From: an uncultured Lachnospiraceae bacterium
GTDB lineage: Bacteria > Bacillota > Clostridia > Lachnospirales > Lachnospiraceae
Direction of reading: 5' to 3'
Length of the DNA stretch: 64,000 nucleotides
NCBI GenBank assembly: GCA_964450185.1
Contig: CAYVCL010000002.1
Location: forward strand, 8,482 to 72,481
Part shown: piece after piece, positions 1-64,000 of the stretch
Position numbering within the stretch: the first letter of the stretch is position 1
Layout: every line of letters starts with the position of its first letter
Notes under the pieces: generated by a model
The model's database searches: none
Seen by the model: only the letters and a program-made list of their open reading frames with translations
Told to the model about the DNA's origin: nothing
Made by a program: the position numbers and the translations under genes

Positions 1-4
1 GGAC

Positions 5-56
5 TAAAAATAACCGTAAGTGTAACCGTCAGAAATTTGACAGTACACTTACGGTT
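5..56 (-). terminator. Rho-independent terminator of the hsd operon
   Basis: Perfect 13-bp inverted repeat AACCGTAAGTGTA (12-24) / TACACTTACGGTT (44-56) begins 5 nt after the hsdR stop. On the minus strand it is followed by a T-run (A-run 6-10 on plus). Confidence 0.75.
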
Positions 57-60
57 CATT

Positions 61-3000
61 TTATCGTTGTTGCAATTCTTTAAAAAGCACTTCTGCCATA
101 GCAGTCATAATGTTCATATACTTTTGAGTGTCTGTAAACATTGATTTGTACGTTTCATTACTTTCCTTAAATGCTCTTCGTGCTGTATCCCCAAAAATTT
201 TAGGGAAGATAGATTGCATAAACATTTGCTCTGTATCCTGCTTTGCAGATTTTGCAAGCTGTTTATCATCTTCAAGCATCTTCTGTAAATTACCAATAAT
301 AATACGGTCAGATTCCGTTATTTCTCCTGCATAAGCCTCGTTAAACTTTTCAATAATCTCATCAAACGGAGTCTTAACTTCCTTCATGCTACCCGTTTTC
401 TTTTCCTTTGCGGGTTCATATTGTCCAGACGTATTTTTATCCAGTTCAATAGAACCAGAGAAAGTATGCTGTAATTTATAATACTCAAGACGCACCTTAT
501 TCCCTAAATCCCACTTGTCCTTCTTATCTGGGGGAAGCAGAGCCAACAAGTATCGGCATAGTGTAAATTCTTCATGCATCTCTCTATCAAAGGTACGGAT
601 AATTTGGCTGAGGTAATTATACCACCGTACAAACGAACGGACATTCCTTCGAAATTCATATCTTTGTTGTTCGTCCAGTTTATTATATTCTTCTGCCACT
701 GGAAGCAACGCATTAGATATTTTAGCTTGGACAGCTTCACTCTTTTTATTTTTCGGGTCAATGTAAATAGCGGCTACTCTCTGAATATCTTCATCTCCAT
801 AAACTTTGAATTCACGAAGGGTTCTTTGCGTTTTGTATATTAAATCAACATTAACTTCTCCCTCCAGACTCGTTTCCGTATAGAATGGTTGGAATGCTTC
901 TAAGATTTCTTCCTTTGTATTAACAAAATCCAAAATATAGGTATCATTTTTATCTGGGTGAGTACGATTCAATCTACTTAATGTCTGAACAGCTTTAATA
1001 CTTTTTAATTTCTTATCTACAATCATTGTATGTAGAAGTGGCTCATCAAAACCTGTCTGATATTTTTCCGCAACTATAAGAACATCTCCCTGTTCATGGA
1101 ATACTGCCTTTGTTTGAGCCTCCGATACATGATTACCTACCCTATCAATATTCATACCGCTTTCAGAGTATTCCGGGCTATTTGGGTCATCCGGATCTTT
1201 TACAATTCCAGAAAAAGCAATCATCACTTCAAGGTCTTGATATTCTTTTTCTTTTATATATTTCTGCACTTCATGAAAATATCTAACCGCTGCAAGTCTC
1301 GATGATGTGACCACCATCATCTTTCCCTTTCCGTTTATAGCTTTACTTGTCACTTCTCGGAATGTCTCAACAATAATCGCAGACTTCTGTTGGATATTAT
1401 ACGGATGCAGTTCTGCATATCTTCTAATTAATTTTGCAGCCTGCGACTGCGGAACATCAGGGTTTTCTTCCGTATTATTGACAATTTTATAACAGGTCTT
1501 ATAAGTAGTATAGTTGGCAAGTACATCCATAATAAAACCTTCTTCTATTGCCTGCCTCATGCTATAAACATGAAATGGATGATATGTTCCGTCAGCCCAT
1601 TCTTCTCCAAACATTTCAAAGGTTGTCTCTTTCGGAGTAGCTGTAAATGCAAAAAAACTCAAATTCTTATGCCTTCCTGCTGTAACCATCTCTCGAACAA
1701 ATCTGTCAGCCTTATCGTCATAATCATCTACTTCATCACCTTCAAATTCTGAGGTACCAACAATATCTTTAAATTCCCTTTCATCTTCTTCAGTCATTTC
1801 GGGATGAAGTTCTTTATACTCAGCAAGTGCTTCTGAAACATCTGCAAGTCCTGCCTTAAGTTTTAATGCACTTTGACCTGTCTGACTAGAGTGTGCCTCA
1901 TCTACGATAATAGCATAGTTTTTTCCCGTAGTATTACCAATCAACTCATAGATTACAGGGAACTTCTGCAAGGTTGAAATAATAATTCTTTTTCCATCTT
2001 CGATTGCATTTAAAAGGTCTTTTGACCTTTTTCTATCATCAATACAAACAACACTTCCCAACGTATGGTCAAATCCAGCAATAGTAGCCTGTAACTGTGA
2101 ATCAAGAACTTTTCTATCAGTTACAATTATAACTGAATTGAAGACAGGCTGATTGTCCCTATGAAGACTTGCTAATCTGTACGACAACCATGCAATACTA
2201 TTGGATTTACCAGACCCGGCACTATGCTGTATAAGATAACTCTCTCCTGGTCCCTTCTCCTCAACATCCTTAATTATTTTTCTTACAACATCTAACTGAT
2301 GGTAACGAGGAAAGATAATTGCTTCTTTAGTTGTTAATGTCTGTGTACCATCAAGATTCTTCTTAACCTCTTTAGTCTTCTGGTAACTAATGAATTTCTG
2401 AAGAATATCCATCAACTTATCTTTCTGCCATATTTCTTCCCATAGATATGAAACTACATATCTTCCGTCCTCTGTAGGCGGGTTACCTGCACCTCCATCA
2501 TTTCCGGCACCATTTGACCCTTGGTTGAACGGCAAAAATCTTGTATTGTATCCATCAAGTTTTGTGGTCATCATTGCCTTATACAAATCAACAGCAAAGA
2601 ATACCAACACACGATGATTAAATGAAAAAGCTGCCTCTCTTTTATCACGATTGGTCATCCATTGCTCCATTGCATTATCAATGCTCTGACCTGTAAGCTG
2701 ATTTTTTAGTTCAATAGCCACAAGTGGAATACCATTGATGGCAAGCATCATGTCAACACTATTACTATTCGAAGTGCTGTAATGCCATTGGCGAACACAC
2801 TGACATATATTCTGTGCGTATCTTGTATTTGCAAGCTGATTTAACTCTGATTCTGGTTTAAAGTAGCAAACCTTGAATTCCAAACCACGGTGCTTAAATC
2901 CATGGCGAAGAACATTAACCATACCATCCATCTGCACAGCATTCTCAAAAGCCTGCAAGAACTTCATCTTTGGATCCACACCATCTTTGCATCTTTTTAC

Positions 3001-3171
3001 AAATTGAGTCCAAGCCAATTGCTGTGTGTTTTCAACAAATCTGCAAAGAGTGTCAATGTCAACTGCATCAGCATTTCTGAATCCCTGGTCAGATGCTTTA
3101 GTCCATCCACCTTCAGATGATATAAGATATTCTTCTATTTTACTTTCGAATAACTTTTCATTTTCTTCCAA
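61..3171 (-). CDS. hsdR: Type I restriction enzyme, R (endonuclease/translocase) subunit
   Basis: 1036-aa ORF. It has an N-terminal nuclease-type motif ([10 protein letters not shown]), SF2 helicase Walker A (SAGSGKSNS) and a DEAH box (IVDEAHSSQ). It is the last gene of an M-S-R operon. Apparent TTG start 3 nt after the hsdS stop, with AAGGTGG upstream. Confidence 0.95.
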
Positions 3172-3174
3172 GGA

Positions 3175-4446
3175 TTACACCACCTTTCTCTTTCCAGTAA
3201 TTACCTCATAGATAAGCGACTTTTTATATTTTTCCATTTCTTGTACTATTAAATCTTTTTCTTGAATTAATTTATCAATCTCTGTTATCTTCTCAACAAC
3301 ATATTTAACTATATCATTCTGCTCGTTTTCTTTAGGAATAGCACAATAAATTGAAAATAAATCTTTTGTATATAATCTAGTAAGTCCTTCTCCGACACCC
3401 GATGACTTCTTTTTAAACTCACCTATATACTGAGGCGTTTTAAATAACAACTCTAGAAACTTCATATTTGCTCTTCCAGTTGAATAATAAACTGCATAAT
3501 CGGGACTTACCAACCCTTCATACTCCGAAACAGCAAACACACCTAAATGCGCCTTTAATTTGTTAAACACCAAATCACCTTTATGGACAATTTTAGCACC
3601 CACAAAGGATGAAGCCATATTCGGAATACTATCCATTTCCTTTGTAGGAATCAAACCGTATTTCTGGCTCATTGATAAAGGTTCTTCTGTTCCGTCTATA
3701 GAGCGTTCTTTTCTTTCATCTAACAACCATTTAATTTTTATTTCATCCCAATGGACGGGTCTTTCACCAATCCAACGATAACTAGAAACTTCCATTTTCG
3801 CATCATCACAAATTCCTCTTGTTACAGCTTGAGTGATTACAGCTTGGCGAAGTTTCTTATATTCAGCTATTGACGATTTTGTTTCACTGATAACACAATC
3901 CATTTCATGACATTTTTTATCAAGATAATCGGCTATCAATTCTTGAACTCTTTTATCTTTAGGATAAACAAATTTTAATGTTCTTAAGGTTGAAACGCTG
4001 ACACCTCCAATTAATCCAGAAAGATTCTTAGAAAACTCTTCCTCGAAATTAGGAGAGCATAAAAAGTAAAACAAAAATCTGCCATCTATCTCCTTGGGCG
4101 AAAAGCAACAAAGCTTATTAACAAAGGCAACCTTTCTATCTAACAAAGTTTTCTTTTTGCCCGCACTTCCACCCTCGATACACATCAATGTACTTTGGGC
4201 ATCTGCCGTCTTAAAGCTAGAATCACTATTTTTAATATACAATCCGTTCTCATAATTTGCTGTATATATAACTGCCTCGATATCCTTTGTTGCGATATAT
4301 GGGATTGCATCTTCTGAATCCATATACTTTTTCTTATCATCATCCTTTATGCTGTTACCCGTATATAAATCTGCAACATCCTTTATTCGACATACAATCC
4401 AATCGTCTGGAATTTCTCCAATCCAAGGTATCTTACTATCCTTCAT
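3175..4446 (-). CDS. hsdS: Type I R-M specificity subunit
   Basis: 423-aa ORF between hsdM and hsdR. Two variable halves are each followed by a conserved coiled-coil-like segment (…VQELIADYLDKKCHEMDCVISETKSSIAEYKKLRQAVITQAVTRG… and …QNDIVKYVVEKITEIDKLIQEKDLIVQEMEKYKKSLIYEVITGK…). Its ATG overlaps the hsdM TAA (TAATG). Confidence 0.85.
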   Translation of the reverse strand: MKDSKIPWIGEIPDDWIVCRIKDVADLYTGNSIKDDDKKKYMDSEDAIPYIATKDIEAVIYTANYENGLYIKNSDSSFKTADAQSTLMCIEGGSAGKKKTLLDRKVAFVNKLCCFSPKEIDGRFLFYFLCSPNFEEEFSKNLSGLIGGVSVSTLRTLKFVYPKDKRVQELIADYLDKKCHEMDCVISETKSSIAEYKKLRQAVITQAVTRGICDDAKMEVSSYRWIGERPVHWDEIKIKWLLDERKERSIDGTEEPLSMSQKYGLIPTKEMDSIPNMASSFVGAKIVHKGDLVFNKLKAHLGVFAVSEYEGLVSPDYAVYYSTGRANMKFLELLFKTPQYIGEFKKKSSGVGEGLTRLYTKDLFSIYCAIPKENEQNDIVKYVVEKITEIDKLIQEKDLIVQEMEKYKKSLIYEVITGKRKVV

Positions 4447-6254
4447 TATCTAACCTCCTTTAGCAGACCAGCTAATGAACTTGATATTCTCTCCTCTAAC
4501 AGACTAATTCTTTCCAAAATAGTTTCTGCAGGTTCAACTGGAGTGTATTCATAAAAGAACTGTTTCATATTAATCTCATAGCCAACAGTATTCTTTTTCT
4601 CATCTACCCAAGCCTCTGAATTAAATGGAAGAACTTCATTCTTCATATAATCTGATATTTCTTCAGTTAGACTCACTTTTTCAACATCTCGTAAACTAGT
4701 ATCAGCTACCTTCTTACCTTTTTTCAGAATAACCGCTCCATTTTCATCTCTTTGTGGCGTTTCCACGGTTATCTTTGTATATCCTAAACTTACTCCTTGT
4801 ACAACTGATGCTTTACACAGAACCTCCTCACCTGACTCAAGCGTGTCCGAATAACTGCCATCTGCATATTCACCATATGCCTTTACAATTAAATTTCTAC
4901 ATTTCTCTGTAATATCTTTTCTTTTATTTCCGATTGGCTTAAATCTGGATTCGCCACACATACTAGCATCAATCAACAAGATATTTCCTGGGTTTCTAAG
5001 TGGCTTTTCTTTGTCAATTATCCAAATATAGGTCGCAATTCCTGTATTGTAAAAACTATCATTTGGCAACTGCACAATAGCATCTAGCCAATCATTCTCT
5101 ATAATATATTTACGAATTTCGCTTGGGCCAGACCCAGCATCTCCGGTCGAAAGCGAAGAACCATTTTGGATAATCGCCATCTTACCCTTACCCGGTTTTA
5201 ATTTCTTAATACCATTTAACATAAACAACATTTGACCATCACTCTTTGACGGTAAACCCGGTGCAAATCTTCCAGCCTCTCCCTTTTTATACTCCATCTC
5301 AACAACTGGAGCTTCTCTCTTCCAATCAATACCGAAAGGAGGATTTGAAATTACAAAATCAAACTCAAACCCTGTAAATTGGTCTTCTGAAAGAGTATCA
5401 CCAAACTTCATATTGTCTGGGTCACCGCCATGAATGATAGTATCGGCCATAGCAATACCCATTGTAAACGGATTAATCTCCTGCCCAAAAGTAGTAACAT
5501 TAGCTTTTGCATCCAGTTGCTTAAGTCTTTCTTCCATGCAAGTAAGCATCTGACTTGTACCCATAGTCATATCATATACAGTACAATGCATTCCATCATC
5601 ATCCATATCAAGGTCATAATTTGTAACCAGCAAATCACACATCAAATAAATAATATCTCGACTTGTAAAATGGGCTCCTGCTTCCTGATCAAAAGACTCC
5701 GAAAATCTTTGTACTAGGTTTTCAAAAATGTAACCCATATCAACAGATGAATATTTACTCATATCCATATTTTTCGCATTGAAATCTGATACAATCTGAT
5801 ATAGAACCTTAGCTTCATTCATACGGTCAATCTGTCCATAGAATCCCATACGAGATAAAATATCTTTTACATTGTCCGAAAATCCATTTACATATACCAA
5901 AAAATTCTCGGCTATATTTTCTGGCTCTGCAATCAATAGGTCAAAATTATATTTACTAGTATTATAAAATTGGTATCCGGCAGCCTCTTTCAAAAACTCT
6001 GCAGCCATAGGACCAAAGTCCTTATACTGCTCATATGCCTCTTCTACTTCTTCACGCCTTGTTTTCTCATGTCCTTCTTTTTTTGTCTCAAGACAATCAT
6101 GAAATCTCTTAATTACACACATTGGCAAAATTACTAATCCATATTCATGTGGGCCATATGCACCAAATAAAGAATTAGCTGCGTTCCATATAAGGTTTGC
6201 ATTTTCCTGTGCCCTTCTTGTTACCTCATTAATCTTATCTTCGCTTACGCTCAT
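4446..6254 (-). CDS. hsdM: Type I R-M N6-adenine DNA methyltransferase subunit
   Basis: 602-aa ORF with catalytic motif IV NPPF (VISNPPFGIDWK) and a SAM-binding motif I-like VYDMTMGTSQML. ATG at 6254 is preceded by GGAGG, which lies inside the 3' end of the upstream ORF. Confidence 0.95.
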   Translation of the reverse strand: MSVSEDKINEVTRRAQENANLIWNAANSLFGAYGPHEYGLVILPMCVIKRFHDCLETKKEGHEKTRREEVEEAYEQYKDFGPMAAEFLKEAAGYQFYNTSKYNFDLLIAEPENIAENFLVYVNGFSDNVKDILSRMGFYGQIDRMNEAKVLYQIVSDFNAKNMDMSKYSSVDMGYIFENLVQRFSESFDQEAGAHFTSRDIIYLMCDLLVTNYDLDMDDDGMHCTVYDMTMGTSQMLTCMEERLKQLDAKANVTTFGQEINPFTMGIAMADTIIHGGDPDNMKFGDTLSEDQFTGFEFDFVISNPPFGIDWKREAPVVEMEYKKGEAGRFAPGLPSKSDGQMLFMLNGIKKLKPGKGKMAIIQNGSSLSTGDAGSGPSEIRKYIIENDWLDAIVQLPNDSFYNTGIATYIWIIDKEKPLRNPGNILLIDASMCGESRFKPIGNKRKDITEKCRNLIVKAYGEYADGSYSDTLESGEEVLCKASVVQGVSLGYTKITVETPQRDENGAVILKKGKKVADTSLRDVEKVSLTEEISDYMKNEVLPFNSEAWVDEKKNTVGYEINMKQFFYEYTPVEPAETILERISLLEERISSSLAGLLKEVR

Positions 6255-7560
6255 GTTTCTTTAAACCTCCTTCGGTTATCATATCATCTAATATGTCCAA
6301 TAAATCGTCCACCGGGATACCATGCCACGGTGTTTTATTATCAAATTCCTTAAAATCCGAGTACAGCAACCTTGCCCTGAAAACATCATCCGTGCATTGT
6401 GCAAAATACTGTTCGATTTTTTCATTTAACTCATAAAGTTTTTCGTATCGGCTGCCTGATATATCATTTCTTCTTTTATAATAATTTACAATCTCTGACC
6501 AATATGAATCCAAGTAAAAAAGAGTCATGGCAAATGTTGTTCTGTCATCTTCTGACAAATCTTCCATCCACGGTTTGACTTCAAAAATATCTCTGTGGTC
6601 TTGCAATAAAGTATATAATTCTGCGTATTTCTGAAACGCAGACCATAAAACCCTATCTTTTCTTCTTATGCTATATACTTTAGCTGCATCTTCCTCTACA
6701 AGGTCAGCACCTTTACTTCGAAGATTTCGCCTAACTTCTTTTGAATAATTTTTTGCCCTTTCAAATACACAAGCATCATATTCATCAAGTAGAATCTGCT
6801 TGATGGCATCTGTATCCACCAATATCTTATCCGGCTTTACAACTTCTTTTAATGCTTCATACACAACCGGGTTACCATCAATTATAACGGCTGCCAAATA
6901 TTCAGGCTCAATCTTACTAAAGAACTCTTTTATTGCTGATGCACTTATATAAGGAAAAACTTCTATGACAGCAAGCGTTCTGTTGTCCAGCTCGCATATG
7001 ACGGTGTATGATTTATGATAGGCTTCATAGGTATAGATGAGAATGCCTTGTGGTGTAACAAACTTCCTCGCATCATCTTTATCCCTTACCCATCTCTTCA
7101 CGAGTTTAGACATTGCAGGTTTGCTTATTAAATCTTCTTTACGACCATCAACAATATAATCGGCCATATCCTCTCTTGTCTTATCAATCGATTCATACAT
7201 AAGATGACGGAGAACTTCATCCTCATACCTTTTAGTCGTTTTAGAATTTTCTTTTACAAACTCGACAGGCTTTTGAAATACAGCACCACACTCTGGATCC
7301 AGACATCTGTATTTATAAAAGTAATAATGCAGCCTAGCAAATTGTTTAAAGCCATCTACTGAAACCACATCTATCAATGTCCTATTAAACCGACCATGAT
7401 TCTCAACGGGGCCTCCACACTCTGCACAAGTCGGCATGGAAGTCTCTGGACTCATGGCTTTTATATCATGTTCATCTCCACCGATAGCAGTTAATCCCGG
7501 CATATCCAAAAGCTCTGTTAATGCCTTATCTTTCTTTTTTAATTTACGAGGTTTAGCCAT
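6235..7560 (-). CDS. ISL3-transposase-like protein, probably catalytically degenerate, first gene of the hsd operon
   Basis: N-terminal paired zinc fingers as in ISL3 transposases (CAECGGPVENHG … YKYRCLDPECGAVF). The C-terminal blocks can be aligned by eye to the ISL3 DDE core (VIIDGNPVVY, ILVDTDAIKQ, SRYEKLYELNEKI, SYWSEIVNYY). The first-Asp position reads IYTYEAY. Start chosen at ATG 7560 (GGAGG 6 nt upstream) rather than the GTG at 7581. It overlaps hsdM by 20 nt, and no terminal inverted repeats were seen. Confidence 0.55.
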   Translation of the reverse strand: MAKPRKLKKKDKALTELLDMPGLTAIGGDEHDIKAMSPETSMPTCAECGGPVENHGRFNRTLIDVVSVDGFKQFARLHYYFYKYRCLDPECGAVFQKPVEFVKENSKTTKRYEDEVLRHLMYESIDKTREDMADYIVDGRKEDLISKPAMSKLVKRWVRDKDDARKFVTPQGILIYTYEAYHKSYTVICELDNRTLAVIEVFPYISASAIKEFFSKIEPEYLAAVIIDGNPVVYEALKEVVKPDKILVDTDAIKQILLDEYDACVFERAKNYSKEVRRNLRSKGADLVEEDAAKVYSIRRKDRVLWSAFQKYAELYTLLQDHRDIFEVKPWMEDLSEDDRTTFAMTLFYLDSYWSEIVNYYKRRNDISGSRYEKLYELNEKIEQYFAQCTDDVFRARLLYSDFKEFDNKTPWHGIPVDDLLDILDDMITEGGLKKHERKRR

Positions 7561-7574
7561 ATCTACCTCCAATG

Positions 7575-7745
7575 CACCCACTATCGTTACATTTTACAGT
7601 ATAGCACATCAGCCTCAATTTTCACACCACCAAGTTAACATTTTTTCTAATGAATGTATCACCAACTTCCATTTTACCCACCACTAAGTTAACAAACAGA
7701 AAAATGGTGGATATTATTTTTCAAATACCCACCACTAAGTTAACA
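7575..7745. repeat. Phased direct repeats (consensus TACCCACCACTAAGTTAACA) in the divergent control region
   Basis: There are two identical 20-mers TACCCACCACTAAGTTAACA at 7675-7694 and 7726-7745. A close variant TTCACACCACCAAGTTAACA lies at 7621-7640, and a degenerate copy CACCCACTATCGTTACA at 7575-7591. Spacing is about 47, 54 and 51 bp. Each full copy contains the palindrome GTTAAC. Confidence 0.8.
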
Positions 7746-7764
7746 TTCTAAAATATAAGCTCCA

Positions 7765-7792
7765 TTGTAAATGCCGATGTATATGGTAGAAT
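7765..7792 (+). promoter_or_regulatory. Sigma-A-type promoter for the 52-aa ORF
   Basis: TTGTAA (7765-7770), a 16-nt spacer, then TGgTAGAAT (extended -10; TAGAAT at 7787-7792). It sits about 115 nt upstream of the ATG at 7907. Confidence 0.6.
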
Positions 7793-7906
7793 GAGGGTAC
7801 CGAAAGGGATACAGAAGAAAGTACATCTTCTTCTCCCCCATTATTACATTAGCATTTTAGATGTACCATAAACAGGACTCATAACAAAGGAAAGGAGAAA
7901 TTGCCT

Positions 7907-8065
7907 ATGGAGTACACCCCTATGAAGGATTTAAACAAGCATCGCACTTGCGACCGCAGTGCTGATAAGAAAGTAGTCACCATAGTAAGAGGTGACTGCA
8001 AAACAATTATTACTGCCAATCCAGACGGAACTCTTAATGTAGAGTTTGAAATGATTGCAGCCTAA
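7907..8065 (+). CDS. Small hypothetical protein (52 aa), not in the supplied ORF track
   Basis: ATG at 7907 is preceded by AAAGGAGAAA at 7891-7900. Translation: MEYTPMKDLNKHRTCDRSADKKVVTIVRGDCKTIITANPDGTLNVEFEMIAA. TAA at 8063-8065. It has its own promoter and a downstream terminator. Confidence 0.55.
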   Translation: MEYTPMKDLNKHRTCDRSADKKVVTIVRGDCKTIITANPDGTLNVEFEMIAA

Positions 8066-8103
8066 AACTTAATCTCAAGCTGGTATATCCGCCTGAACGC
8101 TTT

Positions 8104-8174
8104 GACGGCCGTGCGGAACCCTATTATGTCCTAGCCTCACTAGGATTACGGGTTCTTCATAGCCGTCTTTTTTT
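8104..8174 (+). terminator. Long three-segment hairpin plus T7 run (terminator of the small ORF)
   Basis: Nested stems GACGGC/GCCGTC (8104-8109 / 8162-8167), GAACCC/GGGTTC (8116-8121 / 8150-8155) and TCCTAG/CTAGGA (8129-8134 / 8140-8145), followed by TTTTTTT (8168-8174). Confidence 0.7.
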
Positions 8175-8817
8175 AATTAAACGGCAAATCATTCTCTGGG
8201 AATATTGTGAAATTACTTTCTTCCATAATTTTCACATTCCCCTCACGAATATCTTTTGCCAGTTTACTAATGGTTTCATTGGAATTTTGCTCCGGCATAT
8301 TCTGCTTGTAAATTGTGTCAACCTTTTCACTCCATTGAAGAAGAGGCGTGTTTGAAAAGGCTTTATATGTTTTATCCTTCCACAGACCAGCAATATCAGC
8401 ATTATCTCCGGACAATTTATCCATACCTTCCAAAAGGAACAGAAGGATTTTATCTTGTACCAATAGCATACCAGGATCAGATTCATTTCCATAGCTGTTA
8501 TAGTCATAACCCATCTGTATTGTTCCATTCTCATACAGTTTGTCAATAACAGCCATCACATCAGAATATGTAAGGTTGCTCACATCAAGATTAGATGTAT
8601 GTTCTTTCTGTTCAGACAAGCCAAGGAGCCAATCTACAGAAACATGATATGCCTTTGCAATTTCTATCAAAGTTGCTGCTGAAGGTGGTGTACCTTTTAG
8701 CATTTTGCTGACATTCGCCTGTGACATTTTAATCTTTTTACCGAATGCATCCTGAGTGTCATTACCTTTCAACTCCAAAATGCGTTCAAGTGTTACATCC
8801 GCAGTGTTATCACTCAT
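8173..8817 (-). CDS. XRE/Cro-CI family HTH transcriptional regulator with an unknown C-terminal domain
   Basis: 214 aa. The N-terminal HTH_3-like segment reads FGKKIKMSQANVSKMLKGTPPSAATLIEIAKAYHVSVDWLLGLSE. It is divergent from the 9232 gene. Confidence 0.8.
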   Translation of the reverse strand: MSDNTADVTLERILELKGNDTQDAFGKKIKMSQANVSKMLKGTPPSAATLIEIAKAYHVSVDWLLGLSEQKEHTSNLDVSNLTYSDVMAVIDKLYENGTIQMGYDYNSYGNESDPGMLLVQDKILLFLLEGMDKLSGDNADIAGLWKDKTYKAFSNTPLLQWSEKVDTIYKQNMPEQNSNETISKLAKDIREGNVKIMEESNFTIFPENDLPFN

Positions 8818-9231
8818 AGCATAACCTCATTCATATTTCAATATTTTTATTCGTTTGATTATACAAATATTCTAACACGAATATTTCAAAGTGTACAGCA
8901 CTATTTTTAAGTACTTTCAGAATGCCAAATATATGAATAAGTCGTTGGATTATGCTATTACAGCTCCCTTACACTTATATCATAGGAATTTAATTCTTTT
9001 ATTTACATGTCCTGGAGCAAGACATTAAACTGCGCCACCCTCAAAGCTAACTAGGAGTCATGACCCAAAACCAATATGGTTACCTGCGAGGGCAATTGAA
9101 TATAGAACCGCTGGCTTTATTGGTTGTCAGCTTAACCAACACATAGGGCGAAGTCCTTGTATTGGCTGAGTTTTTGCACCCTTTTTTAGGTCAGCTTGCC
9201 ATAGGACTTCTCCCGGAAAGAGAGAAAAATT

Positions 9232-10062
9232 ATGGCAAAAACAGTCAATGTACAGACAAAAACAGTTACTTCAGTAACATCAGCAACTATTAACAACAAC
9301 ACGGCTAAACTTCCGGCAGACGGTATTCCTGCAAAAGCAAATCAGGTATTATGTCCTGCAGTATTTAGCATTAACGAGTGGCCTTCTCTCGATACTATTA
9401 TCAGAGAAAACCTCGAACAGTTCACATGCTGTGGACAGACTTTCTACATTGGATATGTCGCAACTGATATTCCAAATGGTCAGACAGCCGCCGAAGTCTA
9501 CAACACTTGCAACAAGGAGAAGAATAAATTCATCAACGAATATCTTAAGCCTTACCGTAAGGGCAGATGCGTTAGAGGATACGAAATTGATGGTACTCCT
9601 ATTCTTTGCTGGGAAAAGAGATGTAAGGGATGTACTGGATGCGACAAAAACGGTATTCCTTATGAACGTTTCAATCCACAGCACCCTTTCACAGAAGTTT
9701 CTTTTGAGGCTCATGTAGAAGAAACTGGAGTAGATTTTGCGGACAAGCCTACCGTTTTCTATGGGGATGAAGAAGAATCTCCCTACGCAAATGACGAAGA
9801 AAGACTTGTTGCTCTTCTCCATCATCTCGAAGAAAACTATCCTCGTCATTACAAAGCCTTTTTAATGATTAAGGAACAGAAATCTGCAGAAGAGATTTGC
9901 GAAGCTCTCGGTTTCGCTTCTGGCAGCAAACGTGTTTATTCCATTATGGATGAAACAATGCATATCTGTTACAAGTTCTTCGGGAGTGGTGTTTTATCTA
10001 CAAAAGCTATTCTTGACCACAAGAGACGTGCTAAAGAAGCTAAAAAGAATCTTCTCTTCTAA
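9232..10062 (+). CDS. Cys-rich hypothetical protein with a C-terminal sigma-70 region-4-like HTH
   Basis: 276 aa with RBS GAAAGAGAG upstream. It has a central Cys cluster (CWEKRCKGCTGCDKNG). The C-terminal segment YKAFLMIKEQKSAEEICEALGFASGSKRVYSIMDETMHICYKFF resembles sigma region 4 / LuxR-type HTH. The assignment is by eye only. Confidence 0.45.
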   Translation: MAKTVNVQTKTVTSVTSATINNNTAKLPADGIPAKANQVLCPAVFSINEWPSLDTIIRENLEQFTCCGQTFYIGYVATDIPNGQTAAEVYNTCNKEKNKFINEYLKPYRKGRCVRGYEIDGTPILCWEKRCKGCTGCDKNGIPYERFNPQHPFTEVSFEAHVEETGVDFADKPTVFYGDEEESPYANDEERLVALLHHLEENYPRHYKAFLMIKEQKSAEEICEALGFASGSKRVYSIMDETMHICYKFFGSGVLSTKAILDHKRRAKEAKKNLLF

Positions 10063-10090
10063 ATCAAAATAACCGTAGACCAATTTGCAG

Positions 10091-10124
10091 GTGCTGGTGG
10101 ATTACCATCAGCACTTGTTTTATT
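10091..10124 (+). terminator. Rho-independent terminator
   Basis: 10-bp stem GTGCTGGTGG (10091-10100) / CCATCAGCAC (10105-10114) with one G-U pair and loop ATTA, then TTGTTTTATT. Confidence 0.65.
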
Positions 10125-10320
10125 CTATCATGATCTCATCTTGTCTGGTAATTACTAATCTACCACCTTCGCATTCGACTCTTATCGGTGTTCCCGGCTC
10201 AAACCCGCAGTCCTCAAGCCAATCCCCCTTCAATATGATGGTAGCAGTGTCCTTGTACTTATAACCACTCTGTGCATATACTTTCATTTTGCGTTCTTTT
10301 TTTAAATTTCCCATATTCAA
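10120..10320 (-). CDS. SymE-like (AbrB/SpoVT-fold) toxin family protein
   Basis: 66 aa. The segment TATIILKGDWLEDCGFEPGTPIRVECEGGRLVITRQD matches the L.G.WL...GF..G..V.V....G.L.I signature of SymE-family proteins. Its ATG overlaps the upstream stop (ATGA). Confidence 0.55.
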   Translation of the reverse strand: MNMGNLKKERKMKVYAQSGYKYKDTATIILKGDWLEDCGFEPGTPIRVECEGGRLVITRQDEIMIE

Positions 10321-10613
10321 TTGCCTCTTTTCTTCTGGATATAATTTGGATTTGACAACACATAATCATCATGCGATTTGATATTAGATACGGCACTCTT
10401 AACAGTCCTTGTTTTCCAATGCTCGTGATACCAAGCATCAGTCTTTCCGTGCTTATGATAAAGAACCACAGGCTTATCTTGGTCATAAGTCTTTTTGAAA
10501 ATCATCCAACAATGACCTGTGTTTCTTGATTTGACTTCAATGAATTTCTCTTCCTCTCGGATGATGGTAAAGTACCCACCACCGAGCAGTTTCTTTTCTC
10601 TGTTAGTAAACAA
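10317..10613 (-). CDS. His-rich hypothetical protein (98 aa), translationally coupled to the SymE-like gene
   Basis: ORF with a 4-nt overlap to the downstream gene. His-rich core HCWMIFKK…LYHKHGKTDAWYHEHWKT. No family recognised. Confidence 0.5.
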   Translation of the reverse strand: MFTNREKKLLGGGYFTIIREEEKFIEVKSRNTGHCWMIFKKTYDQDKPVVLYHKHGKTDAWYHEHWKTRTVKSAVSNIKSHDDYVLSNPNYIQKKRGN

Positions 10614-10867
10614 TAGGCTAGTCCTCCTTTATTTTACTTTCTTCCTTCATGGATACTTGTGCCGGAAATGGCACGATTGACGCAGAATGACTCTGCTTTG
10701 AAATGTTTTAACGATATCGCACTTACTAACGATAACTACATTATATCGTTAAAGGGGTTTCAAATGCAAGTACTATTATTTGCCCTGTGTTGCGATATCA
10801 GGAGTTGGATAGGCATAATTCCACGCTGCAAATCTTGAAAAAGCCTTATTTCAAGGGATTTCTACAT

Positions 10868-13000
10868 TTATGCTTGTATCATTTTCGTTGTAGGGTTGTT
10901 ATCGGCACCACAGGATATCCAGGTTACTTCCGGCTGAATCAAGGAAAGCATTTCTTCCCCCATAGTATATTCTGAGCCATGATGAGCCGCTTTTAAAATT
11001 ATGGTTTTCTCCAATGCACCGGATTGCAGCAGTTCTTCCTCGCCTTTGCCTTCCACATCTCCTGTAAAAAGCATGGAAAAGTCTTGAAACTTAAGTCTGA
11101 ATACCATAGAATATTCATTTTTATCCGGATATATTCCCTGAGAAATTGGCTGTAACACCTGAAGTTCCAATGCCTGATGATTTAAACTTACCCCTCTTGA
11201 TAAATACACTATTTCAATATTCTGCTCTTTTATTTTTTCTTCCATTTCTAAATAGGTTTCTTCTTTCCCATCTATATCCGGCAAATACACCCTTTGAATC
11301 CTTATCTCTCCCTGTCCGTGACTTTCCAGCAATTCTTTGATACCGGAAATGTGGTCTGCATCCATATGACTGATAAATATTCCCTGTATGTCAAAAATCC
11401 CTTCTGCTTTCAGAAACGGTAATAACCGATATTTTCCTACCTGTTTTACATCACTGCTTCCTCCATCCACCAAATAAACACCAGCATTCCTTTCTTCTAT
11501 TACAATGCCATCTCCCTGTCCCACATCCAACATGGTTATCTTTAACGGCTCCTGAGGCTGATATTTTAACAATAAGCAGGATAGAAACATCACACCCAAT
11601 CCACATAGATTCACCTTATCTTCCCATCCATATTCCCCATATAAATGAGATTCCTCTTCCAATATCTTGTCTTTTCTTTCATTCATCTTAGAGAGTATCC
11701 ATATAGTAATGACTAACACGAAATAGTAACCGCAAATACCAATTAGTGTAGGCTGTCCCCAGCGCATATTGGCAAAAGGAAGATGCAATGTAATATCTGC
11801 CATTGTTTCATAGGCTTTCAGTAAAAAAATGGCTCCTGAGCCCCAAAACCTGCCAAATTCTACGCCAACAAAGGAACCAGCCACGCCCAATAATCCGGAA
11901 CAAAGCACAAGGCTCATACAGGGAACCAGAATCAAATTCAACAGTAAACTGTATATAGGTATTTCATAATAATAATACAGGATTATGGGCAATGTAGTTA
12001 ACTGGATTCCCAGATTTGTAACCAGTGCCTGTATAAACTTGTTATTTCGCCCAAATGCCCGCACCAGTTTTGGTGCTACCACACCTATGCCAAGAACCGC
12101 TCCAAAGGATAGCTGAAATCCTGCCTGATATAGCTGATAGGGCGCTTCTAACAAAACAAACACCGCCGCATAGGAAAGAGCCGTTAGCAAATCATAGCTT
12201 CTCCCCAGATACCATGCCCCCATCATAAAAACTGCCATAATAATCGCTCTTTGTGCCGATACACTTTCCCCACTTAAAATTCCATAAAGCACTAAAAATA
12301 TTGCCGTTATCATCCCACTTGCTCCAAATCCGGCTCCTAGCTTTCGCAGAAAATGATACAAACCAAGCCCAATACAACTGATATGGAGTCCGGAAATAGA
12401 AATCAAATGGAGTATGCCTGCCTTCTGATATAAGTTCTTAGTTTCTTCCTCCAATCCGCTCTTTATCCCTAAAAGAATTGCCGCTAAAAGTTCTGCCGTG
12501 TCCTCCGGAAATATTTCCTGCAGCCTATAGTACAATTTCATCCTGATTTGATATATCCCCTCTCTCCAACTTACTTTTCCTGCTTCCATAATCTGAATTT
12601 CTTCTCCATTGCAGGTATATTGAATATTTTTTGCCTTGTAATACAAAGCCTGATTGAACATTCCTTTATTTCTGCTTACCTGTAATCTTTTAATTTTTCC
12701 ATAAACTCTGATTTTGTCGCCGATTTGACAAGATGTTTCCTTTGATATGTATACCTGAATCCGGTATTGTTCCTGTGGTGCATCCTCCGGATAAGCACCT
12801 TTTAGTGTAATCGCAATTCCCTCTGTTTTAGGTTCTTTCTTTTCCACTTTCCCGAAAAGCCATAGCTTCTCTCCATTCTCCAGTGATAGCTCCTTTTCAT
12901 TCAGAATCGCTCCTGTCTTCACCTTATTCCCGGTAAAGATAAGAATTACTATTATGAGAAAAAGCACCACCATACCTATTGGTCGTTTCTCCAAATGCAT
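10868..13000 (-). CDS. comEC: DNA internalisation competence protein ComEC/Rec2 (C-terminus apparently truncated)
   Basis: 710 aa with an N-terminal OB-like region, a polytopic competence domain and a C-terminal metallo-beta-lactamase domain (VGQGDG, SHMDADHISG, AAHHGS). It ends …WISCGADNNPTTKMIQA, with no NxYGHP block. ATG at 13000 with AAGGAGA. Confidence 0.9.
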   Translation of the reverse strand: MHLEKRPIGMVVLFLIIVILIFTGNKVKTGAILNEKELSLENGEKLWLFGKVEKKEPKTEGIAITLKGAYPEDAPQEQYRIQVYISKETSCQIGDKIRVYGKIKRLQVSRNKGMFNQALYYKAKNIQYTCNGEEIQIMEAGKVSWREGIYQIRMKLYYRLQEIFPEDTAELLAAILLGIKSGLEEETKNLYQKAGILHLISISGLHISCIGLGLYHFLRKLGAGFGASGMITAIFLVLYGILSGESVSAQRAIIMAVFMMGAWYLGRSYDLLTALSYAAVFVLLEAPYQLYQAGFQLSFGAVLGIGVVAPKLVRAFGRNNKFIQALVTNLGIQLTTLPIILYYYYEIPIYSLLLNLILVPCMSLVLCSGLLGVAGSFVGVEFGRFWGSGAIFLLKAYETMADITLHLPFANMRWGQPTLIGICGYYFVLVITIWILSKMNERKDKILEEESHLYGEYGWEDKVNLCGLGVMFLSCLLLKYQPQEPLKITMLDVGQGDGIVIEERNAGVYLVDGGSSDVKQVGKYRLLPFLKAEGIFDIQGIFISHMDADHISGIKELLESHGQGEIRIQRVYLPDIDGKEETYLEMEEKIKEQNIEIVYLSRGVSLNHQALELQVLQPISQGIYPDKNEYSMVFRLKFQDFSMLFTGDVEGKGEEELLQSGALEKTIILKAAHHGSEYTMGEEMLSLIQPEVTWISCGADNNPTTKMIQA

Positions 13001-13050
13001 TCTCCTTTCTTTTGAACAATCCCCTGACAGTGTCTGTCAGGGGATTGGCA

Positions 13051-13992
13051 TTATTGTTGAATATAATCAAGATTTCGCTCGAACATTGTGTTCAAATTAA
13101 TCTGTTCTTTAAATGTTCTATTTGAAACACCATTAATGGAAATCTGTACTTTTGTAATTGTTGGCAATTCTGTTAATGAGTTTACCAGAGAATAAATCAC
13201 TACGTCTTCATCTACACCCATAGACTGATTTAAAAACTTCTCATCAAAATTCACATAACACACGCCATCTTTTACATACAAATTCAAAAGTTTTGTATTT
13301 TCCGGTAATGATGCTTTTGCAAGATTACCACTTTCTTCTGCATCGATTCCCTTTAACAACTGTTCCACAATCAATTTTTCCATGGAAATATTGGTATTAT
13401 ACAACAGCTTTCTCTTTACCATAACCAGTCCGTCACCCTTAGCATTGCTAAAGTACAGCTTTAATTCCGTTTCCTGATAAGAGTTAATTTCTGAACCCAT
13501 ATTTTCCATAAACGTATCACTGGTCATAAGTCCGATGGTATGTCCCGTACCATCTACCAACGACTGATTATTCACAAAAAATTCCACTGCCGTAATTCCC
13601 TCTATCTGGGTTAAAGTTCTTACAATCGCTGCTCTGCAAAGTACCTCTGTAATAGAATCCATATCGTAATATGATTCCCCAAAATACAGTGTTAACTGTT
13701 CCTCGTCCAGTGCATAATTTAACATTTCCACGCTTTCCGGAACTGCACATGCATGTGCAAGACCCGCTGGTTGTTTTAATTTACCAAACAACTCATCCAC
13801 AAGTTTTTCTGTGGCAGTTTCTGTTGCCATATATGCCTCCACATCCAAAGTAGACGTTTCATTGCTGATATAGAATATTTGAAATGTTCCCTCCGGGAGT
13901 TCTGTTACCATTCCCTCATCATTTGTTTGAGAACAAGCTGTCAGCAGGCATAGCAGGGCAAACATAGCCAAAATTTTTATTTTCTTTTTCAT
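13051..13992 (-). CDS. GerMN-domain lipoprotein
   Basis: Lipoprotein signal MKKKIKILAMFALLCLLTAC (ATG 13992 preferred over TTG 14013). Two GerM-like repeats (…FQIFYISNETSTLDVE…, …LKLYFSNAKGDGLVMVKRKL…). Confidence 0.7.
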   Translation of the reverse strand: MKKKIKILAMFALLCLLTACSQTNDEGMVTELPEGTFQIFYISNETSTLDVEAYMATETATEKLVDELFGKLKQPAGLAHACAVPESVEMLNYALDEEQLTLYFGESYYDMDSITEVLCRAAIVRTLTQIEGITAVEFFVNNQSLVDGTGHTIGLMTSDTFMENMGSEINSYQETELKLYFSNAKGDGLVMVKRKLLYNTNISMEKLIVEQLLKGIDAEESGNLAKASLPENTKLLNLYVKDGVCYVNFDEKFLNQSMGVDEDVVIYSLVNSLTELPTITKVQISINGVSNRTFKEQINLNTMFERNLDYIQQ

Positions 13993-14005
13993 TTCTGCAC
14001 TACCT

Positions 14006-15442
14006 TTACTCAATATAACTCAATGGTATTCTTACCGTGAATTTTGTACCCTCACCAACTTTACTGGAAACTTTTACCGTTCCATGGTGCATTAAAATTG
14101 CATTCTTTGTTATGGCAAGTCCCAGTCCGGTACCACCGATTTCTCTGGAGTGAGATTTATCCACTCGGTAAAAACGTTCAAAAATATCATTGATAGAATC
14201 CTCCGGAATACCAATACCAGAGTCTTCCACCACAATATACATATCTTTGTGGTCCGCATTCAACGATACATGAACCCATCCATTCTCAATATTATATTTA
14301 ATCGCATTTTCCACAAGATTGGAAACCGCAAGTGTAAACTTAACCTCATCGATTTCTGCTGTTACCTCACGGAAACTTTCGAATACCAGTTCAATATTTC
14401 TTTTCTTGGCAATAGGACGCAGACGTTTCATAATTACTTCAATCAAGTCATTTACTGACTTGGATTCTATATCTGGTTTTGCCTCCGTTTTATCCATTTT
14501 TACCAAAGAAAGTAAATCATTGATAATCTTATTTTCTCTATCAATCTCTTCAGACATATCGGTCATAAATTCTTTGTAAAGTTCTGCCGGTGCATCTCCC
14601 ATCGCCATAAGAGAATCCGCCAACACTTTCATAGAAGTCAATGGAGTTTTTAATTCATGGCTCACATTGGAAACAAATTCCTGTCTTGCCTTATCCACAC
14701 TTTTCATTTTAGACAACAGACTTGCAAAGGATTCTGCAATCAAATGTGTTTCCGTAAATTCTGTCATGGTCTTTGAAACAGCCTCTACCTCCACTTCTTC
14801 TCCCCATTCTGCAATGGAATCTGTCATCTTCAGGAATGGATTTACAATGGATTTTGAGAACATTACAGCAATCAGAATTACAATAATTACCATTACCAGC
14901 ACAAGCAAATCTAATTTGGTTGTTAGATTTTCCAGAGTTGTATTAATAGAATCGATAGATACGCTAACCAGCATAACTCCTACGATTGACTGCCCGTTGC
15001 TTGCCATACTGTTAATCACGGGAACCGTCAACTCTATGTAACGCTCATTCTTATCATAACGCACTGTATTTTCTCCCCGAAAACACTTAATTGCTTCCGA
15101 AGAAAGTATTGTTTTCCCTTCATCCAGAGAATACGTATCTTTCACAATTCTAAGAGCACTATCCACAATAATAATACGTCCATCATAAATATTGGATAAC
15201 TGTGCCAGCTCAGCATTTACCTTCTCTGAAGAAGTATCGTACATGTAATTATAATTAATCAACTGGTTCGAAATACTATTACACTGTGCCTGTATTTCAA
15301 TACTTCGTTTAGAAATTGCCTCTTCTTCATAAAAGTGTAACACCCCATATTTTAAGCACAAGGGAGGGATAATTCCCACAATCAAAATCACAAAAAATAT
15401 TCTAAGGCGCAGACTATGAAGTAATTCATCTAATGCTTTCAT
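14006..15442 (-). CDS. Sensor histidine kinase
   Basis: 478 aa with two TM segments flanking an extracytoplasmic domain, H-box SHELKTPLTS, N box VENAIKY, and G boxes DSGIGI / GGTGLGLAI. Confidence 0.9.
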   Translation of the reverse strand: MKALDELLHSLRLRIFFVILIVGIIPPLCLKYGVLHFYEEEAISKRSIEIQAQCNSISNQLINYNYMYDTSSEKVNAELAQLSNIYDGRIIIVDSALRIVKDTYSLDEGKTILSSEAIKCFRGENTVRYDKNERYIELTVPVINSMASNGQSIVGVMLVSVSIDSINTTLENLTTKLDLLVLVMVIIVILIAVMFSKSIVNPFLKMTDSIAEWGEEVEVEAVSKTMTEFTETHLIAESFASLLSKMKSVDKARQEFVSNVSHELKTPLTSMKVLADSLMAMGDAPAELYKEFMTDMSEEIDRENKIINDLLSLVKMDKTEAKPDIESKSVNDLIEVIMKRLRPIAKKRNIELVFESFREVTAEIDEVKFTLAVSNLVENAIKYNIENGWVHVSLNADHKDMYIVVEDSGIGIPEDSINDIFERFYRVDKSHSREIGGTGLGLAITKNAILMHHGTVKVSSKVGEGTKFTVRIPLSYIE

Positions 15443-15476
15443 ATCTTATCCACTCCTTCCAAATACCGTTACTTCA

Positions 15477-16166
15477 CTATACTTGGAAGTAGTATCCAAC
15501 ACCCCATTTTGTATGCACATATTTTGGTTCGCTTGGATTCTTTTCAATTTTCTCACGAAGTCTTCGAATATGCACATCCACGGTTCTTACATCACCCGGA
15601 TAATCTTCGCCCCAAATTAAGTTCAACAGTTTTTCTCTGCTGTATACTTTATTCGGATTCATTACAAGAAGTTCTAATACGTCGAATTCCTTCGCTGTTA
15701 AGTTAATCTCTTCTTCCGCAATGTATAATCTTCTTCCGTCGCAGTCTAACTTCATATCGCCTGCTTCCATAACATCCTGTTTCTGTTCGGAATCTTCCTT
15801 TGCAGTTCCACGACGTAAAATTGCTTTAATTCTAGCCTTTACTTCCAAAATGTTAAATGGCTTTGTAATATAGTCATCTGCACCATATTCCAGACCTAAA
15901 ATCTTATCCATGTCATCACCTTTTGCTGTCAACATAACAATCGGTACATTGGAAAATTCTCTTACCTGCTGGCACACTTCAAAACCAGTAAATTTAGGAA
16001 GCATAACATCTAACAGGATAATATCATATTCATTTGCCTTTGCATATTCAATGGCTTCTTCACCATCATACGCACAATCCACTTCCATGCCATCCTGTTC
16101 TAAACTGAAACGAATCCCCTTAACGATTAATTTTTCATCATCGACTACTAAAACTTTCTTTCCCAT
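15477..16166 (-). CDS. OmpR/PhoB-family response regulator
   Basis: Receiver domain (VLVVDDE … ILLDVMLP … TAKG) plus a winged-helix C-terminus (RTVDVHIRRLREKIE). ATG 16166 (AGGTG upstream) preferred over GTG 16175. Confidence 0.9.
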   Translation of the reverse strand: MGKKVLVVDDEKLIVKGIRFSLEQDGMEVDCAYDGEEAIEYAKANEYDIILLDVMLPKFTGFEVCQQVREFSNVPIVMLTAKGDDMDKILGLEYGADDYITKPFNILEVKARIKAILRRGTAKEDSEQKQDVMEAGDMKLDCDGRRLYIAEEEINLTAKEFDVLELLVMNPNKVYSREKLLNLIWGEDYPGDVRTVDVHIRRLREKIEKNPSEPKYVHTKWGVGYYFQV

Positions 16167-16171
16167 TTTCT

Positions 16172-16783
16172 TCACCTGATCCTCACTAGTTCTTTTATTT
16201 TTTCGTATACACCATTTTTTATTCCTGTAATGTTGGTCAATTCTTCAATAGTTTGAAACCCTCCATGTTCTTCTCTATATTGAATAATTGCCTGCGCTTT
16301 GGATTCTCCAATACCCGGTAAGGTCATTAATTCTTCTAAACCGGCAGTGTTAATATTGACACCACTCTGCCCGCTGTCTTTGCTTTCCAAATCCAAATCG
16401 CCTGATTCCACCTCTGATTGAAATGGTACATACAACTGCTCCCCATCCATAACGGTTGCTGCCTGATTCACATAATTCCCGGCACCTTCCGGCAAAATTC
16501 CTCCTGCCATCTCAATTAATTGATATACTCTGGCATTTTCTTCTGCCTGATACACCCCCGGATTCACCACTGCTCCACAAACATATACATATATATTATT
16601 TGAATCAACTTTTGTTGGTTCCGGTTGGTTGCTTAGCTCCGGTTCTTCTGTTGTTTCTGCCAAACTGCCGTCGGAAACACTCAGATTTTGTATGTCTTTG
16701 TCATTCTCTGTTATGCTATAAAAAATTCCACACAGAATAAGGAAAACTAAAATACATATATACTTCACTTTTTTATTTTTCAT
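16172..16783 (-). CDS. comEA: Competence protein ComEA (SLBB + helix-hairpin-helix DNA receptor)
   Basis: 203 aa with an N-terminal TM anchor and a C-terminal HhH pair: VNINTAGLEELMTLPGIGESKAQAIIQYREEHGGFQTIEEL. Confidence 0.85.
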   Translation of the reverse strand: MKNKKVKYICILVFLILCGIFYSITENDKDIQNLSVSDGSLAETTEEPELSNQPEPTKVDSNNIYVYVCGAVVNPGVYQAEENARVYQLIEMAGGILPEGAGNYVNQAATVMDGEQLYVPFQSEVESGDLDLESKDSGQSGVNINTAGLEELMTLPGIGESKAQAIIQYREEHGGFQTIEELTNITGIKNGVYEKIKELVRIR

Positions 16784-16905
16784 GATATCCTCCTTTTGAG
16801 GATACCCTATTGCATATGGATATCTTTATTTTATCTAAAATTTCACAATTTTACAACAAAAAAATTAAAAAATATGGGAAGTTTTTTCATATTTTTTTCC
16901 GAATT

Positions 16906-16941
16906 AAAAAACAAAGCGGATGTTTTTTAACAACCGCTTTG
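16906..16941 (-). terminator. Rho-independent terminator after the solute-binding protein gene
   Basis: Stem CAAAGCGG (16912-16919) / CCGCTTTG (16934-16941). On the minus strand it is followed by T6 (A-run 16906-16911). Confidence 0.75.
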
Positions 16942-16948
16942 AGATTCT

Positions 16949-18277
16949 TTAATGATTTAATTGTTCTTTTACCTGGTCGGAAACCGCCTGTATCTGTTCC
17001 TGCACATCTTCGCCGGTCCAGATGTTAAAGAATGCAATTTCCAAATTCACCCAGAAATTACTTGCATTAAGCAGCTTTGGAAGGGATACAGAGTTTTCAT
17101 ACTGGGCATAAATTTCATCCCTGTATACATTATCCGGTGTGGTTACCTCCCTTTTTGCAGCGTATTTTCCAGTTGTTTCATACAATTTATCTGCATATCC
17201 AAAGGACAGATAATCTGCAAATTCGTCTGCCTCTTTTTCATTTCTTGTATATCCGTTTACAACCGCTGCTGTGGTGACAGACAACGCCTTAGTTGTCAGC
17301 TCATCGGAAACATTCGGAAGTTCTGCAATTCCATAACTAATCTGTGTTCCATTTTCTTCCTGAAGTTTCGTAAGCTTTTGAACTGCATCTGTTTTTCCGA
17401 TGGCATATACGGTCTTTCCGTTTGCAAACTCGGACAATACCGTTTCATAGTTTATGGTTTTAATATCAATGGCAAAAAACTGTGCCAGTTCCTGAAACGA
17501 TGTCAGACACTGTACTACATTCTCATTTGCCACATCTACAACACCTGCATTATCTCCATCCTGACCGCCTAATTTCAGATAATCACCCACAAAGAAGTAG
17601 GTATAGAAAATATCAGATACATCAAAGCGGAATATATTTTCCACGCCCTCAGCACCTTCGAAATTTTCCGAGAAATCCTTTAATTCTTCTATTGTCTTTG
17701 GTATTACGGATACCGTCTGGGTTTCTGCCTGCTCTGGAATTTCTTCTCCGTTATCTTCTGCCTCTATTGTCTGTTCTACCTGTATATAATCTTTATTATA
17801 CAGCAAAAAGCTTGTTTCAAAGCTAATCGGGTATGCAATCTGATTTCCGTTATATCTCACTGCATGCAGTGCCGTATTTCCATAATAATCACTGTTATAA
17901 TGATTGTGATGTGTTCCTACTACACTGGTAAGTCCTGCCAATTCCACCATTTCTAACTGGTCATTGGTAACCAAATACACATCCGGTCCCTCAAATTCTT
18001 CCCCAACACTGCTGTTATGAATCATTTCAATGTAATCAATTTCCGCAATCTGCTTGGTTTTTACTTTTACATGTTTTTTTTCTTCGTAGCTTTTTGCCGC
18101 CTCTTCAATATATGCCTGCAAGCTTTCATCCGCATACCATACATTCAGGGTTACTTCTTGCCCCGCCTGTGGTGTTGCATTCTCACTTTCGTTCATGGAG
18201 TCTTCCATCCCATACCATACCATAAATGCAAGCAATACAAGTACAACAACCATGGAAATTCTTTTCTTTATTCTCAT
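16949..18277 (-). CDS. Extracellular solute-binding protein (ABC family-1 / sugar-type), membrane-anchored, no adjacent permease
   Basis: 442 aa with an N-terminal hydrophobic anchor MVVVLVLLAFMVWY. Overall maltose/oligosaccharide-binding-protein-like composition. The family call is by eye. Confidence 0.6.
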   Translation of the reverse strand: MRIKKRISMVVVLVLLAFMVWYGMEDSMNESENATPQAGQEVTLNVWYADESLQAYIEEAAKSYEEKKHVKVKTKQIAEIDYIEMIHNSSVGEEFEGPDVYLVTNDQLEMVELAGLTSVVGTHHNHYNSDYYGNTALHAVRYNGNQIAYPISFETSFLLYNKDYIQVEQTIEAEDNGEEIPEQAETQTVSVIPKTIEELKDFSENFEGAEGVENIFRFDVSDIFYTYFFVGDYLKLGGQDGDNAGVVDVANENVVQCLTSFQELAQFFAIDIKTINYETVLSEFANGKTVYAIGKTDAVQKLTKLQEENGTQISYGIAELPNVSDELTTKALSVTTAAVVNGYTRNEKEADEFADYLSFGYADKLYETTGKYAAKREVTTPDNVYRDEIYAQYENSVSLPKLLNASNFWVNLEIAFFNIWTGEDVQEQIQAVSDQVKEQLNH

Positions 18278-18292
18278 GCTGTTTTCTCCATT

Positions 18293-19483
18293 TTATATAC
18301 TTTTCTGTAACTTTTCTATCATCTCATCCACATGAGCTTTTGTGATAACCAATGGCGGTACCATACGAACCACATTGCTTCCGGCTGTAATTACAATCAG
18401 ATCGTTTTCCAATGCTTTACTTACAATATCTCCCGGTTTTACGCCGTCTTTCACCACAAGTCCCTGCATTAAACCTTTACCACGTCTTGCAGTAAACATA
18501 TCAGAACCAGCCACTAATTCATCCAGTTTTTCTTCCAGATAGCCACTGATTTCCTTTACGTGAGATGTAATATTACGTTCTTCAAAGATTTCAAATACCT
18601 TATCTACCGCTGCACAGGCAAATGGATTTCCGCCATAAGTAGTTCCGTGGTCACCGGCTACTAAGGATGCTTTCGCAGTCTTTTCATTCAACACAAATGC
18701 TCCCACCGGCACACCGCAGCCTAAGGCTTTGGCACATGTCATTACATCCGGTTCCACACCGTATTCCTGCCATGCAAACATGCTTCCTGTTCTACCCATT
18801 CCACACTGAATTTCATCTAAAATCAAAAGAATGTCATTTTCTTCACAAAGTTCTTTGACACCTTTTAAGAATTCTGGTTCTGCCGGATAGATTCCGCCTT
18901 CGCCCTGCACGGTTTCCATAATAATTGCACAGGTTTTTTCATTTATCTGAGCCTTTACGCTTTCCAAATCATTGAACTCTGCAAACTTAATTCCACCAAT
19001 CAAAGGCTTAAACGGTTCCTGATACTTTGTATTTCCGGTAACAGATAACGCTCCTAAGCTTCTTCCGTGGAAAGAATGATTCATTGCAATAATTTCATGG
19101 TCTGTCTTTCCATCTTTGTTGTACGCATACTTTCTAGCCACTTTGATAGCCCCTTCAATGGCTTCTGTACCACTGTTGGTAAAAAATGCCTTGCTTAATC
19201 CGGATGCCTTTACTAATTTTTCTGCTGCTTTTGCTGCCGGAATATTGTAAAACAAATTGGAAGTATGTATTAATTTATCAATCTGAGCCTTTAAAGCATC
19301 GGAATATTCTTTGTCGTTATACCCTAACGCAAATACTGCAATCCCAGCGCCAAAATCCAGATATTTTTTTCCTTCTGCATCATATAAATAAACACCATCG
19401 CCTTTTTCCAATACAATCTGAAAACGATTGTATGTATGAAGAATGTATTCTTCACAGGCATCAATATATTTCTTACTCTCCAT
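18293..19483 (-). CDS. argD: Acetylornithine aminotransferase
   Basis: 396 aa class-III aminotransferase with [11 protein letters not shown] and PLP-lysine context MTCAKALG. Lies in the arg operon. Confidence 0.9.
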
Positions 19484-20369
19484 CGTAGAATTTCATCTCC
19501 TTATCACCTAAAATAGCGGTTCCAATACCTTTGTTTGTAAAGATTTCCAACAACAGACAATGTGGAATTCTTCCGTCTAAAATATGTACTCTGGATACAC
19601 CTTTACGAATAGCATCCATACAGTTATTTAACTTAGGAAGCATACCGCCACCTACCGTTCCATCTTGAATCAAGCCTTCTGCTTCTGACAAAGTAAGTTC
19701 AGAAATCAGGGAACTCTTGTCGGAAGGATCTCTCATAACACCTTCCACGTCTGTTAAGAATGCAAGCTTTTCGGATTTCATTGCTTTTGCAATGGCACAT
19801 GCAGCATCATCCGCATTGATGTTATAAGTATCATAATTATCATCCATTCCGATTGGCGCAATTACAGGAAGGAAATCTTTTTCCAGTAAATCCCAAAGAA
19901 TCTGAGCATTTACTTCCTTTACGTCACCTACATATCCGATATCTTCGCCATTAGAATATTTTTTATCTACTTTCAACAATGCGCCGTCTTTCCCGCTGAT
20001 ACCAATTGCACGAACACCTAACTGTTCAATTTTCTGAACCAGGCTCTTATTTACTTTTCCTAATACCATTTCTGCAATTTCCATGGTTTCTTCATCGGTA
20101 ACACGAAGTCCGTTGATAAACTTTGCTTCTTTACCGGATTTTTCAATCCATTTGCTGATTTCCTTACCGCCACCGTGAACGATAATCGGCTTAAATCCAA
20201 CCAATTTTAACAAAGTTACATCTTCAATTACATTTCTCTTTAACTCTTCATCAATCATGGCACTTCCACCATATTTCACCACGATAACCTTGCGGTTAAA
20301 ACGCTGAATATATGGTAATGCTTCTATTAAAACCTCTGCTTTTTTCAAATAATCGTTGATTTCTGCCAT
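19473..20369 (-). CDS. argB: Acetylglutamate kinase
   Basis: 298 aa amino-acid kinase fold with VVKYGGSAM and IVHGGG motifs. Confidence 0.92.
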
Positions 20370-20386
20370 TTTGTTTTCCTCCTAAA

Positions 20387-21610
20387 TTAAGAACGGTAAT
20401 CTGCATTTATTTTTACATAATCGTAGGTAAGGTCACATCCCCATGCAGTCGCTGATGCATTTCCCATCTTAATATCTGCAATAGCTGTAACTTTATCTTC
20501 GGATAAAATCTTAGTAGCTTCTTCTTCACTGTAATCTACTGCCACACCATTTTCAATAATCTGAATCTTTCCTGCTGCACTTTCAAAGAATAAATCTACC
20601 TTTTCCGGGTCAAACTCTGCTCCAGAATAACCCATGGCACAGAGAATTCTTCCCCAGTTTGCATCATGTCCGTAAATTGCTGCCTTGGTAAGACTGGAAG
20701 TTACCACAGATTTACTTAATGTAACTGCCTGGTCTTTGCTTTCTGCACCAATTACCTTCACTTCAAATAATGCGGTAGCACCTTCACCGTCACCGGCAAT
20801 CATTTTTGCCAGTTCTTCATTTACATAGTGTAATGCTTCTTTAAATTTCTTATAATTTTCATCCTTAGATGTAATTTCTTTATTTCCTGCCATTCCGTTG
20901 GCAAATAATAATACAGTGTCATTAGTAGAAGTATCTCCATCTACAGACACCATATTGTAAGTATCCTGCACATCTTCTTTCAATGCCTGTGTCAGTAATT
21001 CTTTTGAAATGGAAACATCTGTCATAACAAATCCAAGCATTGTACACATATTCGGGTGAATCATACCAGAACCCTTACACATACCACCCACAGTTACAGT
21101 TACTCCATCAATTTCAAAAGTTACTGCCACTTCTTTTGGCATAGTATCTGTGGTCATAATCGCTTCTGCTGCTGCATGACCTGCTTCTTCTGTATCAGAA
21201 AGTGCAGGTACCAGCATGGAAACACCATTGATAATTCTGTCCATCGGTAACTGCATACCAATGACACCGGTAGATGCCACACAGACACTTTCATAAGGAA
21301 TGGATAACTTTTCTGCTGCCGCCTTAGCAGTTTCCATACAGTATCCATAACCTTCTTCTCCTGTACAGGCATTGGCAATTCCTGCATTGATTACGATTGC
21401 CTGAGCGTAATCGGATTCTTCCACTATCATTCTGTCCCATTTTACCGGGGCTGCTTTTACCACATTTGTAGTAAATGTTCCCGCTGCCTTACATGGCTGT
21501 TCGCTGAAAATCATCGCCATATCATTTCTATCTTTATATTTAATTCCTGCCATCGCATTTGCTGCTTTAAAACCCTTTGGTGCTGTTACACCGCCCTTGA
21601 TAATTTCCAT
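20387..21610 (-). CDS. argJ: Bifunctional ornithine acetyltransferase / N-acetylglutamate synthase
   Basis: ArgJ family with the self-cleavage site context HPNMCTMLGFVMTD. ATG 21610 (AGGAGG upstream) preferred over GTG 21634. Confidence 0.92.
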   Translation of the reverse strand: MEIIKGGVTAPKGFKAANAMAGIKYKDRNDMAMIFSEQPCKAAGTFTTNVVKAAPVKWDRMIVEESDYAQAIVINAGIANACTGEEGYGYCMETAKAAAEKLSIPYESVCVASTGVIGMQLPMDRIINGVSMLVPALSDTEEAGHAAAEAIMTTDTMPKEVAVTFEIDGVTVTVGGMCKGSGMIHPNMCTMLGFVMTDVSISKELLTQALKEDVQDTYNMVSVDGDTSTNDTVLLFANGMAGNKEITSKDENYKKFKEALHYVNEELAKMIAGDGEGATALFEVKVIGAESKDQAVTLSKSVVTSSLTKAAIYGHDANWGRILCAMGYSGAEFDPEKVDLFFESAAGKIQIIENGVAVDYSEEEATKILSEDKVTAIADIKMGNASATAWGCDLTYDYVKINADYRS

Positions 21611-21649
21611 ATTTCCTATCCTCCTGTTATCCACAATAGAGCTTACTTT

Positions 21650-22096
21650 TTATACATTAAATGTTGTTATATTTGCTTCATTGATCGTAAGGTCATAATA
21701 ATTCAAGTCTTCTCTGAATTCCCAGCCCATTTTTCTCCAGAATTTGTTTCCCACTTCATTTGTTGTAAATGCAATAATGGAAACTTTATTGATTCCTTCT
21801 TCTTTCAGAGCCTGTATACAGAAATTCACCATGGATTTTCCAATCCCATGCTTTCTATAAGCCTGATCTACGCATACATGATACAGACACCCCCGTCTGC
21901 CATCATGACCGCATAAAATACAACCTACTACTTTTCCATTTTCTTCTGCCACCACACTGGTGGTAGGATTTCTTCTTATAAATTTTGCCACACCTTCTTT
22001 GGAATCATCGATGCTTCGGATTCCAAAGCCACTAATACTAAGCCAAAGCGTATGTACCTGCTCATAATCTTCTTCGGTCATTGCTCTAATATTCAT
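21650..22096 (-). CDS. GNAT-family N-acetyltransferase embedded in the arg operon
   Basis: GNAT acetyl-CoA motif (VCVDQAYRKHGIGKSMV). Start taken at MNIRAMTEEDY (ATG 22096), downstream of the argC stop, instead of the overlapping 22165 start. Confidence 0.75.
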   Translation of the reverse strand: MNIRAMTEEDYEQVHTLWLSISGFGIRSIDDSKEGVAKFIRRNPTTSVVAEENGKVVGCILCGHDGRRGCLYHVCVDQAYRKHGIGKSMVNFCIQALKEEGINKVSIIAFTTNEVGNKFWRKMGWEFREDLNYYDLTINEANITTFNV

Positions 22097-22113
22097 TTTT
22101 TTAATCCTTTTCT

Positions 22114-23061
22114 TTACAGGTTTAATCCCTTGTCTTGTGCACAGCCTAACATTAAATTCAGACACTGAATCGCTGCACCGGAAGCACCTTTTCCAAGATT
22201 GTCAAACTGGGCAGTACATACCATACGTTCTTCATTACCTGTCACGTAAATCTTTAATCCATCCCAGCCGGATAAACCGTTTCCTGCGATAAATCCGCTT
22301 GCTGCCACTTCATCATCTTTTGCGCTTACTTTAATAAACTGTTTGCCCTGATAAAATTCTGCAAAATATTCTAATAAAGAATCCGGTGTCATCTTCTTAG
22401 AAAGCATATCTGCAAACAACGGAACAGACACCACCATACCACTATAATAATCATCAATAATTGGGGAAAACAGCGGTGTTCTCTGTAATCCGGTAATTTT
22501 CTGCATTTCCTTTAAGTGCTTATGCTGCTGTGTCAATGCATATTCTCTACCAGAAGACAATTCTTCTGCTCTGCCTTCACCTTCGTATACTGCAATAGTC
22601 TTCTTTCCTGCTCCACTATAGCCTGACAAAGCAAAGCTGCTGACCGGATAATCTGCCGGAAGAATTCCTCCCTGCACCATTGGGTATACCAATGAAATAA
22701 ATCCGGATGCATAACATCCTGGCACTGCAATACGTTTTCCATTGATAATCTTTTCCTTATGTTCATTGGAAAGTTCCGGAAAGCCATACGCCCATCCTTC
22801 TTCTGTTCTATGAGCTGTGGATGTATCAATGATTTTTACATTTTCGTTTTCTACCAGACTCACTGATTCTCTTGCCGCCACATCCGGAAGACATAAAAAA
22901 GTAATGTCTGACTCATTGATTAATCTTCTTCTCTCATTGACATCCTTTCTTAATTCAGAAGATATTGTCAATAATTCAATATCATCACGTCCCATAAAAC
23001 GTTCATGGATTCTTAAGCCTGTAGTTCCTTCCGAACCGTCAATAAAGATTTTCGTTTTCAT
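22114..23061 (-). CDS. argC: N-acetyl-gamma-glutamyl-phosphate reductase (short form)
   Basis: 315 aa with an N-terminal Rossmann GSEGTTG and the catalytic Cys context VPGCYASG. AAGGAG RBS. Confidence 0.9.
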   Translation of the reverse strand: MKTKIFIDGSEGTTGLRIHERFMGRDDIELLTISSELRKDVNERRRLINESDITFLCLPDVAARESVSLVENENVKIIDTSTAHRTEEGWAYGFPELSNEHKEKIINGKRIAVPGCYASGFISLVYPMVQGGILPADYPVSSFALSGYSGAGKKTIAVYEGEGRAEELSSGREYALTQQHKHLKEMQKITGLQRTPLFSPIIDDYYSGMVVSVPLFADMLSKKMTPDSLLEYFAEFYQGKQFIKVSAKDDEVAASGFIAGNGLSGWDGLKIYVTGNEERMVCTAQFDNLGKGASGAAIQCLNLMLGCAQDKGLNL

Positions 23062-23145
23062 CGTTCATTCTCCTTTAATATGTATTCCTTAATGCATTTT
23101 GCCTTCCATTCTACCACAATGTGGGTTTTCTGGCAACCATTCAAG

Positions 23146-23205
23146 TTTGAATAATTATACATCCATTTTGCATAATATGCAACCTATTTTGCAATTTTAT
23201 GCAAA
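23146..23205. promoter_or_regulatory. Three phased ARG-box-like operators (putative ArgR/AhrC sites)
   Basis: TGAAT-AATT-ATACA (23148-23161), the palindrome TTGCATAATATGCAA (23168-23182) and TGCAA-TTTT-ATGCA (23190-23203). The half-sites start exactly 21 bp apart (23148, 23169, 23190). They lie in the argC/argG divergent intergenic region. Confidence 0.6.
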
Positions 23206-23349
23206 TTTTATTGAGTTTTCCGCTTGCATAATCATACGAAATGCTGTATATTAACTTTAGTTGCTTTACAAAGCATAACAGAAACAGGTGAAAATGTATT
23301 TTTCACTGCGATTAAAATTTAAGTAAAATTACATATGGAGGTAATTATA

Positions 23350-24573
23350 ATGAAAGAAAAAGTAGTACTTGCATATTCCGGTGGACTTGATACAACCGCA
23401 ATCATTCCATGGTTAAAGGAACATTTTGATTATGACGTTATCTGCTGCTGCATTAACTGCGGACAGGGTGAAGAATTAGACGGACTGGAAGAAAGAGCTT
23501 TATTATCCGGTGCTTCTAAATTATATATCGAAGATGTGGTAGATGAATTCTGTGATGATTTCATTATGCCATGTGTACAGGCTGGTTCTGTATACGAAAA
23601 CAAATATTTACTTGGAACTTCCATGGCACGTCCTGTTATCGCTAAGAAATTAGTAGAAGTTGCCCGTAAAGAAAACGCTGTTGCTATCTGCCACGGTGCT
23701 ACAGGAAAAGGAAACGACCAGATTCGTTTCGAACTTGGTATCAAAGCGTTAGCTCCAGACATTAAAATCATCGCTCCTTGGAGAATGACAGATATCTGGA
23801 CAATGCAGTCAAGAGAAGATGAAATTGAATATTGCCAGAAACATGGTATCAACCTTCCATTCTCTGCGGATTCCAGCTACAGCCGTGACCGTAACTTATG
23901 GCACATCAGCCATGAAGGTTTGGAATTAGAAGATCCAGCCAACGAACCAAACTATGACCACTTATTAGTTCTTGGCGTTTCTCCTGAAAAAGCTCCAGAC
24001 GAAGGCGAATATGTAACCATGACTTTCGAAAAAGGTGTTCCTACTTCCGTAAACGGAAAGAAAATGAAAGTTTCTGAAATCATCACTGAATTAAACGCAT
24101 TAGGCGGAAAACATGGTATTGGTATTGTTGATATCGTAGAAAACCGTGTTGTTGGTATGAAATCCCGTGGTGTTTATGAAACTCCGGGTGGAACCATTCT
24201 TATGGAAGCTCACAACCAGTTAGAAGAATTAGTTTTAGACCGTGCTACTATGGAAACAAAGAAAGATATGGCAAACAAATTTGCACAGATCGTTTACGAA
24301 GGAAAATGGTTTACACCACTTCGTGAAGCTGTACAGGCATTTGTAGAATCCACACAGAACTACGTTACTGGTGAAGTAAAATTCAAATTATACAAAGGTA
24401 ACATTATCAAAGCTGGAACTACTTCTCCATATTCCTTATATAGTGAATCCTTAGCAAGCTTTACAACTGGTGAATTATATGATCACCATGACGCTGATGG
24501 TTTCATTACATTATTCGGACTTCCATTAAAGGTTCGTGCAATGAAACTTGCAGAAGTAGAAAACAATAAATAA
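23350..24573 (+). CDS. argG: Argininosuccinate synthase
   Basis: AYSGGLDTT ATP-PPase motif. ATG 23350 (GGAGG upstream) preferred over 23335. Confidence 0.95.
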   Translation: MKEKVVLAYSGGLDTTAIIPWLKEHFDYDVICCCINCGQGEELDGLEERALLSGASKLYIEDVVDEFCDDFIMPCVQAGSVYENKYLLGTSMARPVIAKKLVEVARKENAVAICHGATGKGNDQIRFELGIKALAPDIKIIAPWRMTDIWTMQSREDEIEYCQKHGINLPFSADSSYSRDRNLWHISHEGLELEDPANEPNYDHLLVLGVSPEKAPDEGEYVTMTFEKGVPTSVNGKKMKVSEIITELNALGGKHGIGIVDIVENRVVGMKSRGVYETPGGTILMEAHNQLEELVLDRATMETKKDMANKFAQIVYEGKWFTPLREAVQAFVESTQNYVTGEVKFKLYKGNIIKAGTTSPYSLYSESLASFTTGELYDHHDADGFITLFGLPLKVRAMKLAEVENNK

Positions 24574-24591
24574 TTATATCTAAGTCAAATC

Positions 24592-24627
24592 AGGAAGAAA
24601 TAAAAGTTTTTTATTTCTTCCTTTTTT
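24592..24627 (+). terminator. Rho-independent terminator of argG
   Basis: 14-bp perfect stem AGGAAGAAATAAAA (24592-24605) / TTTTATTTCTTCCT (24609-24622), then T5. Confidence 0.85.
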
Positions 24628-24659
24628 ATTATGCATTTTTTACAAAAATAAAATGTTGT

Positions 24660-24688
24660 TTGACGAGCTTTTTTTTACTGTGTATAAT
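24660..24688 (+). promoter_or_regulatory. Sigma-A-type promoter
   Basis: TTGACG (24660-24665), a 17-nt spacer, then TATAAT (24683-24688), upstream of the DHH gene. Confidence 0.6.
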
Positions 24689-24776
24689 ATCATTAGGGAA
24701 AACTATAATTTACTTTATTTCATCGAACTTATGGAATATGGTTATATGAGTAAGAGGGATTAAGGAGTATAATTCT

Positions 24777-25769
24777 ATGACGAATTTAGACAGGATTTTA
24801 AGCCATATAAAAAACAAGCACGTGTATATTCAAACCCATAATTTTCCAGATCCGGATGCTATTGCCTCCGCATTTGGTCTTCAGCAGTTGCTTGCTTCCA
24901 AAGGAGTTACTTCTTCTATATGCCATTATGGCAAAATTGACAGTTACAGCACAAACAAAATGATTGAAAGCCTTGGAATCCAGATTACCAACGTAGATAT
25001 TAACTCCCGTTCTACTGAAGATGATGAAATCATTCTGGTGGATTCCCAGAAGGGGAATTCCAACATCCATGATTTGCCTGGAAATGAAATTATCTGTCTT
25101 GACCATCATCCGGCATTTGACAATATTGAATATCGTTTTTCCGATATTCGTCCGGAACTGGGGGCCTGTGCTTCCATGGTGGCTCAATATTTTATAGAAA
25201 ACAACATACATATCGACCGAAATACTGCCACAGCTTTGTTGTATGGTATCAAAATTGATACCGCCAACTTAACCAGAGGCGTATCTGAGTTGGATTTGGA
25301 AATGTTCTATACCTTATATGGTAAAAGTGATATTGCTCTTTTGGAAGCACTGGATCACGCTACCATTAAGCTTACAGATTTAAAATCTTATGCCAATGCC
25401 ATTAATTCTATTAAGGTATTTGACGATATCAGCTTTGCCAATACCGGCGCCGGCTGTCCGGAACCTTTGATTGCCAGCATTTCTGATTTTATGCTGGATT
25501 TGGCTGAAGTACATTTTTCCGTTGTCTATTCCTATAAAGATGAGGGCGTAAAGCTTTCTGTACGTAGTGATAAGGCTTTATACGACTCAGGATATATTAC
25601 CAAAGCGGCTTTAGATGGCTTTGGTAGAGGTGGCGGTCACCCTGCCATGGCAGGTGGATTTATTCCTTATACAAGAGATGATAAAATGGATGCCATGATT
25701 CCTGCCATTTTGGAAATGCGCTTTTTAAGAGCAATTTCTGAGCGGGATGCTGCAAACCATAAAAAATAG
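24777..25769 (+). CDS. DHH/DHHA1-family phosphoesterase (NrnA-like)
   Basis: 330 aa with motifs HNFPDPDAIAS, CLDHHP and GGGHPAMAGG. AAGGAG RBS. Confidence 0.85.
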   Translation: MTNLDRILSHIKNKHVYIQTHNFPDPDAIASAFGLQQLLASKGVTSSICHYGKIDSYSTNKMIESLGIQITNVDINSRSTEDDEIILVDSQKGNSNIHDLPGNEIICLDHHPAFDNIEYRFSDIRPELGACASMVAQYFIENNIHIDRNTATALLYGIKIDTANLTRGVSELDLEMFYTLYGKSDIALLEALDHATIKLTDLKSYANAINSIKVFDDISFANTGAGCPEPLIASISDFMLDLAEVHFSVVYSYKDEGVKLSVRSDKALYDSGYITKAALDGFGRGGGHPAMAGGFIPYTRDDKMDAMIPAILEMRFLRAISERDAANHKK

Positions 25770-25798
25770 AACCTTGCCTCTGGCAAGGTTCTATTTTT
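25761..25798. terminator. Bidirectional Rho-independent terminator
   Basis: 12-bp stem TAGAACCTTGCC (25767-25778) / GGCAAGGTTCTA (25782-25793), flanked by A6 (25761-25766) and T5 (25794-25798). It lies between convergent genes. Confidence 0.85.
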
Positions 25799-25808
25799 AT
25801 GTTCTCGC

Positions 25809-26045
25809 TTATTCTTCTGCGTTAATATTTGTTACATACTCATCAAAAGCACTCATATCTGCAGTAACTTCTACCGGTTTCATCTGATAAGACTGATAAG
25901 AGTAGTATCCGATTCCTCCGATTACAAGTACTACTGCCAAAGCTGCTACTGCTTTACATATCTTTTTCTTGATTTTAGCTTTCTTTAAATTCTGTTTACG
26001 GTTTGCTTTCTCTTTTTTATAGCGTTCCACTTTTTCCTGACTCAT
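25809..26045 (-). CDS. Small basic membrane-anchored hypothetical protein
   Basis: 78 aa with a Lys-rich N-terminus and a single TM segment AVAALAVVLVIGGIGYY. Confidence 0.5.
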   Translation of the reverse strand: MSQEKVERYKKEKANRKQNLKKAKIKKKICKAVAALAVVLVIGGIGYYSYQSYQMKPVEVTADMSAFDEYVTNINAEE

Positions 26046-26201
26046 GGTATTCCCTCACTTCGTTTCTCCAAGTATTTCTGTATACATTTCTCATGCACTC
26101 TTTCTATCATACCAGTAAAATGGGGAAATGGCAAGAGATAGTCATATTATTTTCACATTTCGGATGAAAGGCAATTCAATCCTTGTGGGAAGTTGGTTGG
26201 C

Positions 26202-26879
26202 TTAAGACTTTAGGTACTGGTTGAATTTTAGTAAGCCTGTTTTACTTCCGGATAGGAATAGGATATCATTCTTTTGGAATGTGTATTCTGGTTGGATTAC
26301 TTCTAGGACGGTTCCGTTGTTTTCTATGGCGATGATGTTTAGACCGAAATTGGAGCGGAGGTCTAGGGATATTACGGTTTTTCCTAGGATTTTTTGTGGT
26401 GCTTGCATTTTGGATACGTTGATGGTTTCGCTTAGTTGAACAAAGTCTAGTATTCGGGAGGTTTCTAGGCGGCTGGCTAGACGGATTGCCATATCTCGTT
26501 CTGGATAAACTACTTCTGCACCTAGTTTTTCTAAGATGATTCCGTGTTCTGCGCTTGTTGCTTTGGAAATGACCGTTGGAATTCCTAAGGATACAAGGTT
26601 TAATGTGGTGAGAATGGAGGTATCCATATGTTCACCGATGCAGACCACTGCCACATCACAGTTTTGTATCCCTGTATCCAACAGTGTCTTTTTATCAAGC
26701 TTTTTTACTACAAACGTATTTTCGGTAACCTCACGTAATTCACGAATTTTTTCTTCATCACTGTCAATTACAATCAATTCTGCCTTAGATGCTGCTAATT
26801 CCATGGCTAAAGCATAGCCAAAGCGTCCCAAGCCTATAATTCCATAAATCAATTTTTCATTTTTTTCTTTTTGAAACAT
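26202..26879 (-). CDS. ktrA: K+ uptake system, NAD-binding peripheral subunit (KtrA/TrkA-N + TrkA-C)
   Basis: 225 aa with Rossmann motif IIGLGRFG. It is adjacent to the TrkH/KtrB-family membrane subunit. Confidence 0.88.
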   Translation of the reverse strand: MFQKEKNEKLIYGIIGLGRFGYALAMELAASKAELIVIDSDEEKIRELREVTENTFVVKKLDKKTLLDTGIQNCDVAVVCIGEHMDTSILTTLNLVSLGIPTVISKATSAEHGIILEKLGAEVVYPERDMAIRLASRLETSRILDFVQLSETINVSKMQAPQKILGKTVISLDLRSNFGLNIIAIENNGTVLEVIQPEYTFQKNDILFLSGSKTGLLKFNQYLKS

Positions 26880-26891
26880 ATTTTCCCCTTT

Positions 26892-28295
26892 CTATCCAAT
26901 CACAATATTTCCCTCCGGAAAGCTGACTCTTTCGCCTCTGGAAAAGTACCAGAGAGAGGCTATTGTCAAAGGCCCTAAACGTCCTATATACATAATTAGA
27001 ATGGACAAAATTTTACTGCCCACACTGAGCCCCGGTGTGATACCGGTAGATAAACCAACAGTGCCAAAAGCACTGGTAATTTCAAACAATGCATCCCTCA
27101 ATGAAATATCAGGCTCCATAACAGCCATTGCATACGTTCCACTGAATACGATTGCCAATGCCAACAACGTAATCACTGCAGCTTTCCGAAAGGCTTCTTT
27201 TGGAATTGCATAATGAAATGCCTTTTCCGACTTATTTGTGGCCGCTGATTTTATCCCCTGAAGCAATACAAAGAAGGTGCTGGTTTTAATGCCGCCACCG
27301 GTAGAACCGGGTGAGGCTCCTATCAACATTAATACAATTACCACAAGTAAACCGGCGTTAGAAAAATCCCCCAATGCATAGGTAGAAAAGCCTGCTGTTC
27401 TTGCGGATATACTGCAAAAAAACGCCCCAAGCCAGCTAATATCTTCTGTTAACTTAATAAGAACAGTGCCAACCACAATTAACACTCCACTTACACTCAA
27501 AACAACTTTTGCATGCATGGTAAGCTTTTTCCAATGCAGCTTTTTGCTCCAAAGCTCACGGATAACAAGAAATCCTATACCACCAAAGAAAATCAATCCA
27601 CAGGTCACTAGATTAAGTAAAATATCATTTTGGTATGGTATTAGATTTTGATAATTCCCTAAAATGTCAAAACCGGAATTATTAAAAGCTGCTACCGAAT
27701 GAAACAAGCTAATTCCTATTGCTTTTAACAGCGGATAATCCTGCACAAACACGAAAAAGCTAAGTATTGCCCCTGTTATTTCAAATAATAATGTTGTGAG
27801 AAAAATATTTTTTATAAAAGTGACAATACCTTTTCCCGAATTTAGATTCATTGCTTCCCGAATCAGATTTCGTCCCTTCAAATCAACTTTTTTGCCCACT
27901 GCAAGGATAATTCCGGCTCCCACTGCGGTCACCCCCAATCCTCCTGTTTGTATCAACAAAGCAAGAAAAAATTGTCCCAGAGGTGTAAAAGTATCCCCGG
28001 CATCCACTGCAATCAATCCAGTCACACACACCGCACTTGTGGACGTATAAAGAGCATCTATGTACTGTAGCTCTACCCCTTCTTTCACACTGCATGGCAG
28101 CATCAGTAAAACAGAACCCAGCAAAATTGCAAAGGCAAAGCCAAAGGCTATAATTCGTGCCGGCAGTTGTGTCTTTAAAAACTTCTTCATAGAATTGTTT
28201 CTTTTCCCCTTTCCTGCAATAAAAATGAATATAAAAAGAGAGCATACAACTCCAATCACACATATTGTAGTTATACGCTCCCGTATTTTATGCAT
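26892..28295 (-). CDS. ktrB: K+ transporter membrane subunit (TrkH/KtrB family)
   Basis: 467-aa polytopic protein with repeated pore-loop-like GLGV / TGGGIKT segments. The true start may be the internal MKKFLKTQLP (ATG 28190). Confidence 0.85.
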   Translation of the reverse strand: MHKIRERITTICVIGVVCSLFIFIFIAGKGKRNNSMKKFLKTQLPARIIAFGFAFAILLGSVLLMLPCSVKEGVELQYIDALYTSTSAVCVTGLIAVDAGDTFTPLGQFFLALLIQTGGLGVTAVGAGIILAVGKKVDLKGRNLIREAMNLNSGKGIVTFIKNIFLTTLLFEITGAILSFFVFVQDYPLLKAIGISLFHSVAAFNNSGFDILGNYQNLIPYQNDILLNLVTCGLIFFGGIGFLVIRELWSKKLHWKKLTMHAKVVLSVSGVLIVVGTVLIKLTEDISWLGAFFCSISARTAGFSTYALGDFSNAGLLVVIVLMLIGASPGSTGGGIKTSTFFVLLQGIKSAATNKSEKAFHYAIPKEAFRKAAVITLLALAIVFSGTYAMAVMEPDISLRDALFEITSAFGTVGLSTGITPGLSVGSKILSILIMYIGRLGPLTIASLWYFSRGERVSFPEGNIVIG

Positions 28296-28397
28296 ATGCT
28301 ACTGCGCCAAATGCTTGAAACACCAGTTTCTATATGCTTTTATCCTGTTTTTGTATTTTTCATAGCTATTACACCGACAAGTATACACCATTGCAAA

Positions 28398-29237
28398 TTA
28401 AATTGCAATAATAATTCCTCCATCATTTGCATACATGCTGCTGACACCAGCCGCATTCAAAATGATAATGTCTTTCACCTTCAAGCGTTTCTGCAATTCC
28501 TCTTTTACCATCTCTGCACGTTCTACGCAATTACAGTTGGTAATTCCAATAATTTTTTCCTCCGGATTTTTCACGTTCTTTTCTACGTAATCCAGCATTT
28601 TCATTAACGCTTTGTTGATACCTCTTGCCTGGTCTAACTGTACAATGTTTCCTTCGCCGTCTTCCCCCATCACAGGTTTGATTTTCAAAGCTCCTGCTAC
28701 CAATGCCTTCACTCTGCTTAATCTTCCGTTTTTACGCAATGTTTCCAGATTTTCAAGAACGAAATACGTACGCATGCCGCGAATATATTCTTCTGTAGTT
28801 TCCACTACCTCACGAAATGCCATTCCTTTTTCTTCACATTCTTGAATCTTTAATGCAATCAGCGTCTGACCAACGGAAGCTGATTTTGAATTAAACACAT
28901 GTATGTTTTTCCCGCCCTTTTCTTCTATATACAAATCACGTCCCAGTACTGCACTATTATAAGAGCCACTTAAGTTTGCAGACAATGTCACAATATAAAC
29001 ATGTTCCTCTTCCCCTTCGCAGGCCTGCTGATATTTTTCCGGCGACGGGCAGGCTGATTTCGGGCAGTTTGGACTTGCTGCCACTGCTTGTAAAAATTCT
29101 GCCTGATTAAAGGTTGCATCATCTATAATTTCAATTCCATCCACCATTAAAGTAAGAGGAATATTTTCAAACTTTCCACTGTTTTTCATTTCTGTTGTCA
29201 ATTCACCGCAACTATCTAAAATGATTTTATAACTCAT
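28398..29237 (-). CDS. DegV-family fatty-acid-binding protein
   Basis: 279 aa with the typical DegV N-terminus (YKIILDSCGELT), size and composition. Confidence 0.8.
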   Translation of the reverse strand: MSYKIILDSCGELTTEMKNSGKFENIPLTLMVDGIEIIDDATFNQAEFLQAVAASPNCPKSACPSPEKYQQACEGEEEHVYIVTLSANLSGSYNSAVLGRDLYIEEKGGKNIHVFNSKSASVGQTLIALKIQECEEKGMAFREVVETTEEYIRGMRTYFVLENLETLRKNGRLSRVKALVAGALKIKPVMGEDGEGNIVQLDQARGINKALMKMLDYVEKNVKNPEEKIIGITNCNCVERAEMVKEELQKRLKVKDIIILNAAGVSSMYANDGGIIIAI

Positions 29238-29340
29238 AGAAACCTCCTTGTAGTCATGTGGTTTTCATTACTACTTATAATAACATAATTGTATACATTT
29301 GAAAAGGGGTAGGTTGCAAGTTGTAGTATCTTTTACATAT

Positions 29341-30645
29341 TTAAATAGAAAAATATTCTTTTACCAGTCTTACCAATGATAACTGATCTTCACTTCCCAT
29401 CAACTCTCTGGAGGAGTGCATGGCTACCAACGGCACACCCACATCCACAGTCATCACCGGAAGCATGGCGGAGGCAATGCTTCCTAAGGTACTTCCGGAA
29501 GTAGCATCCGAACGATTGGTAAACTGGGTATGAGGAATGTCGTATGCCTGACAAATCTGTGTTACAATGGCAATTCCCTCACTATCTGTGGCATAAGACT
29601 GTGATGCCGCCTGTTTGATGCTGACACCTTCGTTTAATGCCCCCTTATTTACCGGATCATGCTTTTTATTCTGGTTTGGATGATAACCATGACCTACGTC
29701 CACAGCCAGAAGCATACTGCTGTCCATAGCACTCTTATATTCCAGTTCGCTGTAACCAAGTGATAAATACACTTTTTCCATCACATGATTCAAAAGCATG
29801 GAACCTGCCCCCTGTTTTGTCTTACTTCCAATTTCTTCGTGATCGAAAAAGGCACCCACATTGATTCCCTTTGCCCGATTTCCCAGCAATAATGCTTTTT
29901 CCACCGCATGAACAGAAGTCATATTATCCAGTCTTGGTGCGGATATAAATTCATCCTCCATTCCCACATAGGAAGCCTGTTCTGTATTATAAAGATTTAA
30001 ATCATAATTTATGATATCTTCTTTTTCCACACCCAGTTCTTTTGCAACATAAGTCAAAAAGAAATCTTTTTTTGCATCTTTTTCGGACTTTTCCGGCAAC
30101 ATGCCAATCACAGGTATCGTATCTGTCTGTTTGTTCAATTCTACCCCTTTATTGATATCACGATTCATATGAATGGCAAGATTTGGAATGATTGCCACTG
30201 GCTTTTTCAAATCTACCAGCCGCATATCCGGATGAAATACATCCGTTCCACGCACTGCTACTCTCCCTGCCACAGATAATGGACGATCCATCCATGTATT
30301 TAACATCAGTCCACCATAGCTTTCCACATTGAGCTTTTCGTATCGCTCCTCTGCCATCTCCGGCTGAATTTTCACACGAAAGCATGGAAAATCTGTATGG
30401 GATGCAGCAATTCGAAATCCGTCTTCTGCTTTAAAATCCGTACCGATGGTGAAGGCAATCATGGTGGTTCCATGGTGAATTACATAATATTTTCCACCTT
30501 TTTTCAAATCCCATTGGTCCTTGATTCGCAGTTCTTTAAAATCCGCTTCCTTCAATTTTTCCGCCACATACGCCACTGCATGAAAGGGAGATACCGATTT
30601 GCCTACCAGTTCCATCAATTCTTTGTTACACACTTCCTTATTCAT
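29341..30645 (-). CDS. M18-family aminopeptidase
   Basis: M18/aspartyl-aminopeptidase-like motifs (SHTDFPCFRVK, FDHEEIGS, MHS). ATG 30645 (AGGAG upstream) preferred over GTG 30675. Confidence 0.8.
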   Translation of the reverse strand: MNKEVCNKELMELVGKSVSPFHAVAYVAEKLKEADFKELRIKDQWDLKKGGKYYVIHHGTTMIAFTIGTDFKAEDGFRIAASHTDFPCFRVKIQPEMAEERYEKLNVESYGGLMLNTWMDRPLSVAGRVAVRGTDVFHPDMRLVDLKKPVAIIPNLAIHMNRDINKGVELNKQTDTIPVIGMLPEKSEKDAKKDFFLTYVAKELGVEKEDIINYDLNLYNTEQASYVGMEDEFISAPRLDNMTSVHAVEKALLLGNRAKGINVGAFFDHEEIGSKTKQGAGSMLLNHVMEKVYLSLGYSELEYKSAMDSSMLLAVDVGHGYHPNQNKKHDPVNKGALNEGVSIKQAASQSYATDSEGIAIVTQICQAYDIPHTQFTNRSDATSGSTLGSIASAMLPVMTVDVGVPLVAMHSSRELMGSEDQLSLVRLVKEYFSI

Positions 30646-30758
30646 TTTTCCACTCCTGTTCTTAATATATTCCACTATTTGGGTTATGTATTATATATTA
30701 TATCATTTTTTTCACTCATTACCATAGTTTCCTTGGGAACATATTTTCTATTATTGTA

Positions 30759-30787
30759 TTGACGTAAAAAACATTAAATGCTACAAT
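30759..30787 (+). promoter_or_regulatory. Sigma-A-type promoter
   Basis: TTGACG (30759-30764), a 17-nt spacer, then TGcTACAAT (extended -10; TACAAT at 30782-30787), upstream of the 30911 gene. Confidence 0.6.
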
Positions 30788-30910
30788 ATATTCACATATC
30801 TGGAAACATTCTTAACCGATTCGGTTGACAATCCACATATGAAAACTAAATATGTCGGATGGTCACACCACTGCATATAAGACTCATCCGATAAGCAAAG
30901 GAGCCATAAA

Positions 30911-31411
30911 ATGATTTCAATAAAAATAACGCACACCAAAGATTTTATGAACAAACTTCTGCTCTCCGAAGCCTTCGATGCTTTCCTCGTTAGGGAAGCT
31001 TCTATTGCGACTTTTTTTACAGCACATTTGGAAGGTAAGCGGAATAAGGATTTCTATACTTCTGAAGAGTTAGAGGAACTTGGTGAACATACAGAGTATG
31101 CTCGTTGGGCGGAATTAAAGCCGCTTTGTTTACAGATAATTAAAGGTAAGAAAACTCCGGTTTCTTTTAAGTTTGTATTTAAGCTTTCTCAAAAAAACAC
31201 GGAAAAATTTATACAGCAAACAGGGCTACCAATGGCAGAACATGATGTTTCAGGACTATTTTTACATATTTTGTTTGAACAGGGCTGTATCACTTGTACC
31301 AGCGGCACTGCATTGAATATTTTCACTATGGATAAGACTTTAGATAAAGAATGGGATACTATGGTGGAACGTTTCTTAAAACAACAGCAGCTGGATTATG
31401 AACTTCTATAA
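30911..31411 (+). CDS. Conserved hypothetical cytoplasmic protein
   Basis: 166-aa ORF with AAAGGAG RBS, its own promoter and a terminator. No family assigned with confidence. Confidence 0.55.
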   Translation: MISIKITHTKDFMNKLLLSEAFDAFLVREASIATFFTAHLEGKRNKDFYTSEELEELGEHTEYARWAELKPLCLQIIKGKKTPVSFKFVFKLSQKNTEKFIQQTGLPMAEHDVSGLFLHILFEQGCITCTSGTALNIFTMDKTLDKEWDTMVERFLKQQQLDYELL

Positions 31412-31426
31412 TTCATAATCCAGCTG
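31388..31426 (+). terminator. Hairpin terminator overlapping the ORF end
   Basis: 15-bp perfect stem CAGCTGGATTATGAA (31388-31402) / TTCATAATCCAGCTG (31412-31426), followed by the T-rich CCTTTCTTTT. Confidence 0.7.
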
Positions 31427-31434
31427 CCTTTCTT

Positions 31435-32040
31435 TTACTTATCTGCTGTTTTCTCGGAAGTGCTTTCTGCATTTTCTACACTGTTTTCATTTGGATAAAT
31501 CAGTCTTTCATCGGTATGAAACAAAGAAGATATTGCACGGAAAAATTTAACTGTAAATTTTCCTCTTTCGTTCAACACATAACCTTCCTCTGTTTCTTCT
31601 ACATTTCCTGATACAATCTGTTCTGCAAAACGCTTATCAAATGCTTTAAATTCGCATACATATTTCTCTTGAAATATTTTTTCCATATCTTCTACCGTAT
31701 ACGCTCCCGGATTTTCTTCCATATAACTTAATGTAAATACAGACACGGAACGCTCTACCGTAACAGGAATCAAGGTAAACAATACCATGTTCACACAGCA
31801 AAATCCAAGAAACATCAAAACAACGTCCTTAAAATCAAATAAGCTTTCCCACTTTCGTTTGCACAAAAACATCAATATTGCTGCTAAAATGCCTGTCATA
31901 AGTATAAAAACAATTCCACGATACATCAGAACTTCCATGCTTCGAAAGAGCGGTGTGTGAAACAATGCCACAAATACCACCGAACAAAGCAAATAAATAA
32001 CAGCGTAGATTCCTACAATCTTTCCCAGTTTCTTAATCAT
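31435..32040 (-). CDS. Membrane protein of unknown function (4 predicted TM + C-terminal soluble part)
   Basis: Start set at MIKKLGK (ATG 32040, AAAGAGGAAG upstream) rather than 32136, which would overlap the upstream gene by 82 nt. Confidence 0.55.
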   Translation of the reverse strand: MIKKLGKIVGIYAVIYLLCSVVFVALFHTPLFRSMEVLMYRGIVFILMTGILAAILMFLCKRKWESLFDFKDVVLMFLGFCCVNMVLFTLIPVTVERSVSVFTLSYMEENPGAYTVEDMEKIFQEKYVCEFKAFDKRFAEQIVSGNVEETEEGYVLNERGKFTVKFFRAISSLFHTDERLIYPNENSVENAESTSEKTADK

Positions 32041-32054
32041 ATATACTTCCTCTT

Positions 32055-34133
32055 TTAATTCCAGAAACAAACCAATTCTTCTAAAATTGAAATCCATTCC
32101 GGATAGTATAAATTCGTTTCCCCGTCCGGTTGCCACAGAACCTGACTATATCCTATTATTACGGTAATACCCACAACAACTGCAAAACCTACCAATACTT
32201 TCTTGTCTAACTGTGGTATCTTTTTTGCATATTCATAAACTTGTAACAAACACCACGCAGACACCATATAAGCCAGTGGCATCACATCTGTTACATATCT
32301 TATCACAACGCCACCCAGACAAAAATCGAGCCATGAAACAAACACTATAATAACCATCATAAGGGCATAGGTGTAATTTCGTACTCTTGCCCCGTTATAT
32401 GTATACTTCTCTTTTTTATTTCTCCGCAATGAGTACAGCAAAAACGGAAGCAGTAAAATTCCAAGTCCTAACAACGGATAGGTCAATAAACCTACGGAGC
32501 TTTCAGAACACATATATTTTCCATAATTTCCCGTATTTATAATTGTAAAATTAAAATATGGAAATGTTTCTGAAATGGTTAGCGGCTGCAGGAAATAATG
32601 CACCATAGCAGGCATAAACAATTTCCATGTCACTTTATTAGCATGAATATCACTTAATGTAAGCTGATACGTTGCTCCAAATTCAAACGGTGAATCGAAT
32701 CTGGCATAATTATATGTCATAACTGCCGCCAGACCTGCCACTACAGGCACCATAAAACTGATTACCGATGCCACACGTCTTTTTACCATTAAGTTTTTAT
32801 CTACCAACACGCTGATAAATAACGGTGCCAATGCAAGAGCACTAAATGCTTTTGTTGCCCTTGTTTCAAAACAAAGGACAAAGGATAATCCACAAATAAC
32901 AAATAAAATACACTGTTTATATTTTGATTTTTCTCCACAGGCACTGACTCCTGTCCATAAACATAAAAACAAAAAACACGTACTTGCCACTGGTGGTACC
33001 ATATAAAAACAGGAATAATTTACCAGATAAGCAAGACCCGAAACGAACACTGCTGAGGTAAGTATCATGCATAATGCCAGAAAATTAACTTTTTTCATAA
33101 ATTTATTCGCAAAAGCAAGTATCGCATTATACATAAAAACAATCGCAAGTATGCCGAAAAATACACATGCCATATTGGTTGTTGGTACATAGCCACCGGA
33201 AATATAATAAAACGGGAAATAGAACACCAAAACCGGACTTGCTCCAAAATAGGAGTAATAATCCCCATCATAATATGCTCTGTCCCAGTAATATCCGATT
33301 CCGGAACTGTCACGTTCTGACCTGTCATAAGGATTCTCCAAATCCTCTAATGCTTCCGATGCCTGTGCTTTCAATGTCAACCTTTTGCTGTAAAAAGCAT
33401 CAAACATCTCTGCGTAAGCATCGCTGTACGTCAAATCACTTTCGCTATATTTTATCGCTTTCTGCTCCGGATTATAAAAACTGAACAAAACTAACGAAGA
33501 TACCAACATTAAAAACCAGATGACCCTTTTCTGCTTTATAGAATTCTTATTGTAGTCATATTTATATAATTTGTAACTTACAATCGCCCACATGAGTACC
33601 AATAATACAAACAGGAAAAGTACGCGCACCCAGGAAAAACGAAATGGTAATGCATTGGAAAGCGTCAAATTTTCCAAACAAATTTCACTGTTTACATCGT
33701 TTAAAATAATCTTAACTTCTCTCAATTTTCCATAACTCAAAAAGGAAGCATCAAATTTTCCATAATCACAGGAAGTATATTTTTGTGCAACCATAATATG
33801 TGTTTTCGAAAAATTGTCATCTGCAATCGCTATCCCACACAAAAACCTTTTTTCTTCACCCGAAAACCCCAACTGCACTGCATTAATGTTAGCGTCATTT
33901 ACACAAAAAATAACTTCTCCATTGCCCCGAAAGTGAATACCATCTTCTAAGATTTCCACGGTTTCCGGTGTAGTCGTCTGAGCGCTGAGAAAATCAACGC
34001 CATATTCCACATTGTCTGTTGTAAAGCTTTTTAAATTAAACACAAAAACTTCCAACAACAACACTACAAACAAACTAATTACAACTCTCTTTATGAATAT
34101 GCGATCTGTCTGACTTGTATATATTTTCTCCAT
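32055..34133 (-). CDS. Large polytopic membrane protein, possibly a GT-C-type glycosyltransferase
   Basis: 692 aa with one N-terminal TM, an extracytoplasmic domain of about 150 aa, then more than 10 TM segments. The aromatic-rich loop YYWDRAYYDGDYYSYFGASPVLVFYFPFYY is reminiscent of PMT/ArnT/YfhO-like enzymes. The family call is tentative. Confidence 0.4.
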   Translation of the reverse strand: MEKIYTSQTDRIFIKRVVISLFVVLLLEVFVFNLKSFTTDNVEYGVDFLSAQTTTPETVEILEDGIHFRGNGEVIFCVNDANINAVQLGFSGEEKRFLCGIAIADDNFSKTHIMVAQKYTSCDYGKFDASFLSYGKLREVKIILNDVNSEICLENLTLSNALPFRFSWVRVLFLFVLLVLMWAIVSYKLYKYDYNKNSIKQKRVIWFLMLVSSLVLFSFYNPEQKAIKYSESDLTYSDAYAEMFDAFYSKRLTLKAQASEALEDLENPYDRSERDSSGIGYYWDRAYYDGDYYSYFGASPVLVFYFPFYYISGGYVPTTNMACVFFGILAIVFMYNAILAFANKFMKKVNFLALCMILTSAVFVSGLAYLVNYSCFYMVPPVASTCFLFLCLWTGVSACGEKSKYKQCILFVICGLSFVLCFETRATKAFSALALAPLFISVLVDKNLMVKRRVASVISFMVPVVAGLAAVMTYNYARFDSPFEFGATYQLTLSDIHANKVTWKLFMPAMVHYFLQPLTISETFPYFNFTIINTGNYGKYMCSESSVGLLTYPLLGLGILLLPFLLYSLRRNKKEKYTYNGARVRNYTYALMMVIIVFVSWLDFCLGGVVIRYVTDVMPLAYMVSAWCLLQVYEYAKKIPQLDKKVLVGFAVVVGITVIIGYSQVLWQPDGETNLYYPEWISILEELVCFWN

Positions 34134-34166
34134 CTGTCCTTTTATACTAAACTCCTCTCTGATTTC

Positions 34167-35111
34167 CTATATCATTCCTATCGTCTTTAACAAATAAATC
34201 CAAAATGTCAATGTCACCGCCGAAAACAGTGTAGTTACCACCACAGCACTGGCCGTCAACACACCATCGTTGTTCATATTTTTTGCCATAATATAGCAGC
34301 TTGGCGTAGTAGGTGCCGCTAACATAACAAGAATTGCTATCATTTTTTCATCCCGGAATCCCAAATGAATGGCAACCGGGATAAAAACAGCCGCCTGCAC
34401 TACCAACTTAATCACCGCTACCGCAACGGTAGGTTTTATCTTTGCCAAAGCCTTTTTCCCTTCAAAGCCGGCTCCAATGGCAATTAACGCCAGTGGTGAT
34501 GCCATGCTTGCCATATTCTGAACTGTTTTGTTAACTACCGTAGGAAATGTGATTCCCAGTAAAGATACCAACAGTCCAAGCAAAATACCAATGATAATAG
34601 GATTTGTTATAATGCCAATCAATGCCTTCTTAATCTTTTCTTTTCCCTGCCCACTGTTTTCTGCTTCTAAGGTTAGCACAATAACGGAATAGATATTATA
34701 CAATGGCACAGAGCCAATAATCATAAGAGGTGCCATTCCCGAAGTGCCATATATGTTCTGAATAAAAGCAATTCCCATCACCGCCGCACTGCTTCGAAAA
34801 GATGCCTGTACAAAAGCTCCGGTAATACTTTTATCTTTGATAAACAATTTTGCCCCACCCCAGATAGCAAAAAAGCATATGGTGGTTGCAATGGCACAAA
34901 ACAACACAAACACAACATCAAAATCCTCTTTGATATTTGCTCCGGAAATATCGCGAAATACCAAAAAAGGCAATGTCACCTTAAAATTAAATTTATTGGC
35001 AACTGTGACAAATTCATCGTTTAACATGCCTACCTGTTTCAGCACATAACCTATCACAATTACCAGAAAAATAGGAAGGGTGGCATTTACACTATAAATA
35101 AAATTTTCCAC
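34167..35111 (-). CDS. AEC (auxin efflux carrier) family transporter
   Basis: 314-aa polytopic protein of typical AEC size and N-terminus (SVNATLPIFLVIVIGYVLK). GTG start immediately after the folA stop. Confidence 0.7.
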   Translation of the reverse strand: MENFIYSVNATLPIFLVIVIGYVLKQVGMLNDEFVTVANKFNFKVTLPFLVFRDISGANIKEDFDVVFVLFCAIATTICFFAIWGGAKLFIKDKSITGAFVQASFRSSAAVMGIAFIQNIYGTSGMAPLMIIGSVPLYNIYSVIVLTLEAENSGQGKEKIKKALIGIITNPIIIGILLGLLVSLLGITFPTVVNKTVQNMASMASPLALIAIGAGFEGKKALAKIKPTVAVAVIKLVVQAAVFIPVAIHLGFRDEKMIAILVMLAAPTTPSCYIMAKNMNNDGVLTASAVVVTTLFSAVTLTFWIYLLKTIGMI

Positions 35112-35606
35112 TTATTCACATCTCTTTTCATATTTTACAAATTCAAATTCCAAATCAAAATAAGTCTGCTCTTCACTGGTTGCTGTAACACTCCACTCAG
35201 GTAATTCATCAAGATTTGGAAAATGCGTATCTGCCTCATAAGCATGATCAATTTTTGTTACGTGAGCAGTATCGCAATAAGGAAGCATTTCTCTGTATAC
35301 ACTTTCTCCACCAATAATATAAACATCCTTGGAATCATACTGCTTTACTTCTTCTAATAATTCTTCTATCGAATGAACAACCACAGCATCTTTTACCTTA
35401 TAGTTTGGGTCTGTGGAAAGAATAATATTGATACGATTCTTTAACGGAAGTCCTCCCGGAAACGTTTCCAAAGTTTTTCTTCCTAAAACAACTACCTTGC
35501 CTGTGGTTTCTTCACGGAAAAATTTCTGGTCGCTTGGAATTCTCACCAATAATTTGTTATTTAAGCCGATAGCCCAATTTTTATCTACTGCTACAATTAA
35601 ATTCAT
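35112..35606 (-). CDS. folA: Dihydrofolate reductase
   Basis: 164 aa with MNLIVAVDKNWAIG…LGRKT… DHFR motifs. Immediately downstream of thyA. Confidence 0.92.
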   Translation of the reverse strand: MNLIVAVDKNWAIGLNNKLLVRIPSDQKFFREETTGKVVVLGRKTLETFPGGLPLKNRINIILSTDPNYKVKDAVVVHSIEELLEEVKQYDSKDVYIIGGESVYREMLPYCDTAHVTKIDHAYEADTHFPNLDELPEWSVTATSEEQTYFDLEFEFVKYEKRCE

Positions 35607-35615
35607 ACTTTCCTC

Positions 35616-36464
35616 CTATACTGCCACAGGAATATTTGTTACCTGCGGTCCTGTTACATAATCTTCTACAATTACATCATTTCTGGTAAATTTATAAAAA
35701 TCTTTGATTTCCGGATTCAGGGTTACCTTTGGTGCCGGATAAGTTTCTCTTGTAATCAATTCTTTTACAATCGGAATGTGTCTGTCATAAATGTGAGCAT
35801 CTGCAATTACATGGACTAGCTCTCCCACTTCCATATCACACACCTGCGCAAACATCATAAGTAAAATGGCATACTGACACACATTCCAGTTGTTTGCAGT
35901 CAAAATATCCTGTGAACGCTGATTTAAAATACCATTTAATGTCAGTTTATCATGACCTTTTTTCTGCGTCACATTAAAAGTCATGCTGTAAGCACAAGGA
36001 TACAAATTCATTTCATGCAAATCCTGATGAACGTATATATTTGTCATAATACGTCTGCTGTAAGGATTATTTTTTAAATCAAACAAAACTCGGTCTACCT
36101 GATCCATCATGCCTTCTTTGTACTGATGCTTTACTCCCAACTGATAGCCATATGCCTTACCAATGGAACCATTTTCATCTGCCCAGCTATCCCAGATATG
36201 GCTGTGTAAATCATTAATATTGTTGGATTTCTGCTGCCAAATCCACAGGATTTCATCGGTAGCACTCTTAATTGCTGTCTTTCGCAAGGTTATCGCCGGG
36301 AATTCCTTGGACAAATCATAGCGATTTACCACACCAAACTGCTTTATCGTATAGGCATAGCTTCCGTCTTCCCATTTTGGACGAACTTTTTCGCCCTCTG
36401 TGCTATATCCATTTTCAATAATGTCCTGACACATCTTTATAAAAATATTATCTGCTAAACTCAT
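35616..36464 (-). CDS. thyA: Thymidylate synthase
   Basis: 282 aa of the ThyA family, including the nucleophile context LYPCAYSMTFNV and DAHIY. Confidence 0.92.
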   Translation of the reverse strand: MSLADNIFIKMCQDIIENGYSTEGEKVRPKWEDGSYAYTIKQFGVVNRYDLSKEFPAITLRKTAIKSATDEILWIWQQKSNNINDLHSHIWDSWADENGSIGKAYGYQLGVKHQYKEGMMDQVDRVLFDLKNNPYSRRIMTNIYVHQDLHEMNLYPCAYSMTFNVTQKKGHDKLTLNGILNQRSQDILTANNWNVCQYAILLMMFAQVCDMEVGELVHVIADAHIYDRHIPIVKELITRETYPAPKVTLNPEIKDFYKFTRNDVIVEDYVTGPQVTNIPVAV

Positions 36465-36479
36465 CTTATTCTCCTTAAT

Positions 36480-37136
36480 TTATCCTTCAAATAAAATAAC
36501 TTCTTTGTCTACCACACCAAAATACACGTCTTCCTGCCGTTCCATTTCTGCCCTTCCATTGGTCCCCTCGGTAATCTCAGCTTCCACAAAACCATACTGG
36601 GAAACAGGAACCAACGCCGTCACTTTTACATTTTCTGCGTAATCGGATTCTAATATCTTAATGTCACGCTGTGCCAACAGATATTGCACTTTTCCGATTC
36701 CATTGTAATCTGTGGTAATCCTTAATTTGGCAGCTAACTGCTTTTCCACAATAACGCTATTTGCAATTCCTTCTTGGGTTGCTTTTGTGTAGGCCCGCAC
36801 AAGACCACCTGTTCCAAGGAGTGTTCCGCCAAAATATCTGGTAACAACCACAACAATATTTCGAATCCCCATGCCTCTTAACACTTCCAACATAGGTTTT
36901 CCTGCCGTTCCTCCCGGTTCTCCGTCATCACTGCAGCGCTCCAGCTCTCCTCTAGAGCCAATCACATAAGCGGAACAGTTGTGTCTGGCATCCCAATACT
37001 TTTTTTTCATTTTTTCGATAAAAGCAATCGCTTCTTCTTCACTTTCCACTGCTTCTACCGTAGCGATAAAACGGGATTTCTTTTCTACAATTTCCCCCTC
37101 ACCGCCTAAATATACACATTTATAACTCTCTACCAT
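36480..37136 (-). CDS. yigZ: YigZ/IMPACT-family protein (UPF0029)
   Basis: KKSRFIA…HNCSAY…DDGEPGGTAG motifs. ATG 37136 (AGGTGA upstream) preferred over GTG 37145. Confidence 0.8.
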   Translation of the reverse strand: MVESYKCVYLGGEGEIVEKKSRFIATVEAVESEEEAIAFIEKMKKKYWDARHNCSAYVIGSRGELERCSDDGEPGGTAGKPMLEVLRGMGIRNIVVVVTRYFGGTLLGTGGLVRAYTKATQEGIANSVIVEKQLAAKLRITTDYNGIGKVQYLLAQRDIKILESDYAENVKVTALVPVSQYGFVEAEITEGTNGRAEMERQEDVYFGVVDKEVILFEG

Positions 37137-37180
37137 ATTTTTCACCTAACGTTTTTATTCACAACTTTATAGTATACCTC

Positions 37181-37213
37181 AAAAAACGACAGACATCAAC
37201 CGATATCTGCCGT
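37181..37213 (-). terminator. Rho-independent terminator after the PBP gene
   Basis: On the minus-strand RNA, an 8-bp stem ACGGCAGA / TCTGTCGT (one G-U pair) at 37186-37193 / 37206-37213, followed by a T-run (A-run 37181-37186 on plus). Confidence 0.6.
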
Positions 37214-37236
37214 CTTCTTATCTGTTTTTATTAAGT

Positions 37237-40020
37237 TTATTGCCCGACTGGTAATCCTGTAGACTGGTCAATCACGCCACCGTCGGCACCCATATCATCA
37301 GAAGGTAACACTGCTTCTGTTGTCTGCCCCGTCTGAGTTTGCTGGGTTTCTGTTCCCGTCTGAGTTCCCGGCACCTGCGTCTGGGTTCCCGGCACTTCCG
37401 TCTGATTCTGGTTTGTGGTTACGGTACCATTATTTACCGTACCAGTACCTCCGTGAAGTGGACAACCTGCCGCAATGGCATCCGCTGAAATTTCATACGG
37501 AGAATCTGCTGTAGCACTTGCATAGCGGCTTCCATCTGCTCTTGTCACATAACTGCTGTCTGGTCTTATAATAAATACTTGTGACGATTGCTGGATAAAT
37601 GGACAATTTTCACCTGCAAATGCCCCTGACATAGCACAAATATTTACTCGAACATGTGTATCGCAATATTCTGTAGGAACGGTTCCCTCTGCAAAAATTT
37701 CTGTAATAACCTGACTTCCTCTTGGATCGCAGTCACATAAACCGGAACGCGCCAACTTACCAGACTTCTTACATACAGAAGCTGTCACGATTCCATCCGG
37801 TTTTTCAAAATCTTTTTCTTCCAGATTTTCGTGAACTCTGGTCATTATGTTTTTCCAAATCTTCTTATGGAAATTCTTTTCATCTCCCTCTAAGGAAAGA
37901 TTGTTATCATAACCAGCCCATACTGTTGCTGTATAATATGGTGTGTATCCTGCAAACCATACGTCTTTATTGCTGGATGTGGTACCTGTTTTACCTGCCA
38001 CATGCTGACCGCTGACAGCACATGCTCCACCGGTTCCTTTGGTTACTACATCTTCCATGGCATCTGTTAAAAGATATGCTGTGGTGGGCTTAATAACCTG
38101 TGTTGTCTGTGGTATATTTTCTAATAATACTTTGCCATCCTTGTCCAGAATCTTGGTGTAATAAATTGGTTTAATATATGTTCCACCGTTGGCAATGGCT
38201 GCATAAGCTGCATTTAATTCAATATTTTTAATACCATCGGTAATACCGCCCAATGCCAATGCCTGAATTACATCCGATTCCACGCCACCACTTGCATTTA
38301 CTCTACGTTCTACCAAAGTAGTAAATCCAAAGTTTTTCAAATAATTAAATCCAAGCTGTGGTGTAATGTCTGTTATTGTCTTAACTGCTACAATATTTAA
38401 AGACTGTTCAATACCATAACGAATGGTACATAATCCTTTGTATCCTGAACTATACCAGTTACTTACTTTACGTCCGTTGCTGTAATAGTATTCTGTATCA
38501 TCCTGTACCGTTGCCAGTGTCATGCCTGCACTGTCTAATGCCGGTGCATAAGCTGCCAACACCTTAAAAGTAGACCCCGGCTGACGCACTGTATTTGTCG
38601 CTCTGTTTAAAGTAAGACTTGCTTCCTTAGTTCCTCGTCCACCTACCAATGCTTTTACATATCCTGTGGACTGATCCATAATTGTGAAAGAACACTGTGG
38701 CTGCGGTGTAATTGTAACCTTTTCACCAATAACTTCATCACCGGCTCCCACATTTGCTGCCTTATATTTTTCCACATAAGATCTTGCTGTTTCTTCATCA
38801 CTAAATACTAAATCAAAGTCACTGCCTTCGATTTCTTTAAAATAGCTTTCTAACATTTCCTTACTATGGTTAACAATTTCACCATCGGCTGTTTTTACTG
38901 ACAATTCATAAGAAAGTGCCACCTTTGTTCCGGAAGGGTAATTGTCCATATTTGCAAATTCTTCATCGCAGATTTTCTGAATTTCTGCATCCTGAGCAGT
39001 ATAAATTTTCAAACCGCCACTGTACAATGCATAATATGCCTGTGTAGATGTGTAACCTAACTGTTCCTGTAAATCTTTCATTACTTCTTCTGTAAGCTCA
39101 TCCACGTAATAGCTGTAAATCTTTGTTTCTTCTGTATCAGAATTTACAATCTGTATTCTTCCATAGACATCATCATTCATTGCACTTTCATATTCCTGTT
39201 CCGTAATGTAGCCCTGTTCCTTCATATTATCCAATACTTTTTTTCTTCTCTCCGCATTGTACTCCGGATGAGAAATTGGATTATATTTGGATGGGTTCTG
39301 AGTAATGGCTGCTATAACTGCACATTCTGAAATATTAAGTTCTGAAACATCTTTATTAAAGTATCTCTTAGATGCAGCCTGAACTCCCAATGTATTTTGT
39401 CCCAGGTTAATGGTATTCAAGTAATTTTCCATTACTTCTTCTTTGCTCATAACCTTACTTAATTCTATCGCAAGGTACTGTTCCTGAATCTTTCTTTTTA
39501 CCTTTTCAATGTTGGATTCCCCATTCACCCATTCCGTAAATACATTATTTTTAATCAACTGCTGAGTGATCGTACTTGCACCTTCTGAGAAGTGGAATCC
39601 GTTTGTAACTCCCTTTACTCCGGCTCTGATAATTCCCTTCACGTCAATTCCATTATGTTCATAAAAACGCTCGTCCTCAATCGCCACAAAAGCATTCTGA
39701 AGATTTTTCGGCACTTTATCGATAGATACCGGAATACGATTAGAATTTTGTGCCACCAGTTTTACAATTTCATTTCCTTCCTGGTCGTACACAAAGGTCG
39801 AATATCCGGTTGGAACTACATTGATTTCTGAAATATCAGGTGCACTGTCGATTATTCCATTTACGACTCCAAAGCCGGCAAATATTGCAAACACAATAAC
39901 TGCTACAAAGCAGATTAATGTTGTCTTAAAAAAAGTCAAAAAGAATTTCTTTCCAACCCTTGCCTTCTTTGATGCAATTGCCTTTTGCTTTTTGGAAGTC
40001 TTATTTTTACCGTAATTCAT
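37237..40020 (-). CDS. Bifunctional class A penicillin-binding protein (PBP1A type)
   Basis: 927 aa with an N-terminal TM, glycosyltransferase-51 motifs (AIEDERFYEHNGID, GASTITQQL, RKIQE), and transpeptidase motifs STFK (GSTFKV) and KTG (AGKTGTT). The C-terminal tail is low-complexity and T/Q-rich. Confidence 0.92.
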   Translation of the reverse strand: MNYGKNKTSKKQKAIASKKARVGKKFFLTFFKTTLICFVAVIVFAIFAGFGVVNGIIDSAPDISEINVVPTGYSTFVYDQEGNEIVKLVAQNSNRIPVSIDKVPKNLQNAFVAIEDERFYEHNGIDVKGIIRAGVKGVTNGFHFSEGASTITQQLIKNNVFTEWVNGESNIEKVKRKIQEQYLAIELSKVMSKEEVMENYLNTINLGQNTLGVQAASKRYFNKDVSELNISECAVIAAITQNPSKYNPISHPEYNAERRKKVLDNMKEQGYITEQEYESAMNDDVYGRIQIVNSDTEETKIYSYYVDELTEEVMKDLQEQLGYTSTQAYYALYSGGLKIYTAQDAEIQKICDEEFANMDNYPSGTKVALSYELSVKTADGEIVNHSKEMLESYFKEIEGSDFDLVFSDEETARSYVEKYKAANVGAGDEVIGEKVTITPQPQCSFTIMDQSTGYVKALVGGRGTKEASLTLNRATNTVRQPGSTFKVLAAYAPALDSAGMTLATVQDDTEYYYSNGRKVSNWYSSGYKGLCTIRYGIEQSLNIVAVKTITDITPQLGFNYLKNFGFTTLVERRVNASGGVESDVIQALALGGITDGIKNIELNAAYAAIANGGTYIKPIYYTKILDKDGKVLLENIPQTTQVIKPTTAYLLTDAMEDVVTKGTGGACAVSGQHVAGKTGTTSSNKDVWFAGYTPYYTATVWAGYDNNLSLEGDEKNFHKKIWKNIMTRVHENLEEKDFEKPDGIVTASVCKKSGKLARSGLCDCDPRGSQVITEIFAEGTVPTEYCDTHVRVNICAMSGAFAGENCPFIQQSSQVFIIRPDSSYVTRADGSRYASATADSPYEISADAIAAGCPLHGGTGTVNNGTVTTNQNQTEVPGTQTQVPGTQTGTETQQTQTGQTTEAVLPSDDMGADGGVIDQSTGLPVGQ

Positions 40021-40259
40021 TGACTTGCCTCCTTATTTTGGTTACACCAAGAAACATTATAACAAAGATATTATCTTTTATAAAGCAAAATTCACAATTT
40101 TTTAAAGAACTTTAAGAATTTAGATTTATCTTGTCGCTTTTTTCCTTTAAATTTCAGGTGGTTATTAATATTTTTTTTCATTAGTTTATGTTTTGTTGCT
40201 TTCTTTATTCTACTTTGCTAAAATATTTTCAAATGTTTTTAGTAAAGGAAGGAACTTTT

Positions 40260-40916
40260 ATGCATATCAAAATTATTACGATTCCATCGACACTCAACTA
40301 TTCCCATCTGCTTTCCTATCTCCCACTTATATCTAAGGCTCGCCAAGAAAAAATTTCAAATTACCAACATGAACCCTCCAAAATTACGTCCCTATTGAGT
40401 GAACTTCTTATTCGATATACTATATGTCATCAACTACACCTAAAAAATACTGATATTACCTTTTTTACAAACTCCTATAGAAAACTTTTTTTACAGAATG
40501 TATCAAACTTTCAATTTTCATTATCTCATTCTCAAAATGGAATTGCCTTTGCTTTCCATCATCTTTCTATGCCTATAGGTATTGATATAGAAGAAATTTC
40601 GGCACCTCATTTTGATATTGCCAAACGTTTCTTTACCCAATCTGAAAATGATTATATCCATTCTCATCAAAACCCTACCGAAGCCTTTTATGAAATATGG
40701 ACCCAAAAAGAAGCTTATGTGAAAATGAAAGGAACCGGTTTCATTAACATTTCTCCATCTGATTTTGATGTCACCACACCTAAAAAAAAGCCCCTACTTT
40801 TCACACAAAAAGTAGGAACTTTTATGGTATCTTTGTGTCGTGAAGAAGCCATTACAGCCAAACCTGACATCGAAATGCTTTCCCTCCATCAGATACTTAC
40901 ATTTTTTACTGTTTAA
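40260..40916 (+). CDS. Sfp-type 4'-phosphopantetheinyl transferase
   Basis: Motifs GIDIEE and WTQKEAYVKMKG. ATG 40260 (AAAGGAAGG upstream) preferred over 40188. Its 3' end overlaps the convergent thioesterase gene by 11 nt. Confidence 0.85.
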   Translation: MHIKIITIPSTLNYSHLLSYLPLISKARQEKISNYQHEPSKITSLLSELLIRYTICHQLHLKNTDITFFTNSYRKLFLQNVSNFQFSLSHSQNGIAFAFHHLSMPIGIDIEEISAPHFDIAKRFFTQSENDYIHSHQNPTEAFYEIWTQKEAYVKMKGTGFINISPSDFDVTTPKKKPLLFTQKVGTFMVSLCREEAITAKPDIEMLSLHQILTFFTV

Positions 40917-41628
40917 CTTCATTTCTTTCTATTGTGGTTTGAATGATATTTAACATTTTTTCCTGATTTTCAAATTCCTCAAATAAAAAGAAGTGTCCAC
41001 CGTTTAATTCATGAAAAATCATTTTTTCTCCATACAGTTTTTTCCAATCCTCCATCTCTTTTTGAGGATACACCTCATTGCTACCACGAACAACAACTGC
41101 AGCACCTGAAATTGTCGGAATCTCTGTATCTGCCTTATAATGCTCAATCGCACTATAATCATTTACTACAATCTGTTTCATTAATTTCATCATTTCTTCA
41201 CATTCAAGAATTTCCTCCGGCGTCCCACCCATCTGAGTCAACAATTCTTTCACCTGCTCTACTGTCATGTTTTCACATTCCGTAAATTCCGGTTCTGTCC
41301 CAGGTGGTTCACTTGCAAGAAAAAAAACTGCTTCCGGCAAACGTTTTTTTTCCTTTTCTATCACTTTTAATAATTCATAGCAAACCAAACTTCCCATACT
41401 ATATCCTAATAAGCAATAGGCTTCCTCCAATTGTTCCTTCATGCTTCTATAAGCCTCCAATGCCATTTCTTCTATGCGATTTAATAATGGTTCCATAAAA
41501 CGAGCTCCATGTCCCGGATATTCGTATGGTATAATCTCAAACTCAGTTTCTACATTTTTACTCCATTCATAGAAAACATTTGCATTTCCCACAGCATACG
41601 GAAATGCAAAAATCTTTATTCTACTCAT
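40906..41628 (-). CDS. Type II (editing) thioesterase
   Basis: 240 aa alpha/beta hydrolase with the nucleophile elbow GYSMGS and C-terminal NGGHFF. ATGA overlap with the upstream gene. Confidence 0.85.
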   Translation of the reverse strand: MSRIKIFAFPYAVGNANVFYEWSKNVETEFEIIPYEYPGHGARFMEPLLNRIEEMALEAYRSMKEQLEEAYCLLGYSMGSLVCYELLKVIEKEKKRLPEAVFFLASEPPGTEPEFTECENMTVEQVKELLTQMGGTPEEILECEEMMKLMKQIVVNDYSAIEHYKADTEIPTISGAAVVVRGSNEVYPQKEMEDWKKLYGEKMIFHELNGGHFFLFEEFENQEKMLNIIQTTIERNEVKQ

Positions 41629-42407
41629 AAAATGGAAATGGCATAGATGATTGCCATTATTGTACCTGCTGCGACCATAACAATTCCTGTAATGCGGTTC
41701 ACCTTTACGGAATCTGTTCTATTAGCGTATCTCGAAGACCAAACTGCACCAATAGCTGTAAAAATAATACACAAAATCAACACCGGCCAACTGGCTACTT
41801 TACTTACGGTAAAGTGTGTAATTGCTCCTAATAATGCTGTAAATGTCATAATAAACACACTGGTTCCGACTGCCTTTTTCAGACTGTATCCCATAAAGAT
41901 AGTTAATGCAATTAGCATATTCATACCTCCACCAGAACCTGTAATTCCACAAATCAACCCAATCCAGATTCCCGAACCTACCGCCATAATAATGTTCCAC
42001 ACTTTCGAACGATTTTTATTTCGTTCACTTTCCTCTGAGGATGGTTTAATAATAAATTTTAAACCCATTAGAATTAATAAATAAATGGACACATTTCCCA
42101 TCACGGTTTGTGGAAAAAAAGAAGCGATATAACTACCAATTAAAGTTGCTGCCAAAACTGCTATCATCATATAAATACTATTTTTAATATCAATGTTCTT
42201 CTGCTTATGATAAATAATTGCTGAAAATGCGGAGGCAAGCACATCAGAAGCAAGGGCAATTCCTACCGCATCATATGGTGAAATTCCTAAAAAAGTAATT
42301 AGGAACGGACTAATAATAACTGCCGCTGACAGTCCAGCAAATCCTGTTACAACACCGGCTCCAAGACCTGCTACTGCACACACTATAAGTATTGTTAACA
42401 TTTTCAT
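41625..42407 (-). CDS. TSUP (TauE/SafE) family membrane permease
   Basis: 260 aa with 7-8 TM segments and internally duplicated halves with G-rich helices (GLGAGVVTGFAGLSAAV / GITGSGGGMNM). Lies between NRPS-B and the thioesterase. Confidence 0.7.
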   Translation of the reverse strand: MKMLTILIVCAVAGLGAGVVTGFAGLSAAVIISPFLITFLGISPYDAVGIALASDVLASAFSAIIYHKQKNIDIKNSIYMMIAVLAATLIGSYIASFFPQTVMGNVSIYLLILMGLKFIIKPSSEESERNKNRSKVWNIIMAVGSGIWIGLICGITGSGGGMNMLIALTIFMGYSLKKAVGTSVFIMTFTALLGAITHFTVSKVASWPVLILCIIFTAIGAVWSSRYANRTDSVKVNRITGIVMVAAGTIMAIIYAISIL

Positions 42408-42413
42408 TTACTC

Positions 42414-45400
42414 CTATTCTTTATAACCTAATACTACTAATACATCTTCTATCTGTTTCTTCGTAACCTTTGGCCATTCAAAACCCAATCGCGTTAATAT
42501 TGCACAAGTTTTATCATTCTTATATTGATATGCAAGTGTCTGCTTAATTTCTCCATCTGCCATTGTTAAAGTTAAAAGATGTGACATATCGTTGCTTAAT
42601 TCTTTCAAATGTCCGAATACATATTCAAAAAATGCTTTTATTTCCATGATATTTACATTCATTTCGTTTTCTCTGCAATACTGTGCGAAACGTCCTAAAC
42701 TCATACGGTCTGAATTAAAAATATGATAAATATGACCTTTTTCTTTTACTTTCATAAGTGCAAATACTGCCTTCGCCGCATAATCAACATAGGTCATATC
42801 GAACATTTCTCCCCTCATGTCGGGTACGTGTCCGATACGCAATATAGTTTCTAACATTTGGAATAAGGCATTTTCTTCCGCATTCATCTGAAAAATTCCT
42901 CTTTCGTAGCTTTGTACCAAAAATCCCAAACGGAAAATTTTTACCCTCTTTCCACTTTGTTGCATTTTTTCCACAATTTCTTCTGCATTAATTTTGGATT
43001 GAATATAAAAATTATCTGATTTTTCTCCAACACTGGTGTAATCTTCCGTGTATGCAACATCCGACTCGTTTCTTCCTAAAGTATATCCTGCCGACAAGGT
43101 AGAAATAAATATAAATTGTTTTTCTCGCCCTTGTTCCATAAGCTCTGCAACATGCTTTGTTCCCTGAATATTTATTTTTTCAAATACGGACCATAAACCA
43201 TAATGTTTCACAAGCGTTGCTGCATGAATGATACAATCTACCTTCTCACCGAGCCATTGATACGTTTCTTCTTTCATACCCATCCGTTCATCCGAAACAT
43301 CTCCCTCAAGCACTGTAATACGATGCTTAAATTCTTGATACAAATTTCTTTCCGGAACATAAAATTTCAAAGCATTTTCAAAGCGTTCTTCTACTGTTTC
43401 TTCTGTTTTAGTTGCACGTATCAAAGTTGTTACTTTTGCATTGGTTTGCAATAAAATTTCCACAATTAAATGTGCTGCAAAAAATCCGGCTCCTCCGGTA
43501 ATAAAATAATGTTCAAAGTCATCTGTCTGTTGGAATGAAGGAGCTTGATATTTCATCTTATATTTCTCATATGCTTCTGTAAAATATGCCGTAGCCTGAT
43601 AAGATTCCATCATTTCTACCCATTCTTCTAATCTTTGGGCATTTTTCAAATCCATATTTTCACTAAAAACTGCCACTTTTGCTATTTGTTCAATTGTATT
43701 ATATCGGAAAATATCCGGTAATTGAATTTTTAATCCTTGCTTTTCTGCCATAGAAATGAATTTCATTCCTTTGATGGAGTTTCCGCCAAGTTCAAAGAAA
43801 TTTTGTCTGACACCTATATTTTCTCTTTCCAAAACCTGTTGCCAAATCTGTAAAATCAGATTTTCTTTTTCATTCTCCGGCTGCATATATCTGGTATCCT
43901 CTTCCACTTTTACCATTGGAAGTGCCTTTCTATCTACCTTTCCATTGACACTTAATGGAAACTGTTCCAATTTTACAAACGCCGATGGTATCATATATAC
44001 TGGAAGCGTCTTTTCTAGTCGCCCCTTTAATTTTTGTAAATCAACACTATCTTTTGCTCTTTCTGTATAGAATAACACTAAACAAGTATCCGCCTTCTCC
44101 TGTTTTTGCACAACAACAACCGCATCCTTAACTGTTTCTTCTTCGGTTGCTTTTGCTTCGATTTCTCCTATTTCAATACGAAATCCCCTGATTTTTACCT
44201 GACCGTCTATTCTGCCTGTAAATTCAATGTATTCTCCATGAAATATTCCTGTATCACCGGTTCGATATATACGACCATAATCCGGATGCTCTACAAATAC
44301 TTCTTGTGTTTTTTCCATATCGTTGATATATTCTTTTGCAATGCCAATACCCCCAATGCAAATTTCTCCACGTACACCGTTTGGACATAATTGCATTTGT
44401 TCGTCCATAACATATATTTGTTGATTCTTCAATGGCATACCATAAGGAATGCTTTTCCACTTTGCTTGTAAAGATTTAGGAATCGGATAATAAATAGACC
44501 AAATGGATGCCTCCGTAGCACCGCCCAAACTGGTTACATTAGCTTTTGAAAAATGTTTTCTTATCTGTTCCGGAAGTTTTAATGGAATCCAATCTCCACT
44601 AAGTAATATATTTTTTAAGGTATCATTTTTACAATCTTCCTGTATAGTCAAAAACATCTCTATTACAGCCGGAACCGAATTCCAAAATGTTACTTGTTCT
44701 TCTTTCAACAAGTGTGCAACTTCTTTTACATTTCTCTGTTCCTTTACCAATGCCAATTTTGCCCCTGTAGAAAATGCTCCAAAAATATCATACACAGATA
44801 AATCAAATCCAAATGATGACAACCCAATCAGACAATCGCTTTCTGTTACTTCAAATTTCTCATTAATATCTGCAACCGTATTGGCAGCTCCATTCTGAGT
44901 AATGACTACTCCTTTGGGCTGTCCTGTACTTCCCGAAGTAAAAATAACATACGCAACATCTTCCGGTCTTACATTTTCAGCCTGATAACTTCTGCAATTC
45001 TTTATTTCTACATCATTTAAAAAATCTTCTTTTATGACTAACCTACATTCACTATGCCGGATTATGTATTCCCTTCTTTCTTCCGGATACTCCATATTAA
45101 TTGGCACATATGCACAGCCATATTTCAATACCCCTACAATATAAATAAGTGTAGATATCTGTCGATGACCTTCTATTGCAATATATGATTTTTTTGGTAT
45201 TTTCTTTTCTTGTAATCTATATGCTACTTCATCTGATAAGCGTTCCAATTCATAATAAGTCAGCCTTTTATTATCTGCAACAACAGCTATATTTTCAGAA
45301 TATTTTGAAAATGCCTGTTTCATCATATCGTTTAATGTCAGTTGCTTCTTCTGGTATAACGCCTGTGCTTCTTCATAGGTATCATTATATTTCTGATATT

Positions 45401-48400
45401 GTTCTTTTACATATTCAGGTAATTGTATTTTTCCCTCTTCTTCTGTTCCAATACTATTTAACAATTCTATATATTGTTGAAACATTCCATCAATTTGTTC
45501 TTCTTCCCAAATTTCCATCGGATAATCCCACACAATAGATAGCATTCCGTTTTTTTCTGTTACCTGATTATCCAGATATACCTGTGGCGTTCGGGAGATA
45601 GAATAAGTTTCTTCCAATAATGAATATTTCACTTTTTCATCTTCTGAATATAATGCACAGGTAAAAATATATGGCATTGCCGCTTTCGTTCCTAATGCAT
45701 ATTTATTTGAAATATCCCTTATAAATTCCACACCGCTGTAATTGCTATGCTCCAAAGTTTCCACCAATGTCTGATTCGTTTTCTCTACTTTGTCCCAGAA
45801 ATGTTTTTTCTCTCTAAAATCCATTTCTACTAACATAATTCTGGTAAAATCTCCAACCAACTCCGCAACCTGCGGGTTAAATGCATAACGATCAAACACG
45901 GTTAAATCTAATGCAAAGTGATTTTGTCCACTCCAATGCTCCAATATCACTCCATACGCTGTACACAAGATTGCTGCTGGTGTTACCTGATACTTAACTC
46001 CTAATCTTTTAATGGTTTCCCACTGTTTCTTTTCAAGGAGTATACTTTTTCTTTGAAATGTTGGTATTTTTCCTTTCACACTTTCTGTATCTACTACTAA
46101 AGCAGGGGCTAATGGAAATTCATCGATTTTTTGCTTCCAATACTGTTTATCTTCTTCATAAATCTCTGATTCTTTCAATTTCTCCATTGCCACGCAGTAA
46201 TCTCTAAAAGTAAATTCTGATTCCTTTACCTCCAACTGTGTATCTTGATAATAAGCCATCAATTCCCGTTCCACCATCAGCAAGCTGGCAGCATCTACAA
46301 CTAATATGTCAATTCCAAAACAAATTTTAACTCTTGTTTCACTTAAGCGATACGCTTCCATTCGAAACAATGGCCATTGTTCTAAGTCAAAAACCTCCTC
46401 TGACATTTCTTTACGAATACTCTTTAATATATTTTCCTGCTCCTTTTTTGATAACGTTGAAATGTCATGATATGGAATTTCATACTTCTCTACTGTTTTC
46501 AGAATTTTCTGAGAATTCCGACTTGATAATACCGTTCGTAACATTGCATGTTTTGCAATTACCTTATTGAGAGCCTCTTCCATTCTTTCAATTTCGACAT
46601 TACCATCCAACTCCGTATAATAATGTGTAGAAAATCCTCCTAATTCAAACTCTACACTTCTTCCCATAATGTATGCCTGCTGTATTTCATTACACTGGAA
46701 TTCTTCATACTTTTCCTTCGTGTTAGGTTTTACATATTTCAAATGTTCCGGCAACAGTCTTTTTTTACGAATTCCGGTTCCATCATCAGCGTCAATCATG
46801 GCACTTAATGCTTTGATTGTCTGATTTTGATACAGCTCTGAAAGACTAAAAAACAATCCCTTTCGCTCGCCTTGTGCCACCAATTTCATGCCTTTTATAG
46901 AATCTCCACCTAATACGAAGAAGCTTTCATTAACTCCTATTTCTTGCCTACCAAGCACCTCACTCCATAAGAGTAACATTCTTTCCTCTGTATATGTGGT
47001 TGCGCATTCTTTTCCTATATTATTCTGGGCCGCCATTATCTTCAACGAATTTTTATCTACCTTTCCGCTTTCTTTCATCGGAAATTCATCTAATCGAATC
47101 AATACTGTTGGTATCATATATTCCGGCAATAAACATTGTAATTTTTCTAGTATCTTTTGTTGTGACTGTTGCTTTGAGGAAATATAGAATGCCCCCATAC
47201 TCTTATCACCACTTGCTTCTGTCTGATATACGACTACTTCCGCAGCATCTATCTCCTCCATTCCATTCATCGCATTCTGAATTTCTTCCAACTCTATACG
47301 AAAGCCCCTTATTTTACATTGATTATCTTTTCTCCCAATAAAATACAGACTGCCATCTTCATCCTCCCAAACATAATCTCCTGTAGAATACAAACGTTCC
47401 TCTGAGATTTCCGGAATCCTTACAAACTTTTCATTGGTTAATTCTTCATTTCCAACATACTCTAATGCAACTCCCGCACCGCCAACATAAAGCTCTCCAG
47501 GCAGGTTTTTGCATTGAAGATTTCCAAAGCAATCCACAACATATCCCGAACTATTATCTAACCTTTTGCCAATAGGTAATGGATTGGTATCGTTTTCCTT
47601 TACTAAATGCCATGTAGAACACACTGTATTTTCTGTTGGTCCATATGCATTGATTATCATTGCTTCTTTATTTATCTGTGCAGCCCTTTTACCTGTTTCG
47701 AAAGAAAGAACATCTCCACCGGTAAATATGTATTTCATACCATCGAATATTTTTGCATTTTCTTGTACCATCTTAGTAAACAACGGTGTCGAAAAAAAGC
47801 CGGCTGTTATCTTTTCTTTTTTTATTATTTCTCTTAAACGTTTCAAATCCAACAGTTCTTCTTTTTCAACAATTCTTAAACTCCCTCCATGCAATAATGC
47901 TTCATACATTTCTAACGTTGAGGCATCGAATGCCGGTGTACTTGCCTTTATAAATTTATCTTCTGATGTAAGCTGCACCAATTCTTGCCCAAACACCAAC
48001 CGAATAATTCCTTTTTGAGAAATCAATACGGCTTTGGGTGTTCCGGTTGAACCAGAGGTACACATAATATACGCTGGTGCCTCTGCTGTGATTTCTACTT
48101 GTTTTGGCTTATTTTCACTAACCTGTAATTTTACTTCAAGAATTTGATAGTCTTCCAAATAATCCACACTACTCTTAGATACTGCCATAATACAGCCACT
48201 ATTTGGTATTACATTTAACATTTTTCTCACTCGTTCTTGTGGTGCTTTTGAATCTATCGGGAGATATACTCCTCCTACCTTTAAGACTGCTAAAATAGCC
48301 ACTACCATTTCTATCGAATTTTCGCCATGTAAAATTACTACATCACCCTTTTTTATACCACACTGCTGTAATGCATAAGCGTTAGTTTCTATATATTTTT

Positions 48401-49859
48401 GCACTTCTCGATAGGAATATTTAGATTTGCTGTCTGATAATGCTATTTTGTCCGGATATTGTTTCACTTTTTCATCAAATATCTGAATCAAATTTTTCCG
48501 AAATTGCGGAAGCTCCTTCTCCTTGTTACAACTGCATATATATTCCTGCAACTCCTCTTTTTCCATTAAAGAAAAATCGCTAACTTTTTCATCTTTTCTC
48601 CCTATTGCCTGCTCTGCTAAAATCTCAAACCGCTTTACCATTTCTTCTATGAAATCTCTTGTATAGCTTTTACTGTTATATATAAAATTAAGTCTGAGAT
48701 TTTCCTCTGGTACTACAGCCAAAACAAATGGATAACTATTATTTTCTGTCATAGAAAATTTTTCCATACGAAGTACACCGTCTACATTTTCAAGAATCTG
48801 CTCGTACATATAATTCTCAAATACTACAAGATGATTAAATAGTTCTCCTTTGCGCCCTCCTGACTTTTGTATCTCGTTCAAAGGTGTATGCCAATATTTG
48901 CAAGCTTCTACAAATTCTATTTGCTTTTCCTGTACCAATGTATCAAAACTAATATTTCCCGTTTGATATCTTACCGGAATAGTATTAATAAACAAACCGG
49001 CAATGTCTTCTACATTTGCAATCTCTGTACTTCTTCCAGAAACAACCGTTCCAAATACAACATCCTTTTTATTCGTATATCTTTGCAACAACAAGCCCCA
49101 AATTGAAAGAAATACTACATTCATTGTGACACCTTGTGTTTTACAATATTCCTGCAATTTCTGATACAATTTCGAATTGATATTCACAGAATATTCTGCT
49201 TTTTCACTGCCTGCTTCTTTGCCTTTTTTGTATTCTATAATTTCCGATATATCTTCATATCCGTTTAAATATTGCTTCCAATACGATAAATCTGTTTTAA
49301 TATCTCGTTTTTCTAACCACGTAATATAGTTTTGATATGGAATCACAGGTTGCAGATTGAGTGATTTCTTCTTATGAATGCTTTCATAAATCTCTATTAC
49401 TTCTTTTGCTAATACCCCGACGCTATATGCATCCAAAATAATATGATGAAATGTCCATACAAATCTATAGGTTCCATCTGCTCGTTTAATAAGGAGAAAT
49501 TTACTAAGCGTATCTCTAGAAAGATTAAACTCTGTTTCCATTTCCATTTTACATATGCTTGCAATTTCTTCCTCAGTTCTAACATTTCTTATCTGAAAAT
49601 TCAGCTTTCCGCTCTTTTCTACTACTTGAATGGGCTCTTTCAATTTGTGATACAAAATTCTGGTTCTCAAAATTGGCTGCCGTTCTATCAATAGCTCAAA
49701 GGTTTTCTTTAAATCTTCTTGGGATATATCTCCTTGCAACTCCATAGAAGCCTGTCCCATATATAATCCTGTTTGAGGTTTTTTCATTATATGAAACAAC
49801 ATTCCCTGTTGTAATGGAGATAGGCGATACATCGCCTCAATATTTTCTCTTACTGCCAT
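42414..49859 (-). CDS. NRPS-B: C - A - T - Cy - A(Cys) - T - R
   Basis: Approximate domain ranges in nt:
- C 48567-49844 (LSPLQQGMLFH, HHIILDA).
- A1 47022-48494 (YIMCTSGSTGTPKAV, FDAS, NAYGPTE, GELYVGGAGVALEY, YSTGDY, GRKDNQCKIRGFRIE).
- T1 46782-46994 (GGDSI).
- Cy 45417-46709 (EIQQAYIMGR, DILVVDAAS).
- A2 43917-45344 (FTSGSTGQPKGV, FDLSVYD, SGDWIPL, LGGATEASIWS), with code DLYNLSLIWK = Cys.
- T2 43662-43874 (GGNSI).
- R 42417-43514 (TGGAGFF, YIQSK).
ATG 49859 (AGGAGA upstream) preferred over TTG 49886. Confidence 0.92.
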   Translation of the reverse strand: MAVRENIEAMYRLSPLQQGMLFHIMKKPQTGLYMGQASMELQGDISQEDLKKTFELLIERQPILRTRILYHKLKEPIQVVEKSGKLNFQIRNVRTEEEIASICKMEMETEFNLSRDTLSKFLLIKRADGTYRFVWTFHHIILDAYSVGVLAKEVIEIYESIHKKKSLNLQPVIPYQNYITWLEKRDIKTDLSYWKQYLNGYEDISEIIEYKKGKEAGSEKAEYSVNINSKLYQKLQEYCKTQGVTMNVVFLSIWGLLLQRYTNKKDVVFGTVVSGRSTEIANVEDIAGLFINTIPVRYQTGNISFDTLVQEKQIEFVEACKYWHTPLNEIQKSGGRKGELFNHLVVFENYMYEQILENVDGVLRMEKFSMTENNSYPFVLAVVPEENLRLNFIYNSKSYTRDFIEEMVKRFEILAEQAIGRKDEKVSDFSLMEKEELQEYICSCNKEKELPQFRKNLIQIFDEKVKQYPDKIALSDSKSKYSYREVQKYIETNAYALQQCGIKKGDVVILHGENSIEMVVAILAVLKVGGVYLPIDSKAPQERVRKMLNVIPNSGCIMAVSKSSVDYLEDYQILEVKLQVSENKPKQVEITAEAPAYIMCTSGSTGTPKAVLISQKGIIRLVFGQELVQLTSEDKFIKASTPAFDASTLEMYEALLHGGSLRIVEKEELLDLKRLREIIKKEKITAGFFSTPLFTKMVQENAKIFDGMKYIFTGGDVLSFETGKRAAQINKEAMIINAYGPTENTVCSTWHLVKENDTNPLPIGKRLDNSSGYVVDCFGNLQCKNLPGELYVGGAGVALEYVGNEELTNEKFVRIPEISEERLYSTGDYVWEDEDGSLYFIGRKDNQCKIRGFRIELEEIQNAMNGMEEIDAAEVVVYQTEASGDKSMGAFYISSKQQSQQKILEKLQCLLPEYMIPTVLIRLDEFPMKESGKVDKNSLKIMAAQNNIGKECATTYTEERMLLLWSEVLGRQEIGVNESFFVLGGDSIKGMKLVAQGERKGLFFSLSELYQNQTIKALSAMIDADDGTGIRKKRLLPEHLKYVKPNTKEKYEEFQCNEIQQAYIMGRSVEFELGGFSTHYYTELDGNVEIERMEEALNKVIAKHAMLRTVLSSRNSQKILKTVEKYEIPYHDISTLSKKEQENILKSIRKEMSEEVFDLEQWPLFRMEAYRLSETRVKICFGIDILVVDAASLLMVERELMAYYQDTQLEVKESEFTFRDYCVAMEKLKESEIYEEDKQYWKQKIDEFPLAPALVVDTESVKGKIPTFQRKSILLEKKQWETIKRLGVKYQVTPAAILCTAYGVILEHWSGQNHFALDLTVFDRYAFNPQVAELVGDFTRIMLVEMDFREKKHFWDKVEKTNQTLVETLEHSNYSGVEFIRDISNKYALGTKAAMPYIFTCALYSEDEKVKYSLLEETYSISRTPQVYLDNQVTEKNGMLSIVWDYPMEIWEEEQIDGMFQQYIELLNSIGTEEEGKIQLPEYVKEQYQKYNDTYEEAQALYQKKQLTLNDMMKQAFSKYSENIAVVADNKRLTYYELERLSDEVAYRLQEKKIPKKSYIAIEGHRQISTLIYIVGVLKYGCAYVPINMEYPEERREYIIRHSECRLVIKEDFLNDVEIKNCRSYQAENVRPEDVAYVIFTSGSTGQPKGVVITQNGAANTVADINEKFEVTESDCLIGLSSFGFDLSVYDIFGAFSTGAKLALVKEQRNVKEVAHLLKEEQVTFWNSVPAVIEMFLTIQEDCKNDTLKNILLSGDWIPLKLPEQIRKHFSKANVTSLGGATEASIWSIYYPIPKSLQAKWKSIPYGMPLKNQQIYVMDEQMQLCPNGVRGEICIGGIGIAKEYINDMEKTQEVFVEHPDYGRIYRTGDTGIFHGEYIEFTGRIDGQVKIRGFRIEIGEIEAKATEEETVKDAVVVVQKQEKADTCLVLFYTERAKDSVDLQKLKGRLEKTLPVYMIPSAFVKLEQFPLSVNGKVDRKALPMVKVEEDTRYMQPENEKENLILQIWQQVLERENIGVRQNFFELGGNSIKGMKFISMAEKQGLKIQLPDIFRYNTIEQIAKVAVFSENMDLKNAQRLEEWVEMMESYQATAYFTEAYEKYKMKYQAPSFQQTDDFEHYFITGGAGFFAAHLIVEILLQTNAKVTTLIRATKTEETVEERFENALKFYVPERNLYQEFKHRITVLEGDVSDERMGMKEETYQWLGEKVDCIIHAATLVKHYGLWSVFEKINIQGTKHVAELMEQGREKQFIFISTLSAGYTLGRNESDVAYTEDYTSVGEKSDNFYIQSKINAEEIVEKMQQSGKRVKIFRLGFLVQSYERGIFQMNAEENALFQMLETILRIGHVPDMRGEMFDMTYVDYAAKAVFALMKVKEKGHIYHIFNSDRMSLGRFAQYCRENEMNVNIMEIKAFFEYVFGHLKELSNDMSHLLTLTMADGEIKQTLAYQYKNDKTCAILTRLGFEWPKVTKKQIEDVLVVLGYKE

Positions 49860-49878
49860 TTTTCTTCTCCTCGTGTTT

Positions 49879-50106
49879 CTAATCAAGTAACTGTTCTAAA
49901 ATAAATTCCATCTCATCTTCTTCCTGCTTTTTTAGTTGCCCCATTTCCTCCAACAACTGCTTTATCCACTGCTTTGAGAATAACCTTTTATCATAAGAAA
50001 GTTTCCAACATATCTGCTTATCTTCCACAAAAGCAACAACTGATAATGCTGCAATTCCTTCACCTTCTTCTGATACATTCTGCCCCACCTCTACCTGCTC
50101 TACCAA
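49879..50106 (-). pseudogene. C-terminal 75 codons of the NRPS-A epimerisation domain, cut off by an in-frame TAA
   Basis: Same reading frame as NRPS-A, directly after the TAA at 50107-50109. There is no ATG (the track start is TTG) and no SD. The sequence (…ALSVVAFVEDKQICWKLSYDKRLFSKQWIKQLLEEM…) is the expected continuation after the FNYLG motif. Confidence 0.65.
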
Positions 50107-53100
50107 TTATCCATAATTTTTACTATCAATGCTTCCCAAATAATTAAAATGAATTAACACAGGATAATCCTCAAATTCCGGTTCTGCCTGAAGAATAGCA
50201 AAACCCTTTCCTTTTTCCGGTACTTTACCCAATGTGTCATGAACTATATTTACCACACTATCTATATTTGCTTCTTGGCTTAATCCTTCAAATATTACGG
50301 GATAAGTATAACTAAACCAACCCATGGTATTTTGAATATCAATGTCATTACGCTCATCCTCTCTCCCATGATATTCCATTTCTACCATAATTCCATCTCT
50401 ATTACTCAATTTGGAAAATGCCTTTAAGAATACTGCCAACAGATATTCTTCTATATCTTTTCCCGGCAATATAGACTTTTCTCCTCTTTGTTCTATCCTC
50501 TTCAATTCGAATTCCCTTACTCCGTCCAGTAGCTGCCATGATTTATTTAGCTCCAATCCCTTTTTCAATACATCAAGCCAATAATCACTATCCTTTTGTG
50601 TTGTTTTTTTCATATACGCAGCCCACTCCATATATGAAGTTTCTGCCTGATAATTTCCTATCGTTTCTCCCTGCTTTCGCTTCGTATAGATTTCCACAAA
50701 ATCATTTAATAATAATCTCAATGACACACCATCCGTAAGCAAATGATGAACAAAGAAATACAGTTTTGCTTTTTGCTTCCATTCATAATAAGCAATACCT
50801 AATAATGGTCCTTTTTCTATGTCAAATTTACTTTCAAGCAAATCATTTTCTCTTTGAATTTCTTCTTCTGATTCTATCTTTTTATAACAAAAAACATAAC
50901 TTTTTTTCAAAAAACTTCTATCTCTTGTGCTACTTTCAAATTGATTTCCTTTTTTTACAAATACCGTTCTTAACACATCATGATATTTTAACAAATCCTC
51001 AATGGTTTCCTGTAACACAACTTCTTGTAATCTTTCCGTTAATGTAATACTTATATACTGATTCCAACGATTTCTTCCCTGTTTGATTTTACGGAAAAAC
51101 CACTGTTGAGCTGGGGTTATCGGATACGTTCCCTGTACATCCTGATACTCTTTTACACCATTATATTTTTTCATAATTGTTGCTAACAATTCTATCGTTG
51201 CATGTGTATATAATTCTTTCATATCCACTTGATATCCTAATCGCTTTAATGCGGAAAGAATTTGTATCGCTTTAATGGAATCTCCTCCTAAGGAAAAAAA
51301 GTTTTGATTTACTCCAATCTCTTCGATTCCAAGAATTTGTTTCCATAACTGCAACAATAATTTTTCTTCTTCATTTTTCGGTGTATGCAGTACATTTTCT
51401 TTGTATTTCATCTGCAATAATTTCGTCCTGTCAACCTTTCCATTACTTGTTAATGGCATTTCAACAATCTCCACTAATTGAGAAGGGATCATATAAGCCG
51501 GCAATTTTTTCTCTAACGCATTCCGAATCTCCAGTTCGCTCTGTTCTTTTGACAAACAATAGAAAGCAAGAATTCTTTTGAATTGTTCTCCTTCCACCAA
51601 CACACAGGCTTCTTGTATTCCTGCAATTCCAAGTAATGCCACCTCAATTTCTCTGGTTTCAATCCTATAACCATTTACCTTTACCTGCGCATCTCTCCTT
51701 CCCAAAAACTCAATCTGTTCATCACATCTATGCATTTTTCCGTAATCACCTGTATGATAAATCCTTCCAAATGGTGCTTGGTTTTTAAACGCTTGTTCCG
51801 TTTTTTCCTTATCATTTAGATATCCGTCCGCTACGCCAATGCCTCCAATACAAATTTCTCCTGTAACTTCCGGTGGACAAAGTTTTCCTTCTTCATCCAG
51901 TACATATATTTTCTGATTATCTAATGGTGAACCATAGGGAATGCTATTCCACTGCTCTTTTACTTCATCAATCACATAAGCTATAGACCATATAGAAGCC
52001 TCTGTCGCACCTCCTAAGCTTACTACTCTTGCATTTTTGAAGCACTGCTTCAATCTTCCCGGTAATGTCAGTGGAATCCAGTCACCGCTCAAAAAAAAGT
52101 ATCGCATTTTTGAATACGCATACTCTTGCTTTCTTTCACTCAACAATAATTCACATAATGCCGGAACAGAATTCCAAATAGTAACACCTTCTTCCCGACA
52201 TAACTTTTCCAATTCTTCCCCATTTTTTTGTTCCTGTACAAGTACTAAAGTAGCACCTGCAAAAAATGTACCAAACACATCATATACCGATAAGTCAAAA
52301 CACAACGAAGATATTCCTAAAATCACATCTTTTTCATTTACTTCAAACCTCGCATTCATACTTTTAATTGTATTTACTGCAGATTGATTTGATATAACCA
52401 CTCCCTTAGGTTCTCCCGTACTACCGGACGTAAATATCACATATGCAGGACGTTCCCAATCTTTCTTTGTCCCTTTTTCCAATAATACTATTTTTTTATT
52501 TCCATTATTTTCCAATTTCGTCCAGTCGAAAGGTTCTAATAAAATTCTACTCTGACTTTTCTTCAATATGAATTCTACCCTTTCCTTTGGATATTCTTCT
52601 AATATTGGAACATATGCCGCTTTACATTTTAAAACTCCAAGAATATTCAAGAGTGTACTAATATCACGTCTTGCACTGACTCCAATATATTCCCCCGGTT
52701 CCACTCCATTTTCTAATAATTGTTCTTTGATTTGTTCTGATAAATTCCACAATTCTTCGTATGTAATTTCTTCTTTATCGCTTTTTATTGCAATTTTTTT
52801 AGGAGCTTTGCAAACGCCTTGATAAACTAACTCCACTAATGTTTCCGGCTCCCATTTTTGTTCTGTTTGATTATAATTTTTCCATAATTCTGCATCTTCT
52901 GGAAGCAATTGAAATATATCCGAATCAGCCTTTCCCAGACTTTGCTCAAGCAATGCTATCATCTGATTTCCCATGATTTTTAAAGATTTTTCATCCATGT
53001 ATTCTACTGCATAATCCCATGTGACAAGAAGTTTTCCATGATATTCCGTTGCCTGACAATCCAACATAACCTGAGGTGTCTGACTTATTCCATATTCTAA

Positions 53101-54213
53101 CTCCCCAAAGAAATCCAAAATTTCAAAAGGATCTTCTTTAAACAGCATACTGGTAAATACAATTGGCATAATTGCCTTTGTCCCCATATTTCGCTGTCTG
53201 GAAAGTTCTCGCATGACCTCTATTCCATTAAAAGTATTATGTCGATATGACAATAACATTTCTCGGGATACTTGCTTTGCTACTTCAAACAAACCTTTGT
53301 CTTTGTAAAATCCCTGCTCTATTCCCACTAACAATGCCGTTGTATAATCACCTACCAACGTGTTTTCCTTATATTTACCTCGTTCGGACATAGTCAGATT
53401 GATTGTAAAATCTTTGTTTTCGCTCCATTTCCCCAACACCATAACATATGCTGCGAGTACTATGGATGTTGGTGAAAGCCCTTTCTGTTCTGCGCGTTTT
53501 TTTATAAACTGCCATTTATCTTTTTCAAGATTTAATGTAATTCTTGAAATCGGACTTACCAACTCTTTTTCTGCATTTTTTGTTTGTTTTGGCACCGGAA
53601 GTACCGGTGCCATCGGAAGTGTATCTAACTTTTTCTGCCAATACATCTTGTCTTTTTGATAGCGTTCTGATTGCTTTAACACTTTTTGCTTCTCTATATA
53701 TTCTTCATAAGATGCTGTTAAAACTTCCACTTCTTTATAGGGACAATTATAATATTTTTCTAGTTCTCGTCCAATCAGACACAAGCTACTGCTGTCCGCA
53801 ACCAGCATATCAAAAGAAAGAAGTAACACATTTTTTTCTTCTCCCATTTTTATATAAAGAAAACGATATTGAGGCCATACTGCCGGGTCTGTGCTTTCTA
53901 AAAACATCTCTACCCTTTTTTCTTTCAAAATTTCTTCTTTTTTGGATTTTTCTTCCTTTTGTAAATCAAGGATTGGTATCTGATATCTCGGAACTTCTTC
54001 CATAATCATCTGCTCATTTTCATTAAAAATACGAGCTCTTAACATTCCTTGTTGCTTAATCACTTTATTCATTGCCTCTTCCAATTTATTCGGGGCTAAT
54101 TCTGTCCTAAATTGATAGCATATATGTGTCGATGTGCCTCCAAGTTCAAACTCTTTCCGCCTTCCCATATAATAGGCTCTTTGAACGTCTGACAGTTCAA
54201 ATATTTGCTTCAT
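50107..54213 (-). CDS. NRPS-A: Cy - A(Cys) - T - E (E domain interrupted by a stop codon)
   Basis: Approximate domain ranges in nt:
- Cy 52909-54213 (LSDVQRAYYMGR at residue 7, FDMLVADSS).
- A 51424-52851 (FTSGSTGEPKGV, FDLSVYD, SGDWIPL, LGGATEASIWS), with code DLYNLSLIWK = Cys.
- T 51169-51381 (GGDSI).
- E from 51141 (PITPAQQWFF, HHLLTDG, EYHGRE, GWFSYTYP, FNYLG). Confidence 0.9.
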   Translation of the reverse strand: MKQIFELSDVQRAYYMGRRKEFELGGTSTHICYQFRTELAPNKLEEAMNKVIKQQGMLRARIFNENEQMIMEEVPRYQIPILDLQKEEKSKKEEILKEKRVEMFLESTDPAVWPQYRFLYIKMGEEKNVLLLSFDMLVADSSSLCLIGRELEKYYNCPYKEVEVLTASYEEYIEKQKVLKQSERYQKDKMYWQKKLDTLPMAPVLPVPKQTKNAEKELVSPISRITLNLEKDKWQFIKKRAEQKGLSPTSIVLAAYVMVLGKWSENKDFTINLTMSERGKYKENTLVGDYTTALLVGIEQGFYKDKGLFEVAKQVSREMLLSYRHNTFNGIEVMRELSRQRNMGTKAIMPIVFTSMLFKEDPFEILDFFGELEYGISQTPQVMLDCQATEYHGKLLVTWDYAVEYMDEKSLKIMGNQMIALLEQSLGKADSDIFQLLPEDAELWKNYNQTEQKWEPETLVELVYQGVCKAPKKIAIKSDKEEITYEELWNLSEQIKEQLLENGVEPGEYIGVSARRDISTLLNILGVLKCKAAYVPILEEYPKERVEFILKKSQSRILLEPFDWTKLENNGNKKIVLLEKGTKKDWERPAYVIFTSGSTGEPKGVVISNQSAVNTIKSMNARFEVNEKDVILGISSLCFDLSVYDVFGTFFAGATLVLVQEQKNGEELEKLCREEGVTIWNSVPALCELLLSERKQEYAYSKMRYFFLSGDWIPLTLPGRLKQCFKNARVVSLGGATEASIWSIAYVIDEVKEQWNSIPYGSPLDNQKIYVLDEEGKLCPPEVTGEICIGGIGVADGYLNDKEKTEQAFKNQAPFGRIYHTGDYGKMHRCDEQIEFLGRRDAQVKVNGYRIETREIEVALLGIAGIQEACVLVEGEQFKRILAFYCLSKEQSELEIRNALEKKLPAYMIPSQLVEIVEMPLTSNGKVDRTKLLQMKYKENVLHTPKNEEEKLLLQLWKQILGIEEIGVNQNFFSLGGDSIKAIQILSALKRLGYQVDMKELYTHATIELLATIMKKYNGVKEYQDVQGTYPITPAQQWFFRKIKQGRNRWNQYISITLTERLQEVVLQETIEDLLKYHDVLRTVFVKKGNQFESSTRDRSFLKKSYVFCYKKIESEEEIQRENDLLESKFDIEKGPLLGIAYYEWKQKAKLYFFVHHLLTDGVSLRLLLNDFVEIYTKRKQGETIGNYQAETSYMEWAAYMKKTTQKDSDYWLDVLKKGLELNKSWQLLDGVREFELKRIEQRGEKSILPGKDIEEYLLAVFLKAFSKLSNRDGIMVEMEYHGREDERNDIDIQNTMGWFSYTYPVIFEGLSQEANIDSVVNIVHDTLGKVPEKGKGFAILQAEPEFEDYPVLIHFNYLGSIDSKNYG

Positions 54214-54215
54214 TT

Positions 54216-56420
54216 TTATTCTCTTCCTTTCAAAACTTCTACCATGGAAATATGATCAATTTTCTTATTCAAGAACAGATATATGAAAAAGTATGCTACT
54301 ACACCTAAAATCACACACAGAATTGCCGAAAACATACTTAATTCAAAATCCATAAATCCACGGAAGCTTGCATTTAACACAGGCCACATTTCACACATTA
54401 GTACCTTATCTAAAGGAACTGCTATTACAAGCCCGAAAAGAAGCACCCAAAAGGTAGCTCCAAAATACAAGCTCTTTATTTCTTTTGGTAAATATCCTAA
54501 AATTTTCACAAGAGATATATCTGCTACATTACGTTCAATTACTAATTTCAATAACAAAAACAATAGGACCAGAAAAATAATTATCCCTCCTGCTATCAGC
54601 ATTAAGACAGTCGCTGACATCATATCAAAATAATTTCGTGCCGCTTCCATTAAAGATTCTCTAGTTACAACAGAATTCAGGTACATACTTTCAATAGACA
54701 ATTCCTGTTCCGATAAATATCCATTAAAGGTAGATTCCTCTTGTCCTAATAACTGATTCAAATTTTCTCTCTCCATAAATGCATATAACCCTGTTGCATA
54801 TGGTACGATTTCTACTATTTTTAATTTGTATTCTTCCTCCACCGAATCTTTCAGAACAATAATTTCATCTTTTTTTAATTTGAATTTTTTTGCCGTTGCA
54901 TCTGAAATAATAATTTCATTTTCTTTTAAATCTTTTATCTTTTTATCAAAATAGCTACTTTCCCTCGGCAACCCCATAATAGTTACCGCCATGTCTTCCT
55001 CTCCTATTTCAAAATAGCAGTCCAAACTCTTCAAATATATCTTTTCACAATCTTCTTCCACTTCAATTGGTGCCTTTAACAAATACATATTTTCACATAA
55101 AATAGTATCTTCTACCTCTGACACATAATTCCGAATGCTATCATACATTCCCAATCCCATAACTAACATAAATACAGCCAGTATGATACCTGCAATCAAA
55201 ATCAGATAATTTCCTATTTCACATAAGAATACACGAATCTTAAACCTTGTTGAAAATCTTCCATGAACCAAATTATATTCGCGTGCCTTTTCCTTTTTTA
55301 AATCATTCCGAAGCATTCGCAATGGTTTTACATTCAATGCCTTATTTAAGATGACATAATTTATCACAAGTACTAAAATAAACGGATAAATCACAGCTAT
55401 AATCACACACATCGGTTTTACTGATAAAATTAATTTTGGAATACAGTAGAATCCGTACGAAGCTGCCACTAATGATTTCGTAATTCCAAACACTCCCATT
55501 ACCCAGCCTAATACAGAGCCAAGTATTGTGATTGCGGTTGGCAATGCAATATAATTTGCAATTAATTCTTTTTCGAAATATCCTATTGCATATAAGGTGC
55601 CTATTTCTTTACATTCCTCTTGTACCTTTTTCTTTCCCATAATACCAAGAAGAAATGCAATAATCACGATTACCAGAAATCCAATCATCATTCCCATTTT
55701 TTTGTCTGTATCCAGCTTCGAGGAAATCCCACTAATTCGTGGATTATTCACACGCTCCATCAAAGAATACTCTATTTGTTTTTCCTCTAAATACTCCTTT
55801 AATATATTCATTTCGCCTACAAAGGAATAATTTAACGACAATTCTTCTTTTTCATAAGTTTCAAAGACTTCCTTTGTTACAAATCCAATTCCAAATACAG
55901 CTGCATCAACATTAGAAGAAGTATATTGTTCTAAAATATAAATATACTCTGGAACAGCCCCAAAGCCTGTAATTGTATATACTTCCTTGCCAATCTCAAT
56001 TTCATCCCCCACTGCATATCCATTTTCTTCTGCAAACAGAGGATCAATTACAATTTCTCCAACTTTTTCTATACTTCTTCCTTCTACTATAGATATTGTA
56101 TTAATTTTATCTCTTTTTTGAAAAATTCTAATTTTCTGTTCTTCTTTGATAATTTTCTCCGTATAAGCTTCTAATTCTATGGAAATTCCAAGTTCTTCCA
56201 ATTCTTCTATCCAGCTTTCCTTCAACTCTGACATAACCCGAAAACTGCCATCTTCAACACAGTTTTCTTCATTCATATTCGTAATGGTAGCTTCAATACT
56301 ATCTGCCGAACACATAAATGCCGACATAATACCAATGGCTACAATAACTAACAAAAAGATTCCCATATATCTAGCCAGATTTGTATAAAATTCCCGAATA
56401 ATTCTCATTCCTGTTTTCAT
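54216..56420 (-). CDS. ABC transporter permease with two FtsX/MacB-type domains
   Basis: 734 aa with two repeats of TM, a large extracytoplasmic domain, then 3 TM. Directly downstream of the ABC ATPase. Confidence 0.8.
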   Translation of the reverse strand: MKTGMRIIREFYTNLARYMGIFLLVIVAIGIMSAFMCSADSIEATITNMNEENCVEDGSFRVMSELKESWIEELEELGISIELEAYTEKIIKEEQKIRIFQKRDKINTISIVEGRSIEKVGEIVIDPLFAEENGYAVGDEIEIGKEVYTITGFGAVPEYIYILEQYTSSNVDAAVFGIGFVTKEVFETYEKEELSLNYSFVGEMNILKEYLEEKQIEYSLMERVNNPRISGISSKLDTDKKMGMMIGFLVIVIIAFLLGIMGKKKVQEECKEIGTLYAIGYFEKELIANYIALPTAITILGSVLGWVMGVFGITKSLVAASYGFYCIPKLILSVKPMCVIIAVIYPFILVLVINYVILNKALNVKPLRMLRNDLKKEKAREYNLVHGRFSTRFKIRVFLCEIGNYLILIAGIILAVFMLVMGLGMYDSIRNYVSEVEDTILCENMYLLKAPIEVEEDCEKIYLKSLDCYFEIGEEDMAVTIMGLPRESSYFDKKIKDLKENEIIISDATAKKFKLKKDEIIVLKDSVEEEYKLKIVEIVPYATGLYAFMERENLNQLLGQEESTFNGYLSEQELSIESMYLNSVVTRESLMEAARNYFDMMSATVLMLIAGGIIIFLVLLFLLLKLVIERNVADISLVKILGYLPKEIKSLYFGATFWVLLFGLVIAVPLDKVLMCEMWPVLNASFRGFMDFELSMFSAILCVILGVVAYFFIYLFLNKKIDHISMVEVLKGRE

Positions 56421-56430
56421 AAACTTTCTC

Positions 56431-57138
56431 CTACCATTCTAATTCTTCCGGCTTCTTTACTTCTTCATTATGTATAAGCTTCATATTCACGCCATCCTTA
56501 ATTTTCACAACCCAATCTCCCATCTCCTTGATTGCTTCATTATGAGTAACCATTAGTATGGTCATTCCATACTTTTCTTTTACTTTATTCAACAATTTCA
56601 AGATTTCTATAGACATATTATGGTCTAATGCCCCTGTAGGTTCATCGCAAATAAGAACTTTTGGATTTTTTGCCAAAGCTCTTGCAATTGCTACTCTCTG
56701 CTGTTGTCCTCCTGATAAATGTCTTGGAAACTTTTTTTGATGCTCTGTTAATTCCAAAACTTCCATCAACTCATCAATATCTAATGGATTTTTTGCCAGA
56801 TTTTTTCCTGTTTCAATATTTTCCTTTACGGTAAGATTTGATATTAGATTATAGAACTGAAAAATATGTCCCAGATATTCTCGTCTGTAATAGGTAAGTT
56901 CCTTATTGCTCATTTTCGCAATATCCACCCCATCAAAAAGAATACTCCCAGCATCTGCACTTTCTAAGCCACCAATCAAATTCAATAAGGTTGATTTTCC
57001 GGAACCGGAAGGACCTAAAATAACAAACATACTTCCTTCCTCTATTTCTAAATTTACCCCCTTTAAAACCGCTGTACGATTTTCTTTTTCCCCATATTCT
57101 TTTCTTAAGTCCTCTATTTTGTACAATACTTTCTTCAT
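56431..57138 (-). CDS. ABC transporter ATP-binding protein (MacB/LolD type)
   Basis: Walker A GPSGSGKST, signature LSGGQQQRVAIARAL, Walker B VLICDEPT. ATGA overlap with the radical SAM gene. Confidence 0.92.
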   Translation of the reverse strand: MKKVLYKIEDLRKEYGEKENRTAVLKGVNLEIEEGSMFVILGPSGSGKSTLLNLIGGLESADAGSILFDGVDIAKMSNKELTYYRREYLGHIFQFYNLISNLTVKENIETGKNLAKNPLDIDELMEVLELTEHQKKFPRHLSGGQQQRVAIARALAKNPKVLICDEPTGALDHNMSIEILKLLNKVKEKYGMTILMVTHNEAIKEMGDWVVKIKDGVNMKLIHNEEVKKPEELEW

Positions 57139-58397
57139 CTTTTTTCCTCACTTTCATATACAAATTTTTCATAGAATACTGCACTTTTTCCAGATACAAC
57201 ATATTCTGCTGCAACTCGTTTACTCTCTTCCCGACTAATCGGAGTTCTAGACGTATCAACATTCATTTTCTTCATAATTGCTCCCACTTTTCGTCCATAA
57301 CACGTTTTTCCTGCGTTCTTAAAATACTTTTCCATCTGTTCAAAAATATCCTTGATGGATTCTTTATATACATTACCAAACGAAAGCGGTACTGCTACAC
57401 ATGGAGTAATTTCCCCATCATTATTTACCGAAATATAGCCTGCTCCTGCAGAACACCCAAAACAATAGGCACTTTCAAATTCAGAAAACAGCACAATAAT
57501 TGGCGCACTCTCCTCTTCCAAATATTTTGCTCGCATTTGATTTACCATTTTCTTTGCTTCCACATAATTAAATTTTACCGCCGACCCCTCTATTTTCCCT
57601 TGAGGAATCGGCATAACAACCCTAATTTCCTGCACGCCCAAAGTTTTTACAAATTCAAAATATTCCTCCATGTCTTTCAATGTAAATTCTTCTAAAATGC
57701 AAATAGTAAGAACTGTATATATTCCATTTTTCACAAGTAATTCTACCGCTTGTATGGTTTCACGAAATGCATTTTTGTTATTTCTCGTTTTTATCACAAA
57801 TTCTTCTTTATGAAAATCCAAGCTAATAATGATACGATCCATATTACTGTGTTTTAACATATCACAAAATTCCTGAGTAATATTATGTCCCGTTGTATAA
57901 AGCTGTCCTCTGATTCCATCCGGAATCTTTTCAATCAGCTCATTAATATCTTCTCGCAACATCGGCTCACCACCAGTAATTCCCATTGTAGCTACACCCA
58001 TATCATATGCATCTTTATAGATATCCCAAATAGTTTCTCGCTTTAAATCTTGTCTACAATGCTTTATTCTATAACAATGCCAACAATTACAATGACATCT
58101 TCCCGTAACTACTACGTCCAACTGATATAACTGTCGCTTTTTATCCTGAAATCGTTCTAGCGATTCTAATAAACGCTCCCATGCCTTTGATGGAAATGCC
58201 GGAAAAAAACTATTTAAAAAATATTCTCCTGTTCTTTGGTTATAAATCAGTTTTTCATTTCTGCTTTCCCAAAAATTTGCGATTGCATTTGTCATTTTAT
58301 TTTTTGAACTGTTAAGAATTATCTCTCTAATTTCTGTAGCATCTACAATTTTTCTAAATTCCGACATTCTTTTGTTTCCCTTCATTTCCGCTTTCAC
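57135..58397 (-). CDS. Radical SAM enzyme with a C-terminal twitch/partial-SPASM-like Cys motif
   Basis: CX3CX2C (GRCHCNCWHCY), GGEPML, and a C-terminal CFGCSAGAGYISVNNDGEITPC … CYG segment. There is an N-terminal extension of about 95 aa of unknown type. The start is ambiguous (GTG 58397, ATG 58385 or ATG 58367). Confidence 0.8.
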   Translation of the reverse strand: MKAEMKGNKRMSEFRKIVDATEIREIILNSSKNKMTNAIANFWESRNEKLIYNQRTGEYFLNSFFPAFPSKAWERLLESLERFQDKKRQLYQLDVVVTGRCHCNCWHCYRIKHCRQDLKRETIWDIYKDAYDMGVATMGITGGEPMLREDINELIEKIPDGIRGQLYTTGHNITQEFCDMLKHSNMDRIIISLDFHKEEFVIKTRNNKNAFRETIQAVELLVKNGIYTVLTICILEEFTLKDMEEYFEFVKTLGVQEIRVVMPIPQGKIEGSAVKFNYVEAKKMVNQMRAKYLEEESAPIIVLFSEFESAYCFGCSAGAGYISVNNDGEITPCVAVPLSFGNVYKESIKDIFEQMEKYFKNAGKTCYGRKVGAIMKKMNVDTSRTPISREESKRVAAEYVVSGKSAVFYEKFVYESEEKR

Positions 58398-58401
58398 AAT
58401 G

Positions 58402-58656
58402 CTAACAATTTTCTTCTTTCACTTGTGACATTTTTTCCTTAACTCGTGCTTTTAAATCCCCTACGGTCACAAACTCTGTAATATCAGCATCATCAAAATT
58501 AATATTTAATCTTTCTTCCAACTCCATGATTAAGTCTACATAATCTAAAGAATCCAAACCTAACTCTTCTGCAATTTTTGTTTCATCTGTAATTTCTTTA
58601 GCCTCTCTATCTATATAAGGCAACACTAATTCAATAAATAATTTATCTAATTCCAT
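58402..58656 (-). CDS. Stand-alone acyl/peptidyl carrier protein
   Basis: 84-aa acidic protein with the phosphopantetheine attachment site ELGLDSLDYVDLIMELE. GGAGGAAG RBS. First gene of the NRPS operon. Confidence 0.85.
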   Translation of the reverse strand: MELDKLFIELVLPYIDREAKEITDETKIAEELGLDSLDYVDLIMELEERLNINFDDADITEFVTVGDLKARVKEKMSQVKEENC

Positions 58657-58760
58657 TTTCTTCCTCCATCTTCTTATGTTCTAACATATAGAATTTCGAT
58701 ATGTTAGTTATGTATTCCTCTGGTTAGTCTTATCCTTTTATCGTTAGAATCAACTAACAA

Positions 58761-58789
58761 ATATTAGCACACAATAACCACTGCGTCAA
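58761..58789 (-). promoter_or_regulatory. Sigma-A-type promoter of the NRPS operon
   Basis: On the minus strand: TTGACG (58784-58789), a 17-nt spacer, then TGcTAATAT (extended -10; TAATAT at 58761-58766). It predicts a leader of about 95-100 nt. Confidence 0.65.
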
Positions 58790-58866
58790 GTATGGCTTTA
58801 TTTTCCATTCAACGAAACCTTCTTTCTACTACTTACTTCTATTCCAAAAGTAGTTCTGCATTTTTC

Positions 58867-58917
58867 AAAAAAATAGGGTGTTTTAAAAGTCATATTCTAA
58901 CTTTTAAAACACCCTAT
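58867..58917 (-). terminator. Rho-independent terminator of the OPT / PqqD-like operon
   Basis: 18-bp perfect stem ATAGGGTGTTTTAAAAGT (58873-58890) / ACTTTTAAAACACCCTAT (58900-58917). On the minus strand it is followed by a T-run (A-run 58867-58872). Confidence 0.88.
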
Positions 58918-58920
58918 TCG

Positions 58921-59295
58921 CTATTCCTTCCATCGAAGAAATGAATAACTATCTAATATCTGAAAATATTTCGCCAAACGCTCATACAAAGGCTCCGCTT
59001 TATCTCCGAAATGTTCTTTCACCAATACTCCTAATACAACGATATCTTTTTCGCCATCCAAAAGAGGCCATATAAAACTCCCCATCTCGTCTAAATGGAT
59101 ATGACTGATTTTTGGTCTGTGAAAAAGTATCTGTGCAAGTTTGTTAAACATCCCTTTATTTTCAATATCCAGAATAACCATTCCATTTTCATCCACAGAC
59201 CATGAAATTTCCTCCGGTCGCATAGGACGACGCTCCAAATAATTTTCTTTGCTTTTATTTTCTCTCTTCATATTTCCTATTTTCTCTTTTTCCAT
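58921..59295 (-). CDS. PqqD-family (RRE-like) small protein
   Basis: The C-terminal 70 aa (LDEMGSFIWPLLDGEKDIVVLGVLVKEHFGDKAEPLYERLAKYFQILDSYSFL) match the PqqD pattern (…g..iW.llDG..t…l…y…v..d…fl..L…g.l). The ATG at 59295 overlaps the OPT gene by 19 nt. Alternative starts are ATG 59271 and ATG 59223. Confidence 0.6.
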   Translation of the reverse strand: MEKEKIGNMKRENKSKENYLERRPMRPEEISWSVDENGMVILDIENKGMFNKLAQILFHRPKISHIHLDEMGSFIWPLLDGEKDIVVLGVLVKEHFGDKAEPLYERLAKYFQILDSYSFLRWKE

Positions 59296-61181
59296 ACCGA
59301 AAATTTAAGTAATGATAAGATTACTAAAGCAAAGACAATCAGGCTACCTATCGCACCAAGCATTTCAGAGCCATTCAAATATCCGGACAAATCAATTGCT
59401 TTATCTGCTCCAAAGATTGCCAATATTGCTAAAACAATTCCAACCAGTCCTTCTCCGGCAATCATACCGGAACAGTATAAAATGCCATCATTGACAATTT
59501 CTTTCTTTTCTTCTTCCTTTCGTTTCATCTTATCAAAAGCAAGACGTACCAGTCCCCCTGCCATAATGCAGGCATTTAACTGCACCGGCAAGTAAACACC
59601 AATGGCAAACGGAAGCACCGGAATTCCCAAAATCTCAATTACAATGGCAATAAATACGCCAATAAATACCAGACCCCACGGAAGATTACTTTCCATAACA
59701 CCTTCAATAATCATTTTCATTAAAGTTGCCTGTGGAGCTGCAAGCTGTTCAGAGCCGAATCCCCACGCCTGATCTAATAAGTATAAGGTTGCCCCAATCG
59801 CAAGAGCTGCCGCCACAACACCAATCAATTCACCAATCTGCTGCTTTTTCGGTGTAGCGCCTAATAAATAACCTGTCTTTAAATCCTGTGAAGTATCACC
59901 GGCAATCGCCGCCACGATACAAATAATGGAACCAATGGCAATGGCTCCCTGCATCCCATGAATACCACCATCGCCTGTCACTTTTAAAATAACAGTAGCA
60001 ATCAAAAGTGTTGCAATCGCCATGCCGGATACCGGATTGTTACTGCTTCCCACAAGACCTACCATACGAGATGATACTGTTGCAAAAAAGAAACCAAACA
60101 CTACCACGATAGCAGCCCCCAAAGGACTTACCGGAATTACAGGAACCAGCCAGATTAAAACCGTAATTACAACAATACTTGTAATTACAACACCCATTCC
60201 CAAATCTTTGGAGGTACGGGTAATTTCTCCACCGGATGCCCCTTTCATGCTCTTGATTGCATCTTTAAATGTTCGCACAATAAGAGGCAGGGACTTGATT
60301 AAACTGATAATCCCACCGGCTGCCAAAGCACCGGCACCAATATAGCGAATGTAGGAACTCCATATTGCAGAAGCTCCACCCGCTGCAAACATCTCACCAA
60401 TCGGTTCTGTTCCCGGATACAGCACAAGCTGTTCTCCGAATAATACAATCATCGGGATGAGAACCAACCAACTGAGAATACCTCCTGCAAACATATAAGA
60501 AGCAATTCGTGGACCACAAATATATCCCACACTCATTACCGCAGGATAAATCTGTGTTCCAATTTCACCGTGATAATTTTTAATTTTAAGGGAAACTTCA
60601 CTTGGAACAACCTTTAATCCGTCAATAACAAATTTAAACAATGCAGAAAAGCCCATTCCTGCAAATACTGTTGTCGCATTTGCTCCGCCTTCTTCTCCTG
60701 CTAAAAGCACTTCCGCACAGGCACTGCCTTCCGGATATGGTAAAATTCCATGTTCCTTTACAATCAGTGCATTTCTCAGGGGAACCATAAAAATCACCCC
60801 TAACAAACCACCTAACAATGCAATTAATGTAATCTCCAGAATACTTGGCTTATCCATTCTTCCTTCTGCTGCCCATAAAAATAGTGCAGGAAGAGTAAAT
60901 ATCGCACCCGCTGCCAAAGATTCCCCGGCAGAGCCAACTGTCTGTACAATATTACTTTCCAAAATAGAATTTTTACGCATAACTACGCGAATAACACCCA
61001 TTGCAATTACCGCAGCCGGAATGGATGCAGAAACTGTCATACCTACTCTAAGCCCTAAGTAGGCATTGGCAGCCCCAAACACTACCGCAAGAAAAATCCC
61101 CATAATAATTGACGTTATTGTCAATTCAGGTGTAATTTTCTCTGCGGGAATGTAGGGTTTGAATTCTTTTTTCTCATTCAT
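59277..61181 (-). CDS. OPT-family oligopeptide transporter
   Basis: 634-aa polytopic, Gly/Ala-rich protein with about 16 TM segments, and the size and N-terminal pattern (YIPAEKITPELTITSIIMGI) typical of bacterial OPT proteins. Confidence 0.75.
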   Translation of the reverse strand: MNEKKEFKPYIPAEKITPELTITSIIMGIFLAVVFGAANAYLGLRVGMTVSASIPAAVIAMGVIRVVMRKNSILESNIVQTVGSAGESLAAGAIFTLPALFLWAAEGRMDKPSILEITLIALLGGLLGVIFMVPLRNALIVKEHGILPYPEGSACAEVLLAGEEGGANATTVFAGMGFSALFKFVIDGLKVVPSEVSLKIKNYHGEIGTQIYPAVMSVGYICGPRIASYMFAGGILSWLVLIPMIVLFGEQLVLYPGTEPIGEMFAAGGASAIWSSYIRYIGAGALAAGGIISLIKSLPLIVRTFKDAIKSMKGASGGEITRTSKDLGMGVVITSIVVITVLIWLVPVIPVSPLGAAIVVVFGFFFATVSSRMVGLVGSSNNPVSGMAIATLLIATVILKVTGDGGIHGMQGAIAIGSIICIVAAIAGDTSQDLKTGYLLGATPKKQQIGELIGVVAAALAIGATLYLLDQAWGFGSEQLAAPQATLMKMIIEGVMESNLPWGLVFIGVFIAIVIEILGIPVLPFAIGVYLPVQLNACIMAGGLVRLAFDKMKRKEEEKKEIVNDGILYCSGMIAGEGLVGIVLAILAIFGADKAIDLSGYLNGSEMLGAIGSLIVFALVILSLLKFSVWKKRK

Positions 61182-61288
61182 ATACCTTCTCCTTCATTCT
61201 ATATTTCTAGTCCCTCACATTTTATCGAAAGTCCTCCTCATATGCAAGCAATAATCATGCAATACCATGTATTTCCAGTCTGTTTTAA

Positions 61289-62659
61289 TTATTTACGAAA
61301 GAAGTTGTAAATTCCAACTGCAAACACCGCAAAAATAATAACCGGAAGCACATAAGTCATATACCCTCTTAACCAATCACCGATTTTCAGCCCTTTTCCG
61401 GTATTCGCTTCCTTCTTAAAGTTATCCCAGCCCCAACCTTTTTTACTGACACAGAACAGCAAAAATGTAAGTGAACCAAGAGGAAGAATCAGATTACTCA
61501 CAATAAAATCCTCTAAATCCATAATATTGCTATTTCCTCCAAAAGGCTTTATCCAACTGAGAACATTATAGCCTAAAATACACGGCAGGGATAAAAACGG
61601 CATTAAAATACCATTTATCAGGCAAGCTTTCTTTCTACTCCATCCAAATAAATCAATCGAGCAGGCAATAATTCCTTCGAATACCGCGAGCACGGTAGAT
61701 ATTGCTGCAAAAAATAAAAATACAAAAAACAAGCTTCCCCAAAATCTTCCCAACGGAATATTATTGAAGATATTTGGCAAGGTAATAAAAATCAGACTTG
61801 GACCACTGTCCACCTCTACACCGTAAGCAAAACATGCCGGGAAAATGATTAATCCAGAGCAAAATGCCACAAAAGTATCAAGAAGTGCCACATTTAATGC
61901 TTCTCCGGCTAAGGTTCTCTCTTTTCCGATATAACTTCCAAAAATCGCCATAGCTCCCATACCCAAACTTAATGTAAAAAATGCCTGATTCATCGCACCA
62001 ACAATTACTTTTCCTACACCGACCTCTTTCATTCGTTCCAAATCAGGTCGAAGATAAAAGGCAAGTCCTTTTTCTCCACCTTCCATAAAAAAGCTGTTAA
62101 TGGCAAGAACCACCATAATGGCAAGCAATGCCAACATCATCACTTTTGTAATCTTTTCCAATCCATTTTGAAGTCCAACGGAGTTGACCAAAAAACCTAC
62201 TATAATGACAATCAGCACATAGATAGTCACTGTTTTTGCATCCAACATAAAATTATCAAAATATGCCTCGATTCCTTTTGCATCCAAGCCTTCGAATTTT
62301 CCACCTGCCGTTGCCACAAAATAATGTAGCATCCATCCTGCAACACTAGTGTAAAACATCATAAGAAGATAGTTCCCAATCACTGCTGCATATCCATGAA
62401 TATGCCATTTACTTCCCTTGCGTTCCAACTGCTGATACAATTTTGCCGGACTTTTCTGACTGGCACGTCCCAGTGAAAATTCCACAGTCAAAACCGGTAC
62501 TCCAAGGGCAATCAGGAAGAACAAGTAAATTAATACAAAAATTCCTCCACCATACTCTCCCACCATATAAGGAAACTTCCAGACATTTCCTATTCCAATG
62601 GCACAACCAGCGCTCAGCAAAATAAAGCCAAGCCTGCTTCCTAAACGTTCTCTTTCCAT
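61289..62659 (-). CDS. Neurotransmitter:sodium symporter (NSS/SNF) family transporter
   Basis: 456 aa with the N-terminal NSS signature SRLGFILLSAGCAIGIGNVWKFPYMVGEYGGG. Confidence 0.88.
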   Translation of the reverse strand: MERERLGSRLGFILLSAGCAIGIGNVWKFPYMVGEYGGGIFVLIYLFFLIALGVPVLTVEFSLGRASQKSPAKLYQQLERKGSKWHIHGYAAVIGNYLLMMFYTSVAGWMLHYFVATAGGKFEGLDAKGIEAYFDNFMLDAKTVTIYVLIVIIVGFLVNSVGLQNGLEKITKVMMLALLAIMVVLAINSFFMEGGEKGLAFYLRPDLERMKEVGVGKVIVGAMNQAFFTLSLGMGAMAIFGSYIGKERTLAGEALNVALLDTFVAFCSGLIIFPACFAYGVEVDSGPSLIFITLPNIFNNIPLGRFWGSLFFVFLFFAAISTVLAVFEGIIACSIDLFGWSRKKACLINGILMPFLSLPCILGYNVLSWIKPFGGNSNIMDLEDFIVSNLILPLGSLTFLLFCVSKKGWGWDNFKKEANTGKGLKIGDWLRGYMTYVLPVIIFAVFAVGIYNFFRK

Positions 62660-62777
62660 TTTGTTCTCCTTTTTCTACTGCATCTTTTCATATAAATAGC
62701 TCTTTTGTCTTAAAAAGCACTATCCGTAGGATACCATAAAATCAAGCAAAACACAACTTAACACCTTTTTCTTTCTA

Positions 62778-63359
62778 ATGCATATTATAATACTAAACAT
62801 GAAATCAGGTATTTTTATGATAAACAGTATCTTTGCTCCAAATGCCGTTATTGAAAATATCACTTCTGACCGAAATGCAAGACTTGTGACAATTTCTTAT
62901 CGTAATTGTCCTAACTGCCCTAATCAACAGGTGGTTTTAGTTGTTGACAGAAATACACTAATCCAAAATGAGCGTGGTGACATCATTCCTTTTCGGGAGT
63001 TAGCTGTAGGCATGATAGTGAATGCCTCCTTCTCCTCTGCTATGACAAGAAGTATTCCCCCACAGGCTCAGGCTTTCCGAATCCGCATAGTACGTCGAAT
63101 GCCCGCCTATGAAACAACGACCGGACGAATTATTGAAGTAAATTCCAGAAACCGTTTCATTACCACCATGAGTCATGCCAATCCTTCTTCCATCATCCGT
63201 TTCAATATATCAGACGATACAGTTATTCTAAATCAACGGGGCAGAGCCATTCCTTTTTCCAGACTTATGCCCGGATTAAGGGTAAGTATACAGCATGCCA
63301 ACTTTATGACTGTCAGTATTCCACCGCAAACCACCGCTTTTGTGATACAACTGTTATAA
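62778..63359 (+). CDS. Hypothetical protein made of two tandem homologous domains of about 85 aa
   Basis: Internal repeat: …DRNTLIQNERGDIIPFRELAVGMIVNASFSSAMTRSIPPQAQAFRIRI… versus …DDTVILNQRGRAIPFSRLMPGLRVSIQHANFMTVSIPPQTTAFVIQL…. The start is uncertain (ATG 62778, 62799 or 62817). Confidence 0.5.
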   Translation: MHIIILNMKSGIFMINSIFAPNAVIENITSDRNARLVTISYRNCPNCPNQQVVLVVDRNTLIQNERGDIIPFRELAVGMIVNASFSSAMTRSIPPQAQAFRIRIVRRMPAYETTTGRIIEVNSRNRFITTMSHANPSSIIRFNISDDTVILNQRGRAIPFSRLMPGLRVSIQHANFMTVSIPPQTTAFVIQLL

Positions 63360-63378
63360 AAATGGTTTGCCGCAACTA

Positions 63379-63424
63379 ACTTACGGACTGCTTTCTGCCT
63401 TTCAGGAGAAAACAGTCCGTAAGT
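63379..63424 (+). terminator. Hairpin, possible terminator (weak T-tract)
   Basis: 12-bp perfect stem ACTTACGGACTG (63379-63390) / CAGTCCGTAAGT (63413-63424) with a 22-nt loop. The downstream sequence CGCATTTG is only weakly T-rich. Confidence 0.4.
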
Positions 63425-63429
63425 CGCAT

Positions 63430-63458
63430 TTGACACCTGTATCCTTGCACACTATAAT
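63430..63458 (+). promoter_or_regulatory. Consensus sigma-A promoter
   Basis: TTGACA (63430-63435), a 17-nt spacer, then TATAAT (63453-63458), 60 nt upstream of the ATG at 63519. Confidence 0.7.
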
Positions 63459-63518
63459 ATTTCTTGAACAAAAACAAACGCTTTTTTGTGTTTGCCATTT
63501 TACGTTAAGGAGATATTT

Positions 63519-64000
63519 ATGTCAAATATTATTGAAATAACTGACTTTGAAGCACCCGAACTGGATATATACGCCCGCCTTACAGAGGTACAATTACTAA
63601 ACCGCCACGAACCGGAAAAAGGCATTTTTATTGCAGAAAGCCCAAAGGTAATTGAACGGGCTTTGGATGCAGGATGCGTTCCCGTTTCCTGTCTGGTAGA
63701 GCGAAAACATATCGAAGGACAAGCAAAAGACATCATCGCCCGCTGTGGAGATGTGCCTGTTTACACCGCTGATTTTGAAGTTCTGACACAACTGACCGGT
63801 TTTCAATTAACCCGCGGCATGCTATGTGCTATGCGCCGTCCACCGCTTGCCAGTGTTGAAAACATATGTGCCAACGCACGTCGCATTGCAGTGTTAGAAA
63901 ATGTGATGAATCCTACCAATGTGGGCGCTATTTTCCGTTCTGCCGCTGCACTGAACATTGATGCGGTATTGCTTACCTCTGCCTGCAGTAACCCGCTGTA
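63519..64000 (+). CDS. TrmH/SpoU-family RNA 2'-O-methyltransferase (5' part; runs off the window)
   Basis: Not in the ORF track because it is open-ended. AAGGAG RBS. Translation: MSNIIEITDFEAPELDIYARLTEVQLLNRHEPEKGIFIAESPKVIERALDAG…RIAVLENVMNPTNVGAIFRSAAALNIDAVLL (SpoU motif 1). Confidence 0.8.
   Translation, partial: MSNIIEITDFEAPELDIYARLTEVQLLNRHEPEKGIFIAESPKVIERALDAGCVPVSCLVERKHIEGQAKDIIARCGDVPVYTADFEVLTQLTGFQLTRGMLCAMRRPPLASVENICANARRIAVLENVMNPTNVGAIFRSAAALNIDAVLLTSACSNPL

Follow-up and report, generated by a model that had tools for sequence, protein, structure and literature searches.

We report that positions 40122-58920 of the window (the whole stretch of 64,000 nucleotides analysed here, from an uncultured Lachnospiraceae bacterium) most likely constitute a horizontally acquired island, which carries one operon of an uncharacterised non-ribosomal peptide synthetase (NRPS) family together with its own phosphopantetheinyl transferase (PPTase). 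The explanation that, as a whole, we consider probable is that this family works by the steps set out below, and that the line has been broken in the window by a recent GAA-to-TAA lesion in NRPS-A. The initial annotation had taken the operon for intact, and had overlooked that the 18.8-kb block is missing from sister genomes.

The limits of the island come from two sister genomes (L031 and L032) that lack the whole block: their blastn homology to the window ends at 58921 and resumes at 40121/40122. In sister genomes a PqqD-like ORF and a PBP1A gene adjoin each other, without the block between. The cluster is also missing from the gene tables of L031-L034, and the GC content is 34.4% in the island against 38.2% in the remainder of the window.

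Genes and domains were checked by searches of Pfam, NCBIfam and the PDB (Table 1). All nine genes proposed in the initial annotation were found on the expected strands, essentially at the coordinates given there, and Pfam backs each assignment. For the radical SAM gene, an ATG start at 58367 (410 aa, the call of public records) is more likely than the GTG at 58397. The tight spacing that had been described (gaps of 0-10 nt or 4-nt overlaps) holds for most of the operon, with 4-nt overlaps at the radical SAM/ABC and TauE/thioesterase junctions and gaps of 2-10 nt elsewhere, but 19 nt separate the NRPS-A remnant from NRPS-B. The PPTase gene overlaps the thioesterase stop by 11 nt. Top NCBIfam matches of the acyl carrier protein (ACP) are AcpP-type ACPs, and the FtsX permease is predicted to act in export or self-protection. 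According to gene tables, the TauE permease belongs to the operon version of the window's lineage and is missing from that of Eubacterium sp., where the type II thioesterase is also kept. The L002 contig has IS110 transposase genes after NRPS-B.

Table 1. Features of the island (window coordinates).
Feature	Position	Strand	Basis or remark
Genomic island, ~18.8 kb	40122..58920	.	Whole cluster inside; blastn, gene tables, GC
Sfp-type 4'-phosphopantetheinyl transferase, convergent	40260..40916	+	Pfam ACPS + AASDHPPT_N
Terminator-like hairpin	40786..40823	-	3' of thioesterase gene, within 3' end of convergent PPTase gene; pattern match only
Type II thioesterase, GYSMG	40906..41628	-	Pfam Thioesterase 3.8e-33
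TauE/SafE (TSUP) family permease	41625..42407	-	Pfam TauE 3.5e-40
NRPS-B, 2481 aa	42414..49859	-	C-A-T-Cy-A-T-R
NRPS-B approximate domains, part 1	DCL-type C 49838-48546; A1 (DALFFGAVCK) 48497-47025; T about 46988-46794	-	
NRPS-B approximate domains, part 2	Cy 46706-45432; A2 (Cys) 45314-43938; T 43859-43677; R 43502-42450	-	
In-frame NRPS-A remnant, 75 codons	49879..50106	-	Last part of E domain + C-terminal tail
Premature TAA stop codon	50107..50109	-	In frame, eight codons after FNYLG
NRPS-A, truncated ORF, 1368 aa	50107..54213	-	Cy-A-T-E, E incomplete
NRPS-A approximate domains	Cy 54207-52894; A (Cys) 52878-51409; T 51360-51181; E (incomplete) 51138-50110	-	
FtsX-family permease, 734 aa, two FtsX stretches	54216..56420	-	Pfam FtsX
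ABC transporter ATPase, MacB/DevA/LolD-like	56431..57138	-	Pfam ABC_tran 1.3e-36; NCBIfam
Radical SAM enzyme, SPASM/twitch-type C-terminal Cys set, CHCNCWHC cluster motif	57135..58367	-	Pfam Radical_SAM + SPASM
Stand-alone acyl carrier protein, 84 aa, LGLDSLDYV	58402..58656	-	Pfam PP-binding 1.7e-11
Promoter-like site, TTGACG-17-TAATAT + extended TG	58761..58789	-	Upstream of ACP gene; consensus match only
Strong terminator hairpin of preceding unit	58872-58918		

Pfam resolves NRPS-A into Condensation/AMP-binding/PP-binding/Condensation and NRPS-B into Condensation/AMP-binding/PP-binding/Condensation/AMP-binding/PP-binding/NAD_binding_4. Profile and structure-database searches bear out the domain logic proposed earlier, namely Cy-A(Cys)-T-E followed by a DCL-type C, A, T, Cy, A(Cys), T and R, and every motif then quoted is present in the translations (including GGDSI and GGNSI of the T domains). 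Both Cy domains have DxxxxD (FDMLVAD, DILVVD) in place of HHxxxDG, as well as the N-terminal xxQxAYxxGR, GD[FY]T, VFTS/IFTC and QVxLD; their best PDB matches are the Cy domains of BmdB, EpoB, Irp2 and PchE, and they are predicted to cyclodehydrate Cys to thiazoline. Adenylation codes were read from alignment to GrsA-PheA (the control gave DAWTIAAICK). The claim that both Cys codes are canonical stands for the second A domain of NRPS-B (DLYNLSLIWK, 10/10), but NRPS-A reads DLYNFSLIWK (9/10); its Eubacterium orthologue has exactly DLYNLSLIWK. The code of the middle A domain (NRPS-B A1) differs between lineages.

The first C domain of NRPS-B carries LSPLQQGMLFH, which fits the DCL-type pattern LSPxQxGMLFH, and its best PDB matches are SrfA-C, TycB1 and the post-E C domain of BacC, which we take to be acceptors of D-configured donors; sequence supports a DCL-type domain that would accept such a donor. 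Its active site reads HHIILDA, with Ala for Gly relative to HHxxxDG, which is not a lesion because it is conserved in all four sequences compared. The R domain matches PF07993 (NAD_binding_4, an SDR fold) at 4.3e-44, with TGGAGFF for the TGxxGxxG motif and YIQSK for the YxxxK catalytic pair, and the AusA and MxcG models of NCBIfam align to this C-terminus.

NRPS-A, described before as a single ORF at 49879-54213, is split by an in-frame TAA into an ORF of 1368 aa and a remnant of 75 aa. Its E region aligns with the E domains of TycA, GrsA and BacC, and PITPAQQWFF, HHLLTDG, EYHGRE, GWFSYTYP and FNYLG are all present, and with them the catalytic His of HHxxxDG and the Glu of the EGHGRE type. Yet the protein ends 76 codons early, with the loss of ~50 residues of the E-domain core and of the C-terminal tail: the stop falls at position 349 of the E query, the stop-repaired alignment to solved E domains reaches ~400, and the truncated domain falls short of a complete one (~430 aa including C-terminal strands). 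The remnant aligns with the tails of intact orthologues and, after stop repair, with solved E domains. The stop is a derived G-to-T change at 50109, where relatives read GAA (Glu) and L004 and L005 carry G; the same TAA is present in a Logan assembly (L001). The window sequence is probably from a metagenome-assembled genome (MAG), so that TAA would be the population consensus, with a GAA subpopulation possible.

The three other near-identical copies are each damaged in a different way, by loss of 8125 bp, by a frameshift of 26 bp and by loss of 2056 bp, and none of the six proteins in the cluster at ≥90% identity is full length. By comparison, intact NRPS-A orthologues measure 1438 aa (nearly all of a 26-member cluster, of which 15 are listed) or 1445 aa (six of seven members), and intact operons are found in two lineages, one of 'Eubacterium sp.' MAGs and a second, also metagenomic. 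The damage seems to be recent, because dN/dS against L005 is 0.10-0.23 for every gene. The cluster is being lost repeatedly in the window's lineage, and the TAA belongs to that pattern. All four lesions lie in NRPS genes; this is not in itself significant, because these genes account for roughly two thirds of the operon. It is highly improbable that the lesions of the sibling copies are assembly artefacts and the pattern of decay an illusion. L004-L006 were assembled automatically by Logan from runs that are metagenomic or of unknown type, and internally similar NRPS segments can mislead assemblers, but the deletion junctions share only 2 and 13 nt, which we take as too short for a k-mer mis-join, a 1192-aa truncation is found in two different proteins on two contigs (P0122 and P0125), neither the 26-bp deletion nor the point mutation is connected with repeats, and the window's own stop is independent of those assemblies.

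Because NRPS-A is truncated and every near-identical public copy is also broken, the operon of the window is probably no longer functional and most probably does not build the full product; a shunt product of module 1 is the most that could be released. The initial proposal of a functional operon, with the stop tolerated, a minority variant, or irrelevant since the truncated NRPS-A still epimerises and docks with NRPS-B, seems rather unlikely. The stop comes after all seven core motifs of the E domain, the remaining genes are intact and under purifying selection, and promoter-like and terminator-like sites flank the operon; yet the stop is found in two assemblies, part of a structurally defined E fold is gone together with a tail that intact orthologues always keep, and independent inactivating lesions in every sibling copy, with the island-less sister genomes, indicate that the cluster is dispensable here. 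We infer that the tail carries a docking element mediating the hand-over to NRPS-B. The shortened E domain might still be partly active, or the line might run with no epimerisation step, but the DCL-type C domain speaks against the latter.

Three lineages share the gene order ACP-rSAM-ABC-FtsX-NRPS-A-NRPS-B(-TE), at 48-66% identity and in differing genomic contexts. Also conserved in three lineages are the Cy signatures DxxxxD, GD[FY]T and QVxLD and the R signatures TGGAGFF and YIQSK. Within this order the ACP and the radical SAM enzyme make up a portable pair, which is most likely the source of the starter, an aspect overlooked in the initial annotation. The enzyme has about 110 relatives, whose alignment shows invariant C91, C95 and C98 (CxxxCxxC) together with C223, C305, C323 and C356; SPASM is found at 6.9e-07. 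Elsewhere these relatives sit by an ACP plus KASIII, an acyl-AMP ligase or a C-A-T-TE module. ABC ATPases adjoin the relatives in L008, L011 and L012, and that of the island is 41-42% identical to them. NRPS-A opens with a Cy domain without an upstream carrier of its own, and we propose from these arrangements that the ACP may carry the starter unit. The link of the radical SAM enzyme to the NRPS is one of gene order, and the island holds no obvious enzyme to load the ACP. More tentatively, and as a possibility that we would not rate as the likelier case, the enzyme and its dedicated ACP might form a new carrier-protein-dependent radical SAM system in anaerobes, building or tailoring on the ACP an unusual acyl starter that is used interchangeably by KASIII, acyl-AMP ligase systems, single C-A-T-TE modules or a bis-thiazoline NRPS; if true, this system defines a family of undescribed metabolites.

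Alternatively, ACP, radical SAM enzyme, ABC ATPase and FtsX permease could be a separate unit sharing the operon with the NRPS genes, a pathway to a small acyl-ACP-derived metabolite with its own exporter, while the NRPS starts from another donor without the radical SAM enzyme, for instance Cys attached in trans to the ACP, or a fatty acyl-ACP of primary metabolism. Indeed, loci of Pseudoramibacter, Pseudobutyrivibrio and Butyrivibrio (L011, L012, L026) have the same set but no NRPS, and the nearest structural neighbours of the enzyme are peptide maturases rather than known NRPS partners. We nonetheless regard this as unlikely: the NRPS-less loci always hold KASIII, which elsewhere is replaced by an AMP-ligase or C-A-T-TE, a place that in the island is open to the NRPS alone; the seven-gene order is conserved across lineages; and the initial Cy domain of NRPS-A needs a carrier-bound donor.

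On the preferred reading, in which the pair feeds the NRPS, the PPTase of an intact family member would prime four carrier domains, and the stand-alone ACP would hold a starter acyl group made or tailored by the radical SAM enzyme. The Cy domain of NRPS-A would couple this starter to Cys and cyclodehydrate it to a thiazoline, whose alpha-carbon would be inverted by the E domain. The DCL-type C domain of NRPS-B would then take the D-configured intermediate and add a hydrophobic residue differing between lineages, a second thiazoline would come from the second Cy-A(Cys)-T module, and the terminal SDR-type R domain would release the chain reductively as an aldehyde, or as an alcohol after a second reduction. 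Proofreading may fall to the type II thioesterase, and the ABC/FtsX pair may export the product or protect its producer. The predicted family product is a two-thiazoline peptide aldehyde or alcohol. Domain searches leave the scaffold suggested before (starter, D-thiazoline, X, thiazoline, reductive release) as the natural reading for intact family members; choices between protease inhibitor and chelator, or between aldehyde and alcohol, are guesses.

Searches of Pfam, NCBIfam and the PDB found no characterised counterpart, in keeping with the orphan status first assigned to the cluster. The best solved-structure match for both Cy-A-T modules is the bacillamide synthetase BmdB (PDB 7ly4, 5t3e), at 5.8e-224 for NRPS-A (7ly4) and E = 1.4e-257 for NRPS-B, with DxxxxD and Cys-type codes common to both. 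Bacillamide synthesis reportedly begins with Ala, includes ring oxidation to a thiazole and finishes when an amide is formed with tryptamine, whereas the island lacks an Ox domain, has a canonical E domain behind its first thiazoline step, contains a further thiazoline module and relies on reductive release. Pyochelin (PchE/PchF) and yersiniabactin (HMWP2) have tandem Cys heterocyclisation in common with the island, the Cy domains of PchE and Irp2 being significant matches (7emy, 7jtj), and pyochelin, too, has its first thiazoline epimerised. In contrast to these systems, the island has an amino-acid spacer between the rings and a terminal R rather than TE, with no embedded MT-like epimerase and no separate thiazoline reductase. 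We rejected the aryl-capped thiazoline siderophore class, as none of the nine genes has salicylate/DHB synthesis, activation or aryl-carrier domains in Pfam or NCBIfam and release is by an R domain.

Like AusA/AusB (aureusimine) and the dipeptide-aldehyde NRPSs of gut Clostridia, the island combines a Firmicute NRPS that terminates in T-R with an Sfp-type PPTase of its own. The best NCBIfam models are AusA for NRPS-B and AusB for the PPTase, the latter at 90 bits, under its cutoff of 225. The aureusimine synthetase AusA (NF047350) was likewise rejected, since NRPS-B scores 1066 bits and NRPS-A 455 bits against a cutoff of 2500, with an architecture that is not A-T-C-A-T-R. Those lines are bimodular A-T-C-A-T-R without Cy, E or an ACP/radical SAM pair, and yield pyrazinones or dipeptide aldehydes. 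The host family, Lachnospiraceae, is known from gut and rumen habitats. For the radical SAM enzyme, the nearest neighbours in sequence and fold are the SPASM/twitch maturases SkfB, SuiB, CteB and PqqE, which share CxxxCxxC and C-terminal Cys; with BlsE they are also the best Foldseek matches of its AF2 model (pLDDT 90). It differs from these maturases in that TM is about 0.55 and identity 14-21%, no plausible small ORF for a precursor peptide lies within the operon, and its conserved partner is an ACP with an acyl-loading or condensing enzyme.

The eight co-directional genes of the operon and the convergent gene beside it, as proposed in the initial annotation, were recovered by ORF listing and translation; Pfam agreed gene by gene with the family assignments of all nine, and every core motif quoted for them was found in the translations. 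The tight spacing also described there applies to most junctions (2-10 nt, or 4-nt overlaps) but not to the gap of 19 nt ahead of NRPS-B. NRPS-A, which had been read as a single gene, is interrupted by an in-frame TAA, which leaves an ORF of 1368 aa and, behind it, a remnant of 75 codons. A hidden RiPP precursor gene was sought upstream of the ACP gene and was not found. Exact-sequence look-up matched NRPS-A and gave no match for the radical SAM enzyme (GTG start) or the thioesterase.

Features of the window, of sibling copies of the cluster and of related loci (window coordinates unless a locus is named)
Feature	Coordinates (strand)	Domains or description
Island	40122-58920	
Eight co-directional genes	40906-58656 (-)	
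Convergent gene	40260-40916	
ACP		Pfam PP-binding
Radical SAM enzyme		Pfam Radical_SAM, SPASM
ABC ATPase		Pfam ABC_tran
Permease		Pfam FtsX, two stretches
NRPS-A, as one gene	49879-54213	Pfam Condensation, AMP-binding, PP-binding, Condensation
NRPS-B		Pfam Condensation, AMP-binding, PP-binding, Condensation, AMP-binding, PP-binding, NAD_binding_4
Last three genes		Pfam TauE; Thioesterase; ACPS/AASDHPPT_N
Lesion, window and L001	50107-50109	GAA-to-TAA nonsense
Lesion, L004	41921-50045	8125-bp deletion that removes the whole of NRPS-B, most of TauE and the NRPS-A tail
Lesion, L005	51251-51277	26-bp deletion in NRPS-A T domain, frameshift (1008 + 447 aa)
Lesion, L006	48604-50659	2056-bp deletion across NRPS-A/NRPS-B junction
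Upstream flank, L005 and L006	L005 1-3474; L006 1-3474	Compared with window 58681-64000: second ABC ATPase/FtsX permease pair replaces PqqD-like/OPT/SNF
PqqD-family ORF	58921-59295 (-)	124 aa, RRE-like, immediately upstream of island
ComEC-type competence protein	10868-13000	Competence, Lactamase_B
Type I restriction-modification system with adjoining transposase gene	61-7581 (-)	HsdR 61-3171, HsdS 3175-4446, HsdM 4446-6254
ISL3-family transposase	6235-7581	Directly adjoins restriction-modification system
Eubacterium sp. NRPS-A	L029 10001-14317	
Radical SAM/ACP cassettes, examples from L007-L027	L011 9305-15457; L012 9319-15448; L022 9627-15039; L009 2536-5784	

NRPS-A is divided in the same way (1368 + 75) in a Logan assembly made from SRR17221345, whose sequence is 100% identical over 11.7 kb. 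Reassignment of the stop codon, under which TAA would be read as sense, is ruled out by the GAA found at that codon in relatives, namely the near-identical copies L004 (contig 99.9% identical) and L005 (97.7% identical). Of the 26 proteins in the cluster of the 62%-identical orthologue (15 listed), nearly all are 1438 aa long, including WP_288885485.1 ('uncultured Eubacterium sp.'); the 49%-identical orthologue is 1445 aa long in six of seven members. Judged from these comparisons, the TAA is a derived lesion. Once the stop is repaired, NRPS-A aligns with the solved E domains 2xhg, 5isw and 9rde up to query residue ~400; the stop falls at residue 349, so that the protein lacks ~50 residues of the E fold together with a tail of ~22 residues. 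We infer that this tail holds the docking element to NRPS-B. The window copy has most likely been inactivated recently.

Lesions recur among sibling copies: the NRPS-A cluster at >=90% identity has six members, all of them short of full length, and the window, L004, L005 and L006 each carry a different change (see table). L006 has NRPS-A truncated to 1192 aa, and a second, different protein with this truncation and length was found on another contig. Between the window and L005, dN/dS is 0.10-0.23 for all genes; purifying selection therefore acted on them until recent times. Two of the nine differences that separate the window from L004 (99.9% identical) lie at 58780 and 58782, inside a promoter-like site upstream of the ACP gene. 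Cluster predictors that join both NRPS-A fragments would report a producer, so caution is needed here, where the copy has probably lost its function only recently.

In contigs of two relatives (PBP1A identity 98% and 90%), SNF, OPT and the PqqD-like ORF are followed directly by PBP1A; their nucleotide homology to the window is lost at 58921 and returns at 40121/40122, which therefore delimits an island of 18.8 kb. Its GC content is 34.4%, against 38.2% in the remaining window. Neither terminal direct or inverted repeats nor an integrase or transposase were found at the island ends. A 97.7%-identical copy (L005, L006) has other upstream neighbours, and the island therefore occurs in at least two genomic contexts; the surroundings of the two more distant orthologous operons are different again, and one of these operons adjoins an IS110 transposase. 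The repeated independent inactivation, together with the presence and absence of the island, suggests that the product is costly or useful only under some conditions. By its PBP1A homologues the host is a member of the Lachnospiraceae: the best named match, at 82%, is from a Lachnospiraceae MAG, and among named genera identity is no higher than 62-64%. Elsewhere the window encodes a ComEC-type protein, which may bear on DNA uptake in the host lineage, and a type I restriction-modification system with an adjoining ISL3-family transposase gene.

As regards the assembly line, the best solved relative of both Cy-A-T modules is BmdB, the bacillamide Cys module (E = 5.8e-224 and 1.4e-257), and the Cy domains of PchE, Irp2 and EpoB were matched as well. 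The C-terminal condensation-fold domain of NRPS-A resembles the E domains of TycA, GrsA and BacC; its active-site motif is HHLLTDG in the window and the L002 lineage and NHMLTDG in Eubacterium sp., and the EGHGRE-type motif of both orthologues ends in N or D, not E. The first C domain of NRPS-B resembles those of SrfA-C, TycB1 and the post-E C domain of bacitracin synthase 3, which we take to be acceptors of D-configured donors; since it also has the motif LSPLQQGMLFH, a DCL type is supported. Its active-site motif is HHIILDA in every orthologue compared. The R domain contains TGGAGFF and YIQSK and can be aligned to the models for AusA and MxcG, at scores far under their cutoffs.

Specificity codes were read by alignment to GrsA-PheA, for which the control gave DAWTIAAICK. 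The NRPS-A code is DLYNFSLIWK in the window and DLYNLSLIWK in Eubacterium sp.; that of the second A domain of NRPS-B is DLYNLSLIWK in the window, Eubacterium sp. and the L002 lineage alike; and that of the middle A domain is DALFFGAVCK, DALFFGGTFK and DALFIGFVVK, respectively. On these codes both cysteine positions are fixed between lineages and the middle residue changes; the window's DALFFGAVCK gave no assignment to one particular amino acid. In intact members, a starter carried by the ACP would meet a Cy-A(Cys)-T module making the first thiazoline, which the E domain would epimerise; the DCL-type C domain with its A domain would add a hydrophobic residue, the Cy-A(Cys)-T module of NRPS-B would make the second thiazoline, and the R domain would release the chain as an aldehyde or alcohol, with the thioesterase editing and the ABC/FtsX pair exporting. 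The searches show the domain content; the sequence of steps and the product are predicted from established NRPS logic.

About 110 relatives of the radical SAM enzyme (23-78% identity) were found, none with a functional name; the Cys triad of the radical SAM cluster is invariant in their alignment, as are four other Cys residues. The AF2 model of the enzyme is confident (pLDDT 90) and resembles SkfB, SuiB, BlsE, PqqE and CteB at a TM of only about 0.55; Foldseek returned generic SPASM/twitch neighbours and no functional assignment. A profile search of genome contigs gave 21 loci, all distant. Most of them have an enzyme for acyl loading or condensation next to the gene: KASIII-like in some, an acyl-AMP ligase or a single C-A-T-TE module in others. 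Several also show an ACP gene, and a TetR regulator and a related ABC/FtsX pair are frequent neighbours. In the window island and in Sporomusa there is no separate loading enzyme, and an NRPS module beginning with Cy or C comes next. We infer that the ACP hands over the starter and that the radical SAM enzyme works on the ACP-bound group. The hosts are phylogenetically scattered and mostly anaerobic (Pseudoramibacter, Pseudobutyrivibrio, Butyrivibrio, Chlorobaculum, Sporomusa, Paenibacillus and various MAGs). The PqqD-family ORF next to the island (30.6 bits, over the Pfam cutoff) overlaps the OPT transporter gene at that gene's end; a role as partner to the radical SAM enzyme is ruled out by a strong terminator between it and the operon, and also because the ORF is kept beside the OPT gene in relatives without the island, so that its position appears coincidental.

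In summary, the parts of the NRPS cluster belong to known families. The combination of an ACP/radical SAM starter cassette with two Cy modules, the first of them followed by a canonical E domain, and with a terminal R domain had no characterised match among NCBIfam equivalogs, and no paper on it was found in the searchable literature. The same literature yielded no paper on the radical SAM/ACP cassette, which is also absent from a 2026 review of lipid-modifying radical SAM enzymes. To our knowledge, few NRPS products are known from Lachnospiraceae or Eubacterium-type anaerobes. Should the intact orthologues be active, a new scaffold would come from uncultured members of these groups: acyl, D-thiazoline, X, thiazoline, then aldehyde or alcohol. 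The most original element is the ACP/radical SAM starter pair, which recurs in about a hundred protein clusters and is the most promising lead.

Follow-up and report, generated by a model that had tools for sequence, protein, structure and literature searches.

The window, that is the whole 64-kb stretch of DNA that was analysed, carries on its minus strand an operon that runs from a promoter-like site through the genes for a free acyl carrier protein (ACP), a radical SAM enzyme (rSAM) and a MacB-type exporter to two peptide synthetases, NRPS-A and NRPS-B (Table 1). An earlier note on this DNA had placed the ACP gene at the head of the operon, and this is borne out by the terminator-like hairpin and the promoter-like site that lie 5' of it, from which we take the ACP gene to open the operon. 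The PqqD-like gene further upstream was considered as a partner for the rSAM and rejected, as it overlaps an OPT transporter gene, is followed by the terminator-like hairpin and belongs to a different operon; it is also missing 5' of the ACP gene in two related loci (L007 and L117). The 264-nt gap 5' of the ACP gene contains no convincing small precursor ORF, and an Rfam scan of the whole window gave no matches. A MacB-type exporter adjoins the rSAM in most Firmicutes loci of the rSAM family.

Table 1. Features of the locus, with positions in the window
Feature	Position	Strand	Basis and remarks
Promoter-like site TTGACG, 17 nt, TG-n-TAATAT	58761..58789	-	Consensus scan only; ahead of ACP gene
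Terminator-like hairpin, end of upstream OPT/PqqD operon	58918..58872	-	Scan
Free ACP, 84 aa, operon gene 1	58402..58656	-	Profile searches
rSAM enzyme, 420-aa ORF from GTG	57135..58397	-	Profile searches, alignment, structure comparison
rSAM N-terminal domain, residues 11-92, conserved NSFFPxFPxxAW	58122..58367	-	Family-specific
rSAM CX3CX2C motif (C101, C105, C108) within invariant CHCxCWHC	58074..58097	-	Alignment
rSAM twitch (truncated SPASM) segment, C315-X12-G-X4-C333 and C366	57294..57461	-	Pfam, alignment
MacB-type exporter ABC ATPase	56431..57138	-	Profile searches
FtsX/MacB-type permease, 734 aa	54216..56420	-	Pfam
NRPS-A, Cy-A(Cys, DLYNFSLIWK)-T-E, cut at codon 1369	50107..54213	-	Profile searches
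Premature TAA inside NRPS-A E domain	50107..50109	-	Comparison with L006
NRPS-B, DCL-A-T-Cy-A(Cys, DLYNLSLIWK)-T-R	42414..49886	-	Profile searches; probable ATG start 49859
TauE/SafE-family anion exporter	41625..42407	-	Pfam
Type II thioesterase	40906..41628	-	Pfam
Sfp/AusB-type phosphopantetheinyl transferase	40188..40916	+	Pfam, NCBIfam

The ACP is, as first described, an acidic protein (24 Asp and Glu against 10 Lys and Arg) with the motif LGLDSLDYV. Acyl carrier proteins are recognised by a four-helix carrier fold with a DSL serine, and the protein qualifies as one: it matches PF00550 in Pfam at 44.6 bits (cutoff 20.8), and the serine of LGLDSLD (Ser34), the phosphopantetheine site, aligns to Ser36 of E. 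coli AcpP. The protein scores under every AcpP equivalog cutoff in NCBIfam and is therefore not the housekeeping ACP; an extra likeness to AcpP among the ACPs of the window's own clade, which would have hinted at loading by FabD, was not found (23% identity).

The rSAM had been described as a 420-aa protein whose gene starts 4 nt after the ACP stop. Such an ORF does exist from a GTG; however, Met11 is almost invariant among 40 homologues and the length given in database entry P0001 is 410 aa, so the real start is probably the downstream ATG at 58367, giving 410 aa. The CX3CX2C motif reported near residue 100 and the GGEPM motif (residues 142-146) are invariant in 40 sequences, PF04055 is matched at 71.5 bits (Pfam cutoff 29.5), and with its CX3CX2C and GGE elements the protein is, by sequence, a member of the radical SAM superfamily. 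A twitch or partial SPASM C-terminus had also been suggested, and here PF13186 matches residues 315-356 over profile positions 1-49 of 67 (29.9 bits, cutoff 21.5), the cysteines of the twitch segment are invariant in the alignment and C233 is conserved in at least 90% of sequences. A full SPASM domain is recognised by CX9-15GX4C, then CX2CX5CX3C and a last Cys, making seven or eight Cys in total; the CX2CX5CX3C motif is absent from the family alignment of 40 sequences, and what is found instead is the pattern of the twitch enzymes BtrN, MoaA and SkfB, a shortened SPASM fold that retains the first Cys pair along with one or two other ligands. We assign to the rSAM a twitch-type domain with a predicted single auxiliary Fe-S cluster.

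The closest characterised enzymes are of the SPASM/twitch types (SkfB, SuiB, CteB, BlsE, PqqE and MoaA), with SkfB, BlsE and MoaA among the best structural neighbours in Foldseek. Of these, SuiB, SkfB and CteB are cross-linking enzymes and BlsE, a twitch enzyme, is a decarboxylase. The rSAM falls outside the characterised families, its best NCBIfam score being 90 bits against cutoffs of 225-850; it is not a member of the SkfB family TIGR04403 (54.2 bits, cutoff 300), and neither the rSAM family nor the ACP-rSAM cassette was found described in the literature searched. The whole-protein neighbours SuiB, SkfB and CteB suggested that the N-terminal domain of the rSAM might be an RRE, but the domain alone does not bear this out: Pfam PqqD has no match in the rSAM, the PDB yields no hit at E <= 10 to a profile built from residues 11-92, alignment by hhalign to the PqqD protein of the window has a probability of 0.1%, and when the domain is modelled in isolation (pLDDT 90) its top Foldseek match has an E-value of 1.2, nothing being significant. 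On these profile and model comparisons the domain is not demonstrably an RRE.

The two synthetases form the line Cy-A(Cys)-T-E / DCL-A-T-Cy-A(Cys)-T-R. Cy domains are recognised by a DxxxxD motif replacing HHxxxDG and by having proven Cy domains as nearest relatives, and the motif is present in both Cy domains (DMLVADSSS in NRPS-A, DILVVDAAS in NRPS-B). The claim that NRPS-A opens with a Cy domain at residue 1 stands, as the eight top PDB matches of this domain (Cy1) are all Cy domains, the best solved relatives being those of BmdB, EpoB, Irp2/HMWP2 and PchE (E = 1e-66 to 1e-33). The same is true of the lack of an A-T loading module, the alignment of Cy1 with solved Cy domains beginning at its residue 3, and the acyl donor must therefore come in trans. 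A reading of NRPS-A as Cy-A-T-C was discarded, the TycA and GrsA E domains being the top matches of its last domain, and with it the idea that tandem C domains at the NRPS-A/B junction provide a slot for the free ACP, the first of the pair being this E domain and the second a DCL domain (TycB1 and SrfA-C). NRPS-B ends in a reductase, for which aldehyde release is predicted, and its best NCBIfam match is AusA (1066 bits, cutoff 2500).

About 25 related loci were collected, and every informative one puts the rSAM beside priming machinery. Type 1 loci have the layout ANL ligase-ACP-[Cy-A-T-R], type 2 is the clade of the window, type 3 loci have a ligase-ACP pair adjoining lipo-RiPP-like genes and encode precursor peptides, and type 4 loci combine the rSAM with a FabH-like KASIII, with the ACP present or not; a further locus (L108) reads ligase-[T-R], without encoded cysteine or a Cy domain. 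The ACP and rSAM genes adjoin or overlap one another in types 1-3 and part of type 4 (about 15 distinct loci), and the pair recurs with Cy-starting NRPSs in five distinct lineages. In the intact type-1 locus of Ruminiclostridium papyrosolvens (CP119677, about 4.17-4.18 Mb), for example, the order is ligase-ACP-[Cy-A-T-R]-rSAM, and the Cy start of its NRPS (DMLIADAGS) is 38-39% identical to Cy1 of the window. Relatedness decreases in the same coarse order for the ACPs and the rSAMs, from type 2 through type 1 to all others. An apparent rSAM-ACP fusion (L103) and an apparent rSAM-FtsX fusion (L113) were examined as Rosetta-stone evidence and set aside, both being truncated chimeras that lack the twitch domain. 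A scan of contigs with the generic pattern TGGEPM was swamped and contained one true family member.

The absence of a loader, first seen in the cluster, holds for the 64-kb window, in which neither an adenylating enzyme nor a KS or AT dedicated to the ACP is encoded: NRPS A domains were the only tblastn matches of three ligases from the family, and Pfam scans of the other large ORFs revealed housekeeping genes only. Loading of the ACP had been called unexplained, and whilst the loader is indeed missing the puzzle is narrower than was stated, as relatives have a stand-alone ANL ligase directly 5' of the ACP gene, with FadD13, oxalate-CoA ligase, MenE and 4CL as its nearest solved relatives. The ligase is present in type 1 and type 3, and it is only in type 2 that the dedicated in-cluster ACP ligase of JamABC/isonitrile-type cassettes is absent, both from the window and from two other lineages. 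These three lineages have three different upstream neighbourhoods and rSAMs that are 69-78% identical, and the ligase-less design is judged from this distribution to be ancestral to the clade. Loading must then use an enzyme encoded elsewhere or a housekeeping enzyme.

One enzyme at hand is the Cys-specific A domain of NRPS-A, which could charge the free ACP with cysteine, the rSAM then modifying an aminoacyl-S-ACP ahead of Cy1. This would make use of one of two Cys-specific A domains in a cluster that has no other loader; in one type-2 relative (L007) cysE lies directly 5' of the ACP gene, and the HMWP2 A domain is known to load several carrier domains in trans. It would nevertheless seem very improbable, as the type-1 orthologues of the ACP (31-36% identical), which accompany rSAMs 52-56% identical to those of type 2, are served by a dedicated ANL ligase that is not for amino acids, and a switch of substrate class, possible in itself, is not parsimonious.

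Another explanation is that the cluster in the window's genome is decaying and non-functional, the absent loader being part of the decay. The TAA in NRPS-A removes the last 75 aa of a protein whose natural length is 1444 aa (to 49879), and the 99.6% identical sister strain (L006) has GAA at this position (50109..50107) and has itself lost NRPS-B through an 8.1-kb deletion; the truncated chimeric rSAM copies in L103 and L113 also speak for decay. Given the missing loader and the truncated NRPS-A, the pathway may be inactive in the window strain. Against decay as the reason for the missing ligase stands its absence from all three type-2 lineages, with their differing neighbourhoods and intact NRPS genes (1438-1445 and 2484-2486 aa), an intact cluster being present in Eubacterium sp. 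(L117-L119 type); moreover the lone TAA could be a sequencing error, and in the ligase-less clade the rSAM has a pN of 0.14-0.22 versus a pS of ~0.74 with all cluster ligands kept, a pattern that indicates strong purifying selection. Taken together, the ligase absence across lineages with intact NRPSs and the constraint on the rSAM suggest that any decay is species-specific, and we regard decay of the cluster as a real possibility that falls somewhat short of probable.

We propose that the ACP-rSAM pair is a starter-unit cassette, in which a starter tethered as a thioester is tailored by the rSAM and then condensed with cysteine by Cy1, and we consider this about evenly poised between right and wrong. 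The proposal draws on gene content, domain types and conserved synteny, and from these we infer the order of events, the ACP-bound substrate and the chemistry. The in-cluster PPTase would phosphopantetheinylate the free ACP, and a carboxylic-acid starter, which in relatives would be loaded by the stand-alone ANL ligase, would be held on it as a thioester. The rSAM, by means of a 5'-deoxyadenosyl radical and one auxiliary Fe-S cluster, would modify this tethered starter without oxygen, after which the Cy domain of NRPS-A would take the acyl group from the ACP and condense it with cysteine to a 2-substituted thiazoline. From the architecture of the line, the E, DCL-A-T, Cy-A(Cys)-T and R domains would then yield an acyl-thiazoline-Xaa-thiazoline aldehyde, for export by the MacB-type pump. 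As the rSAM family lies beside starter-priming enzymes in other bacteria, the starter is probably modified by oxygen-free radical chemistry, and the candidate reactions are, in order of preference, a two-electron oxidation or desaturation, a plain or oxidative radical decarboxylation, and the formation of a C-C or C-S bond.

The earlier note had likewise suggested that the ACP feeds Cy1 and that the rSAM acts either on the tethered starter or on the thiazoline product. None of the three outcomes named there as fatal to the proposal has come about. Feeding of Cy1 by the ACP and action on the tethered starter are supported in part, by the coarse co-inheritance of ACP and rSAM and their conserved adjacency, but the cassette is not confined to NRPSs. 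Action on the product would have the rSAM work late, on the NRPS-bound or released thiazoline peptide, for example by anaerobic oxidation of thiazoline to thiazole or a thioether cross-link to cysteine sulfur, with ACP adjacency reflecting only co-regulation. Dehydrogenases and thioether synthases do occur among twitch/SPASM enzymes, SkfB is the best PDB sequence match of the rSAM, no flavin Ox domain was found in the cluster with Pfam, and types 1-3 all set the acyl group next to cysteine, through either a Cy domain or a core peptide starting near Cys. A separate point against the starter-unit reading is that the type-3 precursor peptides could instead be the substrate of a SkfB-like enzyme. 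As for the late role, the same clade is present at lipo-RiPP loci and, at L108 and the rSAM-KASIII loci, without cysteine or a Cy domain, so the family function cannot lie in work on the thiazoline product, be it oxidation of the thiazoline or thioether synthesis. Furthermore, in type 2 the rSAM gene is tied to that of the ACP, and transporter genes stand between the rSAM gene and the NRPS genes, and we think a late role for the window's enzyme unlikely.

An early role also seems improbable to us. Here the rSAM, like NosL in the nosiheptide pathway, would turn a primary metabolite into an unusual carboxylic acid in free form, which a ligase or, in type 4, a KASIII by way of the CoA ester would then activate, and the ACP would do no more than carry the finished starter. 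In favour of such an early role are the NosL/NosI/NosJ precedent, the wider rSAM family of about 620 clusters, which is linked to methyltransferases rather than carrier proteins, and an association with two kinds of priming enzyme that does not strictly involve an ACP. No dedicated ACP accompanies rSAM and KASIII in at least five type-4 loci; a neighbouring carrier is therefore not obligatory, and an acyl-CoA or a free molecule could be the substrate. Against an early role, no gene junction is better conserved than the overlap or near-overlap of ACP and rSAM, and in the window's clade the two genes remain coupled and constrained although the ligase is gone, which fits poorly with a free-acid route, barring a ligase gene at another site. 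Extending the starter-unit cassette to all four settings, we tentatively suggest, as something that may well prove too broad, that the rSAM family consists of oxygen-independent starter tailors acting on carrier- or thioester-tethered acyl groups (for example desaturating them, or forming a terminal alkene by oxidative decarboxylation), that four offloading routes would be served (NRPSs that start with Cy, lipidated RiPPs, release by reduction, and fatty-acid synthesis primed by FabH), and that the N-terminal domain would be a carrier-protein docking module.

To our knowledge the tailoring of carrier-tethered starters is almost solely the work of O2-dependent enzymes, and if a dedicated rSAM starter tailor were confirmed in the strictly anaerobic bacteria of gut and rumen, NRPS, RiPP and lipid biosynthesis would gain a new reaction type. 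The invariant CHCxCWHC beside an ACP would then serve as a genome-mining handle for unusual lipid-headed thiazoline aldehydes, which are plausible protease inhibitors. The ligase-less clade raises the testable question of how a free ACP is loaded without a loader encoded nearby, and the type-3 loci point to a class of lipidated RiPPs of which no description was found in the literature searched.

Amongst known systems, the nearest to the rSAM by sequence is SkfB, the thioether synthase of the sporulation killing factor (6EFN; E = 1.5e-11 over residues 29-354), with which it shares an N-terminal extra domain, an rSAM core and a single-cluster twitch domain. SkfB ranks third in Foldseek with a TM-score of only about 0.55, and its substrate is a ribosomal peptide whereas most loci of the window's rSAM family have no precursor peptide. 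For the NRPS start the parallels are EpoA-ACP/EpoB-Cy and the ArCP/Cy pairs of pyochelin and yersiniabactin, where, as in the window, an N-terminal Cy domain is fed by a carrier on a separate polypeptide. Their donor carriers have in-cluster loaders (the KS-AT of EpoA and the salicyl-AMP ligases PchD and YbtE) whereas the window has none, and only in the window is an rSAM enzyme coupled to the donor carrier.

JamABC and ScoA-E/Rv0097-0101 are cassettes in which a free ACP, once charged by a ligase, presents its tethered starter to a tailoring enzyme for modification and then to an NRPS, the isonitrile lipopeptide NRPS ending in a reductase; the JamB desaturase and the Fe/2OG oxygenase ScoE both require O2. 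The type-1 relatives share this layout of ligase, ACP, NRPS-R and tailoring enzyme, but in the window the tailoring candidate is an rSAM of strict anaerobes and its clade has no ligase. Nosiheptide biosynthesis (NosL/NosI/NosJ/NosN) brings together radical SAM chemistry, an adenylating enzyme and a free carrier protein, from which the acyl group is moved onto a peptide. The type-3 loci with a BtrH/DarH-like acyltransferase resemble this logic, although NosL is ThiH-like and NosN HemN-like, other rSAM classes that, unlike the window's enzyme, have no twitch domain. Finally, the T-R end of NRPS-B, the AusB-like PPTase and the gut or rumen Firmicute setting are shared with the peptide-aldehyde NRPSs of gut Clostridia and with AusA (aureusimine), and what sets the window's line apart from AusA is its two Cy domains, its E domain and the ACP-rSAM pair at its head.

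Annotation with Pfam and NCBIfam places the NRPS cluster on the minus strand of the window (table below), and bears out what the earlier note had seen there: a free carrier protein (ACP) and a radical SAM enzyme (rSAM) head the operon, NRPS-A starts with a heterocyclisation (Cy) domain, and no loader is encoded. When three stand-alone ANL ligases from related loci were used as tblastn queries against the window, the only matches were the A domains of the NRPSs, and the remaining genes are housekeeping in nature (type I restriction-modification, ISL3 transposase, ComEC/ComEA, arg genes, TrkAH, DegV, ThyA/DHFR and PBP), so the lack of a loader holds for the entire 64 kb. The PqqD-like/OPT pair lies outside the NRPS operon.

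Features of the NRPS cluster and other observations in the window
Feature	Coordinates	Strand	Remark
HsdR, HsdS, HsdM type I restriction-modification system	61-7581	-	adjoins ISL3-family transposase
Two neighbouring ORFs, 233 and 692 aa	31435-34133	-	no Pfam match at E <= 1e-5
TauE/SafE-family anion (sulfite or sulfonate) exporter	41625-42407	-	inside cluster, between NRPS-B and thioesterase
Type II thioesterase (TEII)			beyond TauE/SafE exporter
NRPS-B	49886..42414	-	
NRPS-A	54213..50107	-	
FtsX/MacB permease	56420..54216	-	
ABC ATPase	57138..56431	-	
rSAM	58397..57135	-	
ACP, 84 aa	58656..58402	-	
Promoter-like site	58789..58761	-	
Terminator-like hairpin	58918..58872	-	strong
PqqD-like small-protein gene	59295..58921	-	overlaps 3' end of OPT gene; hairpin follows
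OPT oligopeptide transporter	59277-61181	-	
Sfp/AusB-type PPTase		+	

The first Cy domain (Cy1, motif DMLVADSSS) has only heterocyclisation domains as its best solved relatives, BmdB (1e-66) followed by EpoB, Irp2/HMWP2 and PchE. The C-terminal "condensation" domain of NRPS-A carries HHLLTDGVS and matches the epimerisation (E) domains of TycA, GrsA and BacC. NRPS-B opens with a domain that matches the DCL domains of TycB1 and SrfA-C, and the second of its C-type domains is another Cy domain, with DILVVDAAS. Specificity codes were extracted against a GrsA fragment, giving DLYNFSLIWK for module 1 and DLYNLSLIWK for module 3 (cysteine), and DALTFGAVCK for module 2. These matches and codes give the assembly line Cy-A(Cys)-T-E / DCL-A-T-Cy-A(Cys)-T-R, ending in a reductase (R), with an acyl-(D)-thiazoline-Xaa-thiazoline aldehyde as the expected product.

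An in-frame TAA at 50109..50107 (-) cuts the E domain of NRPS-A, beyond which the frame is open for a further 75 codons to its natural end. The Logan assembly L006, which is 99.6% identical, has GAA at this position and lacks window 50045..41921, a stretch that holds NRPS-B in full and some of TauE; its 16290/16291 junction joins window 50046 to 41920, an 8.1-kb deletion in which the TauE gene loses its 5' portion and NRPS-A runs out of frame into what is left of TauE. That near-identical strains carry two independent lesions suggests that selection on the pathway has relaxed in this species.

The rSAM reaches no curated NCBIfam cutoff, its top scores being archaeal MoaA (90 bits against 325), NirJ2 (88), AhbD (83) and SkfB (54 against 300), the last of which is also its closest solved relative by sequence (E = 1.5e-11). 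When 1.84 billion representatives were searched with a profile, 620 clusters (50% identity) came out at E <= 1e-30, and ten sampled members likewise fall under every NCBIfam cutoff. In a 40-sequence alignment C101/C105/C108 within CHCxCWHC, GGEP, C315-X12-G-X4-C333 and C366 are all invariant and there is no second SPASM motif, so the C-terminal domain is of the twitch type. The AF2 model, a confident one (pLDDT 92), has SuiB, SkfB, BlsE, PqqE, CteB, MoaA and DesII as neighbours, at TM-scores of only ~0.5. The N-terminal ~85 residues contain a strongly conserved NSFFPxFPxxAW motif; their position had suggested an RRE, an identity that was rejected as the isolated domain has no sequence or fold match. 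Distant members from archaea, Victivallales, Bacteroidales and Clostridia are fused to, or lie beside, class I SAM methyltransferases (P0095, P0096, P0098, P0173, P0175, P0202; L013, L015, L016), none reaching an NCBIfam cutoff. In L103 (1125-2246) a truncated rSAM gene continues in frame from the middle of an ACP gene onwards, and in L113 (4328-6811) another is joined in the same way to an FtsX gene; these were rejected as functional fusions and regarded as decayed or chimeric copies.

The distinct loci, which include those from a metagenome scan with the pattern CHCxCWHC[FY]R that was annotated against our own reference set, fall into several types. Type 1, ANL ligase-ACP-[Cy-A-T-R]-rSAM-ABC-FtsX, is found in R. 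papyrosolvens (L001/L002) and in L010/L011; here too the NRPS starts with a Cy domain, which shares 38-39% identity with Cy1 of the window. Type 2, ACP-rSAM-ABC-FtsX-NRPS-A-NRPS-B without a ligase, comprises the window and L006, L007-9 and Eubacterium sp. (L100/L117-119); its upstream neighbours differ by lineage, being OPT/PqqD, an IS1182 transposase with cysE, or a sugar ABC operon. In L007 (316-2770) the IS1182-family transposase and the serine O-acetyltransferase gene cysE lie immediately 5' of the ACP, and this cysE may support cysteine supply to the two Cys modules. Type 3 (Acetivibrio clariflavus, Clostridium isatidis, Paenibacillus and several metagenomic loci, among others) combines Cys-rich precursors, an HExxH membrane protease (daptide/YydH-like), a BtrH/DarH-like acyltransferase, a 133-aa protein, transporters and ligase-ACP-rSAM, often with a methyltransferase. 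Four type-3-like putative lipidated-RiPP clusters (L003 282-10441; L005 2031-11971; L092 169-11873; L106 753-12012) encode several 45-69-aa precursors, with a leader ...ELxxR[DE]E[YF]x then a CT..C..C core, alongside the protease, acyltransferase, ligase-ACP-rSAM and methyltransferase; no published description of this putative class was found. Type 4, including Haliovirga and Chitinispirillaceae, pairs the rSAM with a FabH-like KASIII, with or without ACP, an ABC-FtsX exporter, TetR or a ferredoxin-flavodoxin protein. The last, of ~280 aa in Gram-negative loci (L094 12307-13152; L120 6923-7786; L121 10301-11149), is possibly a dedicated rSAM reductant. A separate locus, L108, reads ligase-[T-R]-ABC-FtsX-rSAM.

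The earlier note had proposed that the ACP feeds a starter unit to Cy1 and that the rSAM may make or tailor this starter, or else modify the thiazoline product. The recurrence of the pair with Cy-starting NRPSs in types 1 and 2, its main test, supports the proposal, whereas the varied contexts disfavour a family-wide role on thiazolines: all locus types share a function that primes an acyl thioester, and not a Cy domain, cysteine or peptide. A more fitting description of the rSAM is that of a starter-unit enzyme used in common by different offloading systems, and we give about an even chance to its acting on the tethered starter, which is favoured over the improbable alternative that it makes the free acid before loading. 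Among solved proteins, those closest to the type-1 ligase are FadD13, oxalate-CoA ligase, MenE and 4CL; the starter is not necessarily a fatty acid. In the clade without a ligase, constraint is strong on the rSAM (pN 0.14-0.22 against pS ~0.74) and moderate on the ACP, so ligase loss is an old, stable feature rather than recent decay; the ACP there might be loaded by an unlinked ligase, by housekeeping FabD or FAS, by the cluster TEII, or in trans by the Cys A domain.

Judged from sequence, the observation in the earlier note stands and its interpretation is supported in part; the enzyme-carrier pair is real, conserved and uncharacterised, a finding whose weight is tempered by the damaged cluster in this strain. 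Full-text searches, whose coverage leaves out most subscription journals, and a 2026 review on lipid-modifying rSAM enzymes yielded no description of the ACP-rSAM cassette.

The proposed transfer from the free ACP to Cy1 has its parallels in those from EpoA-ACP to EpoB and from ArCP to PchE or HMWP2. The logic of the cassette is akin to that of JamABC, the isonitrile lipopeptide genes ScoA-E and NosL/I/J/N; what sets it apart from these is an rSAM whose twitch family is uncharacterised and, in the type-2 clade, the absence of a ligase.
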